Source: Cyanophora paradoxa CCMP329
Lineage: Eukaryota > Plantae > Glaucophyta
DNA length: 37,519 nucleotides
NCBI GenBank assembly: GCA_004431415.1
Contig: QPMI01000403.1
Coordinates: 1-37,519, forward strand
Direction of reading: 5' to 3'
Part shown: positions 1 to 37,519 of the stretch, in pieces
How positions within the stretch are numbered: the first letter of the stretch is position 1
How the letters are laid out: the number at the start of each line of letters is the position of its first letter
The notes under the pieces: model-generated
Databases searched by the model: none
What the model was told of the DNA's origin: nothing
Seen by the model: only the letters and a program-made list of their open reading frames with translations
Translations under genes and position numbers: made by a program

Positions 1-119
1 AGGAATACAGAGCTCGAATTTGCGGTAAACCAGGCCGTCGATCCTGAAGTGCGAGCGGCAAGGAGCACAGGCGGCTGCACGCGACGTCGGAAGACCTGTG
101 CATGCGGTCCCACCCCACA

Positions 120-2656
120 CGAACTTTAATATTCGGCAACTGCTTTCCTACCGCGCCGTGGCACTCGCACGCACCCATAGTCTTCCCAAACTCGAAGTGA
201 GGAGTCTCTCGGCATTAATCTCGACAAAGTCATCCTCACCAGGCGCCTTGACCAGCCTGCGTTCAATGTTGTTGAGACGCGTGGCTCACGGACAGCAGTT
301 CGCTATCTTGCACGTGCATGTGCATACATATACATGCACGTGACTCACCAGCCGGCCTTCTCGTTTTCCGGATAGGGGAGATTACCACCCATAGCGAATT
401 CTATTGGTGTTGAAACGTTTCGTGTCGCAGTGAAGACGCCTTTGTCGCATATGACTGGGATTGACCATGATCGCATTTAGGATTACCGTTGAGCATAATT
501 ACAAATTATATAGTCTGGTTTCAATATCCCGCTCACCTCGGACATCGGCCACAAAAGCGCCAGCCGGCTCCACTTCGTAAGCATCGACGTCGTAGGACCG
601 TGAGCCCTGATTATTGAACATCGATCGTGTCAGTCATGGTCGGACGCTTCGGAACAATGCAAAACAATTGCGTGTGCGTGCCTGGTAAAATCCGTCCGAG
701 TGGAATACAACGAGCAGCTCGGCTCCCGTAGTCGGCATGGCCGCAAGGGGGGGGTAGGTCGTGGTGCCCCATCCAAGTCCCGATCGGGGATAGCTCGGAT
801 GGGAGGGCAGCTGCCTGGTAGAAGTTGGCGTGACCTCAAAAACCTACACGTGCACTCGCGATGTCAGGAATCGTATCGGCGCATTATAATAACCGTCCTC
901 CACGCACAAACATGGCGTCGCAGAAGCAGAGTTCGCCATCGAGTTTCGAGCCAGCGGAGGGAGAGAGTGGAGCGGGCTCCGCATCCAGACTCGATCAACC
1001 TAGACACATTTGGCATCTTTGCGTACCTGAAAGACCACAATGAGATCAACTCGAATTGGGAAGAACGAATATACATAGCCGAACGAGCTCGCGCGATCGG
1101 GAATGTCATCGGTCGCACCAAGCTCCCATGAAGTCGCCAGAGTAATTTTTGATTCCTATTTCGGCGGGTGCTCCGATGTCTGGGTGTAAAGTACCAGATG
1201 TAAAGTTCCGAGTTTCCCGGGTTGAGGTCAGAGTCGCGGGGCTTGACGGCGTCACTGCGCACAAAATCGAAATCGAGCCATTTTTATATATTTAATTAGC
1301 TATAGCCTGGCGTGAGATCTCATGATCAGACGCACCACTTGTCTTTGCCTTCGAACTGTACTCGGCGGTAAATATAGCTCCGCGTTGACGTGGTTCCTCG
1401 CTTCTAACGCAGCAGAGTGGAAGTCGTCGCCGGGGTACCAGGCGAAAAGGAACAACCGGCTCGACTCGCTTGTGTAAGTGGTCCCCGCGACCACCGAGTC
1501 CGCGAGGAGCCTCGGCGGATTGACGCCGTAGTCGATCAACTGTCATCGGTATCGGAAATATGAATATTAACTCATACACGACGTCCATATCTTCAGCGAC
1601 TTGCATGCGTGTGCACCTTTAGGGAGTTCGCGGTCGGCTCGGAGGCGTTGAACTTGACCGATGTGAACGTGATTTGAACGCTTTCCGAGTCCGACGGGGC
1701 GTAGAAGTTCCTGAGGGGCTCGCGGCGTTAGCTGTGATGATTAATTTTTACAGAGAGGGCTGATATAAGTGGTTCGGGGACACGCCAGCCGGCCACTTCG
1801 TTGAAAGGCCCGCCGTTGTGCACTCCCTTGATTGTCTGTGTCGTTGATGTCGCTGCCACCGCCCCCGGAAGAGTCCCGCACACCGCTGCGCGCGTTTTAA
1901 TTTAGGACGAAAAGAAATCCAGAGCAAAAACTGATCGTGAGTGCGTGCTCTCACCCGAAACACTTGCGCGGAAAGCGCCGCCCGGCACCGGGTCCGCCGC
2001 ATCGGCAGTTCCCTTACTGCCTTGATTCTGGTGTTGAGTGGAAGATGGCGACAAGCTCGCCCCAGGTGTCGCGGTGAATGCAGGGAAATTTACGGCTGAC
2101 AATCTGAGCAGCAAATAATGAAATCATAAAAAGATTTAAGAATTAAAACCTTTGTGTCAAGCAAATTTAAAGTGAGCGCACGTAGGCTTGCCCCAGCCAA
2201 CCCCAGATTTCGGGTAAGGGGTCTCGTGTGCGACAAAGCGAACGGAGCTGCTCGTAATCTCGAAAACCTAACGACAACGCGGGTCAAGCGATGCCGAAGC
2301 GCAGATTTTGAAACGGTAGCCGACGGTCAAGAAGCACTGGTAGATCAAGTACACGCACATACATCACATCGAACCATCCGCTTGCCTGGCCATCGATCTC
2401 GAGCCACGTGTGTTTCAAGCTGCAGCTCGAGTCCTCCGCAGGCAGCGAGACGCGCCTGAAAAACATTTATAGCTTGTGTGCGCGATCAAAAACGTTTTGC
2501 AATTGAAACTTGTGCACCACGCGTGCATCTGGTAGGCGGTGTAGGGTTTCAGCGCGATGTCAACAGGTCCTCCTGGGAACGGGCTGAGAGATAACGAGTT
2601 GAATATCCGAGTCTGCCCCGAACTCGAACTCAGGGTCGCGGCGTCGGACGCAGTCG
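120..2656 (-). CDS. Host multi-exon gene, 3' part (continues across the viral insertion)
   Basis: The same repeat-unit peptides resume after the acceptor at 2657-2658 (TASDAATL..KPYTAYQMHAWC, WLEIDGQASGWFDV, NFPAFTATPGA, DYGVNPPRLLA..GTTYTSESSRLFLF); exons below ~1300 are less certain. Confidence 0.58.
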
Positions 2657-2686
2657 CTGCGTGCGCGCGACGCATGCGGCTCATGA

Positions 2687-2692
2687 TCAGCG
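2687..2692 (+). repeat. Left target-site duplication TCAGCG
   Basis: TCAGCG immediately precedes the left TIR and recurs immediately after the right TIR; 6-bp TSDs are typical of Polinton RVE integrases. Confidence 0.9.
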
Positions 2693-2765
2693 ACACATAT
2701 GAATATTCATATTTTAATCCCTCGGCGTTCCGCCTCAGGATTAAAATATGAATATTCATATGTGT
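2693..2765. other. Left terminal hairpin palindrome (28-bp perfect stem, 17-nt GC-rich loop)
   Basis: ACACATATGAATATTCATATTTTAATCC (2693-2720) pairs with GGATTAAAATATGAATATTCATATGTGT (2738-2765); loop CTCGGCGTTCCGCCTCA contains a GGCG-TTC-CGCC mini-stem. Confidence 0.92.
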
Positions 2766-3515
2766 GATTCGATGTTATATCAATAAAATCGATTAATTTA
2801 TTTGAATTTTCATATGAATTTTCATATTTTTATATGCATTTTCAATTTATTTAATCGATGTTATATCGATAAACTCGATTAATCGATATTGTATCTTAAT
2901 TGTAGTTAATCGGAATTATATCAATAACTTCGATTGATCTTAATTGAATCCTAAATGAATTTAATCGGAATTATATCAATAAATTCGATTAAATCATGTT
3001 CTTTCCGATTAAATCAATTAAATATTTAACTTTGTTACCATAAGTGGTCTAAGTTGACTCACTTTCATAAACATTTTGAACTCTTAGTCTCCTTGAATTT
3101 CTTAAGATGACTCAACTTAGTCAACTTAGTCAACTTTGTTACCATAATCAATCAGGGTGGACTCACTTTTAGATCAACTTTGAAATTTCAAGCAAAAATC
3201 AACTTTGATTTCAAAAGTGGATCTTCTAAGTGGACTCAAAATGTTCACTTTGTGATACATGTTTGCTATAATCCTTACTGTTTATGGTCAGGGTTGACTA
3301 AGTGGGGGGAGTTGACACATTTTTTGAAATCCTTTTTAGAAAACTTTTGGTCCCAAATATTTCCTGTGAAATTTGAGTCAACTCAACCCACTTAGTCAAC
3401 CCTTGCATTGAATTCGTAACAAAATCCATATACTATTACTACTTTTACGATTAATATGAGTCAACCTTGAGTCCACTTTAATATAAATATTATATAATAG
3501 GGGGAATCAAGGGGA
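2693..3515 (+). repeat. Left terminal inverted repeat (~820 bp)
   Basis: 2693-~3065 is the near-perfect reverse complement of ~28568-28941; ~3349-3515 matches ~28388-28554 with a few mismatches; ~3066-3348 has no counterpart on the right. Confidence 0.92.
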
Positions 3516-3711
3516 ATGTTGAGTTTTACTGTAATGAAATCGAATAGTATTCGAAATCTTACATTTGTAGGTTTAGGATGCATTCATATTTTGGCTACAT
3601 CATACAGTAGAATTCTATTGTAAACAATGTCCGGAATCCGGAAAATAATCATTGTAGAAAGCTATTGTAATAAAAAAGATAAATTACCCTGTTTATCATT
3701 ATAGAAACCCA

Positions 3712-4110
3712 TTAAAACGGGAATCTATCATGTTTATGTCTCTCAGTCTTCTCAAATGTGAGGAAATTCATTGTTTTATCGATCTCATCTGCTACTGATT
3801 GTGTTTTATGCTGAGCTTCTTTACCACAACTGAATATATCAATTGCTAACATGCCTTCATTGGAATAACAATGAGCTGTACAATGGCTTTCATCTAATAG
3901 CAGAACCAAAGCAAAACCAGGAGGTGATAGTTTGCCATCAAATATCTCACAGTGTTTATGAACAATCCTAATGCCTTGTCTTAATACTGCTTGTTCAAGG
4001 GTTCCCATAATCCAATTACCTAGGAAGCTTACATGCTCATGTCCTGTTGCAATAGCTGATTTAGCCTTGTAATCAAGCATAACATGAAAGCCTCTGTATT
4101 TAGTCTCCAT
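3712..4110 (-). CDS. speD: S-adenosylmethionine decarboxylase proenzyme (prokaryotic class 1B, SpeD/SpeH-like)
   Basis: 132 aa; G-x-H-V-M-L-D N-terminus, SPPG, LLDESHCTAH with the E-S-H autocleavage/pyruvoyl site, and DIFSCG. Confidence 0.88.
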   Translation of the reverse strand: METKYRGFHVMLDYKAKSAIATGHEHVSFLGNWIMGTLEQAVLRQGIRIVHKHCEIFDGKLSPPGFALVLLLDESHCTAHCYSNEGMLAIDIFSCGKEAQHKTQSVADEIDKTMNFLTFEKTERHKHDRFPF

Positions 4111-4133
4111 TAAGAATACCTTAGAAAAATTAA

Positions 4134-4403
4134 CTAGTCAAACCTAATGCAAATATCCCTATACTCTACTCTGATTGATGAAGTAGCCCTTTTCCTGTGT
4201 GCTTGACTCTTTCTTTTGTTACAGTCCCTACACCTGATCCTTCACATGATTAAAGGATATGTTAGGATCACCTTGTTACATTGCAAACATCTAACAGATA
4301 CTTTCTCTTGAGCTTTGATGTAATGTGTCTCACTGTAATCGAATTTATCTTTACCATGAACTGTCATAGCAGCATCAATAAACTTTTTTGTTTTACTATC
4401 CAT
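4134..4403 (-). CDS. Small DUF723-like Zn-binding/DNA-binding protein (~90 aa; frameshifted, absent from the ORF track)
   Basis: Manual translation MDSKTKKFIDAAMTVHGKDKFDYSETHYIKAQEKVSVRCLQCNKVILTYP..NHV.GSGCRDCNKRK; needs three single-base restorations at ~4233-4254; ATG lies 3 nt after the upstream stop. Confidence 0.62.
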
Positions 4404-4406
4404 ACT

Positions 4407-5258
4407 CTATATATAACCAATATTCTTATGGAGCAGTATCCTGCCCAAAATGGGGAAATATCGATTTGTCCCATAGTATTCAGCATAGGTATTCTGCTTT
4501 GCAATAAAATCGGTTCTCTCAGCATATAATACACACTTGTAGATACCAAACTTGGTGGCTCTAACCAGGAACTGGTAATCTTCTAAACCGAAATTGACTC
4601 CATGATAAGCAATACCAAAATTATCATATGGGGTGATCACAACTGCAAAATTAGGAGTTCCACCCTCTACTTGACAAAGAGCATAAACATCTGGTGGGAT
4701 ATCCACAACTACCTTGTAGTGGTCACCAATTTCAACAAGAGAGTCTACTACTGCTGTTTGTTCATTTACAACAATGGGGAATATCTTTATAATGTATGGG
4801 GCATTCATGCTGGGGACATAGGTTCGAATTCTTGTATTGGGATCAATGGGATTGGGTTGATCATTCACAAATAAAGGCGCTCCAACAGCCCCACCAACCC
4901 TAAGACCATCACCAATATAAGCTCCCCCCGATTTGCAGTTAATAGCTCCCGACCTAGATTCAAAAGAATAAGTAGACAGAGGATCTCCATAGCTATCTGG
5001 GTCTCCATAATGAGCAGAAAAGTTTGCATTTGTGACAAGTAGCTTAGTTGTCTTAACTATTCCATTATTTTTATCACATCTGAGTTCCTGTAATCTCAGC
5101 TTGTGGGTGGAACCAAATGTATTCATTGTAGGTTGGACCTCTGTGGATTGGAGACCCTCAACATCATCAAAGGTAGCATGCTGCAGAACATGGTTTGCTG
5201 GTGCAGCTAATGATAGCTGAGGTGTAATAATTCGTTCAAGTGGGGGTTGCTCAGCCAT
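4407..5258 (-). CDS. Hypothetical virion/fibre-associated protein (paralog A, 283 aa)
   Basis: Long ORF; fibre-like GGAYIGDGLRVGG segment; clear paralogy to 5260-6125 (ELRCDKNNGIVKTTKLLVTNANF vs ELRADKNSGVVKTTRLLVTNANF). Confidence 0.75.
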   Translation of the reverse strand: MAEQPPLERIITPQLSLAAPANHVLQHATFDDVEGLQSTEVQPTMNTFGSTHKLRLQELRCDKNNGIVKTTKLLVTNANFSAHYGDPDSYGDPLSTYSFESRSGAINCKSGGAYIGDGLRVGGAVGAPLFVNDQPNPIDPNTRIRTYVPSMNAPYIIKIFPIVVNEQTAVVDSLVEIGDHYKVVVDIPPDVYALCQVEGGTPNFAVVITPYDNFGIAYHGVNFGLEDYQFLVRATKFGIYKCVLYAERTDFIAKQNTYAEYYGTNRYFPILGRILLHKNIGYI

Positions 5259-5259
5259 T

Positions 5260-6125
5260 TTACATTAAAGGGATATATCTTTTATGGGTTGGGTCATCAA
5301 TAATATCTGGTTCCGAATAAAACCCTGTAACTGAAAGAGTATCAGGAGTTACACCTCTAAGAGCTGATACAGCGGCTATATCTGTTCTCAAACCGATAAG
5401 AGTTATAGTATATAACCCAATATCTGTAACAAACAAGTCAAAGGTGAAATTATTATTATAAACACAGTAGCCATAACCGAAATGATTATATCCCTGAACA
5501 TTGAAATAGTATTTATGACCTACTTGATTGTTGTTGGCTCTACAAAGGGAAAGCATTGCAGATGGAATCGCAAGACCTCTCAGTACTCTTTTGGTTCCTT
5601 CAATTAATTCCGAGTTTTCAAGAGTAACAGTATATCCAATGTAAAATTGAATTAATGGCTGCTGTGCGACAGGAGTATATAATCGAATTCGTTGGGGTCT
5701 TCCACATTTTGCTCTAGAGTATCTGGGACATCATTATACGAAATGGAGGATGAAAGCTGACCTGAAACTCTGCAACCTCCACCAATAAATGCTCCTCCTG
5801 ATCTCACAGTAACAGCAGCAGAATTCTTATCGAAATCAAGGGCTTTCAGATCAACACTGTAAGCATCTGGACCTCCATTAGTAGGTTGGAAGAAGTTTGC
5901 ATTAGTCACAAGAAGTCGAGTGGTTTTAACCACACCTGAATTCTTATCAGCTCTCAGCTCTTTAACTCGAATAATCGAATTTTTATCAAAGGAGTTACCA
6001 TTGGAGTTGGGTCTCTCTGTGGATTCTAAACCACGAACCTCATCATTTACTTCATGCTGGCGAAAATGCATTGCAGGGGATCCAAGGGAATATATAGGCA
6101 GTTGCACACGATTATATTCGCCCAT
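5260..6125 (-). CDS. Hypothetical virion/fibre-associated protein (paralog B, ~288 aa; one frameshift at ~5694-5697)
   Basis: ORFs 5652-6125 and 5260-5556 join if one C is added to a CCCC run, giving DPQRIRLYTP, which matches paralog A DPNTRIRTYVP; GLRTD matches AERTD near the C-terminus. Confidence 0.72.
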
Positions 6126-6165
6126 TGCTTCTTTTACTAAGAAGGAAAGAAAAATAAACGAAGTT

Positions 6166-9100
6166 TTATGCTACCATCTTTCCTGTTGCAATATAACTCA
6201 TTTGATAGTGGAAAAGTCCAATGCTTTCATTAAATGCAGAATTTGCCGAAATTGTTGCATGAATAGTAAATGTTGTTGTTGTGGAACTTGTGACACCATA
6301 TACCAATACATATGAACCACCATTATACCCTTGTTTAAGATTGAGAACCACTTCTGGGGCTGCCGCAAATGCTTTTGGGAATGTGACAACCTGTGGAAAT
6401 CCCCAATGACCTGGACCTGTGATTGTTAAAGATTTTGAGAAACTCCCTGTTTGAATATACTGGTCTTTATTGACCCGTTGTTCTGAAACAAGTTTTGCAA
6501 TCTTTGTATTATCTGTTTCATCCATTGCATAATATGCTCTTGCGTAAGCATTTCCCCGACATAATAACGTTTTATCGTAAATATTTGCGGAATTGTGGAA
6601 AAACCATTGTTCTAAATAAAGAGGTGCATTCGGTTGGTAAATTTGACCGGATCCCACATACATGGTATTGTTGGCTGTAATTGTGTTACCTGTGATCGTA
6701 TTGGCTACAAACGGGTCTAAGGTTGGGAAATCTGTGATCTCCGATTTTGTGTGAGTATGGGCAAAATCTGTTATATCGGTCTTTGAATGACTGTGTGCGC
6801 CAACTGTGTTAGTAGCTGTTGGTTTTCCATAGATATTATCCCAATGGAGATAACCGCTATTTCCTGACGAAGCTGGGTTTTTGCTCCAACCAATAATACC
6901 AAGTAAGTATATTCTTCCTAAAACACCTTGAACACCAATTTTGTGAACATCTCGCAATTTACAGCAACATATAGCCTGAATGTATTTAAGTTGTATGATT
7001 GTGCATATGCATTTACTCGCATTGTGGTTTGAAAACCTTCATTTATATTAAACCCTTTAATGTCAAAATATCGACAGTTGAAGTGCGCTATATAAAAAAT
7101 GTAGCATGTTTTCATTCCTGTTGGAATATCCCAATACATGTAGCTATTACATACTAAATCATTTTGAGCTGCTGTGTATGCTCCCGTGTAGTAACTTATA
7201 TATGATTCATTTGTCCAATCAGCGGATTTCAAAAAATAATCGCCAAGAACACTTATAGCATCAAAGTCAGTAGGAGTAGAGAATGTTGGTTTATTAATTA
7301 AATCATCATAATTTCCACTTGTTGCAACAGTAGCAAATGTTGGTTTGTCTGTGATCTCCGCCCATAAATGAGAGTGGGCGAAATTTGTTATTTGATCTCT
7401 TGTGTGAGTATGGGCGAAATCTGAAATCTCATCTTTTGTGTGAAGATGTGCAAATCGGGTATCTGTAATCGTGAATGTGTGTGGTCAAAATCTGTTATTT
7501 GTGATTTTGTGTGAGTGTGTATGGGCATGTGCAAGTTGCTAAGAGTTAATCTGTCTTTTCCTACAATATTAAGAGTTTCCCGAGTTAAGATTGGTTGAGT
7601 ATTTGGGAAGCCATACATTTGTTGAATATAATACCTCACATCACGTTTTTCATCATTTGTCAATGCTCTGTTGAATACTATAATTTCAGCAATACTACCT
7701 CCAACAATTTGTCCAAATCCAAAAAGTTTACTATGGAATCAGGTAAATAGTTAGTCCCTGTAACAGTTTGGATATCTACACCATTCAAACCTACCGAATA
7801 AGAATCAGAAGTGATTGTTTGGTCTATGTAATACCATTTATTGATCAAAGAGGGAACTGTGATAGAAGGGGTTGGTTGTTGGACTCCCTCTATTGCAAAA
7901 CTTGTCATTCCAATTATTGTATTCGACTTAACACCAAACTGAACACTTCTGTTTGATAAATCTGTCTTCCATATTCGTAAATGATGATCAACAACAGAGG
8001 ATGTTTGGTGGTATTTACCTATTACAAAGTATGTGAGTCCTGATGACCAATCAATTGTTACATTTGGATAGGAAAATGCGGACATACTGGTTCCGGAAGG
8101 AGTTGTTATAGTGAATTGGTTGTTGATTGCTGCATTTGATGTAAAATACGAACTGGTTCCCGAACCCACGTTAATTGATGGAATCAAAGAATTTGGGACT
8201 CTATTAAAAAGATTGGAAGTGGCTGCCGATTCACCATGAACACCTGATGCTTTCCATGCAAAAAGACAATTCGGAATTTGTGAAGCTGGGTCACTGCTTG
8301 CTGTAACTCTATAATACGTTTCACTGAAAGATTCTAAATAGCTATTGGTTCCCATTTTAATCTTTCCACCCACAGTAAGGTTGCTTGTCACCACCAAGTT
8401 GCTGGCGATGGTTCCACCTTTGAGAGGGAGGTAATTTGATAGTGCTAAGTTAAGTTCAGGTTCAGTCACATATACATCAAGTTCTGGTTTTGTCACGTAG
8501 TTTTCGAGGATATTTGCAAGTTCTGTATCATCTACATAATTTTTGCTTTCAAGGTAATCATCTGTTACAACACCCGAAAGGGTTTCATTGTGTAAGTTTT
8601 TCGCCGCCATTCTCTGATTGACTTCTAAGGCGCCACCTGTTGTTGTTTTGATCCACGCCATCTCACATTTCCCGAAATCATCTTTTGGTTGTCCTGCAAG
8701 AGGTGCGTAATTGAATTTGGAGCGACTAAATATTATTTTCGGTCTTGATCCATCGGTTGCGCTTACATCTGTAACATTCACTTGTAAGATGGCGTCTTTA
8801 TCATCATAACTCACAGGATCTAATGGAAGTGGTGGTAAACCTGCTGTTAATGGGATATCATCATTATAATAACTTGTCAAAAAGATTCCTGGTTTGGTGT
8901 CTATAACCCCCACCCCACCTGCTGAAACCATTTGTATCCTCGAAGGTTGTTTAATATATAGTTCGCCATCCATAGTGGTTCCCGCATCTATTCCTTTGCG
9001 ATTCAGGTAATATTCACTTAATTGTAATCTTTCAGCGATGGTATCACTTTGGTAGAAACTGACCCCATAAAATCCATCACCATTTACTAAATCGCCTGTT

Positions 9101-12100
9101 GATGCAAAACGTGGTTTTTCATCTATTTCACTCCATGGGTGCCTGTGGTTAGAGTTTGTAATTTCGGAATAATCATGAGTGTGTGAATCCGGAGGAAAGG
9201 TTAACGGAGGATTTGTGATATGCTCCCATAAATGAGTGTGTGCAAAATCTGTGATCTGATCTTTGGTGTGAGTATGGGCAAAGTCTGTGATCTGATCTTT
9301 GGTGTGAGTATGGGCAAAATCTGTGATCTGATCTTTGGTGTGAGTATGGGCGAAATCTGTGATTTGCCCTTTGGTGTGTGTGTGGTTTTGTATCCAACCT
9401 TGAACCACATTCGACGTTGGATGATGTGGTAAATTTGCATTACTTGTTACTGTGAGATAATCAATTACTGTTTCGGGTGATGTGATCTTTAAACCTCTGT
9501 AAATGGTCAGAGGTTGAGTAATTGGGAATCCATACATTTGTTGAATGTAATACCTTACTTGTTGCCTTTCTGCTGTGGTTAATGCTCTGTTGAAAACAAT
9601 AACTTCACTAACACTACCGCTAAAAAGGGTTCCGATTCTAAAAGTAGTCACTGTTGAATCAGGTAAGTAATTTACTCCTGTAACAGTCCCAATATCAACA
9701 CCATTTAATCCAACTGAATAGCTGTCTGATGTAAGTGTTTGATCTGCATAATACCATTTATTAATCAGAGAAGGAATTGTAAAAGCCATTTGAGTCTGAT
9801 TGACCCCATTAATGATGAAATCAGTTGTCCCTAATGTGGTGGAGAATCTCGCTCCATATCTAATAATTCTCGAAGGAGTAACTGTCTTTGAAATATCTAT
9901 GTGAGCATGTGATAAACTGTTTGTGGGATGGTATCTACCCACATAGAAATATGTCAAACCTTGCGACCAATCTATTATTCTACCATTGACTATTGAAGAT
10001 GCTGTGACTGAGGTATTCAAAGCGCATGTTAAACTCATCTGATTATTTGTAGATATATTGGAAGCATAAAAGGGGTTGCCTGTGGCGCTCACCGTGAGCG
10101 ATGGGATCGAACTTGATACTCTATTATAAAGAAGTGTAGAACCTGCACTTTGACCTTCTGTTCCTGATGCTTTCCATGCAAAAATGCAATTGGGAATATT
10201 TGAAGCTGGATCATTGCTGGCTGTTATTTGGTAGTAATCTTTGTTCAACTCTTGCAATGTAGTAAACGCATATGAACCAACTGTAAGAATTCCATTCACT
10301 TTTAGGTTACTGGTCTCTATATTGCTACTGTAAATATTACTATTTACTGTAAGGTTTCCTGTGATTGTCCCACCAACAAGTGGAAGATACTTAGATAATT
10401 CATCAGCAAGTTCAGATTTTGTTACATAATCTCCAAGCATAGCAAGAGTTACGAAATTTACAAGTATTACAGCAGTAAGGTAATCCTCTGTGACCACTCT
10501 CGAAATATTTTCATTGTGTATGTTTTTTGCTGCCATCCTCTGATTGGCTTCCAGAACCCCACCATAATCTGTTTTAATCCATGCAAGCTCTGCCCTTCCA
10601 TAATTATCATTTGCAGTTCCCACTATGGGAATGTAGGAATACTTATCTCGACTGAAAACTATCATTGGTCTTGAGCCATCTAAACTGCTTACATCTGCTA
10701 CATGAACCTGTATAGCAGAGTTGTAATTTTGGTAGGTTGCTGGGTCTGTTGGGACTCTGAATGTATCTGTGGGAATGTCAGCCTCCATGTAGCTTGACAC
10801 AAAGATATTTGGTATGGTTGCTCCTGGTGGTGGTGGGGTTTCAAAAGAGCCTGGTAATGTCCTAATATGAAGTGGTCCTCTCATAGCTGAATTTGCAAGT
10901 GTCCCATTCACATGTACATAGTGTTCATTCAAAAAGATTCTTTCTGGGACATTACAAGTCTGATAAAGAGAAACCCCCAAGTTATCAAGAGGCTCAACTT
11001 TTGCGAATTCTGGTTGGTCATTGATCTCATCCCAGGTGTGTTCATGGTTGCTTGCTGCAAACTTATCTGGAATCCCATCAATATCACCCCAATCATGCCT
11101 GTGGTCTTCTGGTGGGTATTTCTGTGGTTTGCCTAAGATCTCATCCCAGTCATGATTGTGATCCTCTGGGGGATACTTTGCAGGTTTATTATTAATTTGT
11201 TCATAATCAGGAAAGAACTCCCAGATCTCAGGTCGAAATCCATCTGGTAGTAATTCCTCATGGGGTTCATAAGGTTGCTCATAATCAACAGCTGGTGGAT
11301 CATGCCCATCTGGCAAATACTCCTCATCAGGTTCATAGTTCTGCTCATACTCAAACTCTTGGGGATCTAAGCCATCTGGTAGTATCTCCTCCTCATTGGG
11401 GTCAAACTGATCATATTCATATTCTTGTGGGTCAAAACCATCTGGTAAATATTCTTCCTCATCTGGAACGAATTGATATTCATCAAGCTCTAATATATCG
11501 ACTTCAGGAGGTAAATACTGCTCATCTATTTGCTTTCTGGGTTCAATTATAGGTTTATTGCGAACTTGCTCCCAACTAACAATATGCTGCCCAAAAGCAA
11601 CTGTCTCATCTGCTGTGTACTCTCTGCCTGGTTGCTTTTTCGGTGTTAAATCCGGTGGATCCCATGGAAGAGGGAAGGGAACTGGGACAGGTCCATAATA
11701 CTCAAAGATCTCTCTTATGGTCTTCTCACTAACAAGCTTCTCTCCATTTGCATACACATTGCTGCCATGGATATTTCGCCATTGCCTGGTTCGAATTCCA
11801 AGGTCTTTCACATTGCTATACAAAGGCAAAAGGTGCCTATCCATTTCAACAAGATCAGGATGTAAATGGATTGCTACTGGCTGACTGGGGCTACTGTTGA
11901 TTGTAATTGATGGCTTTTTTTGATGGACATCTTTTGGAGTAAAGAACCCAAAAGGCTCATTCCTTGCAAAGTCATATGTAATATCCTTGGGGTAGACATC
12001 ATTTGTGTAGGAGACCTGATTTGTGTTGGCAATGGGACCCACTTGCAATACTTGGGGGACCTCAGCTTTTGCAGTGCTGCCCTCATTGTAAATTCGCAAA

Positions 12101-12471
12101 CCTGTGTTCTGTTTGCCCTGCTCATCTTGAACATTGAAAATCAATCGACCACTATCGAACCTAGAAGGTATATCTGGGTGAGTGCCACTGGTTTTGAGTT
12201 TCCTAGGTCTCCTTCTTGTTGCTTTGATCTCTGCTACTTGGTTGGCTTTCACATTACCCAAACTAAAAGCAACACTGACATCCTCTTTATCTGGATCGGT
12301 TTGATTCACAGATAAAGCATGCTCCCTTGATTGAGTCTTGGATGAATTATCGGAGCTGTGGTCGATTGAAACTGAACCCTTTACTTTAATGTTATCAAAG
12401 TTCACATGCTTGGTGCTGCTTGCATTATCATCTTGAATTGTTTCTAGATTTGGTGGGTAATTGAAGCTCAT
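6166..12471 (-). CDS. Giant fibre/spike protein (~2100 aa reconstructed from ORF pieces 7678-12471, 7388-7663, 6918-7232 and 6166-6957)
   Basis: Phage-fibre-type HTHTKDQITDFA and HxHxWxEIxxKP repeats, YLPLxGGT motifs, ATVATSGNYDDLINKP, two LamG/ConA-like modules (EVIVFNRALT), C-terminal H-type-lectin/gp53-like domain (VTFPKAFAAAPEVV); three single-base restorations (~7723, ~7453, ~6985) join the pieces. Confidence 0.8.
9232..9385 (-). repeat. 36-bp tandem coding repeat (HTHTKDQITDFA, about 4 copies) in the fibre gene
   Basis: Near-identical units such as aaatctgtgatctgatctttggtgtgagtatgggc; related units near 7380-7530 and 6730-6800. Confidence 0.85.
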
Positions 12472-12514
12472 GGCTTTTACTATATGGATTTATAAAATTC
12501 CTGATAAGTAAAAG

Positions 12515-14070
12515 ATGCCTCTCAAAGTAGTTCTCAGTTTGTCAGGGGGAGGTGCAAGGGCATTATCATAACCAGGCTGCTAAAAGAAATCGAAAATCGA
12601 ACTGGCAGGAGAATAATCGATCTTGTGGATCTTGTGAGTGGAACTTCCACTGGTGGGATCATTGCAATAGGTTTGAATATAAGGCATCCTGATAAACCAG
12701 GTGAACCTAAACTGACAGCAAACGATTTACACAATATTTACCTAACTCAACTGCCCTTGATTTTCGCAAATCCTCGAAATATAATCGAAAATGCCCTTTT
12801 TAATACAAAGTATGATGTGGGACCCTTGGAGACTGCAATCAATTCAGTTACTGGTGAATCACTAATACAGGATTCCCTAAAGGACATTGTGATCACATCC
12901 TTTGATACTCAGAATATGAAACCAATATTTATCACAAATGACAACAATTACAACTTTATGCCTTGTAAGATTGCTGCTAGGGCTACTTCTGCTGCTCCTA
13001 CATATTTCTCTCCTGTAAGCATTGTTGATTTCAATCGGGGAGTATATGTCTGTCTAATTGATGGTGCCATTTCGGGAAACAATAATCCCAGTGTGTGTGG
13101 TTACAGCCATGCAAAGAAAATTTACAGTGATGATGATGATATTATAGTAATAAGTATATCTTGTGGAGAGGTGGACCCACATTTAGAGTCTGATTATGTG
13201 GGTTATGCTTATGAGACTGTCAACAGCTGGGGCATTCTCTCATGGATTGCCTCAACAGATGGAAGCCCATTGATTAACATGCTCATGGCTGCAAGTGAGC
13301 TTTCTGCCCTTGATAAGATGGAGGAGTTGTTACCCTACAACTATGATCAGGATTATGGGAGATACTATAGGCTATCAGTCCCACTTCCAAATCATATAGT
13401 AAGCTCCCTGGATGACACTTCTAAAATCCCAGACATGCTTGCATTCACTGAAACATACATTGCAGCAAACAATGATATGATTAATAAGCTTTGCAGCATT
13501 CTAGTAGCAAACTATGAATTAAAGAACCCTTCAAAGGCTTACATATCATCCACTCTCACTACATCACCTCCTTTGGATGCAAATTGGTATCAGCTTGCAG
13601 ATGATGCCTTCACTGCCTCATCCTCTGTGACAGGTAAAGAGCCTTTCATGGCTAGACCTTCAGCATTTGGCTGGGAAGCTGGAGCCTATGCTCCTGAGCA
13701 GATATGGGAAACCCCCACTGAATACCTTCAAGTTGCTTTCCCATATACTTTCGAACTCTCCTCTGTTATTGCCTATGGTTCAGGGGACACCAATGCTTTT
13801 ATTAAGACTTTCAATGTGGCAACATCCACTGATGGGATCAACTGGTCTTTTATTCGATCAGATGGGCAGAACAAAATATATGTCTGTGAGAACATTAACA
13901 ATGCTCACAACTCAGGTGATGTTGCTTTATTGAGTGGATTTCCTCTCAGCATCAAGGATGCTTTTTACATAGGTTTTTCTCTCAGAATCAAGTATATTCG
14001 CATTTATCCCCTTGTGTATGTGAATGCTCCCACAATGAGAGTGGACTTTACAGGTGCCTTTATTCGATAA
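12515..14070 (+). CDS. Patatin-like phospholipase fused to a C-terminal F5/8 type C (discoidin) domain (~518 aa; one frameshift at ~12558-12560)
   Basis: Reconstructed N-terminus MPLKVVLSLSGGGARG (oxyanion motif), GTSTG nucleophile elbow, RATSAAPTYF, DGA; C-terminal FTASSS...EYLQVAF...STDGINW...KYIRIYP...MRVDFTG discoidin pattern. Confidence 0.88.
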
Positions 14071-14992
14071 ACTCCAACTGAAAAGAATTGTCGATTCCAT
14101 TCATATCAATCAGTTCACCAAAGTAATCTTTAAACTCCACAGTGAGTTCCCTTATCACCAGGTTTCTGTCATTTATCTGAATGAATTCGGCATGCTCACC
14201 ACTATGGTAAACATAGCCGCCTATATCTTTACTCAATTGCAGTCTAAGGATTGCCCCCTGGTTATGTGGTTGCGATTTCGGGATTATATTGTGTCTGCTG
14301 GCAAAGGGGGACAGCTCTTTAATATGCATGTACAGATACTGCTCAGCATTCATATCAGACATCTTCCTGCTGTCAAAATAATATTGCAAGGGCTTAGATG
14401 AGAGTCTGGGTCCCGAAAAGGTGGTTCCCCATGCTGGGTGATCAGGTGTAATAGGTTTGCCATCATACTTTAACAGGTTCTCAGGTCGATAGGGTGATCC
14501 ACCAACAGGAGGAGTGCTATAATACCCATTGGTGTATTCAGTAGAACTCACACCCAAAAGCTTCCCTATTCTCTGGTTGCTTGCAATAAAACGAAACTCA
14601 TGGTTACTGTAAAACTCCACTTTATAGGTAGTTGGGTTATAGAATATCTTGAACTCAAAAGCTACTGTTTTGCCTGCAATGGTTTGGAAGCTTGAATAGT
14701 TCAGCCCATAATTATAGGGATGTGTGACCCCAAAATGACCCTGGTTAATGTAGCCACTGGGAAGGGGATACACTTTCTGTGTGATGATTTCATTGTATGA
14801 ACCATCTTGGTAGTTAAACTGAACTGTTAAATGATCAGTCCCCACACTGTTATAGATACTGTTTGGAATCTCTGCATATAGAACCCTGCATTCTCTTGGT
14901 CTCTCTACTGGAGTTGTGAGAGTGACCCTGTAAGAGTTTTCATTTTGTCCTTGGCTTCTATCCCTGCTATCAATATTAACAAGTCGATTCAT
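14060..14992 (-). CDS. Minor capsid (penton-like single jelly-roll) protein 1
   Basis: N-terminal VNIDSRDR and AEIPNSIYN plus C-terminal LTVEFKDYFGELIDMNGIDNSFQLEF, typical of PLV/NCLDV minor capsid proteins. Confidence 0.8.
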   Translation of the reverse strand: MNRLVNIDSRDRSQGQNENSYRVTLTTPVERPRECRVLYAEIPNSIYNSVGTDHLTVQFNYQDGSYNEIITQKVYPLPSGYINQGHFGVTHPYNYGLNYSSFQTIAGKTVAFEFKIFYNPTTYKVEFYSNHEFRFIASNQRIGKLLGVSSTEYTNGYYSTPPVGGSPYRPENLLKYDGKPITPDHPAWGTTFSGPRLSSKPLQYYFDSRKMSDMNAEQYLYMHIKELSPFASRHNIIPKSQPHNQGAILRLQLSKDIGGYVYHSGEHAEFIQINDRNLVIRELTVEFKDYFGELIDMNGIDNSFQLEFIE

Positions 14993-15021
14993 TTTAATAT
15001 ATAAATATAGATAAAAGAAGA

Positions 15022-16032
15022 ATGCCTGTGGATTACATCGAGGTTAGCTCATTTAATACAATCTCTGGTGATGGTCCCACATCAAGCTTTGTGGCAAGAC
15101 TCCCCAGTAGTTATGAGAATGTGAGGGCTGTGAGACTGGTATCAGCCGAATTTTATAACAGCATCCCTATGGTGAGTGGTGAAACCAAAGTTGGAGATGT
15201 GACAGTTGACAATGCATTTAGCATTTATTATTCTGAACAAACTCCTGGAGCTGGAAGCTCAGGAATTCCAACAGTTCGCCCAGCTGCTGACTATGAACAA
15301 TGGAAACAATTCATTATAAGTCGAAACACCCCCATCCAAAGCCACCAACAACTGGTGAATGTAATTAACTCTAAATTCGAAGGCAGAAATCCCCAACCAT
15401 CCGTTCGCTGCAAATGGGATGAATCACTGAAACGAATTATATTCCACTCAGCAGTACCATTTTACTTGGCTTTCTCAGTAGCTGTGAACCCAAGCCAACA
15501 AACAATCCAAAAGCTATTGAGTTCAGCTAGACTGCTTGGTCTTGATCCTGGAAGATATGGCAATTCCTCAATCCAATCACAAGTTTATGATGCTCTCACT
15601 GATGGAATCTTTACTGGTGGTCGAGTGAATGGCATTATATCTTCTTTTGAGCCTGAGAAGACCAGGGACAGTGTTTTGTTTGTGAGAGTAAAGGAGCTGG
15701 GTGATCTGGTGCAATGTGGGGATGGTCTTCTGACTGGTTACTTTCACAAAATAGTGGTCCCTGACAAAGATTATGGTGAGCATGTAGTTTACAATTCGAC
15801 AGAGGCTCATCCACTTTACAAATACTATAATAAGAAGGTTGGATTATCCACTTTCTCGGTTGATATTGTAAATGCTATTAATGAACCAATTGATTTTGAG
15901 GGTCAACCTGTTCATCTGACCTTTGAAATTCGCTATGGTGATGAGCCAGCAGGAGACCCAGTTTATGAATACTTTAAGATGCGAATGTCACAGCTTCACC
16001 CTTCCTATCCAGTAATTACAAGCTTCGCATAA
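15022..16032 (+). CDS. Minor capsid (penton-like) protein 2
   Basis: FVARLPSSYENVRAVRLVSAEFYNS and FSVDIVNAINEPIDFEGQPVHLTFEI match the same penton pattern; directly upstream of the MCP. Confidence 0.75.
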   Translation: MPVDYIEVSSFNTISGDGPTSSFVARLPSSYENVRAVRLVSAEFYNSIPMVSGETKVGDVTVDNAFSIYYSEQTPGAGSSGIPTVRPAADYEQWKQFIISRNTPIQSHQQLVNVINSKFEGRNPQPSVRCKWDESLKRIIFHSAVPFYLAFSVAVNPSQQTIQKLLSSARLLGLDPGRYGNSSIQSQVYDALTDGIFTGGRVNGIISSFEPEKTRDSVLFVRVKELGDLVQCGDGLLTGYFHKIVVPDKDYGEHVVYNSTEAHPLYKYYNKKVGLSTFSVDIVNAINEPIDFEGQPVHLTFEIRYGDEPAGDPVYEYFKMRMSQLHPSYPVITSFA

Positions 16033-16085
16033 ATTAAGGATCATTGGTAGATTTTTTATGTTGCAGTATAATAAAAGAGATAATC

Positions 16086-17452
16086 ATGGATATCACTTCC
16101 ACTCTTCAAAGACTTTCGCTGAAAGAAGCCCTAACAACCCCAGAGGAGGCGAAAGCCTTTTTCCTGGATAACTCCCTTATGCTTGGACTCGAATCCAAGT
16201 CTAAGCCAGTTCTAGTTGTTGTGAATCCAGCAATACTTTTGAGAATAATGTTGGAAATCGCATTTCCTTCAAGCTACCTCGCTACAATTTCTGTGGAAAA
16301 CTCGAACTTGCTTTCGACCTACCAGAAATCACTTTTGCTGGTGAAGATCTAGTTCGCAATGGATACACTCGCCCAGTTGGTGCTTTAGTTCAGCGACTTG
16401 AAATTACCTATGGATCTTACACCTACCACATCCCTTCTGATTTCCTTGCTCATTTCCCCCTGGTCTATTATTCGGAGGATCAACTAGCTAAAAAGAAACG
16501 CTCAATGGGCATGGTTCATGGTATCCCTGCTCATGGAACCAACCGACTTGGTGGCTCATTTTTCGTTGAAATCCCAGTGCCTTGGCTAAATCACTATCTT
16601 CCCCTTGGTGCTTTATCTGGTGAAATGGTTGTTACTGTTTGGTTTAAGGATGCTGGAAAGGGTTATGTTGAAACTTCCTATGGTGGTCGCTCTCTCCCTG
16701 TTGTTGGTGGGACAGCTGCTGATAAGACAGAAGATGATGGTCTTGGTGATACTGCTAATGCTACACTTGCCCATGTTGGTCAAAACATCACCACTTTCAG
16801 TCTTGGTGCAACAACCCCTGCTATTTCAATTACTTCTCCTCGCCTTTACATGCATGCTATTAATGTTTCTGATGAGCTTTTCGCTACTGTAATTGAAAAA
16901 GTAAAGACAACTGGCATGGCTATTCCCTCCCTTGATATTGGATTTGTAGATGCCATTGCTTTTGCTGCCAAGGGCAATGCCCAGCCCAATCGAATTAACC
17001 TCTCTCAAATCTCAGGTCTTGTCTATGCTCTGCTTGTTTCAGTTCGTGATTATGAGACTGTTGACAAATCCAATGGCTCCCACAGTGTTCTTAAGACCTA
17101 TGCCAACTCCAAAGAGATAACATTCACTGTGGAAATAAATGGTCAGCGACTTTTTGCCACTGAGCCAATTTCCCTACTCAAAGGTGCTGAGCTAATTGCT
17201 GATGCATTCAAATGCTCTAACATGGATAAGGTTGCTGATCGCTATGTCCTTTCGGGTATGAGTTTCTGCCTTAATGGAGAAAATGCGATTCGAAATATCG
17301 CTCAAAGTGGCTTTGTCGACCTGACAAATTCCTCATCTTCATTCCTCACACTCTACATGCCCACAGATAAGACAATCAATGTTCAAGTTCGCGCTTTAAT
17401 GCATAGTTTCCTCATTATAGACGGTTCAGGTGTTCGTAGAATCAATTTATAG
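16086..17452 (+). CDS. Double jelly-roll major capsid protein (~455 aa; one frameshift near 16215-16230)
   Basis: Joining frames gives NRISFKLPRY...ALVQRLEITYG...FFVEIPVPW...YLPLGAL..EMVVTVWF...VEINGQRLF...GFVDLTN...VRALMHSFLIIDG, the usual DJR motif order; lies between penton and ATPase. Confidence 0.8.
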
Positions 17453-17511
17453 ACCATATTCAGTCTCCCTGCATTATTTTTATCTGTCTTTATTTAGGAA
17501 GATCTACAACA

Positions 17512-18243
17512 ATGCAAGATTTAGAAGAGTTTAATGTTTCTGAAATGATTAAAGGTGTTTTCAGAGCCATTTTTATAGGCAAAAGTTGTACGGGAAAAAG
17601 CGAATGTGTAAAGTATTGGTTAAAGCAATTACATGATGCCAAAGTTATTGATGTTGTCCTAGTTGTGAGTGGGACCAGCTTTAATCATTTCTGGAGAGAG
17701 GTTGCAACAGTAGAACTTGGTAAATGGGATGCTGGTTACATTTCAAAGCTTTTGGATGAAAGGCAGGAGAAAATCGAAAAAGGTGAACCTGTGAACCACA
17801 TGTGTGTTGTTTTAGATGATTTAATTGATAATGAGATAATTGATTTAACAAGAGACAAGGTGGTGTCATCTCTGTACAGTAGGGGCAGACATTCGAAAAT
17901 ATCCATTATCTGCATTACACAGAAACTCAGAAAAGTCTCTTCCACTATTCGAGTTAATTCTGATTATGCTGTTTTCCTGAGTGCTGCTAATCGCAAAGAA
18001 CTTGAAGCCATAGAGGAAGAATACAATATAATGCGAAACAAGGAGGACTTTTACAAAATGTTTGAAGAATATGTCCACTCCTATCAGTATATCGTTTGGT
18101 CCTCTGCTGGCTACTCAGTTAAATACTTTGTAGATAAAGCTGAGCTTGTCAAAGACTTCCCATTTCCTCGCTTCCACAGAAAGCCAAAAAAGAAAGAAGA
18201 TGAACTGAAACCACCAGAGAAAGAGGAAGCCCCAAAGAAGTGA
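17512..18243 (+). CDS. A32/FtsK-HerA-like genome packaging ATPase
   Basis: Walker A GKSCTGKS, Walker B VVLDD, A32 signature RGRHSKISIICITQ, IRVNSDY. Confidence 0.93.
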   Translation: MQDLEEFNVSEMIKGVFRAIFIGKSCTGKSECVKYWLKQLHDAKVIDVVLVVSGTSFNHFWREVATVELGKWDAGYISKLLDERQEKIEKGEPVNHMCVVLDDLIDNEIIDLTRDKVVSSLYSRGRHSKISIICITQKLRKVSSTIRVNSDYAVFLSAANRKELEAIEEEYNIMRNKEDFYKMFEEYVHSYQYIVWSSAGYSVKYFVDKAELVKDFPFPRFHRKPKKKEDELKPPEKEEAPKK

Positions 18244-18321
18244 AAAGCCAAGTCCATAGCAATAAATTGATGCGATATAAACGCGGTTTATAAAATTATC
18301 TCTCATTCTAATAAAGATACA

Positions 18322-19056
18322 ATGCCTCCCAAACGAAAAATAGGGATCCCAGCTGGGGCTGTTGGCTATTCAGGTGGTGGAAACAGTGGATCTATTAACA
18401 CTGAACCAATGAAATTCAATGGTATGAACGAAATCAAACCCTCACAACCCCAAGAAGACCCCCTTAATGCTGCCTATGAGGAATCAGTCGATGACAAAGC
18501 CCCACAAAGTTCAACTGCTGACCAACTGAACATTTCCCCTGAGACAGCAAAGATGAAGTCTGTTGCTGAGGGTGCCAGGCGAATTATTGGTGCTGCTGAT
18601 GATAAAGGTTTAGGCTTGCAAGATCTTTCACTGGCTCGCAAAGGTGAGGGTCTTAGTAAGGAATCAGACAAGGTAATTCAGTCTATGGCTGGTGAAGTCA
18701 CATACAAGACTGCTCCCACTCAAAATATTCATCGAATTCCCAAGGCTCAATGGGATGAGATGACTGCTAAACTCAAAGATCTGGAAGCCAAATCAAGTGC
18801 CTTGGAGCAGTATGTTACTGAGAAGAAAGAGAGAGCCAAGCTAAAGGAGATGCTTCGAAAGGAAGTTTATAAAATGGGAATCACTGGTGTCCCAGATAAA
18901 CAGTTTATTGCTAAGAAAGAGAACCAAATCGATGAGCAGGCAGTAGATGAAATGAAAACAAAAACCCAAAAGGGAACCATTGAACCTGGTGCCACCAAAG
19001 CTGAAGTAGAAAAGGGAGTTGCCCCAACAGTATATAAAAGACGAGTTTGGCTTTAA
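18322..19056 (+). CDS. Hypothetical protein (244 aa, basic N-terminus, coiled-coil; possible core protein)
   Basis: Uninterrupted ORF with viral codon usage, AT-rich upstream motif, NLS-like MPPKRK start. Confidence 0.7.
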   Translation: MPPKRKIGIPAGAVGYSGGGNSGSINTEPMKFNGMNEIKPSQPQEDPLNAAYEESVDDKAPQSSTADQLNISPETAKMKSVAEGARRIIGAADDKGLGLQDLSLARKGEGLSKESDKVIQSMAGEVTYKTAPTQNIHRIPKAQWDEMTAKLKDLEAKSSALEQYVTEKKERAKLKEMLRKEVYKMGITGVPDKQFIAKKENQIDEQAVDEMKTKTQKGTIEPGATKAEVEKGVAPTVYKRRVWL

Positions 19057-19078
19057 TTATCTCTGTTTTATTAGAGAT

Positions 19079-19351
19079 ATGGACATAATACGAAAGTTCT
19101 TCGAGATGTTCAGTCTGCATGTGGTGAGCAATTGCCACAGTGGATGTTGTGAGACAACAGTGGAGTTTGAGATGTCAGATAATGAGGATAATGCCTCAGA
19201 AGCAAGAGAGAGAAGGAGGTCTACAGTTTCTGTGGAGTCAATGCCAGCAGACCCCACAGAGTATACATATGAGCAACAGGAGTATCCAAGGAGAAGTTCT
19301 CTGTCAGCAGAAAACGTTTTCTCTGGGAATATAAATGGAGGATACTATTAG
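19079..19351 (+). CDS. Small hypothetical protein with CHSGCC motif (90 aa)
   Basis: ATG at 19079 after the shared upstream motif; MDIIRKFFEMFSLHVVSNCHSGCC followed by an acidic/Ser-rich tail. Confidence 0.55.
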   Translation: MDIIRKFFEMFSLHVVSNCHSGCCETTVEFEMSDNEDNASEARERRRSTVSVESMPADPTEYTYEQQEYPRRSSLSAENVFSGNINGGYY

Positions 19352-19580
19352 TTTAATCGAGTTTACCAGTGATGAACCTGTTACTGAGGGGTCTATAAGA
19401 CACATTCTGGCAATGCAGAAACGATATAGAGAGGACCCAGAATATAGAGAGTATAAAAAGCAGCAAGCCTTGGCATCCTATTATCGAAGAAAAGCCCAAA
19501 AAGAGGAGCAGAGACCCAGAGGTAGACCAATTAAATATTATTTGCCTACTGAAAGTAGCAATGGACCCCCAGGTCTATAA
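19335..19580 (+). CDS. Small basic protein with AT-hook-like RPRGRP motif
   Basis: QKRYREDPEYREYKKQQALASYYRRK...RPRGRPIKY; paralogous to 19733-20059. Confidence 0.65.
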   Translation: MEDTISLIEFTSDEPVTEGSIRHILAMQKRYREDPEYREYKKQQALASYYRRKAQKEEQRPRGRPIKYYLPTESSNGPPGL

Positions 19581-19732
19581 GATAATTGAGAAAAAGCGGT
19601 CTCAGTATGCCACTGAGGCAGCTATAAAAGTTTACAGACAGGAACTGGTGTTCGCAACAAAAAATGACTTAAGGAAAAAGTAGATAGATTGTATTGAGGA
19701 AAAATTATTTTCGTATCTACTATTAAAGAGAA

Positions 19733-20059
19733 ATGCCGAATATCCGCAAGATACTCACAGATGATGAAAAAGCAGAGAAGCTGAGACTGAAAAGGGAGCA
19801 AGATGCCCAAAGAAAACGCGAAGCCTATCATAAAAAGAAGCAGGAACGATTATCCCAAGGAGCCGCTACAGTTCACACACCAGAAGAACTCAAAAAGATT
19901 GCCCTCAGACACCAGAGGAAATACAGGGAAAATGAAGAATATCGCGAGCAAAAAAAGGCAAAAGCGCTGGAATATTACCACAAGAAGAAAGATGAACAGC
20001 CCAAGAAACCCAAAGAGCATAAACCGGTTGGAAGACCTCGAAAATATATCGAAGAATAA
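19733..20059 (+). CDS. Small Lys/Arg-rich protein with AT-hook-like GRPRK motif
   Basis: QRKYRENEEYREQKKAKALEYYHKKK...KPVGRPRKY; upstream TATCT..TATTAAAG motif. Confidence 0.72.
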   Translation: MPNIRKILTDDEKAEKLRLKREQDAQRKREAYHKKKQERLSQGAATVHTPEELKKIALRHQRKYRENEEYREQKKAKALEYYHKKKDEQPKKPKEHKPVGRPRKYIEE

Positions 20060-20276
20060 ATTCTCGATCGAAACAAATTTTGTAGAAATCGATTTGATCG
20101 GAGGCAAAAAAATGACAGCTTTCTTCCCTCTTTTTTAAAACTGTACCTATATATCGAGACAGTATCCCGACCCAAAACTACTTAAGGACTTGGCAAATAA
20201 TAGGATATATATAAAAGACAATTCCTCCTTCCGAAATTATTTTCTTCGTTAAAGGTAGAAGTCCCCAAAATCGAAA

Positions 20277-22871
20277 ATGAACAAAATCGAGAAATTCGCC
20301 ACCCCTGTTGAAAATGCTACATTCCTTAGTACTCTCATTGGTGATCGCAACAAGGTCACCCATGTATTTGATTCTGCCGAAGATGCCCTTGAAGCCATTG
20401 ATAATAGCAAGGTTAAGACCTGGGCTGAATGCATTCAACCTGAGCAAGTGACCAGAGTTTACCTGGACCTGGATAAATTCGCTGATTTGAAGGAGAACAT
20501 TGCTGATAACTATGCTGAGGCGGAAACTGTTGTAAGAGAGATGAGAGATAAGCTATGGAAGCGATCTGGTACCACTTCTATTAACGATATTGCTGTTGCA
20601 GTTCGCCATAGAAGGGTTTATTTGATTAAGGAGGATGTCACCAAGTTCAAGATTTCAGCCCACTTTATTATTAAATCGCTTGCATGCAAACATGAAGATA
20701 TCCCCAAGCTTTTCAAAGCGATGGGATTGGTGAAAAATGAGGATTATGACAGTGGAGTTTACAGCTCCACACAGAACCTAATCTGCCTCAATTGCTGCAA
20801 AGGTGAGACTCTGGATGCTCAAAATAAGTCGAAAAAAGATGTTGATAAAAACGTTTGCTTTAAGAAATTCGTTGACTGTGACAAAGTGTTAATGCGAAAT
20901 GAGGACTTCTTTGTATCTTACTTCTCAGCTACTACTAAACTTGTGGATGAATCGAATATTTCTGCATTCGCAAATTATAGCCCTGAGCCAAAACCAGTTA
21001 AAAAGGAGCCAAAAAGTGATAAAGTGAAGACTGAGAAGGTAGAAGCTGAAAAAGACACTGAACCCGAAAATCCTGTTACTTTCGAACTGCTACAAAGTGT
21101 TATAATGGGTCTGAATGGTGAGAGAGCTAATGAGTATAAAACTTGGATTGATGTAGGACTGGTCATCATCAATGTTGGGGAAGACAACAAGTTCACCCCT
21201 AAAATGCAAGCTGAACTCTTCCACCAATTCTCAGAACAGAGTGACAAGTATGATTATGATGAATGCCAGGAGAAGTTTACACAGCTTCGCAGAAGCAAGA
21301 AGAAGGCTGAGCCTGGCAAAGTGTTGACCTTCAAATCCTTGGTTTATTGGTTGAGCAAAGATAACAATGAGCTTTTCAAGGAACTCTTCCCCAAAAAGTA
21401 TGCATTCCTACCAGAGGACACAGATGAAATCGATTACAAGACTGCAAGTATCCCTCCTTTGGCTGAACATTACAATGTGCATAAGAGGTATTTCAATGCT
21501 CGAATGCATCATGTTGAAAATGTTGGTTGTGTGATGCTCTGGGATGAACAACTACTTTGCTGGATGCCCAAAGATATTGGGAAGCTCTCTACAAAGCATT
21601 TCCCCCACTTGATGCATAAGGTGATTGTGAATGAGGGGACAGATAATGAGAAAGAGAAATGGGAGCAATCATTTAGGAAATGGATTGTGGATCCAACAGC
21701 CACAAGATCAACTTACATGGATTTCCTTCCCCCTCCTGCTACTCTCAGTGCAAAATGCAAGTCTGTATTTAATCTCTATCCAGGAATGAAGGTCGACCAT
21801 CAGCAATTCGAAAATGCTCCAGAGGATGTAACTGCTGAGATGATTAAGCCTTTCCTAGATCACTTGTTCTTAATGTCTGGTGAGGATCAAAATACCTATG
21901 AATATCTGTTGAAATGGTTTGCCCACATGCTGCAAAAGCCTGGGGAACTCAATGGAGTATCCTTAATCTTCATTGGTGAGCAGGGAACTGGTAAAAATGT
22001 GTTGGTTGATACTTTCCAAAAGAAGATACTTGGAGATGCCCTAAGTTATGCAACTGGAAAGCCAAAAGAGGATCTGTTTGGTCGATTTGCCCACAATAGA
22101 GAGGATAAGATCTTGATTGTTGTGAATGAAGCCTCAGGCAAGGACACATTCGAAAATAATGATATGCTCAAAGATCTCATAACTTCTGATAAGATTGTAA
22201 TTGAACACAAAGGGATAGATTCATACACAAAAAGCAACTTTGCCAGGATTATATTCACCAGCAATAACAACATTCCAGTGAAAATTGAAGCTGGAGATAG
22301 GCGATTTGTGGTTGTTGAAGTTAGTAAGAAATTCGCAAAGGATAGGTCATACTTCCTTCCACTTGTAAAATGGCTAAATGATCACTGCAATATTCGAAAC
22401 ATTGCCCACTATTTGAGAACCAAAGTTGACTGTGAGGATGTGAACTGGATTGCTGATAGACCCCTTACAAATAAATACTATTTAGCCCAACAGGTGTGCG
22501 CTCCAATCATTCTTATGTTCACTAAGTGGCTTGTGGATCGAGGCTTAATTTCCGAGAATAAATGCAAGTCTGGTAGCCTTGTGGAAACCTGGAAGTGGTT
22601 CCAGGAGTTTATTACCAGCAATAAATATAAAAACGATTATAATAGTCGCCGATATTATACTGAAATGAGAAGTGTTACATATATCCAAGTGAAAACTACA
22701 AATGGCAAACAATACTATCATTTCCTATTCCCACAAGTATTTGAGGAATTCAGAAAGATGAAGCTTGTAGATGATGAGACTATTGAGGAAGAAGCTAATC
22801 CAAGGATGAAACAGGCCCTACCTGCTGCTGATCCTGATGCATCAGATTATGATTCTGATGTTGAAGTTTAG
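20277..22871 (+). CDS. Primase-helicase: AEP primase + PriCT-2 + SF3 (D5-like) helicase
   Basis: AEP motifs VYLDLD, SAHFII and DSGVY; PriCT-2 YKTWIDVG..FHQFSEQSDKYD; Walker A GEQGTGKN, Walker B VVNEA, motif C FTSNN, DRRF arginine finger. Confidence 0.92.
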   Translation: MNKIEKFATPVENATFLSTLIGDRNKVTHVFDSAEDALEAIDNSKVKTWAECIQPEQVTRVYLDLDKFADLKENIADNYAEAETVVREMRDKLWKRSGTTSINDIAVAVRHRRVYLIKEDVTKFKISAHFIIKSLACKHEDIPKLFKAMGLVKNEDYDSGVYSSTQNLICLNCCKGETLDAQNKSKKDVDKNVCFKKFVDCDKVLMRNEDFFVSYFSATTKLVDESNISAFANYSPEPKPVKKEPKSDKVKTEKVEAEKDTEPENPVTFELLQSVIMGLNGERANEYKTWIDVGLVIINVGEDNKFTPKMQAELFHQFSEQSDKYDYDECQEKFTQLRRSKKKAEPGKVLTFKSLVYWLSKDNNELFKELFPKKYAFLPEDTDEIDYKTASIPPLAEHYNVHKRYFNARMHHVENVGCVMLWDEQLLCWMPKDIGKLSTKHFPHLMHKVIVNEGTDNEKEKWEQSFRKWIVDPTATRSTYMDFLPPPATLSAKCKSVFNLYPGMKVDHQQFENAPEDVTAEMIKPFLDHLFLMSGEDQNTYEYLLKWFAHMLQKPGELNGVSLIFIGEQGTGKNVLVDTFQKKILGDALSYATGKPKEDLFGRFAHNREDKILIVVNEASGKDTFENNDMLKDLITSDKIVIEHKGIDSYTKSNFARIIFTSNNNIPVKIEAGDRRFVVVEVSKKFAKDRSYFLPLVKWLNDHCNIRNIAHYLRTKVDCEDVNWIADRPLTNKYYLAQQVCAPIILMFTKWLVDRGLISENKCKSGSLVETWKWFQEFITSNKYKNDYNSRRYYTEMRSVTYIQVKTTNGKQYYHFLFPQVFEEFRKMKLVDDETIEEEANPRMKQALPAADPDASDYDSDVEV

Positions 22872-23063
22872 GTTTACTCAAAAGTGGACTCATGGTTGAC
22901 TCAAATTTATCATAAAAGACCCAAACAGTCTTTTATTTACGGTTTATTTATCGATTAGGTTGACTAAGTGGGGGGAGTTGACTCATTTTTTCACAGATTC
23001 TAAAAAAGGACTCTGCCCTAAAAAGAAATAAAAAGTGCCTCAACTCCACCCACTAAGTCAACC
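22872..23063. promoter_or_regulatory. Internal copy of the TIR motif cassette (inverted GGTTGACTAAGTGGG...CCCACTAAGTCAACC pair plus GACTCA motifs); candidate origin or regulatory site
   Basis: 22958-22990 nearly matches 3292-3324; 23041-23063 resembles 3379-3401; AAGTGGACTCA.GGTTGACTCA at ~22882-22903 matches the right TIR at ~28425-28446. Confidence 0.7.
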
Positions 23064-23114
23064 AAAAAATGATTTAAGAGATAGAAAAATATATTTATAT
23101 GTAAGTAGTAAGAA

Positions 23115-23465
23115 ATGGCTGGAACAGATCATGATTCTGGATCGATCTATATGATTGAGAGTGAAGAATTGAATAAAGTTTATATAGGGAGAACCTCACA
23201 GCCACTACAAAAAAGATGGAGACAACACAAATCAGGTCAAATGCCATCAACAGCAGACCTATGCAAGGCTTCGGATGTGAGGTTTTCAGTCCTTTATTCA
23301 ACTAAGAAGGGTGGGCATGAAGACCTTATGAACAGAGAAGCATATTACATGTATCTCTTTGAACCTTGGATAGTCAATCTACAAAAACCGAAATCTCGAT
23401 TTAGGATTAATAGGTTTTTGCGATTTCATTCAGAGGAAGCCAATGGATCCATTAAAACATTTTAA
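23115..23465 (+). CDS. GIY-YIG endonuclease
   Basis: SIYMIE...VYIGRT...LQKRWRQH...REAYY...VN pattern. Confidence 0.88.
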   Translation: MAGTDHDSGSIYMIESEELNKVYIGRTSQPLQKRWRQHKSGQMPSTADLCKASDVRFSVLYSTKKGGHEDLMNREAYYMYLFEPWIVNLQKPKSRFRINRFLRFHSEEANGSIKTF

Positions 23466-23525
23466 ATTGCGTTTAGAACATCCTAAAATAAAATATCCCC
23501 TTAGAATAGGAACAAGTTAGGAATA

Positions 23526-26500
23526 ATGCCCCGAATTACCAACAAACTCATAAGGGAGAAGAAATGGGAACTCATGGGATTGCTGGGAACACTATATGCA
23601 GCCCATGAAATAACAGAGGATGAATATGACCGGGAAATAGATTTAATTGCAAGGGGCAGACCCACTTTAAGCAGATTAACCAGAAAAGCAAATAACCTAT
23701 ATGATAAAATTGAAACCTTGGATGAACTGGATAGGCTTAGGCAAATAGAACCAGAGGCAGAAGATGGAACAGCCATGAATGAATTATATCGCTGGCTCAC
23801 ATACAGAGCCAGAAGGGAAGTTGTTGTAGATGTGATTGAATTCCTGGATAGAATTGCTACATCCCTTCCAAATCGATTAAAGCAGGGTTTAGATCAATTC
23901 AGGGCAATCAAGGTTCGCTTGTCTTTTATCTGCAAGTTCGTTAAAGTGAGCAATCCACAGGTTTGGATATCGAAATACATTTACAGTGATTACTTTGTAT
24001 TAACCAGGTCGAGAAATATTCGAACTGAGCTGAATAAAGCAGCCCAAATGTGTCAGGAGCAGATGAATGTGGTTGATAGCTATCGCTTAGAAAGAATTGA
24101 AATACTCAGAGTGGCTATTATGAGTTATGCTCCAACTGGTGGATGCTTTCTACAAACCCCAGAGTGGATTGCTAGGAAGAGAGCCACAGTGAATATTCGA
24201 AATATAGATGATTCCTGCTTCGAAAATGCGATTTTAGCCTCGATTTACAGAAAATCTATTAACTCCAATAAGAGGAATGAGCTTTCACAATATCGCAAAT
24301 GGAAATACTCAGCAATCGCTTATAATCCGCTGGCTCTCAATTTCGACAATATCCCATTCCCTGTTGCCTGTGATGCTGAAATAATTGATAAATTCGAGGC
24401 TCAAAATGCAGGCATTAGCATTAATATATTCGGAATCGATGGAGAGGTTGTTTATCCCTGCATCAATCCAGTAACCCAGGCAGAAAGCATAAGGTTAATC
24501 TCATGCTGATATTTGATGATGAAGGGAATGGTCACTATATTACAATCATGTCCCTTTCAAGGCTATTGAAAGTAAACCATGAAACATACAATGATCAGAA
24601 GTTACACTACTGTGATACATGCTTATCTCGATTCAGGTCTGAGGCTAAACTCACTGCTCATGTGGACTCAAACAGATGCATTGATTGGAGACTCTCAAAG
24701 GGAATCACCCCTAAACCTGAGACCACCATAGAGTTTGGACTGAAAAACCTCAGGAAAACTGTGTGGCTTCCTGTTGTGGTTTACTGCAAGATTGAACATA
24801 GAAGCATCCCCATTGATGCATCGAAATCCAAGAGGGAAGTCTCAGCAGTGAACCTTAGAGTAGTCACTGGGGAAGATGTTCAAGATTTTCGATTTGAGGG
24901 TCAGGATCCAATGGGAGGTCTCTTTGAATGCTTGGAGTCCAAAGCAAGAGAACTAATCGATTTCCTGTTTACCAATATTCCCATGAATGAACTCACAGAT
25001 GAGCAGAAAGCTGTATATAGGGCTACCAAACACTGTTACCTTTGCAGTGAGAGGTTCACCAAGGAGAACTTTAAATGCAGGGATCATGATCATCACACAG
25101 GTAATTATATTGCTCCTGCATGCAGAAACTGCAATCTCCATAGGAGAATCTCAAAGCAAACCAAAGTTGCAGTTGTTGTTGACCAAATGGATGACTGTGG
25201 GACATTCATTTTCAGAAAAATAGCAGGTATGGGTGATAAAAAGCGAATCGAAATCCTTTCGAAAAACTTTGATCAATACCTTTCATTGCAATGGGGTCTT
25301 TACAAGTTCATTGATGCAAGCAATTTTATGGACTTTGGAGCTGCTGATGTAGATGAGTTAATGAACAAATTCCAAGCCTTCAGAAGGCTTTCACACTCAG
25401 TATATGGACTTGACCCAGTTCATTATGTATCTGCACCTGGGTTATCTTGGGATGCTATGCTTAGGACCACCGAGGCAAAAATAGAGCTTATAAGTGATGT
25501 AGAGCAATACGAATTTGTTGAGAGGGGAATCAGGGGTGGCTTTGCAACAATGCCTTGTAGGTATGCTGAGGCTGATGGTGAGAACTCCCACATTATGCTG
25601 TTTGATGCTAACAACTTGTATGGCTACTGTTTGAGTCAGCCAATTCCAGTTGGTGATTTTAGATGGGAGACCGAATTCAACCCACAAGATAACAGATCCA
25701 GTTTCCTGGAAGTTGATCTGGATTACCCAATTAGGCTGTTTCTAGATCACAGTGATTTCCCTCTAATTATTAACAAGAAAATAGTAGAATATGCCGAATT
25801 ATCACAATATCAAAAAAGCCTATTGGATCTCTCAGGAGAAGAGCTTGATAAAACCCCTAAGCTAACTGCAACCTTTGGTTCTGTGACCAACTATGTAGTT
25901 TCTGAGCCTCTTCTACAATACATGTTAGCTAAAGGTGTGAAACTAAAGAAGGTTCACAGGGTCCTATCATTTACTGTGGCTCCTGTAATGAAACCCTACA
26001 TTGAGCTGAATACTGATATGAGAAGGAAAGCAGTGAATAAATTCGAGGCTGATTTCTATAAGCTCATGAATAATTCAATCTATGGGAAATGCATTGAATC
26101 ATGTAGAGGTCGATCTGTGGTTAAGATTGCCAACACTGAGAAGCTATTTATGAAATATGCAGCTTCCCCATTGGTGAAATCAACAAGTCCCATAAGTGAA
26201 AGGGCAGTTGCCTTTGAGTTTTACACAAAGCATGTGAAGCTAGATAAGCCTGTTGCAATTGGGGCTTATGTTTTGGATGCAGCCAAACTGCATAACTACA
26301 AGTTCTTCTATGATACTGTAAGGTCCCAGTGGTCAAAAGCAAAGTTACTATTCCATGATACTGATTCCTTTTGTCTATATATTGAATCTAAAACCCTTCA
26401 AAAGGACCTAGAGAATATATCCTTTAATCTGGACTTAGGAGGACCTAACAGAATGACCCCAGGTAAATACAAAAATGAGATGCCAGGTTCTGCTATATTG

Positions 26501-26770
26501 GAGTATGTAGGTCTGAGAGCCAAAGTTTACTGTTTCAGAACAGCTGAGATTGAGAGAAGTAAGCTATCTGGGACTTCCACTGAGGAACTCCAATTCAATG
26601 ATTTTAAGCAGTGTTTATTTGCAGGTATCAGCAAGACTGTGACTGCAAAGCAGAAAAGAAGGGCAGATCACACAATAATAGACACTGTGAGTAGAAGGGT
26701 TGCCCTAAACTGCTTTGATGCAAAGAGATACATCTTACCAGATGGTATTAATTCTGTTCCTTTTAATTAA
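23526..26770 (+). CDS. polB: Polinton-type (protein-primed family) DNA polymerase B polyprotein (~1081 aa; one frameshift at ~24456-24458)
   Basis: Adding one C joins 23526-24509 and 24503-26770 (VYPLHQS..HKVNLML..GHYITIMSLSRL); VNIRNIDDSCF (vOTU-like), CxxC..RDHDHHTG..CRNCNL (endonuclease VII-like), motif A DANNLYG, motif B KLMNNSIYGK, motif C DTDS, GLRAKVY. Confidence 0.93.
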
Positions 26771-26773
26771 GAG

Positions 26774-28159
26774 ATGCCAGCAACTGGAAGAATAGTTAGG
26801 AGAACCACTGAGCAACTGCAAGGAAACCTACTGCCTATCACAGTTCCCAAGGAGGAAAAAGGGGAATCTCGAATTGTTAAAAAGTCTGAGATGAAAGAGC
26901 TTGTCCCAGTAGAGATCCCAGTTGCTATTGCAGTGAAAGAAACTAGCAAGATTGCCAAGAGATTCTATGATGTGAGAACAGGTTACAAAGGGCTTCAAGC
27001 TATGAGGGCTGAGTTACCAGATGAATCCTATAAGCAGTTGCAAGAGTTCTATAAAAAGCAGGAAGTTGTTCAGATCAATGCACCTGCTATATCTAGGAAG
27101 AGAGATCCCATGGTTCCAATAAGGCAACCCCTTGATACCTATGTGATTGATTTGCTCTTTTTCCCAGCTTATAAGAAACAAAACAATGGCTATGATACAT
27201 TTATGACTGCAATGGAATCAACACTGAGAACTGGATATATCATACCTATAAGGGATAAATCAGCTCTCACTACATTAGCTGCATTTAAACAGCTTGAGAT
27301 GAGAGTAGCAAGACCCATAGTAAAAGTTCAATCAGATGCTGGGAGTGAATTCCAAAATCGAATATTCCAGGAGTATTTATCTAGTAAATACATAGAACAC
27401 CAAGTGAGTGGAACTGCAGACCATAGGAGCCAAGGTCGAATTGAAGCCTTTAACAAGCAGATTAAGAGACTGATCACAAACTACTGCATAGCTAATAACA
27501 CAGCTAGATTCTTTGATGTGTTGGGTGATATTGAATATAATTACAATAACACAGTTCACTCAGCTACTAAGATGAAGCCAGGTGAAACTACAGAGGAGCA
27601 TTATAGGTATATAGTGGGATTAGAAGATGAAAGATTCAAGAAATCAATAGCTTATCTTGATACCATGCAGCCTGGCATGTTTGTTAGAGTGAAAGTAGAG
27701 AAGAACCCCTTTGCTAAACAGGGTAACAATTGGTCTAGGATGGTTTACACTGTTGATAGTAGAGAAGGCTTTAAGTTTAAGCTAAGGAGTCCCACTGGAG
27801 AGATCATAGATAACAGATTTGCATTCCATGAGCTGTTGCCTGTGAATGCAGTTGAGTATCTGGAAACACCCACAGTGGATGCCTTAGAGCAAGCTAAAGA
27901 GGAAGCTAGGGTTGATGCTTCTATAAGGAGAGAGGGCATAGAAGCTGCTAATGAAGTCCCAGATAAGCCTTTGATAGAGGCTAGAAAGGAGAAGGCTGGC
28001 AAAGTTAACAGGGAACTCAAAAAGCTCACTATAGCAGGCACACAGAAACTTTCAGAAGTGAATAGCCAGAGATGGTATAATGACTTTCAGACTACTAAGG
28101 AGTCATATACAGCCCCTAAACCTCAAAGAACACTAAGAGAAAGGACCAAAACTAGCTAG
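26774..28159 (+). CDS. int: Retroviral-like (RVE) DDE integrase
   Basis: VIDLL (D), QSDAGSEF (D), QGRIEAFNKQIK (E), YNNTVHSATKMKP, SH3-like PGMFVRV...NWS; consistent with the 6-bp TSD. Confidence 0.93.
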   Translation: MPATGRIVRRTTEQLQGNLLPITVPKEEKGESRIVKKSEMKELVPVEIPVAIAVKETSKIAKRFYDVRTGYKGLQAMRAELPDESYKQLQEFYKKQEVVQINAPAISRKRDPMVPIRQPLDTYVIDLLFFPAYKKQNNGYDTFMTAMESTLRTGYIIPIRDKSALTTLAAFKQLEMRVARPIVKVQSDAGSEFQNRIFQEYLSSKYIEHQVSGTADHRSQGRIEAFNKQIKRLITNYCIANNTARFFDVLGDIEYNYNNTVHSATKMKPGETTEEHYRYIVGLEDERFKKSIAYLDTMQPGMFVRVKVEKNPFAKQGNNWSRMVYTVDSREGFKFKLRSPTGEIIDNRFAFHELLPVNAVEYLETPTVDALEQAKEEARVDASIRREGIEAANEVPDKPLIEARKEKAGKVNRELKKLTIAGTQKLSEVNSQRWYNDFQTTKESYTAPKPQRTLRERTKTS

Positions 28160-28387
28160 TTTCATAGCTGAAAACTCGTTTTTTCCAAATATATGTATGT
28201 GTGATATACATATATGCATATAATATACACATAGTCTTGTAGATCTTATCAAGCGCTTCACAGCGATATGCAGAACGTTGCGTTTTGATGATCTGGTGAT
28301 GAGATATAACCGTTTGAAGATGCGAAAGTCACTTGCCATAGTAGACTTGGTGAAACCATCAATCTAACACTGCATTTAGTAAGCATC

Positions 28388-28941
28388 TCCCCTTCATTCC
28401 CCCTATTATTTTATATTTATATTTAAGTGGACTCAAGGTTGACTCATATTAATCGTAAAAGTAGTAAAAGTATATGGAATTTGTTACGAATTTAATGCAA
28501 GGGTTGACTAAGTGGGTTGAGTTGACTCAAATTTCACAGGAAATATTTGGGACCTGAAGGTTTATAAAAAGTGAGTCAACTTAGACCACTTATGGTAACA
28601 AAGTTAAATATTTAATTGATTTAATCGGAAAAGAACATGATTTAATCGAATTTATTGATATAATTCCGATTAAATTCATTTAGGATTCAATTAAGATCAA
28701 TCGAAGTTATTGATATAATTCCGATTAACTACAATTAAGATACAATATCGATTAATCGAGTTTATCGATATAACATCGATTAAATAAATTGAAAATGCAT
28801 ATAAAAATATGAAAATTCATATGAAAATTCAAATAAATTAATCGATTTTATTGATATAACATCGAATCACACATATGAATATTCATATTTTAATCCTGAG
28901 GCGGAACGCCGAGGGATTAAAATATGAATATTCATATGTGT
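28388..28941 (-). repeat. Right terminal inverted repeat (~555 bp)
   Basis: Reverse complement of the left TIR, lacking an internal ~280-bp segment. Confidence 0.92.
28869..28941. other. Right terminal hairpin palindrome
   Basis: Exact reverse complement of 2693-2765. Confidence 0.92.
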
Positions 28942-28947
28942 TCAGCG
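28942..28947 (+). repeat. Right target-site duplication TCAGCG
   Basis: Identical to 2687-2692 and directly abuts the element end ...CATATGTGT. Confidence 0.9.
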
Positions 28948-28999
28948 ACACGAAAAGTGGGGGTTTTTAGAGTCCTGATCGCGGAGGGTGTGTGCGTAC

Positions 29000-31900
29000 A
29001 CCCGCTCTTGGCGATGGACTTGTATTCCGCCACGAAATCGTATGTTTTTCCACTCAAAGCGTCCCAAATGAAAAGAAGGACTTTGTTAGAAGCGGACGTA
29101 TACGTAGTCCCAACGACCGGCGGAGCCGCAAGAAGCCTCGGGGGGGAGACGCCAACGTCGAGCAGCTGCGAATAGGTTTCGCAGGCTTACACATTCGCTC
29201 TTATCGCAGTTGCGCGCCACGCATGCGCAATTGCAAGCATGCGTACCTTCAGAGAGCTGTCCGTAACAGCAGCGCCTCGAATCCACTGACCGTTGAGCTT
29301 GAACTGGACGACGTCCTGCTCTGTGGGAGCGGTGATGTACCTGCACGAGCAATGTAAGGGTTACATTTGCATGCAAGAAACGAAGATAGAAAACTTGAGG
29401 TGCGAACCAGGCGGTCAAGGCGTCGTACTGACCCATCTCGAAAGTCACAGCCAACGTTTTGGTCGTCGCCGCAGCACTCAGCGTAGACGGATCGGGCGCC
29501 AGTCCCGAAGGGCATTTCGCTGTGTTCGAGAAAAGCATGCAAAGTTTACGATTAGCTGCGACGAAACCGTGCGGCCTACAGCTGCGAGTCGAAAGGCCTA
29601 ATTTATAAGGCAGTCAATGTCGCACTGAAAGCGTTTGCGCTGAAGCCTCCACCAGGGGTCTGATTGTCGCCTCCAGTGCTGCCCTGGTAGCTCGGATTCG
29701 AGACAAACACGACAACGAACTCGGCTCCTTCCGCAGCGTCGACGATGGGGAATGCGCTTGTGGTGATGGTGGGCTTGCCCACCCCACGCCAGAGAGCGGA
29801 TACGCCGCCGAGCCGCCGACGATTTTCGTTGATGTGGCAGTAATCTCGAAGACCTGCATGAGGGCGGGTAAATCGAGCAGTCGAACACGCGCATATGCGT
29901 GCACGTGCACGTGTGTGCTTGCACGTCATGATCACATGCGAATTTGAACGCACATACATCACATCGTACCACCAGCTATCTTCACCGTCAATCTCAGTCC
30001 AGCGCCAACTGAGACTGCAGCCAGAGCTTGAAAGCTGGCTCGATCGTTTGACAGTCCTACGCAAAATACTATCACAACGACTTGCAGGCAGTGGTACGTA
30101 TACCGATGTCGCACCAGGCCTGCAAGTGGCTTGCCGGGTACGGCTTGATCTTGACCTCTTCGTAGATCAAGTCGGGGCGCAGCTCCACCGAGGCAGAAGC
30201 GAACGTTTTGGTGTCCTTCGCTCCAAGAGTAGCATCTGGCGAGGCCGTCGCTGCGCGATTCGGCATGCGCTCGTTAAATGCATTGGCGTTCACGTATGAT
30301 GATGAGCTCGAGCTTACATCCGCTCTTTGCGATTGATTTGTACTCGGCCGTGAAATCGAGCTTTCCCGTATCCCCACGCGCGGCATAGCCTGCATTGTTG
30401 TCGCCGTGCTTGTGCAAGAACACGAAGAGCCTGTTCGAGGCCGTTGTGTATGTTGTCCCGACGACCGGCGGGGCCGCGAGGAGCCTCGGGGGGGAGACGC
30501 CGATGTCGAGAAGCTGCTCGAGCGGATCGGGATTGTGCATGTACAGAGATTGCGCCTGCGGCGGGCTACCTTGATGGCATTGTCATTGACGGTCGTTCCG
30601 TCGATGGCGGTCCCAGTGACCTTGAACTGGATCACGTCCTGCTCAGTGGGAGCGGTGACGTACCTGATGCGAATTTGCATGAGCGTTAAATATTTGAGGC
30701 AAACTTCAATCTAGTGCTCGAATGCTAGTTAGCTTGAGTGATTGCGATTGCGCGCGAGCACCAGCCATGATCTGCGCAGCAAAACAAAAGTCAAAAAAAT
30801 GTCTAAAATACACAAACATTACATATATAAAAAGCGGCCGTCTCGCCTCGTCGTTGTAGTTGGCCTCGTAGAAGGCGGTCATGGTTTTGGTCGTTGAAGT
30901 AGCATTCAGAGTGCTTGGTACGGCCGGAATCTGAGGGCACTTGGCTGCGCGAGTGCCGGCTCATAATCAGGCATATGCCGATATGTATAAACGCATGTGC
31001 TGTCTCGAAGTCGAACTTGAAACCGCCAATTGAAAAGGAAAGGAAACTCACGGGAAACGAACGCTCGGAAACCGCCTCCGTTTCCGTCGCTCCCTTGATT
31101 AGTATCGTCACTGTGGAAGATGACGAGAAGCTCGGCGCCGGGTTCGGCAGTGAACGGGGGAAACTTTTTCGGATTAGCGAGAGGATTCTGGTTTCCCCAG
31201 CCTGCCCCGTTTCCTGGATAGTATCCTTCAGCTTCTCCAGCAACAAGTCGGGTAGAAGTGCTTGTCATCTCAAACACCTGAGGGGTGCACACGGTGCTTA
31301 GCTATAGCAAAACCTAAAATTTGCAAAAACTTTTAGTTTTTATTGGCCATGGCAGATCAACGTTCACGCACATACATCACATCATACCATCCGTCGGCTT
31401 GGGAATCAATCTCGAGCCACTTCAACCAAAGTTTGTTTTCGCAGTCGGAAGGAATGGAAGCGGGAAGCTTGACTTGCCTAAAATCGCGTACAGCTCGTGA
31501 TTAAGAGGGCGAAAGAGTAGCCGGGCTGGCGCGTGAGTTCGCGATCGAGCACGCACCAGGCTTTCATCGTCTTCGCTGCGTAGGGCTTAATTGCAACCTC
31601 GCGACTCGAAGACGTCGCCGAAATGCTCGCGGTCGCTGTGTGGACCGAGGACGTGAAGGTGCCCGTCACGCTGGATGAAGAAGTGATGGTCGCCGAGGCA
31701 GTCGCTGCGCACGCGCACGCGCCCGACCGCAATGAGCCGTACATGTGCGCACAGGTGCAGGGACGATAGCCCGGGCAGGGCGGCGCGCACAACCAGCCTT
31801 CGCAATCGAATTGTACTCGCCACGAAACTGGTCGCCGCATCGTACTGCCAGAGAAACACAAAGAGCTTGCTGGAAGCCGCTGTGTACACCGTGTCGAGGG

Positions 31901-32386
31901 CCGGGGGGCGGCGAGTAGTGTCGGGGAGAGACCCCAACGTCCAGGATCTGAGCGTGATCATGAGATGATTGCAATGCGCGCGCGCAAGATTCGAGGGACG
32001 CAAAACATGATCGAATTCGAACCTTCAAATTATTTGCGATGCCGGTCGCGGATGTGACCTTGAACTGAACGACGTCCTGGTCCGTGGGTGCGTAGATGTA
32101 CCTTTGATTCGCAGTTGCAAAGCGCGCACGGCCGAAATCAGTACCGTGCACGTGCAACATTCGCATGCGCGAACATCGCGCGCGCACCAACCGAATACCT
32201 CAGCATTGTCCCGCTGGTATTGCACGGTCATCGTCTGCTTCGTCGACGTCGCGGCCAGGCCTCCGGTTGGGGGGCCGGAGACGAGCGCCCCCGCCGACGC
32301 TGCGCGAAAAGGAGGACGACGAGCGCGGCCCGCAGCCACGCGCACGCCTTCGCGGGCGTCGACGTCGGAGCCATTGCCGCACTCAT
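29000..32386 (-). CDS. Host multi-exon gene, 5' part: secreted/surface protein with tandem CUB-like (and possibly discoidin-like) repeat units
   Basis: Signal-peptide-like start MSAAMAPTSTPAKACAWLRAALVVLLF; recurring exon peptides APTxQDVxQFKV, DVGVSPPRLLA..GTTYT.ASN.LFVF..FxAEYKSIAKSG, KPY.A....AWC, W.EID....WYDV and AELLVIFHSD..GGGFRA, separated by short GT-AG introns; exact exon borders not all resolved. Confidence 0.68.
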
Positions 32387-32519
32387 GCGCGCGGGGGACT
32401 GCCGCGTATACGGTATACGTATGCGAAGCGAAATCTATAGCTAGTACTATTTGGCTGTGACTCCTGTGAGATCGGGATTTCGAATTCGGGTCCTCCTTCG
32501 GAAGTAGTACTAGTAGTTG

Positions 32520-33950
32520 GACCGCAGAGTCGGCGCAGCCTGGCGCGGCAGACCGCCGACCGACGATCGCGGCGCCGACCGACTCTACGGCGACGGTCGC
32601 GAATCACGAGATTCACGACTAGAGCTCGCGATCGGTTTGGCCGGGCAAGCGGATCGCCGCGTCGCGATTCGCGATTCGCGATCGGTGGGGCCCCAGCCGG
32701 GCCGGCCCCGCCCGGGCCCGCCGCCGGCCGCCGCGGCCCCGGGCCCCCGGCCGGGCCCGGCTTGGCAGCCTGCCAGCCTGGCTCAGCGGCTGCTGGGCCC
32801 TGGCAGGCTGGTCCGGGCACCGGGGCCCGGCCCGCCGCGCCGCCCGGGCCGTGCACCGTGCACGTGGCCTCCGCGGCCGGGGCCCGGGCCCCGCGGCCAG
32901 GCCGGGCCTGGCCGGCGGCGGGCCGGGCGCGGGCGGCGCCAGAACTTCGGAAGTTGCGCCCAGAACCAGCCTGGCAGCCGGCCCGGCCGGCCCGGCCGGG
33001 CCGAGTCATAAGTCAATTGCAAGGTCAAAAAAAGACCGTAGAGAGGCCGAACTCGAGCTTGACTCCGAGGCTCAGTACCCGTCGGGCACTAAACCCGGCC
33101 CGCCATAGAGGAAAATACCGCGGTACCAAATTACCGCGTTTTTTACAAATTTGAGGCTTGTATGGGGCGGTAATTACAGGGGATACTGTATGGGGCGACA
33201 TCTCAGCAGCAAATTACCGCGGGACCAAATTACCGCGTTTTAACAAATTCTCGGCGCGGTAATTTGGTACCGCGGTAATTAAGTGGGCGCGGTATTTATG
33301 TGTTCTGCGGTAACTCACAGTGAGCTCCGATTCTGAGCCTCCGAGGCTCCGACTCCGATGCATTCAAGATTATGCCCATCATCGCAGCGCATGCGTTGTT
33401 TTTACGTTTTCCGGTGAATCCGGTCCTAAATTCTCCTAATTCGGATTCCGTCCAATGCCGACGCTCAAAACCGTCAAACGCCAGCCTCTTGCAGCTGAGA
33501 ACCTGGGCCGGCGGTACCAAGTACCAGTAAAGCTGAACCGTTGAACGCGAGTTCAACGGTTCATGCTTATGAAAATTACTAAAGTTATAACTAGCTATAG
33601 TAAGCCGCCTGCAGCCGCCTGCAGCTATTCGGCATAACCTCGCGGCGCCGAATATTTGAAACTGCCAGAATTGTGCAGATGTATGGCATAAGAGGGATTG
33701 GTCACCTCAGTCGGCAATTTGGTGAGTCAATGGTGACTCAGTCGGGTCAGTCAGACCCTCTGACTTTGACTGTCAGTGACTGAACCAGCCCTAGTATATT
33801 TGCATGTCTGCAGACTGCAGCCTGGCAGGCCCGAGGCCGCGGACTCGTAGGGTTGCCGGGCTCAAGTTTGAGTGCACTAAAACTTGAGCGTTTTAGTCAA
33901 GTAGCTAGTTTTAGTTTTAATTTAGTGGCCCACTCAAACTTGAGCTAAAA
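32520..33950. repeat. Cluster of short inverted-repeat (MITE-like) elements
   Basis: 23-bp perfect IR 33116-33138/33255-33277; 15-bp IR 33860-33874/33931-33945; hAT-like AGGGxTGG...CCAGCCCT ends at ~33693-33794; very GC-rich IR region 32690-33005. Confidence 0.5.
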
Positions 33951-34441
33951 CGGCGCGCGGCTGGAGGGGGGGTTCCGGTGGCAGAGCTGCCATATTCTGG
34001 GTGGTGCAGAACCGCCCCATTTCGGGTGTTAATCGTGCTTCCATCGGATATACGTATACAGTCCTTCTGCAATGAAAAGCTACCCGGCCCATTAAGCCTC
34101 TTTTCTGAGGCAAGGATGCCCTTAGAAGGCCTACCCCCCCTCTAGACCGCACTTCTTTACCCGAAACTCGTGTGTCTAGAGCGATAACCCGGTGGGAAAA
34201 CACTTGATTATATATATATATATGATATAATTATATATGCGTATATACTCACATATATAGCAATATTTTCAAAAAAACATATATAGCAATATATGCGTTT
34301 CCCTTCGACTCCCGATCCGATAGTAGGACCGATACTCGAAATCGGAATCATAATAGGATCGCCGGCGAATCGCCGCCGATTCGCCGGTCGATATCGATGG
34401 GACTCGATAGAGTCGATACTAGTATCATAGAAGTATGACGA

Positions 34442-34586
34442 CTTCTTTGGATCTCCGGGCCGCGCTCCGCGCGGTCGGCCAAGGCTCGCCTTGCAGCCGC
34501 CGGCCTTTCTTGCAATCAAGGAAGGAGGCGCTAATAAATAGAGAAAGGGGTAGCGCCTCATTGGGCCGCGGCTCAGCAGCAGCGCG
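34442..34586 (+). repeat. Long direct repeat, copy 1 (at least 145 bp)
   Basis: Identical to 37375-37519, which runs off the window end. Confidence 0.88.
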
Positions 34587-35183
34587 GCTCCAAAGGAGGG
34601 CCGACCCACTGGGCCAGAGGGGGCCTGGTGCCGGAAAAGGAAGACCACGTATTGCCTCGAGGGCGTGGTTGGGGAGGATATCTCTTCGCTCCCCGTGTGC
34701 CGGGGGGGTACACGATTGCTGCCCGGGTACACGAATCGCGCCCGCAGGGGTACGCTGATTCGAGGGGGGTACAGCGCCCTAAGTTGCGTTGGAAAAGGAA
34801 GGCCGCTAAAGCGGACAGTCTCATCTGCATGACAGCCATATGAGGCTCGCAGAGTGAGGAGGGCCATTGGCCCGGGCCCCAGGCCTTAGGAATCACAACA
34901 ACCCAAGCCGGGTCGGCGGAGTGAATCGGAGGCTAGGAGCTAATAAGGATTCGAATTCTACGCGTACGTACGTATACTGATCATGAAGAGTGAGAATTCC
35001 GAAGCAGGCCTAGGAAAAAATGCGGAGGTGTGCGTACGCGTATACGTACGCGTATACGTATACGACGCGACGCGAGCGTGCGTATACGCATACGTACATA
35101 TACGTATACGAACGAGCTCACCGGTACCGTTCATGATCATGATTATAATTACCTCTTGAGCTTTATCATGCATATGAGGCGCC

Positions 35184-35448
35184 TTTAGAGGGATGTGCTC
35201 TTATGCATCCTGTTGTAGGCTGTTCGCTGGATAGGCAGGCTATCGAAAACGAGAAACCTTGCTCGCGCAGTCTATTGACAGGACTCTCTTAGGGTGGGCT
35301 CATGGCCAGCTGTTTTGCTACTTTCTACTTCGTAGCGAGGCAGACTGGTAAACTTCGGTTTAGGTAGATTCGACTTGTCTACTTTCGGAAGGGCCCGATA
35401 GATTGATGTGGTAGTGCCGTCAATATATCGTCATTTTTGCAAAAAAAA
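35184..35448 (+). mobile_element. Retroposed insertion (SINE or 5'-truncated LINE) with A8 tail and 14-bp TSD
   Basis: GCATATGAGGCGCC at 35170-35183 and 35449-35462 flanks a 265-bp lower-GC segment ending in AAAAAAAA. Confidence 0.72.
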
Positions 35449-37374
35449 GCATATGAGGCGCCGGCTCGAGACCGTGCCACGGTGGCCCAGTGGTATACGT
35501 ATACGCGTACGCGTATCATAGTAGTATACGTATACGTAGCTGTAGCTATAGTGGCCCAGTGGCGAGTTGAATTTCGAACTTCGGAAGGTGCCGCGCGCGG
35601 CCGGCGCCGCCGCGCGCGTGCGGGGCCGCGCGCGCCGTCGACGCGATGTGCGCGCGTCGCGACTAAGAGTATGCGCATTTATCATTCGCGCCGGCGCTGC
35701 GCATGCGGCCGCCGCTGGCGCTGGCGCGCGCTAGGCGCTGAGCCGCGGCCGCGCGCTGACCATACATATGAGCGCTAGCGCTAGCGCTAGCGCTTGGAGG
35801 CGACTTGGGCGGCTTGAGCCCAAGTTGGTGGGGAAGGAGTTGCGGCTTGAGGCTCAAACCTAAGCCGGGGGGGAAGAAGTGGCGGCTTGCGGCTTGGAGC
35901 TTGCTGTGATCGTCGCGGAAAGACGAGTACATTAGAGCGCCGCGCGGCCTTTGCTTCATACGGCGAAGCGTGCGCGTAGGGTATTAGAACCGGGCAAAGT
36001 GCTTCAATACGTCCGGGCGTGCCGGCAGGTTTGCCGCGGGCGATTTGCGGTGCGCGGGGGTACCGCTAGTAGTCGCGGCTTGAGGCTCGTTAGGCTTGAG
36101 GGGTCGTCGAGGATCAAACGAGTCCTCTTCGGCGCTGTTCGGCGCAATCATCGCGGACATGGATCCGAATCGCCTCGTCGCAACCGCGCCGCTGTGTATG
36201 TGCTCGGTGCGAAGAACCGCCGCGGTGCTCGTTCGGTACGAGTGCTTGCGGCTCGCCACGGCGCCGCGCCGGCTTTCGTGGCGGCGCTGGCCGCGAGAGC
36301 TTGCTTGAAGTCGGTATGCGCGCGCGGGCTGCGCCCGGTGCGTGGATTCGGGCGCTGGCCATGGCCATGGGCTGAGCGCTGCGCGTTCGTGTCTAGATCT
36401 GCGGCTCGGAATCCGCGTCCTGGTCAGGCGTAGTTGCGCTCGGAGGCTCAAAGCTCGGAGGCAATCGTCGTTCGTGGCGCGAAGGTCCGCGGGCTGGATC
36501 CGCGGCGTCGCGCAGCTGCGGCCTGCAGCTGTACATGTACATGTACATGTAAGTATACATGCGTATGTGACGCATGGCTAGCGCTGGCGTGCGCGCGCGC
36601 CCCCGGGCCGGGCGGTCGCGCCGCGGGCGCTTTGCATATGAAGCTGCCAGGCCTAGGTTCGCGCTTTAGGGCTGCCTTCAGGAGCTGCTAGGGAGCCTCC
36701 TGCCGCCGCCAGGGGCCGGTCTGTAAAGGGAGGAGCCGGTCCTGGCCATGCCATGATGGGACGGGGTCGGGCGCCTCGAGGTGAACGACGGACTCGGGAG
36801 GTGATCGCGAGGTGAACGATCGTCACTCCGGGTCGGGCGTATACGTAATTGTAAGGGTCCGCGGGCTAGCGCTGGAGCTCGAGCCGCGGCATCGCGCAGC
36901 CGGCGCCGGCGCCTGCAGCTGGTCAGCCATGGTGCCGCGGTGTGCGCGCGCGCCGGGAGGCCGCGCTGCGCGCGCTGATTTGTAATCATGAGCTGCGCAT
37001 GCCGTCCTGGCTCTAGATCTCGCTTTGGAGCTGCCTTTAGGGGCCGCTGGAGGACCTCGAGCCCTGGCGCCGTGGCTATGCATATGGGGTCCGGCTGGAA
37101 ACTTGGAAAGGGTCGGGAATATCGAGCATTTTTTTTCGGAGCCTGGGGCAGGGCCAGGCGACTCGATCGCGAGGTGTAGTTCGGGGACGGTGGGTGGGCC
37201 GGCTAAGACGAAGCTGTCGCTCCCGCGGGGTAGCGGCAACTGCGAGGGGCCCGGGGCAAGCCCCCGGGGGGTACGGCGGGCCGAAGGGCGAGGTTCGAGG
37301 TTGGCCGTTCGCGCTCTGCCGTCCCTCGCTCAAAGAAAACAGATTACTCTCACGCGTTGCTGGAGTAATCAACT

Positions 37375-37519
37375 CTTCTTTGGATCTCCGGGCCGCGCTC
37401 CGCGCGGTCGGCCAAGGCTCGCCTTGCAGCCGCCGGCCTTTCTTGCAATCAAGGAAGGAGGCGCTAATAAATAGAGAAAGGGGTAGCGCCTCATTGGGCC
37501 GCGGCTCAGCAGCAGCGCG
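37375..37519 (+). repeat. Long direct repeat, copy 2 (truncated by the window end)
   Basis: Identical to 34442-34586. Confidence 0.88.

Follow-up and report, generated by a model that had tools for sequence, protein, structure and literature searches.

A complete, recently inserted Polinton-like virus of Cyanophora paradoxa whose terminal hairpins may prime its replication

The locus analysed here, in the freshwater glaucophyte alga Cyanophora paradoxa CCMP329 (contig QPMI01000403.1; the window is the whole stretch of 37,519 nucleotides), raises the question of how an endogenous virus that combines a Polinton-type polymerase with hairpin ends copies its genome. The element spans 26,249 bp, is bounded by TIRs and a 6-bp TSD, and has a GC content of 33–43% against 50–70% in the flanks; it thus shows the TIRs, TSD, GC shift and length (14–40 kb) by which Polinton-like viruses (PLVs) are operationally recognized. 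The reading that we favour, by a modest degree, is that of a complete young endogenous PLV, lying in a predicted intron and replicating by hairpin self-priming. The features on which this reading is built are collected in Table 1.

Table 1. Features of the element and its insertion site (positions in the window)
Feature	Position	Strand	Remarks
Predicted host GT-AG intron containing the element	2657..28999	-	88 nt when empty
Left TSD, TCAGCG	2687..2692	.	single copy in empty site
Left TIR	2693..3075, second arm 3332..3515	.	55-nt subrepeats
Left terminal palindrome	2693..2765	.	73 nt; 28-bp perfect stem; flush with element end
AdoMetDC homolog, prokaryotic-type	3712..4110	-	AdoMet_dc Pfam E 4.5e-11; ESH self-cleavage motif retained
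Protein without family match	4407..5258	-	paralog of neighbour 5260..6125, 44% over 135 aa
Paralog of 4407..5258 protein	5260..6125	-	one frame break near 5700
Fibre, likely a single ~2,100-aa protein	6166..12471	-	tail-fibre repeats, LamG-like, C-terminal H-lectin-like
Patatin lipase-discoidin (F5/8 C) fusion	12515..14070	+	Patatin E 3.3e-15; F5_F8_C E 2.1e-6; break near 12550
Likely minor capsid (penton) protein 1	14060..14992	-	DUF5901 E 0.018 (weak)
Likely minor capsid (penton) protein 2	15022..16032	+	Atlas 0.97 to viral clusters (weak)
MCP	16086..17452	+	double jelly-roll via modelled homolog P0001
A32-like packaging ATPase	17512..18243	+	Pox_A32 PF04665 E 3.7e-12
244-aa charged ORF and four small ORFs	18322..20059	+	no family matches
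Primase-helicase	20277..22871	+	PriCT_2 and DUF5906; AEP-type motifs by inspection; SF3 Walker motifs; open frame
Internal TIR-like block	22881..23063	.	copy of sub-terminal TIR motif block
GIY-YIG endonuclease	23115..23465	+	Pfam E 1.2e-10
pPolB	23526..26770	+	DNA_pol_B_2 E 6.1e-13 and Endonuclease_7; break near 24455
RVE/DDE integrase	26774..28159	+	rve E 1.4e-4, under the Pfam curated cutoff; D-D-E motifs; open frame
Right TIR	28388..28941	.	
Right terminal palindrome	28869..28941	.	exact reverse complement of the left one
Right TSD, TCAGCG	28942..28947	.	single copy in empty site

The TIR copies are 99% identical (2693–3075 against 28557–28941: 381 identities, two mismatches and two gaps), and the second arm on the left is 94% complementary to 28388–28571. 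Nucleotides 3076–3331 of the left TIR region have no counterpart on the right. An empty-site sequence, whose loose end corresponds to window positions 28952–28971, was present in all four DNA runs and contains TCAGCG once; a contig across the filled junction was found in run X3. Because the empty site occurs in 4/4 runs, the TSD is proven and the insertion is recent. The predicted TIRs, 6-bp TSD and complete integrating virus all hold. The element likely sits in an intron of a host gene, since the position and phase of the predicted intron match those of introns in upstream repeat units of that gene. An assignment of the host gene as CUB was rejected (Pfam support in none of six exon pieces).

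Pfam domains and motifs agree with the original prediction in the integrase, PolB, AEP-SF3 primase-helicase, patatin and AdoMetDC genes, and the PF04665 match and the modelled capsid homolog do so for the packaging ATPase and MCP. The predicted fibre gene is likewise recovered, through tail-fibre PHROG matches together with LamG-like and H-lectin matches below cutoff, and its region contains an internal duplication of ~1.9 kb. The two ORFs beside the MCP gene are weakly supported candidate pentons, the Atlas recognition of protein 2 being below the tool's threshold and DUF5901 occurring in 13% of its cluster members. As predicted, no adenain/Ulp1-type maturation protease was matched in the element by Pfam or PHROG; no unannotated intergenic gap exceeds 300 nt, and none of four matches from a six-frame protease motif scan falls inside an annotated reading frame. 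The GIY-YIG endonuclease gene had been overlooked in the earlier reading. Two of the ORFs in 18322..20059 carry GRP(R/I)K motifs, which we take to be AT-hook-like.

The only match to the MCP was P0001, a C. paradoxa protein in EukProt with 57% identity. A single-sequence fold of the window MCP reached a pLDDT of 37; the model of P0001 (pTM 0.71) is a double jelly-roll (Foldseek E 2.5e-18) with Z scores of 24–31 to NCLDV capsids, 31 being to PBCV-1, against 16.5–16.6 to Sputnik and mavirus, which sets it apart from the virophage-type MCP of Virophaviricetes. Profile searching recovered seven relatives only, and a deeper profile, which added no proteins, had diverged too far to be used in scanning for loci. 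The MCP alignment found nothing in metagenome scans, a two-row profile gave chance matches only in a PDB sequence search, and the MCP, ATPase, integrase and P0126 retrieved no close relatives from a viral contig collection. Judged through the modelled homolog, this capsid protein is a double jelly-roll that stands very isolated, and Bellas 2023 (PMC10120064) places its MCP cluster in no named group; the original prediction was right about an isolated capsid lineage.

The pPolB comprises a TP-like domain with a shortened loop, a vOTU that keeps its Cys and His, an endonuclease-VII-like finger, an eroded exonuclease and a palm with intact motifs. Its exonuclease aspartates are gone, together with about 100 residues. 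The comparison set of 119 other homologs came from the best 120 of 848 matches and its few named members are animal, so protist diversity is under-sampled; within it the ExoI Asp is kept in 115 (the other four have gaps), the ExoII Asp in 118, and KGxxPY and ExoIII in all 119, whereas all are lost in the window protein and in P0002, its 47%-identical relative. The exonuclease span is 17 aa in these two and 108–159 in the others. The TP loop has 20 residues in the window protein, four fewer than the 24 seen in 106 of 111 rows, and the Gly/Pro beside the hydroxyl residue, reported in all D1 domains (PMC11071308), is present in 108 of the 111 and missing in the window protein, P0002 and P0089. 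Exonuclease and TP-loop losses are therefore common to the window protein and P0002, whose shared node is the only one supported in a palm tree (1.0; deeper nodes are weak). With P0002 as query, one distant viral-contig locus was found (30%); its exonuclease motifs are intact and it has no structural genes in common with the C. paradoxa element.

The predicted hairpin ends are real features of the sequence: the 73-nt palindromes at both ends fold with z scores of -14.2 and -13.3 (0/200 shuffles), and the 3' base of the hairpin pairs flush. One end contig from run X15 has 10 differences and is compatible with either flip/flop isomer, and the hairpin stem found no match in metagenome scans. Since the polymerase has neither the motifs for proofreading nor the loop normally used in protein priming, self-priming from the hairpin ends is a likely route; as an alternative to protein priming it has, in our judgment, an even chance. 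The 3' palindrome of a released single strand would fold back flush on itself, and the exonuclease-less pPolB would extend it with the help of the AEP-SF3 primase-helicase. The open palindromic end, which the RVE integrase would insert, would be restored by nicking and filling in, and the A32 ATPase would package genomes into capsids that are free of protease and carry lectin fibres and a lipase. Exonuclease loss accompanied by SF3 helicase gain has a precedent in mavirus-type virophages, and hairpin priming has one in Halocafeteria, where most palindromes occur in elements lacking a pPolB and where accidental annealing is the other explanation put forward (bioRxiv 10.64898/2026.07.28.741278). 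The host methylates CpG on viral genes, and the integrated copy is likely silenced in this way. CpG o/e is 0.37 in the element against 1.26–1.28 in the flanks, which may reflect viral avoidance instead of methylation decay.

Ser and Tyr are still present at the TP loop and, with the intact vOTU dyad, mean that protein priming may persist. Replication would then be of the ordinary protein-primed kind, and the palindromes would function in excision, in packaging or as binding sites of the integrase, or would be a by-product of strand annealing, an origin already proposed in Halocafeteria. The retained TP-like domain and the typical coupling of pPolB with DDE integrases favour this possibility, but in both the window protein and P0002 the loop is shortened and its Gly/Pro gone, and the two terminal palindromes are exact and reach high depth in 4/4 runs; we regard it as rather doubtful. 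Hairpins have been seen at the ends of the window element, so the link between hairpins and polymerase rests on one end type. A replicase turnover would instead make the element a composite, in which a hairpin-ended AEP-SF3 virus gained a transpoviron-like GIY-pPolB-integrase cassette and AEP-SF3 replicates while pPolB is accessory. The internal block (69% over 195 nt to the left TIR arm, 72% over 120 nt to the right) brackets that cassette, such bracketing has been described with a QPMI01 contig of C. paradoxa among the examples, and PF03175 occurs in only 49 of 156 family elements according to Bulzu 2025 (Table S6). In our searches, no description of an internal block of this kind was found for the C. 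paradoxa EVE family. The block may, however, be a mere promoter, as it precedes gene clusters; the palm motifs are fully conserved at 47% identity to P0002, and half hairpin depth in run X3 (~2,100) is close to that of the PolB contig (2,139–2,555), a weak sign that most hairpin copies carry this polymerase. We consider a composite quite improbable. It is compatible with hairpin priming, but by a different enzyme.

The copy could also be a dead, decayed fossil. About seven frame breaks affect the MCP, pPolB, lipase, fibre and one paralog (in the fibre, breaks near 7725 and 7455 are shown and a third near 6970 is inferred), and CpG is depleted. These breaks are nevertheless probably assembly errors: four single bases present in 4/4 runs are missing from 801 nt of host flank in the window, 7–9 gaps fall in 3.1–3.6 kb of its right flank, contigs of two of three DNA runs have an extra homopolymer base at the pPolB break (a comparison with the family, not this copy), the TIRs are 99% identical, and such artefacts are documented. 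The left-half breaks lie outside the run-contig comparison. A fossil is thus unlikely, and we return to a complete young PLV.

The element very probably belongs to a catalogued multi-copy family of C. paradoxa, a host that also carries giant-virus remnants. Bellas 2023 (Table S2; PMC10120064) lists P0001 as the confirmed capsid of an EVE of C. paradoxa, together with another MCP of this alga that is closer, and Bulzu 2025 (Table S6; PMC12220804) tabulates 156 Glaucocystophyceae EVEs with Pox_A32 in 139, PF03175 in 49, rve in 85, lipases in 89 and AdoMet_dc in 66, figures that are group totals and not per-element co-occurrence; all nine protease columns and tyrosine recombinase stand at 0. The MCP at 57% to P0001 and the tabulated repertoire place the element here. 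Shared features are the MCP cluster, A32 ATPase, minor capsid, pPolB, rve, primase-helicase, lipase-discoidin fusion, fibre with H-lectin and AdoMetDC, with protease and tyrosine recombinase absent; PLV capsids are normally NCLDV-like. The gene set predicted to be undescribed is therefore known, and the gene list adds little. The original prediction was to fail if all core genes nested in a described clade with this gene content and end structure: the content is known, but the MCP cluster belongs to none of the named groups, and hairpin ends, exonuclease/TP-loop loss, intron insertion and an empty site go unmentioned for the family in the available text and tables of these surveys.

Hairpin priming for PLVs has been proposed only recently, for elements mostly without pPolB, and in this element the hairpin ends occur together with a polymerase that has lost both its priming loop and its proofreading motifs. 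Because the host is an axenic model alga in which tens of copies and an empty site occur, the choice between protein and hairpin priming can be tested directly. A tentative, wider proposal is a glaucophyte-specific lineage with a deeply isolated capsid, whose polymerase, once a protein-primed Polinton enzyme, became hairpin-primed and lost proofreading, and which still transposes in culture; if true, the lineage would be a living intermediate from protein-primed Polintons to hairpin-ended DNA viruses. Halocafeteria seosinensis virophages and PLV subtype 4 share palindromes in TIRs beside the TSD, an RVE integrase and the hairpin-priming model (bioRxiv 10.64898/2026.07.28.741278), but most of their palindromes (52 nt in subtype 5) belong to elements with replicases other than pPolB, whereas ours, of 73 nt, occur with both a pPolB and an AEP-SF3, and the capsid is unrelated. 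Polintons/Mavericks (Polintoviricetes; alpha-adintovirus-type pPolB) share the TP-vOTU-pPolB (~35% identity to best matches), rve, TIR and 6-bp TSD; the pairing of pPolB with rve is thus that of Polintoviricetes, but the proofreading exonuclease is eroded, an AEP-SF3 is added, no maturation protease was found and the MCP goes undetected by polinton profiles (2/156 in Bulzu 2025). Mavirus-type virophages share a pPolB without most of the exonuclease, a separate SF3 helicase and rve; in contrast to them, our element has no protease found, its capsid, as modelled from P0001, is far closer to NCLDV (Z 31 vs 16.5 to mavirus/Sputnik), and its polymerase retains the Polinton endonuclease-VII-like finger.

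The gene set of this Polinton-like virus is known at group level, and the original prediction that it might be undescribed does not survive the Cyanophora paradoxa and wider glaucophyte records in two surveys. Bellas 2023 (PMC10120064) includes, among its MCPs confirmed by HHpred, P0001, a EukProt protein homologous to the element's major capsid protein (MCP), as well as a C. paradoxa protein that is closer still; the 366 MCP hits that it counts form two clusters (272 and 94) outside named groups. Bulzu 2025 (PMC12220804) tabulates 156 Glaucocystophyceae elements (Pox_A32 139, mCP 97, lipases 89, rve 85, AdoMet_dc 66, PF03175 49, GIY-YIG 5, polinton-type MCP profile only 2, proteases 0, tyrosine recombinase 0), and its text describes an H-lectin-bearing fibre in C. 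paradoxa as well as discoidin-patatin fusions. Adintovirus-like sequences have also been seen in C. paradoxa (PMC8502044). Neither the hairpin ends nor the polymerase losses turned up for this C. paradoxa family in the literature searched; the annotation files deposited by Bellas and Bulzu may contain the element. It belongs to a known family, with an end structure and a polymerase variant that are apparently unreported so far.

The GC content is 33–43% inside the element and 50–70% outside. Over 383 aligned positions the outer arms of the terminal inverted repeats (TIRs) have 381 identities, plus 2 gaps, and a second arm pair is 94% complementary. TCAGCG adjoins both ends, and there is good support for RVE-mediated integration with a 6-bp target-site duplication (TSD); bases common to several TSDs hint at a target preference, listing bias being possible. 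The genes named in the original prediction are present, the penton candidates by weak matches only, together with an additional GIY-YIG nuclease gene. No maturation protease was found in the element, nor any intergenic gap large enough for one. The AdoMetDC homolog still has the ESH self-cleavage motif, and viral homologs can use ornithine or arginine as alternative substrates (PMC9992855). CpG o/e is 0.37 in the element versus 1.26–1.28 in the flanks; giant-virus remnants are reported in C. paradoxa, as is CpG methylation of viral genes (PMC12344493).

Features of the window and of a separate viral contig
Feature	Position	Strand	Observation
Element	2693-28941		26,249 bp
TSD	2687-2692		several other insertion sites match 3-6 bases beside TIR; one matches all six
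Hairpin apex	2728		contig halts, then other DNA (DNA runs X1, X2, X4)
Left TIR region	3076-3331		256 nt confined to this region; extra GTTGACT motif copies
TIR-like block	22881-23063		shares GTTGACT motif with 3076-3331
Fibre gene	7593-10613		internal duplication ~1.9 kb (72-76% DNA identity); 36-nt repeats, HTH-rich
Host gene	1-2686 + 28948-32400	minus	multi-exon, with four or more repeat units resembling each other
Predicted GT-AG intron	28999 to 2657		88 nt without the element
Filled junction	2667-2719		DNA run X3
GC-rich repetitive region	32700-37500		possibly another mobile element
Exact 145-nt direct repeat	34442-34586, 37375-37519		within GC-rich region; second copy reaches window end
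L001, unrelated viral contig	1-14451		intact Polinton-type pPolB, GIY-YIG; apparent capsid, penton, ATPase ORFs (labels assigned by eye)

About seven frame breaks fall in the genes for MCP, the Polinton-type polymerase (pPolB), the lipase, one paralog and the fibre, where two are shown and a third is inferred. They are likely assembly errors, because the window is indel-prone, lacking 4 single bases in 801 nt of host flank versus 4/4 DNA runs, and contigs of 2/3 runs, which represent the family and not a single copy, carry an extra homopolymer base at the pPolB break. Assembly errors of this kind have been recorded in such elements before (PMC10120064).

The glaucophyte C. paradoxa is most likely the host: scoring 5,946 candidates gave a single MCP homolog, P0001 (57% identity), and EukProt labels it as that species. 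The element interrupts a host gene of repeat units, lying in a predicted intron placed as are introns in two upstream units; the product is likely a secreted or surface protein, and six exon pieces gave 0 Pfam matches. In 4/4 DNA runs the left-flank contig runs past 2696 into the letters of 28952-28971, an empty site with one TCAGCG, and the filled junction also occurs in one run (depth 52 versus 71.5 for the flank). Empty and filled sites could alternatively reflect a mixed culture; a duplicated locus with one copy filled is likelier because PMC6704402 describes the alga as probably haploid and flank depth, a rough guide only, is ~2x that of other host contigs. By the same rough guide, element contigs at 10–25x and hairpin contigs at 52–59x flank depth suggest tens of copies.

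Searching 1.84 billion representatives with an MCP profile yielded 7 matches at E up to 0.001, and the lineage is isolated and unplaced. The P0001 structure model (9 rows, pLDDT 65, pTM 0.71) scores Z 31 against PBCV-1, 22–29 against other NCLDV capsids, 19 against PRD1 and 16.5 against virophages. The predicted NCLDV-like capsid is not novel in itself, as this is usual for PLVs.

The hairpin ends proposed originally are confirmed: the first 73 nt are the exact reverse complement of the last 73, and each folds into a hairpin whose perfect 28-bp stem reaches exactly to the terminus (z -14.2 and -13.3, versus -0.87 for the neighbouring TIR stretch). No further palindrome with an arm of >=14 exists in the element. 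The contig that departs from the element at the apex represents another copy, located elsewhere and broken in its loop, as cruciform or hairpin cleavage would give. Read across its break with X inserted, pPolB aligns with Polinton enzymes over its length. Relative to 119 homologs (the best 120 of 848 matches minus P0002, a relative of this pPolB), it retains palm motifs and vOTU Cys/His and lacks the ExoI and ExoII aspartates, KGxxPY and ExoIII, its exonuclease-region span being 17 residues versus 108–159. Every one of these losses recurs in P0002 (47% identical), and decay of a single copy is therefore not the cause. In the TP loop, four residues are missing relative to the others, as is the Gly/Pro that stands beside the hydroxyl residue in 108/111 rows and is described for all D1 domains (PMC11071308). 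We give roughly even chances to replication in which the hairpins would self-prime synthesis by a proofreading-free pPolB, aided by AEP-SF3; the Ser and Tyr still present at the TP loop count against it.

A TIR-like block lies between primase-helicase and GIY-pPolB-integrase, the layout that bioRxiv 10.64898/2026.10.13.758929 describes in mobile replication cassettes. Palindromes beside TSDs and a hairpin-priming model are described for Halocafeteria elements, mostly for those that, unlike this one, have no pPolB (bioRxiv 10.64898/2026.07.28.741278). Mavirus and Tlr1-type enzymes are known cases of exonuclease loss accompanied by helicase gain.

Follow-up and report, generated by a model that had tools for sequence, protein, structure and literature searches.

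Two open questions are touched by the element described here: how viruses with linear genomes went from protein-capped ends, as in tectiviruses, adenoviruses, and Polintons, to hairpin ends with a primase-helicase, as in poxvirus-like viruses, and how Polintons leave the chromosome. Poxviruses and ASFV have AT-rich hairpin telomeres together with a D5/C962R primase-helicase; their ends are covalently closed and occur as both isomers, and they are not known to integrate through an rve integrase with target-site duplications (TSDs). In endogenous virophages of Halocafeteria seosinensis (subtypes 1, 2, 5, and 6) and a Polinton-like virus (PLV) of subtype 4, terminal palindromes lie beside the TSD, and the accessible text of the 2026 preprint that describes them proposes hairpin priming and places such tips preferentially with replicases other than pPolB (bioRxiv 10.64898/2026.07.28.741278). 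Mavericks are known to carry an AC-type end motif, (AC)3A in Monopterus albus, that the available part of PMC8097293 ties to jump-back priming, and their other terminal repeats include (AG)3 and (AGT)2. For pPolB, the accessible portion of PMC11161782 gives likeness to the Y-family little finger as the hallmark of the terminal-protein (TP) domain, with a Gly or Pro near every linking residue. Palindromes and a terminal protein are combined in the archetypal telomeres of Streptomyces, where Tap-Tpg patches the ends (bioRxiv 10.1101/2025.10.14.682034, open text).

Against this background, a hairpin at the tip is not in itself new, since both the terminal palindromes beside the TSD and the hairpin-priming model are already in the accessible text of the 2026 Halocafeteria preprint. 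What appears to be new is that palindromic tips stand here on an element with a pPolB of Polinton type, although a Halocafeteria subtype may also combine the two; further new points are the shortened predicted priming loop of that polymerase and a first count, an indirect one, of how the hairpin loop is oriented. It is also unusual that a pPolB with a TP fold and vOTU dyad is kept beside an AEP primase-helicase, though its predicted priming loop is shortened and its proofreading motifs are gone. In the literature searched, which is without most subscription titles and the papers that first described Polintons, palindromic tips in this virus group were found in that preprint only; the available texts of PMC12220804, PMC8502044, and PMC6431247 contain nothing on them.

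The window, i.e., the whole 37,519-nucleotide stretch of Cyanophora paradoxa CCMP329 DNA analyzed here, contains an element of 26,249 bp (2693-28941) with 39% GC in host DNA of 54 to 55% GC (Table 1). Among duplication lengths of 2 to 13, the 6-mer TCAGCG was the sole one found, and it places the first base of the element at 2693; a 10-bp TSD reading (TCAGCGACAC) was rejected because it would render the ends asymmetric. Within 28942-28951, the host bases that follow the duplication are ACAC, equal to the first four of the element, by chance or by target preference. The host DNA around the insertion forms an array whose related units are spaced by about 1.4 kb (1444-2407 and 29070-32104), and the host flank ORFs gave no Pfam match; a perfect direct repeat of at least 145 bp (34442-34586 and 37375-37519, 2933 bp apart) reaches the end of the window. 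The TIR comprises about 373 near-perfect bp and a 184-bp block at 94%. About 270 bp of the left TIR region (3066-3331) are absent between the two right-hand blocks. Three letters (2813, 2848, 2961, and their mirrors) are common to both TIRs and differ from all contigs shown, which suggests that the two ends of one genome were copied from each other.

Table 1. Features of the element and its borders, in window coordinates
Feature	Positions	Strand	Remarks
TSD TCAGCG, left copy	2687..2692		6 bp; empty site in contigs carries one copy
Left terminal hairpin	2693..2765	+	arm 2693-2720, loop 2721-2737, arm 2738-2765
Left TIR, first block	2693..3065	+	counterpart 28568-28941 with a single 1-base indel; includes a 55-bp tandem unit at 2861-2992
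16-bp palindrome, outer arm of left hairpin	2697..2712	no strand	mirror copy 2746-2761
Two degenerate 16-mer copies, just inside hairpin	2800..2827		2800 with 2 mismatches, 2812 with 1; mirrored at 28807 and 28819
Left TIR, second block	3332..3515	+	94% with 28388-28571
S-adenosylmethionine decarboxylase-like gene	3712..4110	-	Pfam PF02675, E 3.9e-11
Major capsid protein gene	16086..17452	+	first ~40 codons in another frame in this copy
A32-like packaging ATPase	17512..18243	+	Pfam PF04665, E 2.7e-12
AEP primase - PriCT-2 - SF3 helicase (D5/C962R-like)	20277..22871	+	864-aa open frame; N-terminal AEP by Atlas features 0.96
GIY-YIG endonuclease	23115..23465	+	Pfam PF01541, E 1.2e-10
pPolB, N-terminal part	23526..24509	+	TP domain ~residues 84-204, Ser185 in predicted linking loop, vOTU Cys231
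pPolB, C-terminal part, other frame in this copy	24503..26770	+	vOTU His; polymerase motifs A, B, C; no exonuclease motifs
rve (retroviral-type) integrase	26774..28159	+	D126, D188, E224 invariant among 4 aligned sequences
Right terminal hairpin	28869..28941	-	exact mirror of left hairpin
TSD TCAGCG, right copy	28942..28947		6 bp

By its gene set, the element resembles Polintons/Mavericks in having a pPolB (PF03175, E 5.7e-13) with motifs A, B, and C, an rve integrase with its DDE residues, long TIRs, and a 6-bp TSD, and it departs from them in that its pPolB has no proofreading exonuclease. It also belongs to the PLVs in the broad sense, with its ATPase, candidate capsid gene, TIRs, and a length within 14 to 40 kb. 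The capsid was recognized by Atlas features (0.96-0.98), with Capsid_NCLDV on 13 to 18% of members, and a double jelly-roll is a lead and no proof; in the 90% library its sole homologue comes from Cyanophora paradoxa (57%), which makes a protist or algal host likely. Polinton-type viruses are mentioned for Cyanophora paradoxa in the available text of PMC8502044. In this copy, the reading frame shifts once within the pPolB gene and once within the capsid gene, and the closest relative of this pPolB, P0001, is one 1083-aa frame; these shifts may be assembly errors, because single bases in T runs set the window apart from all contigs. Pfam searches on 19 scanned ORFs found no HUH Rep and no adenovirus-like maturation protease; since several ORFs have no Pfam match, a divergent maturation protease is possible. 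An Endo VII-like zinc domain scored 21 bits, below the Pfam cutoff of 23.6. About 640 residues are duplicated within a 1597-aa fiber-like ORF (7678-12471), which also contains 12-residue repeats and matches LamG weakly. Blocks of the subterminal motif GTTGACT/AGTCAAC recur inside the element (22881-23063), upstream of the GIY-YIG, pPolB, and integrase genes, and are likely promoter or binding sites.

Each end of the element is a hairpin. The left one has a perfect 28-bp stem starting at 2693 and a 17-nt loop, CTCGGCGTTCCGCCTCA, and both hairpins hold the nested 16-bp palindrome ATATGAATATTCATAT in each arm (at 2697, 2746, 28873, and 28922); stem, loop, and palindromes, all described in an earlier note on this DNA, proved exact on remeasurement, and the right end is indeed the mirror of the left, the exact reverse complement of 2693-2765 standing at 28869-28941. 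Folding as DNA gives -29.5 kcal/mol (z = -14; 0 of 200 shuffles were equally good) and recovers the GGCG/CGCC mini-stem that had been seen in the loop. When the TIR was shuffled 200 times, the longest perfect stem was 13 bp, compared to the 28 bp observed. The loop, claimed to be the sole GC-rich patch, has 71% GC, and the best other 17-nt window in the first 373 bp reaches 47%. The nested palindrome is only moderately beyond chance, because 62 of 2000 whole-TIR shuffles yielded one of at least 16 bp (4 of 5000 for one-arm shuffles). There are two perfect and two degenerate copies of this dyad per end, and an Rfam search gave no match. The element opens with a dinucleotide repeat, ACAC; the tip reads ACACAT, i.e., two AC units, against the three of (AC)3A. 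The ends had been called unlike canonical Polinton termini, and this holds for the long terminal stem, which is not among the features described for vertebrate Mavericks, but is overstated for the ACAC start, which resembles their AC-type motif.

We compared 24 public runs, all as contigs, and words of 19600-29500 were present at half or more in 14 of them. The left end was compared with runs X1 to X4 and the right end with X1, X2, X4, and X8. Arms and loop are covered in all four runs at about TIR depth (4071 versus 3746 in X1), and several host flanks meet the outer arm, which speaks for a real structure on the very point where the earlier note had feared an assembly fold-back. Contigs that join the left flank straight to 28942, with one TCAGCG and no hairpin, reveal the empty site in four of four runs and fix the boundaries of the element. 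The filled junction has 0.32 to 0.59 of the flank depth, as expected for a heterozygous insertion, in contigs with fewer than 31 letters on one side, short of the bridging rule. TIR depth divided by half the flank depth gives 42 to 96 ends, a rough figure, depth being no copy number; the element is multicopy, in an estimated tens of copies. Among 24 of the 26 loose-end rows, six other host junctions stand at the first base of the arm, some being placed 1 to 7 letters off by chance matches, and the seven loose-end flanks sought in the window gave no trusted match with fewer than three differences. Arms and loop are the same at nearly all ends; the inner TIR and genes differ among copies. One contig, in four of four runs, joins unrelated DNA exactly in the 3-nt tip of the mini-stem (28904-28906), as if the hairpin had opened there or been struck by an insertion.

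The asymmetric loop is a built-in marker for protein priming versus fold-back priming, and the earlier note had suggested that it could flip between two orientations. Compared among copies in contigs, one orientation is shared by three linked ends (both window ends and X2 record 14), and the opposite one is found at a single junction, represented by X8 record 26 (1426 letters, depth 49.6) and by the same flank in X1, i.e., in two of four runs. This junction is precise to the first base of the arm; in the shared path, however, record 26 overshoots the limit of a strict 31-letter graph by 9 letters. In X4, which has no opposite-loop junction, one contig, record 19, spans 28868-28913 and is unbroken over 28869. 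Simulated graphs of 60 ends broke at 28869 in 0, 63, 86, 99, and 100 of 100 cases at 0, 2, 5, 10, and 50% flips, respectively; the simulation is error-free, rare forms may be missing from real contigs, and free genomes, having no flank, fall outside the argument. The X4 graph argument draws on 8 of the 66 X4 records, and the no-flip simulation predicts for record 19 a start one base before the observed 28868. Variant contigs of depth 4 to 30 persist beside paths of 2,400 to 5,900 in the same table, so contig pruning does not look harsh. The contig boundaries disfavor a 50:50 flip at inserted ends, and at almost every one of them the loop seems to be oriented the same way; what is left of the suggested flip is the one opposite-loop junction, which is either a lone-hairpin scar or a rare flip. 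The two hairpins, with their identical arms, are also direct repeats of each other, and a crossover between them would excise the virus with a single palindrome left behind, and would thereby account for this junction; one side of the scar would read like X8 record 26.

The N-terminal part of pPolB is predicted to fold as a four-strand, two-helix TP domain (mean pLDDT 77.6; 91-96 for residues 100-200). Its best structural matches are Y-family little fingers (2r8j, Z 9.4, rmsd 2.8, 107 aligned; 4ir1, Z 8.3), with Z values that are only moderate, because residues 1-72 reach 8.4-8.5 with helical bundles. Helix 162-181 and strand 186-200 are joined by a loop that contains Ser185 and that is the linking site according to the available part of PMC11161782. 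For comparison, we used the best 120 of 1423 homologue matches, 100 of which are long enough and 89 of which cover the TP domain, possibly all from one clade. vOTU Cys231 aligns with Cys in 89 of those 100 homologues, and the His is kept. The predicted linking loop has 28 residues between anchors here and in P0001, compared to 32 in 86 of the 89; it has neither Gly nor Pro, as in only 2 of the 89; and where 68 of the 89 have GSG[WYF], this protein and P0001 have DSY. The Ser of GSGW would be the linking residue, to judge from the accessible text of PMC11161782. Exonuclease motifs I to III, present in 92, 107, and 98 of the best 120, respectively, are absent from this protein and P0001, with a gap of ~100 residues. 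Because the predicted priming loop is shortened, we retain self-priming as a possibility.

The explanation that we favor, tentatively, is that the hairpin is a fixed origin or end-recognition signal, with the tips copied from the first base by the TP polymerase and the hairpin not turned over. We infer each functional step as follows. The dyad array and the stem would be recognized by protein, the repeated 16-bp dyad by a dimeric one; the AEP primase-helicase would unwind or copy the bulk of the genome; pPolB, with its proofreading motifs lost, would start or patch the ends from ACAC by jump-back priming; the loop would never be turned over during copying; the integrase would then join the outer arm to host DNA; and a crossover between the two hairpins would release the virus, leaving a lone palindrome. 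The apparently single loop orientation at nearly all inserted ends makes it likely that the hairpin marks the start of copying and does not serve fold-back priming. The unbroken X4 contig and the lack of a HUH Rep among the 19 ORFs point the same way, as do the TP fold, kept with high confidence, Ser185 in the linking loop, the retained vOTU dyad, and the likeness of the ACAC tip to the Maverick AC-type motif. Several observations count against a fixed signal of this kind: the linking loop is 4 residues short, without Gly or Pro, and reads DSY and not GSG[WYF]; a second replicase is present that needs no terminal protein; X4 record 19 starts one base late, and there is one opposite-loop junction; and protein priming would face competition from a perfect stem in which base 1 is paired. 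The palindromic tips of Halocafeteria, which by the preprint's accessible text go preferentially with non-pPolB elements, count against it as well.

A close rival, and a realistic possibility, is a change from protein priming to fold-back priming. In this view the terminal protein would be decaying, the primase-helicase and a DNA-primed pPolB would copy the genome, and the ends would be finished through the hairpin; resolution would yield mainly one isomer, or only one isomer would integrate. At the left end of minute virus of mice, resolution reportedly yields mainly one loop isomer. The shortened, Gly-free linking loop common to P0001, the absence of exonuclease motifs kept by most of the 120 homologues, and the presence of an AEP-SF3 helicase all argue for such a replacement, as does the Halocafeteria association just mentioned; the opposite-loop junction and the junction broken at the hairpin tip are in keeping with it, and GIY-YIG and the subthreshold Endo VII-like domain are candidate nucleases. 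The terminal-protein fold, Ser185, and the vOTU dyad are nevertheless all kept, no HUH nickase was found among the 19 ORFs, and simple hairpin transfer would give independent flip/flop ends (PMC11575299, accessible text), unlike the contig in X4. Replication through head-to-tail circles was rejected, since it would produce direct, not mirrored, loops. A Polinton switching from protein priming to hairpin telomeres, its priming loop and proofreading lost and an AEP primase-helicase gained, with self-priming ends and paired hairpins through which the virus is set free, a lone palindrome remaining as a scar, is possible, though less likely than not.

It seems unlikely to us that the palindrome mainly serves integration or excision, with the inner arm as a second attachment site or with the hairpins, as direct repeats or cruciforms, releasing the virus. 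The hairpins do repeat each other directly and have identical arms, the opposite-loop junction falls exactly at the first base of the arm, the DDE integrase is intact, and no excision enzyme is known for Polinton-type viruses; however, this is a single junction where the ends are estimated in the tens, it is seen from one side without its TSD, and the empty site at the locus in the window has one TCAGCG and no hairpin. Quite improbable is a neutral by-product, in which a 3' end was copied after a single fold-back event and the copying of ends from one another has since carried the palindrome along. Accidental annealing is named as an alternative in the accessible text of the Halocafeteria preprint, and the arms are perfect, as after a recent event, but nearly all ends have these arms and this loop, in contrast to the inner TIR and genes, which differ from copy to copy, and palindromic tips recur in unrelated elements (bioRxiv 10.64898/2026.07.28.741278). 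An assembly fold-back artifact has next to no chance: the window's T-run differences from the contigs show that the assembly has some errors, but arms and loop are present at TIR depth in the contigs of four independent runs, several host flanks meet the outer arm, and public contigs also show the empty site and six further insertion junctions, so that it is refuted.

Relatives with ends were sought in several ways. Scans of viral contigs with the integrase, pPolB, and capsid alignments singly yielded none, and a search with the hairpin arm pattern gave no match. The alignment searches returned 21 and 2 viral loci and 11 metagenome loci at 23 to 39% identity, and none of these 34 related loci shows a TIR with a TSD. 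One viral contig (L018, 1-9821) has a pPolB and a 505-bp TIR at both contig ends, which may be cut, and no long tip hairpin.

The element bears both toolkits, those of protein-capped and of hairpin ends, and it offers tens of copies, many public runs, and a heterozygous site with an empty allele. Like the Halocafeteria elements, it has a palindrome within the TIR adjoining the TSD; unlike them, for which the preprint's text indicates a preference for non-pPolB replicases, it has a Polinton-type pPolB with a TP fold together with an AEP-SF3 helicase, and the loop orientation, for which the accessible text of that preprint holds no test, was counted here from contigs. With Polintons and Mavericks, as far as the available texts describe them, it shares a pPolB, here with the TP fold and vOTU residues kept, an rve integrase, an A32 ATPase, and a capsid gene (PMC8097293, PMC11161782), as well as long TIRs and a 6-bp TSD, and its tip of two AC units is similar to their AC-type terminal repeat (PMC8097293); the 28-bp terminal stem, the shortened TP loop, the absence of exonuclease motifs, the extra AEP-SF3 helicase, and, by Pfam, the absence of a maturation protease set it apart from them. 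With the rolling-hairpin ITRs of AAV and parvoviruses, it has in common a terminal fold-back with an asymmetric inner part able to exist as flip and flop (PMC11575299, accessible text). In contrast to those viruses, it has no HUH Rep among the 19 ORFs scanned with Pfam, it has the gene set of a dsDNA virus, and its loop is not randomized among inserted ends, the contig boundaries giving no sign of flip and flop at similar rates. Poxviruses and ASFV resemble it in having a terminal hairpin rich in AT and a primase-helicase of its class, and differ in their closed ends and their two isomers and in not being known to integrate through an rve integrase with TSDs. The Streptomyces telomeres, in the open text on them, involve unrelated proteins and several short palindromes compared to the one long stem here, but they too combine palindromes from base 1 with a terminal protein while the bulk DNA is copied by another replicase, and so provide an analogy for the coexistence of the two systems.

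Follow-up and report, generated by a model that had tools for sequence, protein, structure and literature searches.

The gene at positions 3712–4110 on the reverse strand of the window (the whole stretch of DNA that was analysed, 37,519 nt) belongs to an integrated Polinton-like element and encodes a protein of the SpeD fold. We propose that this protein is probably a self-cleaving, pyruvoyl-dependent L-arginine decarboxylase (SpeDA) rather than a SAM decarboxylase, and that it would yield agmatine and feed the polyamine supply. Judging from the sequence, the chemistry itself, namely self-cleavage, formation of the pyruvoyl group at S75 and conversion of arginine to agmatine, very probably holds. 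While the virus replicates, the agmatine would most likely go into polyamine synthesis by enzymes of the host or helper; a role in depletion or antagonism is the bolder reading.

Reading frame, fold and selection

The reading frame codes for 132 amino acids without internal stops. Its product matched the Pfam family AdoMet_dc (PF02675; E 3.9e-11, 43.7 bits, above the cut-off of 25) and scored 44.4 bits on TIGR03330 (the SAM_DCase equivalog model), below the cut-off of 75.65. The residues E74-S75-H76, H80 and D91-IFSC-G96 are present, as the preliminary description had reported for the ESH cleavage site and the DIFSCG motif. The features of the gene are as follows.

3712–4110, reverse strand: speDA-type gene; intact class 1b SpeD-fold protein of 132 aa, by sequence most likely a pyruvoyl-dependent L-arginine decarboxylase proenzyme
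3883–3894, reverse strand: D73-E74-S75-H76, predicted self-cleavage site (between E and S, S75 becoming the pyruvoyl group), from the alignment to T. maritima S63
3859–3873, reverse strand: H80-C-Y-S-N84, catalytic His retained; Y-S-N in place of W70-P71-E72 of the SpeE-linked AdoMet decarboxylases (AdoMetDCs)
3823–3840, reverse strand: D91-I-F-S-C95-G96, catalytic Cys (equivalent to T. maritima C83), from the alignment and the accessible text of PMC10407285

S75, H80 and C95 align with S63, H68 and C83 of the T. maritima AdoMetDC, which are named as essential in the accessible part of PMC10407285. The AlphaFold model (pLDDT 88.5) had class 1b AdoMetDCs of T. maritima and A. aeolicus as its top five Foldseek matches (E 3.6e-8 to 1e-7). 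The fold, the proenzyme design and the catalytic residues are thus common to the query and to the AdoMetDCs of T. maritima (TM0655, PDB 1vr7/1tlu; Foldseek E 3.6e-8, TM 0.70), of phage S-PM2 and, going by the accessible text of PMC9992855, of HaV and YSLPV2.

Contigs of four sequencing runs gave 40 listed differences over the gene, with no indel and no new stop. Synonymous changes made up 31 of the 40, where 20% would be expected (p ∼1e-14; pN/pS ∼0.07), the variants being scored one by one and part of them deriving from more diverged sister families. All variants in the codons of E74, S75 and H76 were silent. Because of the synonymous excess and the lack of stops and indels, we concluded that the gene is under purifying selection and is maintained as a protein. 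A chance or decayed open reading frame was ruled out by the fold and by pN/pS.

Arginine or SAM as the substrate

We examined the prokaryotic relatives and their gene context. The best 80 of 392 GTDB relatives, found with patterns from the query's own alignment that favour this subfamily, were all archaeal, and those with precise titles were Poseidoniales/MGII. Their identity to the query was 38–57%. A DHS-like SpeY was located directly downstream of, or fused to, the SpeD-fold gene in 78 of these 80 loci, the remaining two ending at contig edges, and an agmatinase was located upstream in 31. SpeY uses agmatine, according to the accessible text of PMC13625781. Within the order Poseidoniales, the SpeD fold was found in 98 of 101 genomes and a spermidine synthase in none of the 101 (control positive in 10 of 14 named genomes), these genomes being incomplete.

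Two profiles were compared, one of SpeY-linked (80 sequences) and one of SpeE-linked proteins (22 sequences). The query scored 134.7 bits on the SpeY-linked profile and 43.0 on the SpeE-linked one, whereas the validated phage AdoMetDCs reversed this order (S-PM2 45 and 111, P2559S 23 and 65, phiYS40 32 and 61 bits, respectively). F49, W70, P71 and E72, which we take to have a role in SAM binding in AdoMetDCs, were each present in 22/22 SpeE-linked proteins; in the query these positions are occupied by L, Y, S and N. The W-P-E motif is not an absolute rule, because the validated AdoMetDC of phiYS40 lacks it. The Asp before E-S (D73) was present in 80/80 MGII archaeal, 14/14 viral and 156/158 library matches and in 0/22 SpeE-linked proteins, which have Ala there. 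The D-E-S-H and H-x-Y-S motifs are common to the query and its Poseidoniales homologs. SpeDA enzymes are described as devoid of a Pro conserved in AdoMetDCs (accessible part of PMC10407285). The query has Ser at His+3 and retains an upstream Pro; phiYS40 also lacks the His+3 Pro, and the Pro in Fig. 8 of PMC10407285 may be either position.

A quick tree of 121 rows was reduced to a careful tree of 57 rows, which retained 8 MGII and 9 canonical metagenome rows and omitted 64 rows, including HTVC201P with its very long branch. The phylogeny that the preliminary description had called for gave a divided answer. The best tree split the query's side from the canonical AdoMetDCs at 96/92, but constraining the query with the canonical AdoMetDCs was not rejected by the AU test (p 0.19), on a 132-column alignment in which long branches meet at the root.

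In the accessible text of Li et al. 2023 (PMC10407285), the homologs from Poseidoniales, MGII/III, Gimesia, Solirubrobacter, Nannochloropsis and Tribonema fall into a single clade, and each of them decarboxylates arginine but neither ornithine nor lysine. The same text reports that the Poseidoniales, MGII/III and Solirubrobacter genes did not complement E. coli speD, and that the efficiencies in the Poseidoniales–stramenopile clade were low (20–180 per M per s). From gene context, profile scores, residues and tree, the query probably belongs with this SpeDA clade, the placement being made by lineage and gene context (Poseidoniales with speB-speY) and not by comparison to assayed accessions. 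The class 1b fold and the S/H/C set are common to the query and the SpeDA of the Poseidoniales/Gimesia/stramenopile clade. The query differs in being virus-encoded and stand-alone, without adjoining speY or speB; the accessible text of PMC10407285 has no eukaryotic-virus member in the clade.

The Polinton-like element and other viral carriers

The element spans 2693–28941 (26.2 kb) and is bounded by TIRs and a 6-bp duplication, TCAGCG. Its main features are listed below.

2687–2692, forward strand: left target-site duplication (TSD) TCAGCG
2693–3515, no strand: left TIR; matches the right TIR over about 385 nt at 99% and 184 nt at 94%, the two blocks being separated by ∼256 additional nt; terminal 73-nt hairpin
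12508–14070, forward strand: patatin phospholipase fused to an F5/8 (discoidin) domain; stop-to-stop frame (Pfam)
16086–17452, forward strand: putative major capsid protein (MCP), two reading frames in this copy; 57% to the intact homolog P0174, whose N-terminus resembles the ORF at 16086
17512–18243, forward strand: A32-like packaging ATPase (Pfam Pox_A32, E 2.7e-12)
20277–22871, forward strand: primase-helicase (PriCT-2 and D5-like DUF5906; Pfam)
23526–26770, forward strand: pPolB polymerase region (Pfam DNA_pol_B_2, E 5.7e-13)
26774–28159, forward strand: retroviral-type (rve) integrase (Pfam rve, E 1.4e-4, under the curated cut-off)
28388–28941, no strand: right TIR
28942–28947, forward strand: right TSD TCAGCG

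The TIRs, a TSD in the 5–6 bp range and the presence of pPolB, rve and the A32 ATPase make it a Polinton-like virus (PLV) or Maverick-type element, and the assignment of the rve integrase fits the 6-bp TSD. A GIY-YIG nuclease is also encoded (Pfam). The GC content is 0.39 in the element against 0.54–0.58 in the flanks. Public sequencing runs of one organism contained many variant contigs with different flanks at the TIR end; therefore, the element is a multi-copy family. In this copy, decay or an assembly error has broken both the putative capsid gene and the polymerase region across two frames, and the decarboxylase gene is whole.

Two statements of the preliminary description on gene content were borne out. 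As no ATG-initiated ORF of at least 80 aa lies wholly between the TIR start and the gene, the decarboxylase is the first gene inside the left TIR. Spermidine synthase is absent, with none among the 20 ORFs of the element (Pfam) and no match in the window by tblastn with nine SpeE-like queries, which were positive in 29 of 51 control loci. Neither SpeY nor agmatinase was found in the element, nor were SpeE, SpeY or agmatinase found near the viral loci of the SpeDA clade. Rfam gave no match within the window.

The putative capsid protein at 16086–17452 is very divergent. It had one homolog in the large protein search and none in IMG/VR, there was no Pfam match to a capsid among the element ORFs, and hhalign to other PLV-like MCPs was not significant; the AF2 single-sequence model of its homolog P0174 had a pLDDT of 34. 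In Table S6 of PMC12220804, the MCP-POL model matches only 2 of 156 glaucophyte PLVs. From this divergence and the scarcity of MCP-POL matches, the protein may represent an unrecognised capsid family.

Three further observations concern the architecture of the element. At 22881–22991, upstream of the GIY-YIG/polymerase/integrase block, there are internal copies of TIR motifs (two matches to the inner TIR, one direct over 45 nt and one inverted over 38 nt), possibly a shared regulatory or origin motif. The region 6169–12471 is long and fibre-like, with laminin-G-like modules duplicated ∼1.9 kb apart, 36-nt AHTHTKDQITDF-type repeats and a terminal H-type lectin, and its downstream part is split into several frames. 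The element sits inside a repetitive, intron-rich host gene on the reverse strand, whose exon-like modules recur on both sides (600–2700 and 28942–32200).

Scans of IMG/VR gave 13 distinct contigs with a gene of the SpeDA clade. Five of these (L001, L006, L008, L009 and L158) are PLV-like, having an A32 ATPase and a capsid-like block, and L010 probably is; the remaining carriers are five giant-virus-like and two phage-like contigs (L162:9986–10360 and L004:870–1235). Giant viruses with the gene clade are L002, L003, L005, L007, L011 and L098–L100. Among 54 metagenome loci, the three close ones (49–52% identity) were the giant-virus contigs L098–L100, of which L098 carries an NCLDV capsid, Erv1, RNase III and a capping enzyme. 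In the careful tree the query grouped with L098–L100 and with P0001, P0002 and P0027 at 100/95, and the other PLV-like copies grouped with other giant viruses (L158 lying outside the tree). A single common origin of all PLV copies was rejected (AU p 2.5e-37). This rejection and the separate giant-virus groupings point to at least two separate PLV acquisitions from, or exchanges with, giant viruses, with no direction assigned; the gene has likely passed between the two virus groups on more than one occasion.

The domain itself has been tallied in PLVs before. In Table S6 of PMC12220804, PF02675 is counted in 138 PLVs of four host groups (66 of 156 glaucophyte, 45 of 706 Rhodomonas lacustris, 17 of 57 Cryptomonas pyrenoidifera and 10 of 177 C. 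borealis PLVs); it was counted in no PLV of the remaining 15 host groups and in none of 40 virophages. That the gene is already common in described PLVs, which the preliminary description had named as a refuting outcome, is borne out in part by these counts; the main text of PMC12220804, as accessible to a term search, does not mention PF02675. The copies in PMC12220804 carry a Pfam count labelled AdoMet_dc, without phylogeny or substrate call, and are compared here by tally and not by sequence. The gene content of the element is like that of the glaucophyte row of that table (rve, pPolB, A32, lipase and almost no MCP by the authors' HMMs), and the patatin–discoidin fusion is common to the element and to rhizarian and glaucophyte PLVs (PMC12220804, accessible text). 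On these two grounds, the organism that carries the element is probably a glaucophyte or a protist of similar kind. Term searches of the accessible texts of PMC12220804, PMC11633385, PMC10120064 and two 2026 bioRxiv PLV surveys gave no discussion of the domain in PLVs or virophages and no arginine decarboxylase call, and the supplements of PMC10120064 and of the preprints may list the gene. The word 'polinton' is absent from the supplement of PMC9992855. What is new, then, is the probable SpeDA assignment, the nearest placed relatives in giant viruses and the indication of at least two PLV acquisitions.

Proposed function and competing explanations

The proenzyme would be cleaved between E74 and S75 into chains of 74 and 58 residues, the pyruvoyl group would form at S75, and arginine would be decarboxylated to agmatine, with the invariant D73 as a candidate contact of the guanidinium group. 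The agmatine may then be handed to enzymes of the host or of a helper giant virus, giving putrescine and spermidine or homospermidine during replication. In this way the gene might enhance, cheaply and without PLP, the first step in supplying polyamines to DNA packaging and translation. The preliminary description had proposed polyamines for genome packaging by way of an AdoMetDC; the link to polyamine metabolism is supported by the SpeY- and agmatinase-linked relatives, and the route through AdoMetDC is not. Viral conversion of arginine to agmatine also occurs in chlorovirus PBCV-1, whose arginine decarboxylase, however, is ODC-derived, PLP-dependent and of another fold, and is accompanied by the downstream enzymes AIH and NCPAH (PMC9992855, accessible text). 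Pelagiphage HTVC201P has a SpeD-derived arginine decarboxylase (ADC; same source and scope), a separate emergence outside the query's clade.

We weighed two other chemistries. It is very unlikely that the protein is a true AdoMetDC giving dcSAM to the host spermidine synthase. Since a eukaryotic host can be expected to make its own spermidine synthase, the absence of this enzyme from the element proves nothing; the fold and catalytic residues are the same, and a placement with the canonical AdoMetDCs is not rejected by the AU test (p 0.19). Class 1b AdoMetDCs, together with SpeD-derived ADCs and ODCs, are also known from phages and algal giant viruses (accessible part of PMC9992855). However, the query is only ∼23% identical to class 1b AdoMetDC/SpeD, misses the TIGR03330 cut-off, scores 43 against 135 bits on the two profiles, lacks F49, W70, P71 and E72, and has no SpeE link. 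The nearest prokaryotic lineage, moreover, gave no SpeE matches and failed in speD complementation (PMC10407285, accessible text), and no SpeE was found beside any viral locus of the SpeDA clade. These results, together with the SpeY-linked relatives, speak against the AdoMetDC activity assumed in the preliminary description, and its aside that some SpeD homologs act on arginine became the main point, through context, profiles, residues, tree and PMC10407285. That the enzyme is an ornithine decarboxylase (SpeDC), or acts on another basic substrate, is very unlikely: none of the six assayed proteins from the matching clade acted on ornithine or lysine (PMC10407285, accessible text), and the query is unlike the sole SpeDC-like reference compared, HTVC201P, which scored 22 bits on both profiles. 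Such a reading would draw on the repeated substrate shifts in the SpeD fold described in the same text, and on the point that an ODC yields putrescine directly and makes a partner enzyme unnecessary.

Two other roles were considered. The preliminary description had favoured a drain of SAM that blunts methylation-based silencing of the element, and had linked it to CpG avoidance. The element is indeed CpG-poor (o/e 0.37 against 1.25–1.26 in the flanks), and at codon junctions the ratio was 0.25 across 12 genes, which suggests exposure to CpG methylation. All 12 genes are affected, with TpG at 1.38 and CpA at 1.43, and this pattern of CpG loss with TpG and CpA gain fits past methylation and deamination, or selection against CpG. 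The carriers of the gene clade, however, had a CpG o/e of 0.76–1.06 in five PLV-like contigs and of 1.34–1.43 in the nearest giant-virus carriers. As the depletion does not travel with the gene, CpG content lends no support to a SAM drain, which also requires a SAM activity that is unlikely for the query; we regard this role as extremely improbable. The alternative that the arginine decarboxylase serves as a weapon or modulator, with less arginine or more agmatine hampering a co-infecting giant virus or host translation, is unlikely. In its favour, neither the element nor the viral loci have an enzyme that would act downstream of this solitary gene, PLVs from several host groups carry it, and PLVs can cut giant-virus yield (PMC12220804, accessible text). 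However, the enzymes of the clade are slow, and the same clade is carried by giant viruses, which points to a benefit for viral replication. Equally doubtful is a wider version, in which PLVs and giant viruses would trade a small pyruvoyl arginine decarboxylase in a conflict over host arginine and polyamines, and the PLV copy, selected in a genome of ∼20 genes, would produce agmatine or take away arginine and so tilt the cell against the helper giant virus, as a metabolic form of PLV-mediated defence.

Metabolic genes are rare in small integrating DNA viruses. The element has retained such a gene in intact form under selection, and genes of its clade appear to have entered PLV-like genomes at least two times, alongside giant viruses. 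Should it encode an arginine decarboxylase, members of this clade in PLVs and giant viruses are wrongly labelled 'AdoMet_dc', and the range of SpeDA takes in eukaryotic viruses. The SAM-drain model of anti-silencing loses support, and a protein of 132 residues would offer an easily assayed handle on polyamine limitation of PLV replication.

Some minor observations were made on CpG distribution and on domain fusions. The outer TIR (2693–3004) is CpG-rich (o/e 2.97, 13 sites, many of them in ATCGAT-like repeats), the rest of the element being CpG-poor. Fusion partners of other homologs include DHS, arginase-family, PQ-loop, SET and NNMT-like domains, and the first three of these speak for the arginine decarboxylase reading. 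P0026 and P0029 have tandem double SpeDA-clade domains, with K-S-H in both domains of P0026 and no E-S-H site in the first domain of P0029. Four eukaryote-like proteins (P0034, P0038, P0060 and P0170) have a PQ-loop membrane domain fused to a SpeDA-clade domain. PQ-loop proteins include basic amino acid transporters, and these fusions suggest transport-coupled arginine decarboxylation in protists. In P0040, P0063, P0090 and P0138 the SpeDA-clade domain is joined to an NNMT/PNMT/TEMT methyltransferase, and two of them, P0040 and P0063, have a DHS-like SpeY as well; these fusions are a possible route to N-methylated polyamines. In P0053 and P0084, a SET domain is joined to the SpeDA-clade domain.

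Follow-up and report, generated by a model that had tools for sequence, protein, structure and literature searches.

How is a polinton-like element copied when its DNA polymerase (PolB) appears to have lost the proofreading exonuclease? The question is raised by one gene in the window, by which we mean the whole 37,519-nucleotide stretch of contig QPMI01000403.1 of Cyanophora paradoxa CCMP329 that was analysed (Table 1). The gene lies in a 26.2-kb virus-like element (2693-28941) with a GC content of 39%, against 54-58% in the flanks. These GC-rich flanks show that the element is integrated in a eukaryote-like genome, and only that. Several GC-rich, gene-like segments that resemble one another occur on both sides of the element (1292-2410 and 29070-32170); they had no Pfam match, and their similarity suggests that the element may have been inserted into a tandem gene family.

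The ends of the element are well defined. In the terminal inverted repeats (TIRs), the outer block (2693-3004, 312 bases) is 100% complementary to 28630-28941 and the inner block (3332-3515) is 94% complementary to 28388-28571. The two tips are formed by 73-nt hairpins that adjoin the target duplication from inside and carry a mismatch near the tip; the left one has a fold energy of -29.5 kcal/mol (z -14, with z -13 for the right one), and they are the only hairpins with perfect arms of at least 20 nt in the window. Hairpin orientation is the same at both integrated ends, with no flipped form among the entries listed. A control for hairpin ends, admittedly a weak one, yielded four long hairpins among 115 loci of relatives, and of the two that were inspected one was subterminal (L003) and the other had an undefined end position (L041). 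The element ends begin with ACAC, a short repeat. The internal TIR-like copy may be a relic end or a transcription signal; inverted pairs of GGTTGACTAAGTGGG are present in this copy and in the left TIR, while the right TIR has a single one. A shorter element, suggested by an opposite-strand joint at 22991/28571, was rejected, as the left TIR accounts for the joint.

The gene content is that of a virus-like element. Within the fibre-like genes (6166-12471), which encode lectin-like and LamG-like domains, a 1.9-kb stretch is duplicated, and there are 36-bp repeats (HTHTKDQITDFA) as well as an acidic repeat region; at 12916-14070 a patatin-like phospholipase is joined to an F5/8 type C domain. 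The two divergent ORFs that follow, which from an N-terminal motif look like minor capsid (penton) genes, had no database match in Pfam or PHROG. Assignment of the next gene as the major capsid gene is a lead drawn from its resemblance to Atlas neighbours, some of which have Capsid_NCLDV in 13-18% of their members; the recognition value of this resemblance is low. No Ulp1-like capsid maturation protease was matched by Pfam or PHROG among the ORFs scanned, some of which have no assignment, and the lack of such a protease has been described as typical of PLVs (PMC4642659). The integrase has its D, D and E residues in place and gave tblastn matches to integrases beside the PolBs of relatives. The primase-helicase gene (AEP-S3H), 650 bases upstream of PolB, is intact, with DxD (20460-20474), SxH (20655-20666) and Walker A (21975-21998) motifs; 14 of the 15 listed differences among its copies are synonymous, and its homologues amount to only three matches, all distant. 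Frameshifts are present in this copy near 7680 (fibre), 12560 (patatin), 16250 (major capsid) and 24455-24460 (PolB). They appear to be assembly errors or very recent damage, the outer TIRs being identical.

Table 1. Features of the element, in window coordinates.
Feature	Position	Strand	Evidence or remark
Left target-site duplication, 6 bp	2687..2692	+	identical copy 28942-28947
Left terminal inverted repeat (TIR)	2693..3515	+	two complementary blocks with right end
Left terminal hairpin, 73 nt	2693..2765	.	perfect 28-bp stem, small internal mismatch, short tip
S-adenosylmethionine decarboxylase-like gene	3712..4110	-	Pfam PF02675 E 3.9e-11; left end of element
Two divergent genes, candidate minor capsid (penton)	14060..16032	.	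ORFs
Candidate major capsid gene	16086..17452	+	Atlas neighbours 0.96-0.98
A32-like packaging ATPase	17512..18243	+	Pfam PF04665 E 2.7e-12
AEP-PriCT2-superfamily 3 primase-helicase (AEP-S3H), 864 aa	20277..22871	+	Pfam PF08707, PF19263; PHROG primases
Internal TIR-like copy	22881..23063	+	69% to inner TIR 3292-3479; between primase-helicase and GIY-PolB-integrase block
GIY-YIG nuclease	23115..23465	+	Pfam PF01541 E 1.2e-10
PolB N-terminal part, terminal-protein (TP, D1-like) domain	23526..24509	+	39% identical to P0001 1-315
PolB C-terminal part: zinc finger, degenerate exonuclease domain, intact polymerase, TPR1 and TPR2	24503..26770	+	Pfam PF03175
Degenerate Exo I	24773..24796	+	Asp to Lys, Glu kept
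Zinc-binding endonuclease VII-like insert in exonuclease domain	25031..25147	+	conserved, 59% to P0001
Degenerate Exo II	25181..25201	+	His-Asn gone, catalytic Asp to Gly
In-frame deletion site, ~95 aa	25307..25384	+	KGxYPY stretch gone; Exo III Tyr to Phe, Asp in register
KPVAIGA segment after TPR2	26246..26269	+	two residues common to all four exonuclease-less proteins, rare elsewhere
RVE retroviral-type integrase	26774..28159	+	Pfam PF00665 E 1.4e-4 (below cut-off); PHROG transposase E 4e-11
Right TIR	28388..28941	-	tip is a 73-nt hairpin, 28869-28941

The frameshift in PolB separates the gene into its two parts, and contigs of other copies have a one-base indel there; the first-pass annotation had missed both the gene start at 23526 and this frameshift, as well as the known exonuclease loss beside helicases in mavirus and Tlr1-type pPolBs. 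In the N-terminal part, the likely TP-linking Ser lies in VDSY (24069-24089), opposite the GSGW Ser of relatives in the alignment; the loop around it is about four residues shorter than theirs and lacks their Gly. The vOTU Cys is found in DDSCFE (24207-24224) and the vOTU His at 24533-24535. In the model of P0001, a 1083-aa homologue encoded in one ORF on one Logan contig and 49% identical to the window PolB, the order of strands and helices in the N-terminal part matches the description of D1 (TP) given in section 6 of PMC11161782. Alignment and secondary-structure order thus point to a TP domain in which the linking Ser is likely kept, and to a vOTU with its Cys and His in place.

The polymerase itself is intact, as the first-pass annotation had stated for motifs A, B and C. 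Motif A (DANNLY, 25604-25621), motif B (26060-26089), motif C (HDTDS, 26354-26368) and YGLDPVHY (25403-25426) lie in one frame with the remains of the exonuclease, VVYCKIE (24776-24796), VDQMDDC (25178-25198) and FIDASNF...FQAFR (25307-25384). Motifs A, B, C, KxxE and KxY are all intact in alignment A6, which comprises the window protein, three other exonuclease-less proteins and 55 exonuclease-intact relatives chosen from the search matches. Motif spacing (A-B 152, B-C 99) compares with 143-167 and 99-106 in 233 relatives (5th-95th percentile), and both the length of TPR2 and the TPR1/TPR2 spacing are kept. In an AlphaFold model of the C-terminal part (pLDDT 92), the exonuclease domain still has its beta-sheet core and the Exo III helix. 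The best match of this model is phi29 polymerase (Z 21.1, with an rmsd of 3.0 over 483 residues); a sequence search among solved structures gave no match. The ORF ends past the thumb with no fused C-terminal superfamily 1 helicase, as does that of P0001.

Compared with this conservation, the exonuclease domain has lost much of its active site. At the Exo I Asp, 53 of the 55 relatives have D and the other two a gap, whereas the window protein has K; at the Exo II Asp, all 55 have D and the window protein has G. These two lost residues correspond to D12 and D66 of phi29, Asp12 and Asp66 being among the active-site residues listed for that polymerase (PMC4974454). The segment from FID to FR, which had been put at about 20 aa, is indeed strongly shortened, its exact length being 24 aa as against 109-143 aa in 54 of the 55 relatives, about 95 aa below the usual. 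The remaining relative, P0163, has a smaller internal deletion (57 aa from FID to FR) and still has the Asp of both Exo II and Exo III. Counted back from the FxxFR anchor, the Exo III Tyr is Y in 225 of 227 scored relatives and Phe in the window protein; the Exo III Asp is D in all 227, and an Asp in FGAADV of the window protein is in register with it. The window protein thus has a counterpart in register for two of the four carboxylates, namely the Exo I Glu and the Exo III Asp, and P0001 has one for none. The earlier readings of Exo I, of Exo II and of the missing KGxFPY-type stretch and Exo III Tyr were therefore borne out, and the full set of catalytic acidic residues was not retained when checked by alignment and model, the active-site geometry being judged from the alignment only. 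The wider claim that the exonuclease was lost holds for its catalytic residues, two catalytic Asp being replaced and a deletion present, but not for the domain as a whole, the core of which persists. With these residues missing, PolB is likely error-prone, that is, without proofreading.

Several lines of evidence indicate that this state is shared rather than peculiar to one copy. P0001 has the same 24-aa segment, which supplies the homologue with a deletion of equal length that had been called for, and no other copy with a full exonuclease appeared among the contigs listed. The element was present in 20 of the 24 runs listed, in at least 8 runs at about half of the words, and the deletion site is bridged gap-free by contigs from four runs (X3, X9, X15 and X16), with no indel or joint among the differences listed for 24760-25900. 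The copies are seen solely as contigs aligned to the window. Among them, 26 of the 38 listed PolB differences are synonymous (21 of 30 in the exonuclease remnant, 5 of 8 in the polymerase part), giving a pN/pS of 0.12 (P 3e-10) with each site scored singly against the window codon; of the 12 non-synonymous differences one is a stop, in a single contig of depth below 5. The PolB gene, including the exonuclease remnant, is under purifying selection, and the first-pass view that the loss is not random decay stands. No RNA source was found among the listed runs; X15 and X16 were guessed to be RNA, and no evidence of expression was taken from them. In X1 and X9, contigs are about twice as deep over PolB as over the primase, and depth cannot rank the genes. 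At loose contig ends (25167, 25194, 25554 and 25896) short pieces are readable in which Exo II also looks degenerate, so that a more distant PolB family seems to be present in the same organism.

Exonuclease-less proteins are rare among relatives. Of the 269 PolB matches, only P0001, P0200, P0212 and its cluster mate P0269 proved exonuclease-less by inspection, ten other matches missing one of two motif patterns and keeping the other. P0200 and P0212/P0269 form a second exonuclease-less polinton-type pair, 43% identical, in which the deletions differ in length. Viral contigs scanned with PolB, AEP-S3H, P0001 and P0212/P0200 yielded no member of the exonuclease-less groups, the 80 loci from a metagenome scan were all ordinary relatives, and a search of shorter proteins found no close fragment, the best identity being 43% in the best 120 of 740 matches.

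In trees of the polymerase part (270, 40 and 22 rows), which comprise search matches without named references, the pair of window protein and P0001 (support 100) and that of P0200 and P0212 (99) take separate places among exonuclease-intact proteins. The exonuclease was thus probably lost twice, the P0200/P0212 pair being of separate origin. A single clade of all four exonuclease-less proteins was not rejected (AU p 0.09, quick tree), and the four have three rare residues in common, two of them just past TPR2, a number reached by 0 of 63 control quartets. These three residues may reflect either common descent or convergence. By median tree distance, exonuclease-less rows rank 1, 2, 4, 5 and 6 of 270, two of them with unusual letter composition. 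In a comparison with 34 loci that carry a PolB as well as an integrase gene, the window has rank 1 of 35 for PolB and 10 of 35 for the integrase, with integrase distances near saturation; from these ranks the acceleration looks PolB-specific. Such a long branch fits a changed job of the polymerase better than a genome-wide rise in mutation rate.

The closest known system is the pPolB of Polintons, Mavericks and adintoviruses (TP-vOTU-exonuclease-palm). The window PolB is 30-38% identical to hundreds of these proteins and resembles them in domain order, zinc fingers and TPR1/TPR2; in the fold search against viral models an adintovirus PolB came first (E 4e-46), and the named neighbours are adintovirus and MELD PolBs. 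The element is also Polinton-like in its RVE integrase beside PolB, TIRs, 6-bp duplication and A32 ATPase. Unlike Polinton pPolBs, the window PolB has Exo I-III inactivated and about 95 aa deleted, and unlike Polintons, the element has an AEP-S3H gene, hairpin ends and no maturation protease among the ORFs scanned. Presumably, the window pPolB belongs to group 2; it lacks the conserved Exo I, II and III motifs of group 2 polinton pPolBs. In INT-linked pPolBs of that group, the exonuclease motifs are described as conserved in all taxa examined (PMC10748475).

Loss of the exonuclease has been described in other lineages. In mavirus pPolB and Tlr1-type pPolB-S1H, it goes with the gain of a helicase (PMC11161782), a relation that has been restated since (PMC13215967, PMC12721341). 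The mavirus virophage combines a pPolB with an exonuclease remnant, TP and vOTU with an S3H helicase and an RVE integrase in one genome (PMC11161782). Its pPolB is of another lineage (fold-search rank 40, 10% identity to the window PolB), whereas the window PolB keeps most of the exonuclease fold and its neighbouring helicase is fused to an AEP primase. With an exonuclease-deficient pPolB, an S3H helicase and an RVE integrase, the element would work like mavirus, without being a member of that group. Similarly, in the pPolB-S1H of Tlr1-like elements and transpovirons, an exonuclease-less pPolB derivative is coupled to a helicase (PMC11161782), whereas the window helicase is of superfamily 3 and encoded by a separate gene with no fusion, and the polymerase is full, with a thumb. 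Virophages and PLVs of Halocafeteria seosinensis have palindromes at the TIR tips by the target duplication and an RVE integrase; some have a pPolB and a D5 primase-helicase, and hairpin priming has been proposed for them (bioRxiv 10.64898/2026.07.28.741278). The word exonuclease is absent from the available text of that report, and the likeness lies in ends and gene content. Our literature search, which covered article texts, turned up no polinton-type PolB that lacks the exonuclease and lies next to an AEP-S3H; the element itself may be contained in supplementary catalogues of these surveys.

Based on this comparison, we favour, with moderate confidence, the reading that the element is copied by an active protein-primed polymerase without proofreading, with the S3H helicase likely unwinding the DNA. 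The TP domain would prime at the element ends and the vOTU would then cut the TP off, the AEP might prime the displaced strand, and the integrase would insert the linear product, yielding the 6-bp duplication. With a helicase available, the parts for proofreading and unwinding would become dispensable. Exonuclease-site mutants of phi29 polymerase lose strand displacement. The exonuclease domain of that polymerase helps to form the template tunnel behind strand displacement (PMC4974454), and in the window PolB its remnant would persist as a scaffold, which is suggested by the purifying selection on it. The link to the helicase is drawn from the gene context of this single element, which is likewise the weak point of the first two alternatives below. 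None of the 115 loci of relatives, many of which are partial and some overlapping, contained an AEP-S3H match, and 24 loci of at least 10 kb have Exo II and Exo III intact; one locus (L102) does have a 481-aa P-loop ORF. Several observations speak against this reading. Plain protein priming needs no terminal hairpins, the loop around the TP Ser is altered, the long branch is PolB-specific and the gene is frameshifted in this copy. In addition, AEP-S3H is by itself a common PLV replicase (PMC12220804, PMC4642659, PMC11296320, bioRxiv 10.64898/2026.06.19.733378), and the state with two replicases is perhaps transient: two-replicase elements have been described (bioRxiv 10.64898/2026.10.13.758929) and read as transient states (bioRxiv 10.64898/2026.10.13.758929, 10.64898/2026.07.28.741278).

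The foremost alternative, possible though clearly less probable, is that most of the element is copied by AEP-S3H, alone or together with a polymerase of the host or of a giant virus, and that PolB rebuilds only the ends. TP priming on a folded-back 73-nt overhang, or hairpin resolution, would then provide complete termini for the integrase, and such short patches would need no proofreading, by analogy with end patching at Streptomyces telomeres. In the Tap/Tpg system of Streptomyces, a linear replicon with terminal palindromes combines TP priming with internal replication (PMC4513846); its proteins are unrelated to those of the element, and the analogy serves this alternative only. The hairpins exactly at both ends, adjoining the target duplication, are consistent with it, as are the intact AEP motifs and the purifying selection on that gene, the PolB-specific long branch, the remodelled TP loop and the changes in common after TPR2. 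Further, terminal palindromes in Halocafeteria elements go preferentially with non-pPolB replicases and RVE integrases (bioRxiv 10.64898/2026.07.28.741278), and pPolB occurs in tight association with the DDE integrase, so that both may work at the same end (bioRxiv 10.64898/2026.10.13.758929). However, TPR2, the processivity and strand-displacement element of phi29 (PMC4974454), keeps its length, mavirus replicates with an exonuclease-less pPolB, and the two hairpins have the same orientation. A Streptomyces-like split, in which the primase-helicase copies the body and a protein-primed PolB without proofreading serves the integrase by rebuilding the hairpin ends only, a role that polinton PolBs would have reached more than once with the same changes by TPR2, is slightly more doubtful still. 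The first-pass suggestion of a polymerase repurposed for end filling or hairpin extension thus draws support from the hairpins, the second replicase and the long branch, but is weakened by the retention of TP, vOTU, TPR1 and TPR2.

Whether polymerase and helicase are related in function at all may also be questioned. A mobile block of GIY, PolB, integrase and end could have joined an AEP-S3H virus after an earlier exonuclease loss unrelated to the helicase, which we regard as improbable. The 69% copy of the inner TIR sits exactly between the primase gene and this block, and repeat-bracketed second replicases are on record (bioRxiv 10.64898/2026.10.13.758929); yet the internal repeat lies 3' of a gene block, oriented just as its two TIR copies are, and may be a transcription signal, and both replicase genes are under purifying selection. 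Far less probable is a residual exonuclease in which metal is still bound by the Exo I Glu, by two Asp beside Exo II and by the Asp in register with Exo III: these acidic residues exist in the window protein, but the lost Asp are those equivalent to phi29 D12 and D66, nothing is left of the Tyr or of the KGxYPY lysine region, and all four carboxylates are missing from P0001. That a dead copy is decaying, which the frameshifts in the PolB, capsid, patatin and fibre genes might suggest, is the least credible and is refuted as the cause of the exonuclease loss, as the deletion is present in P0001 and other copies, the differences are mostly synonymous, the outer TIRs are identical and the duplication is perfect; the frameshifts are another question, which concerns this copy or its assembly.

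The loss described here is therefore real and conserved, and it is subject to selection. It is one more, independent instance of lost proofreading, in a PolB lineage from which this had not been described. A natural phi29-like polymerase without an exonuclease may be of technical interest. The trade-off between exonuclease and helicase was proposed from two virus groups (PMC11161782), to which the element adds a case from another PolB lineage. As the dead domain is for the most part still there and close relatives have an intact exonuclease, this trade-off becomes testable with purified proteins. The finding bears also on why pPolB and the RVE integrase travel together, and on the role of terminal palindromes in polinton-like viruses.
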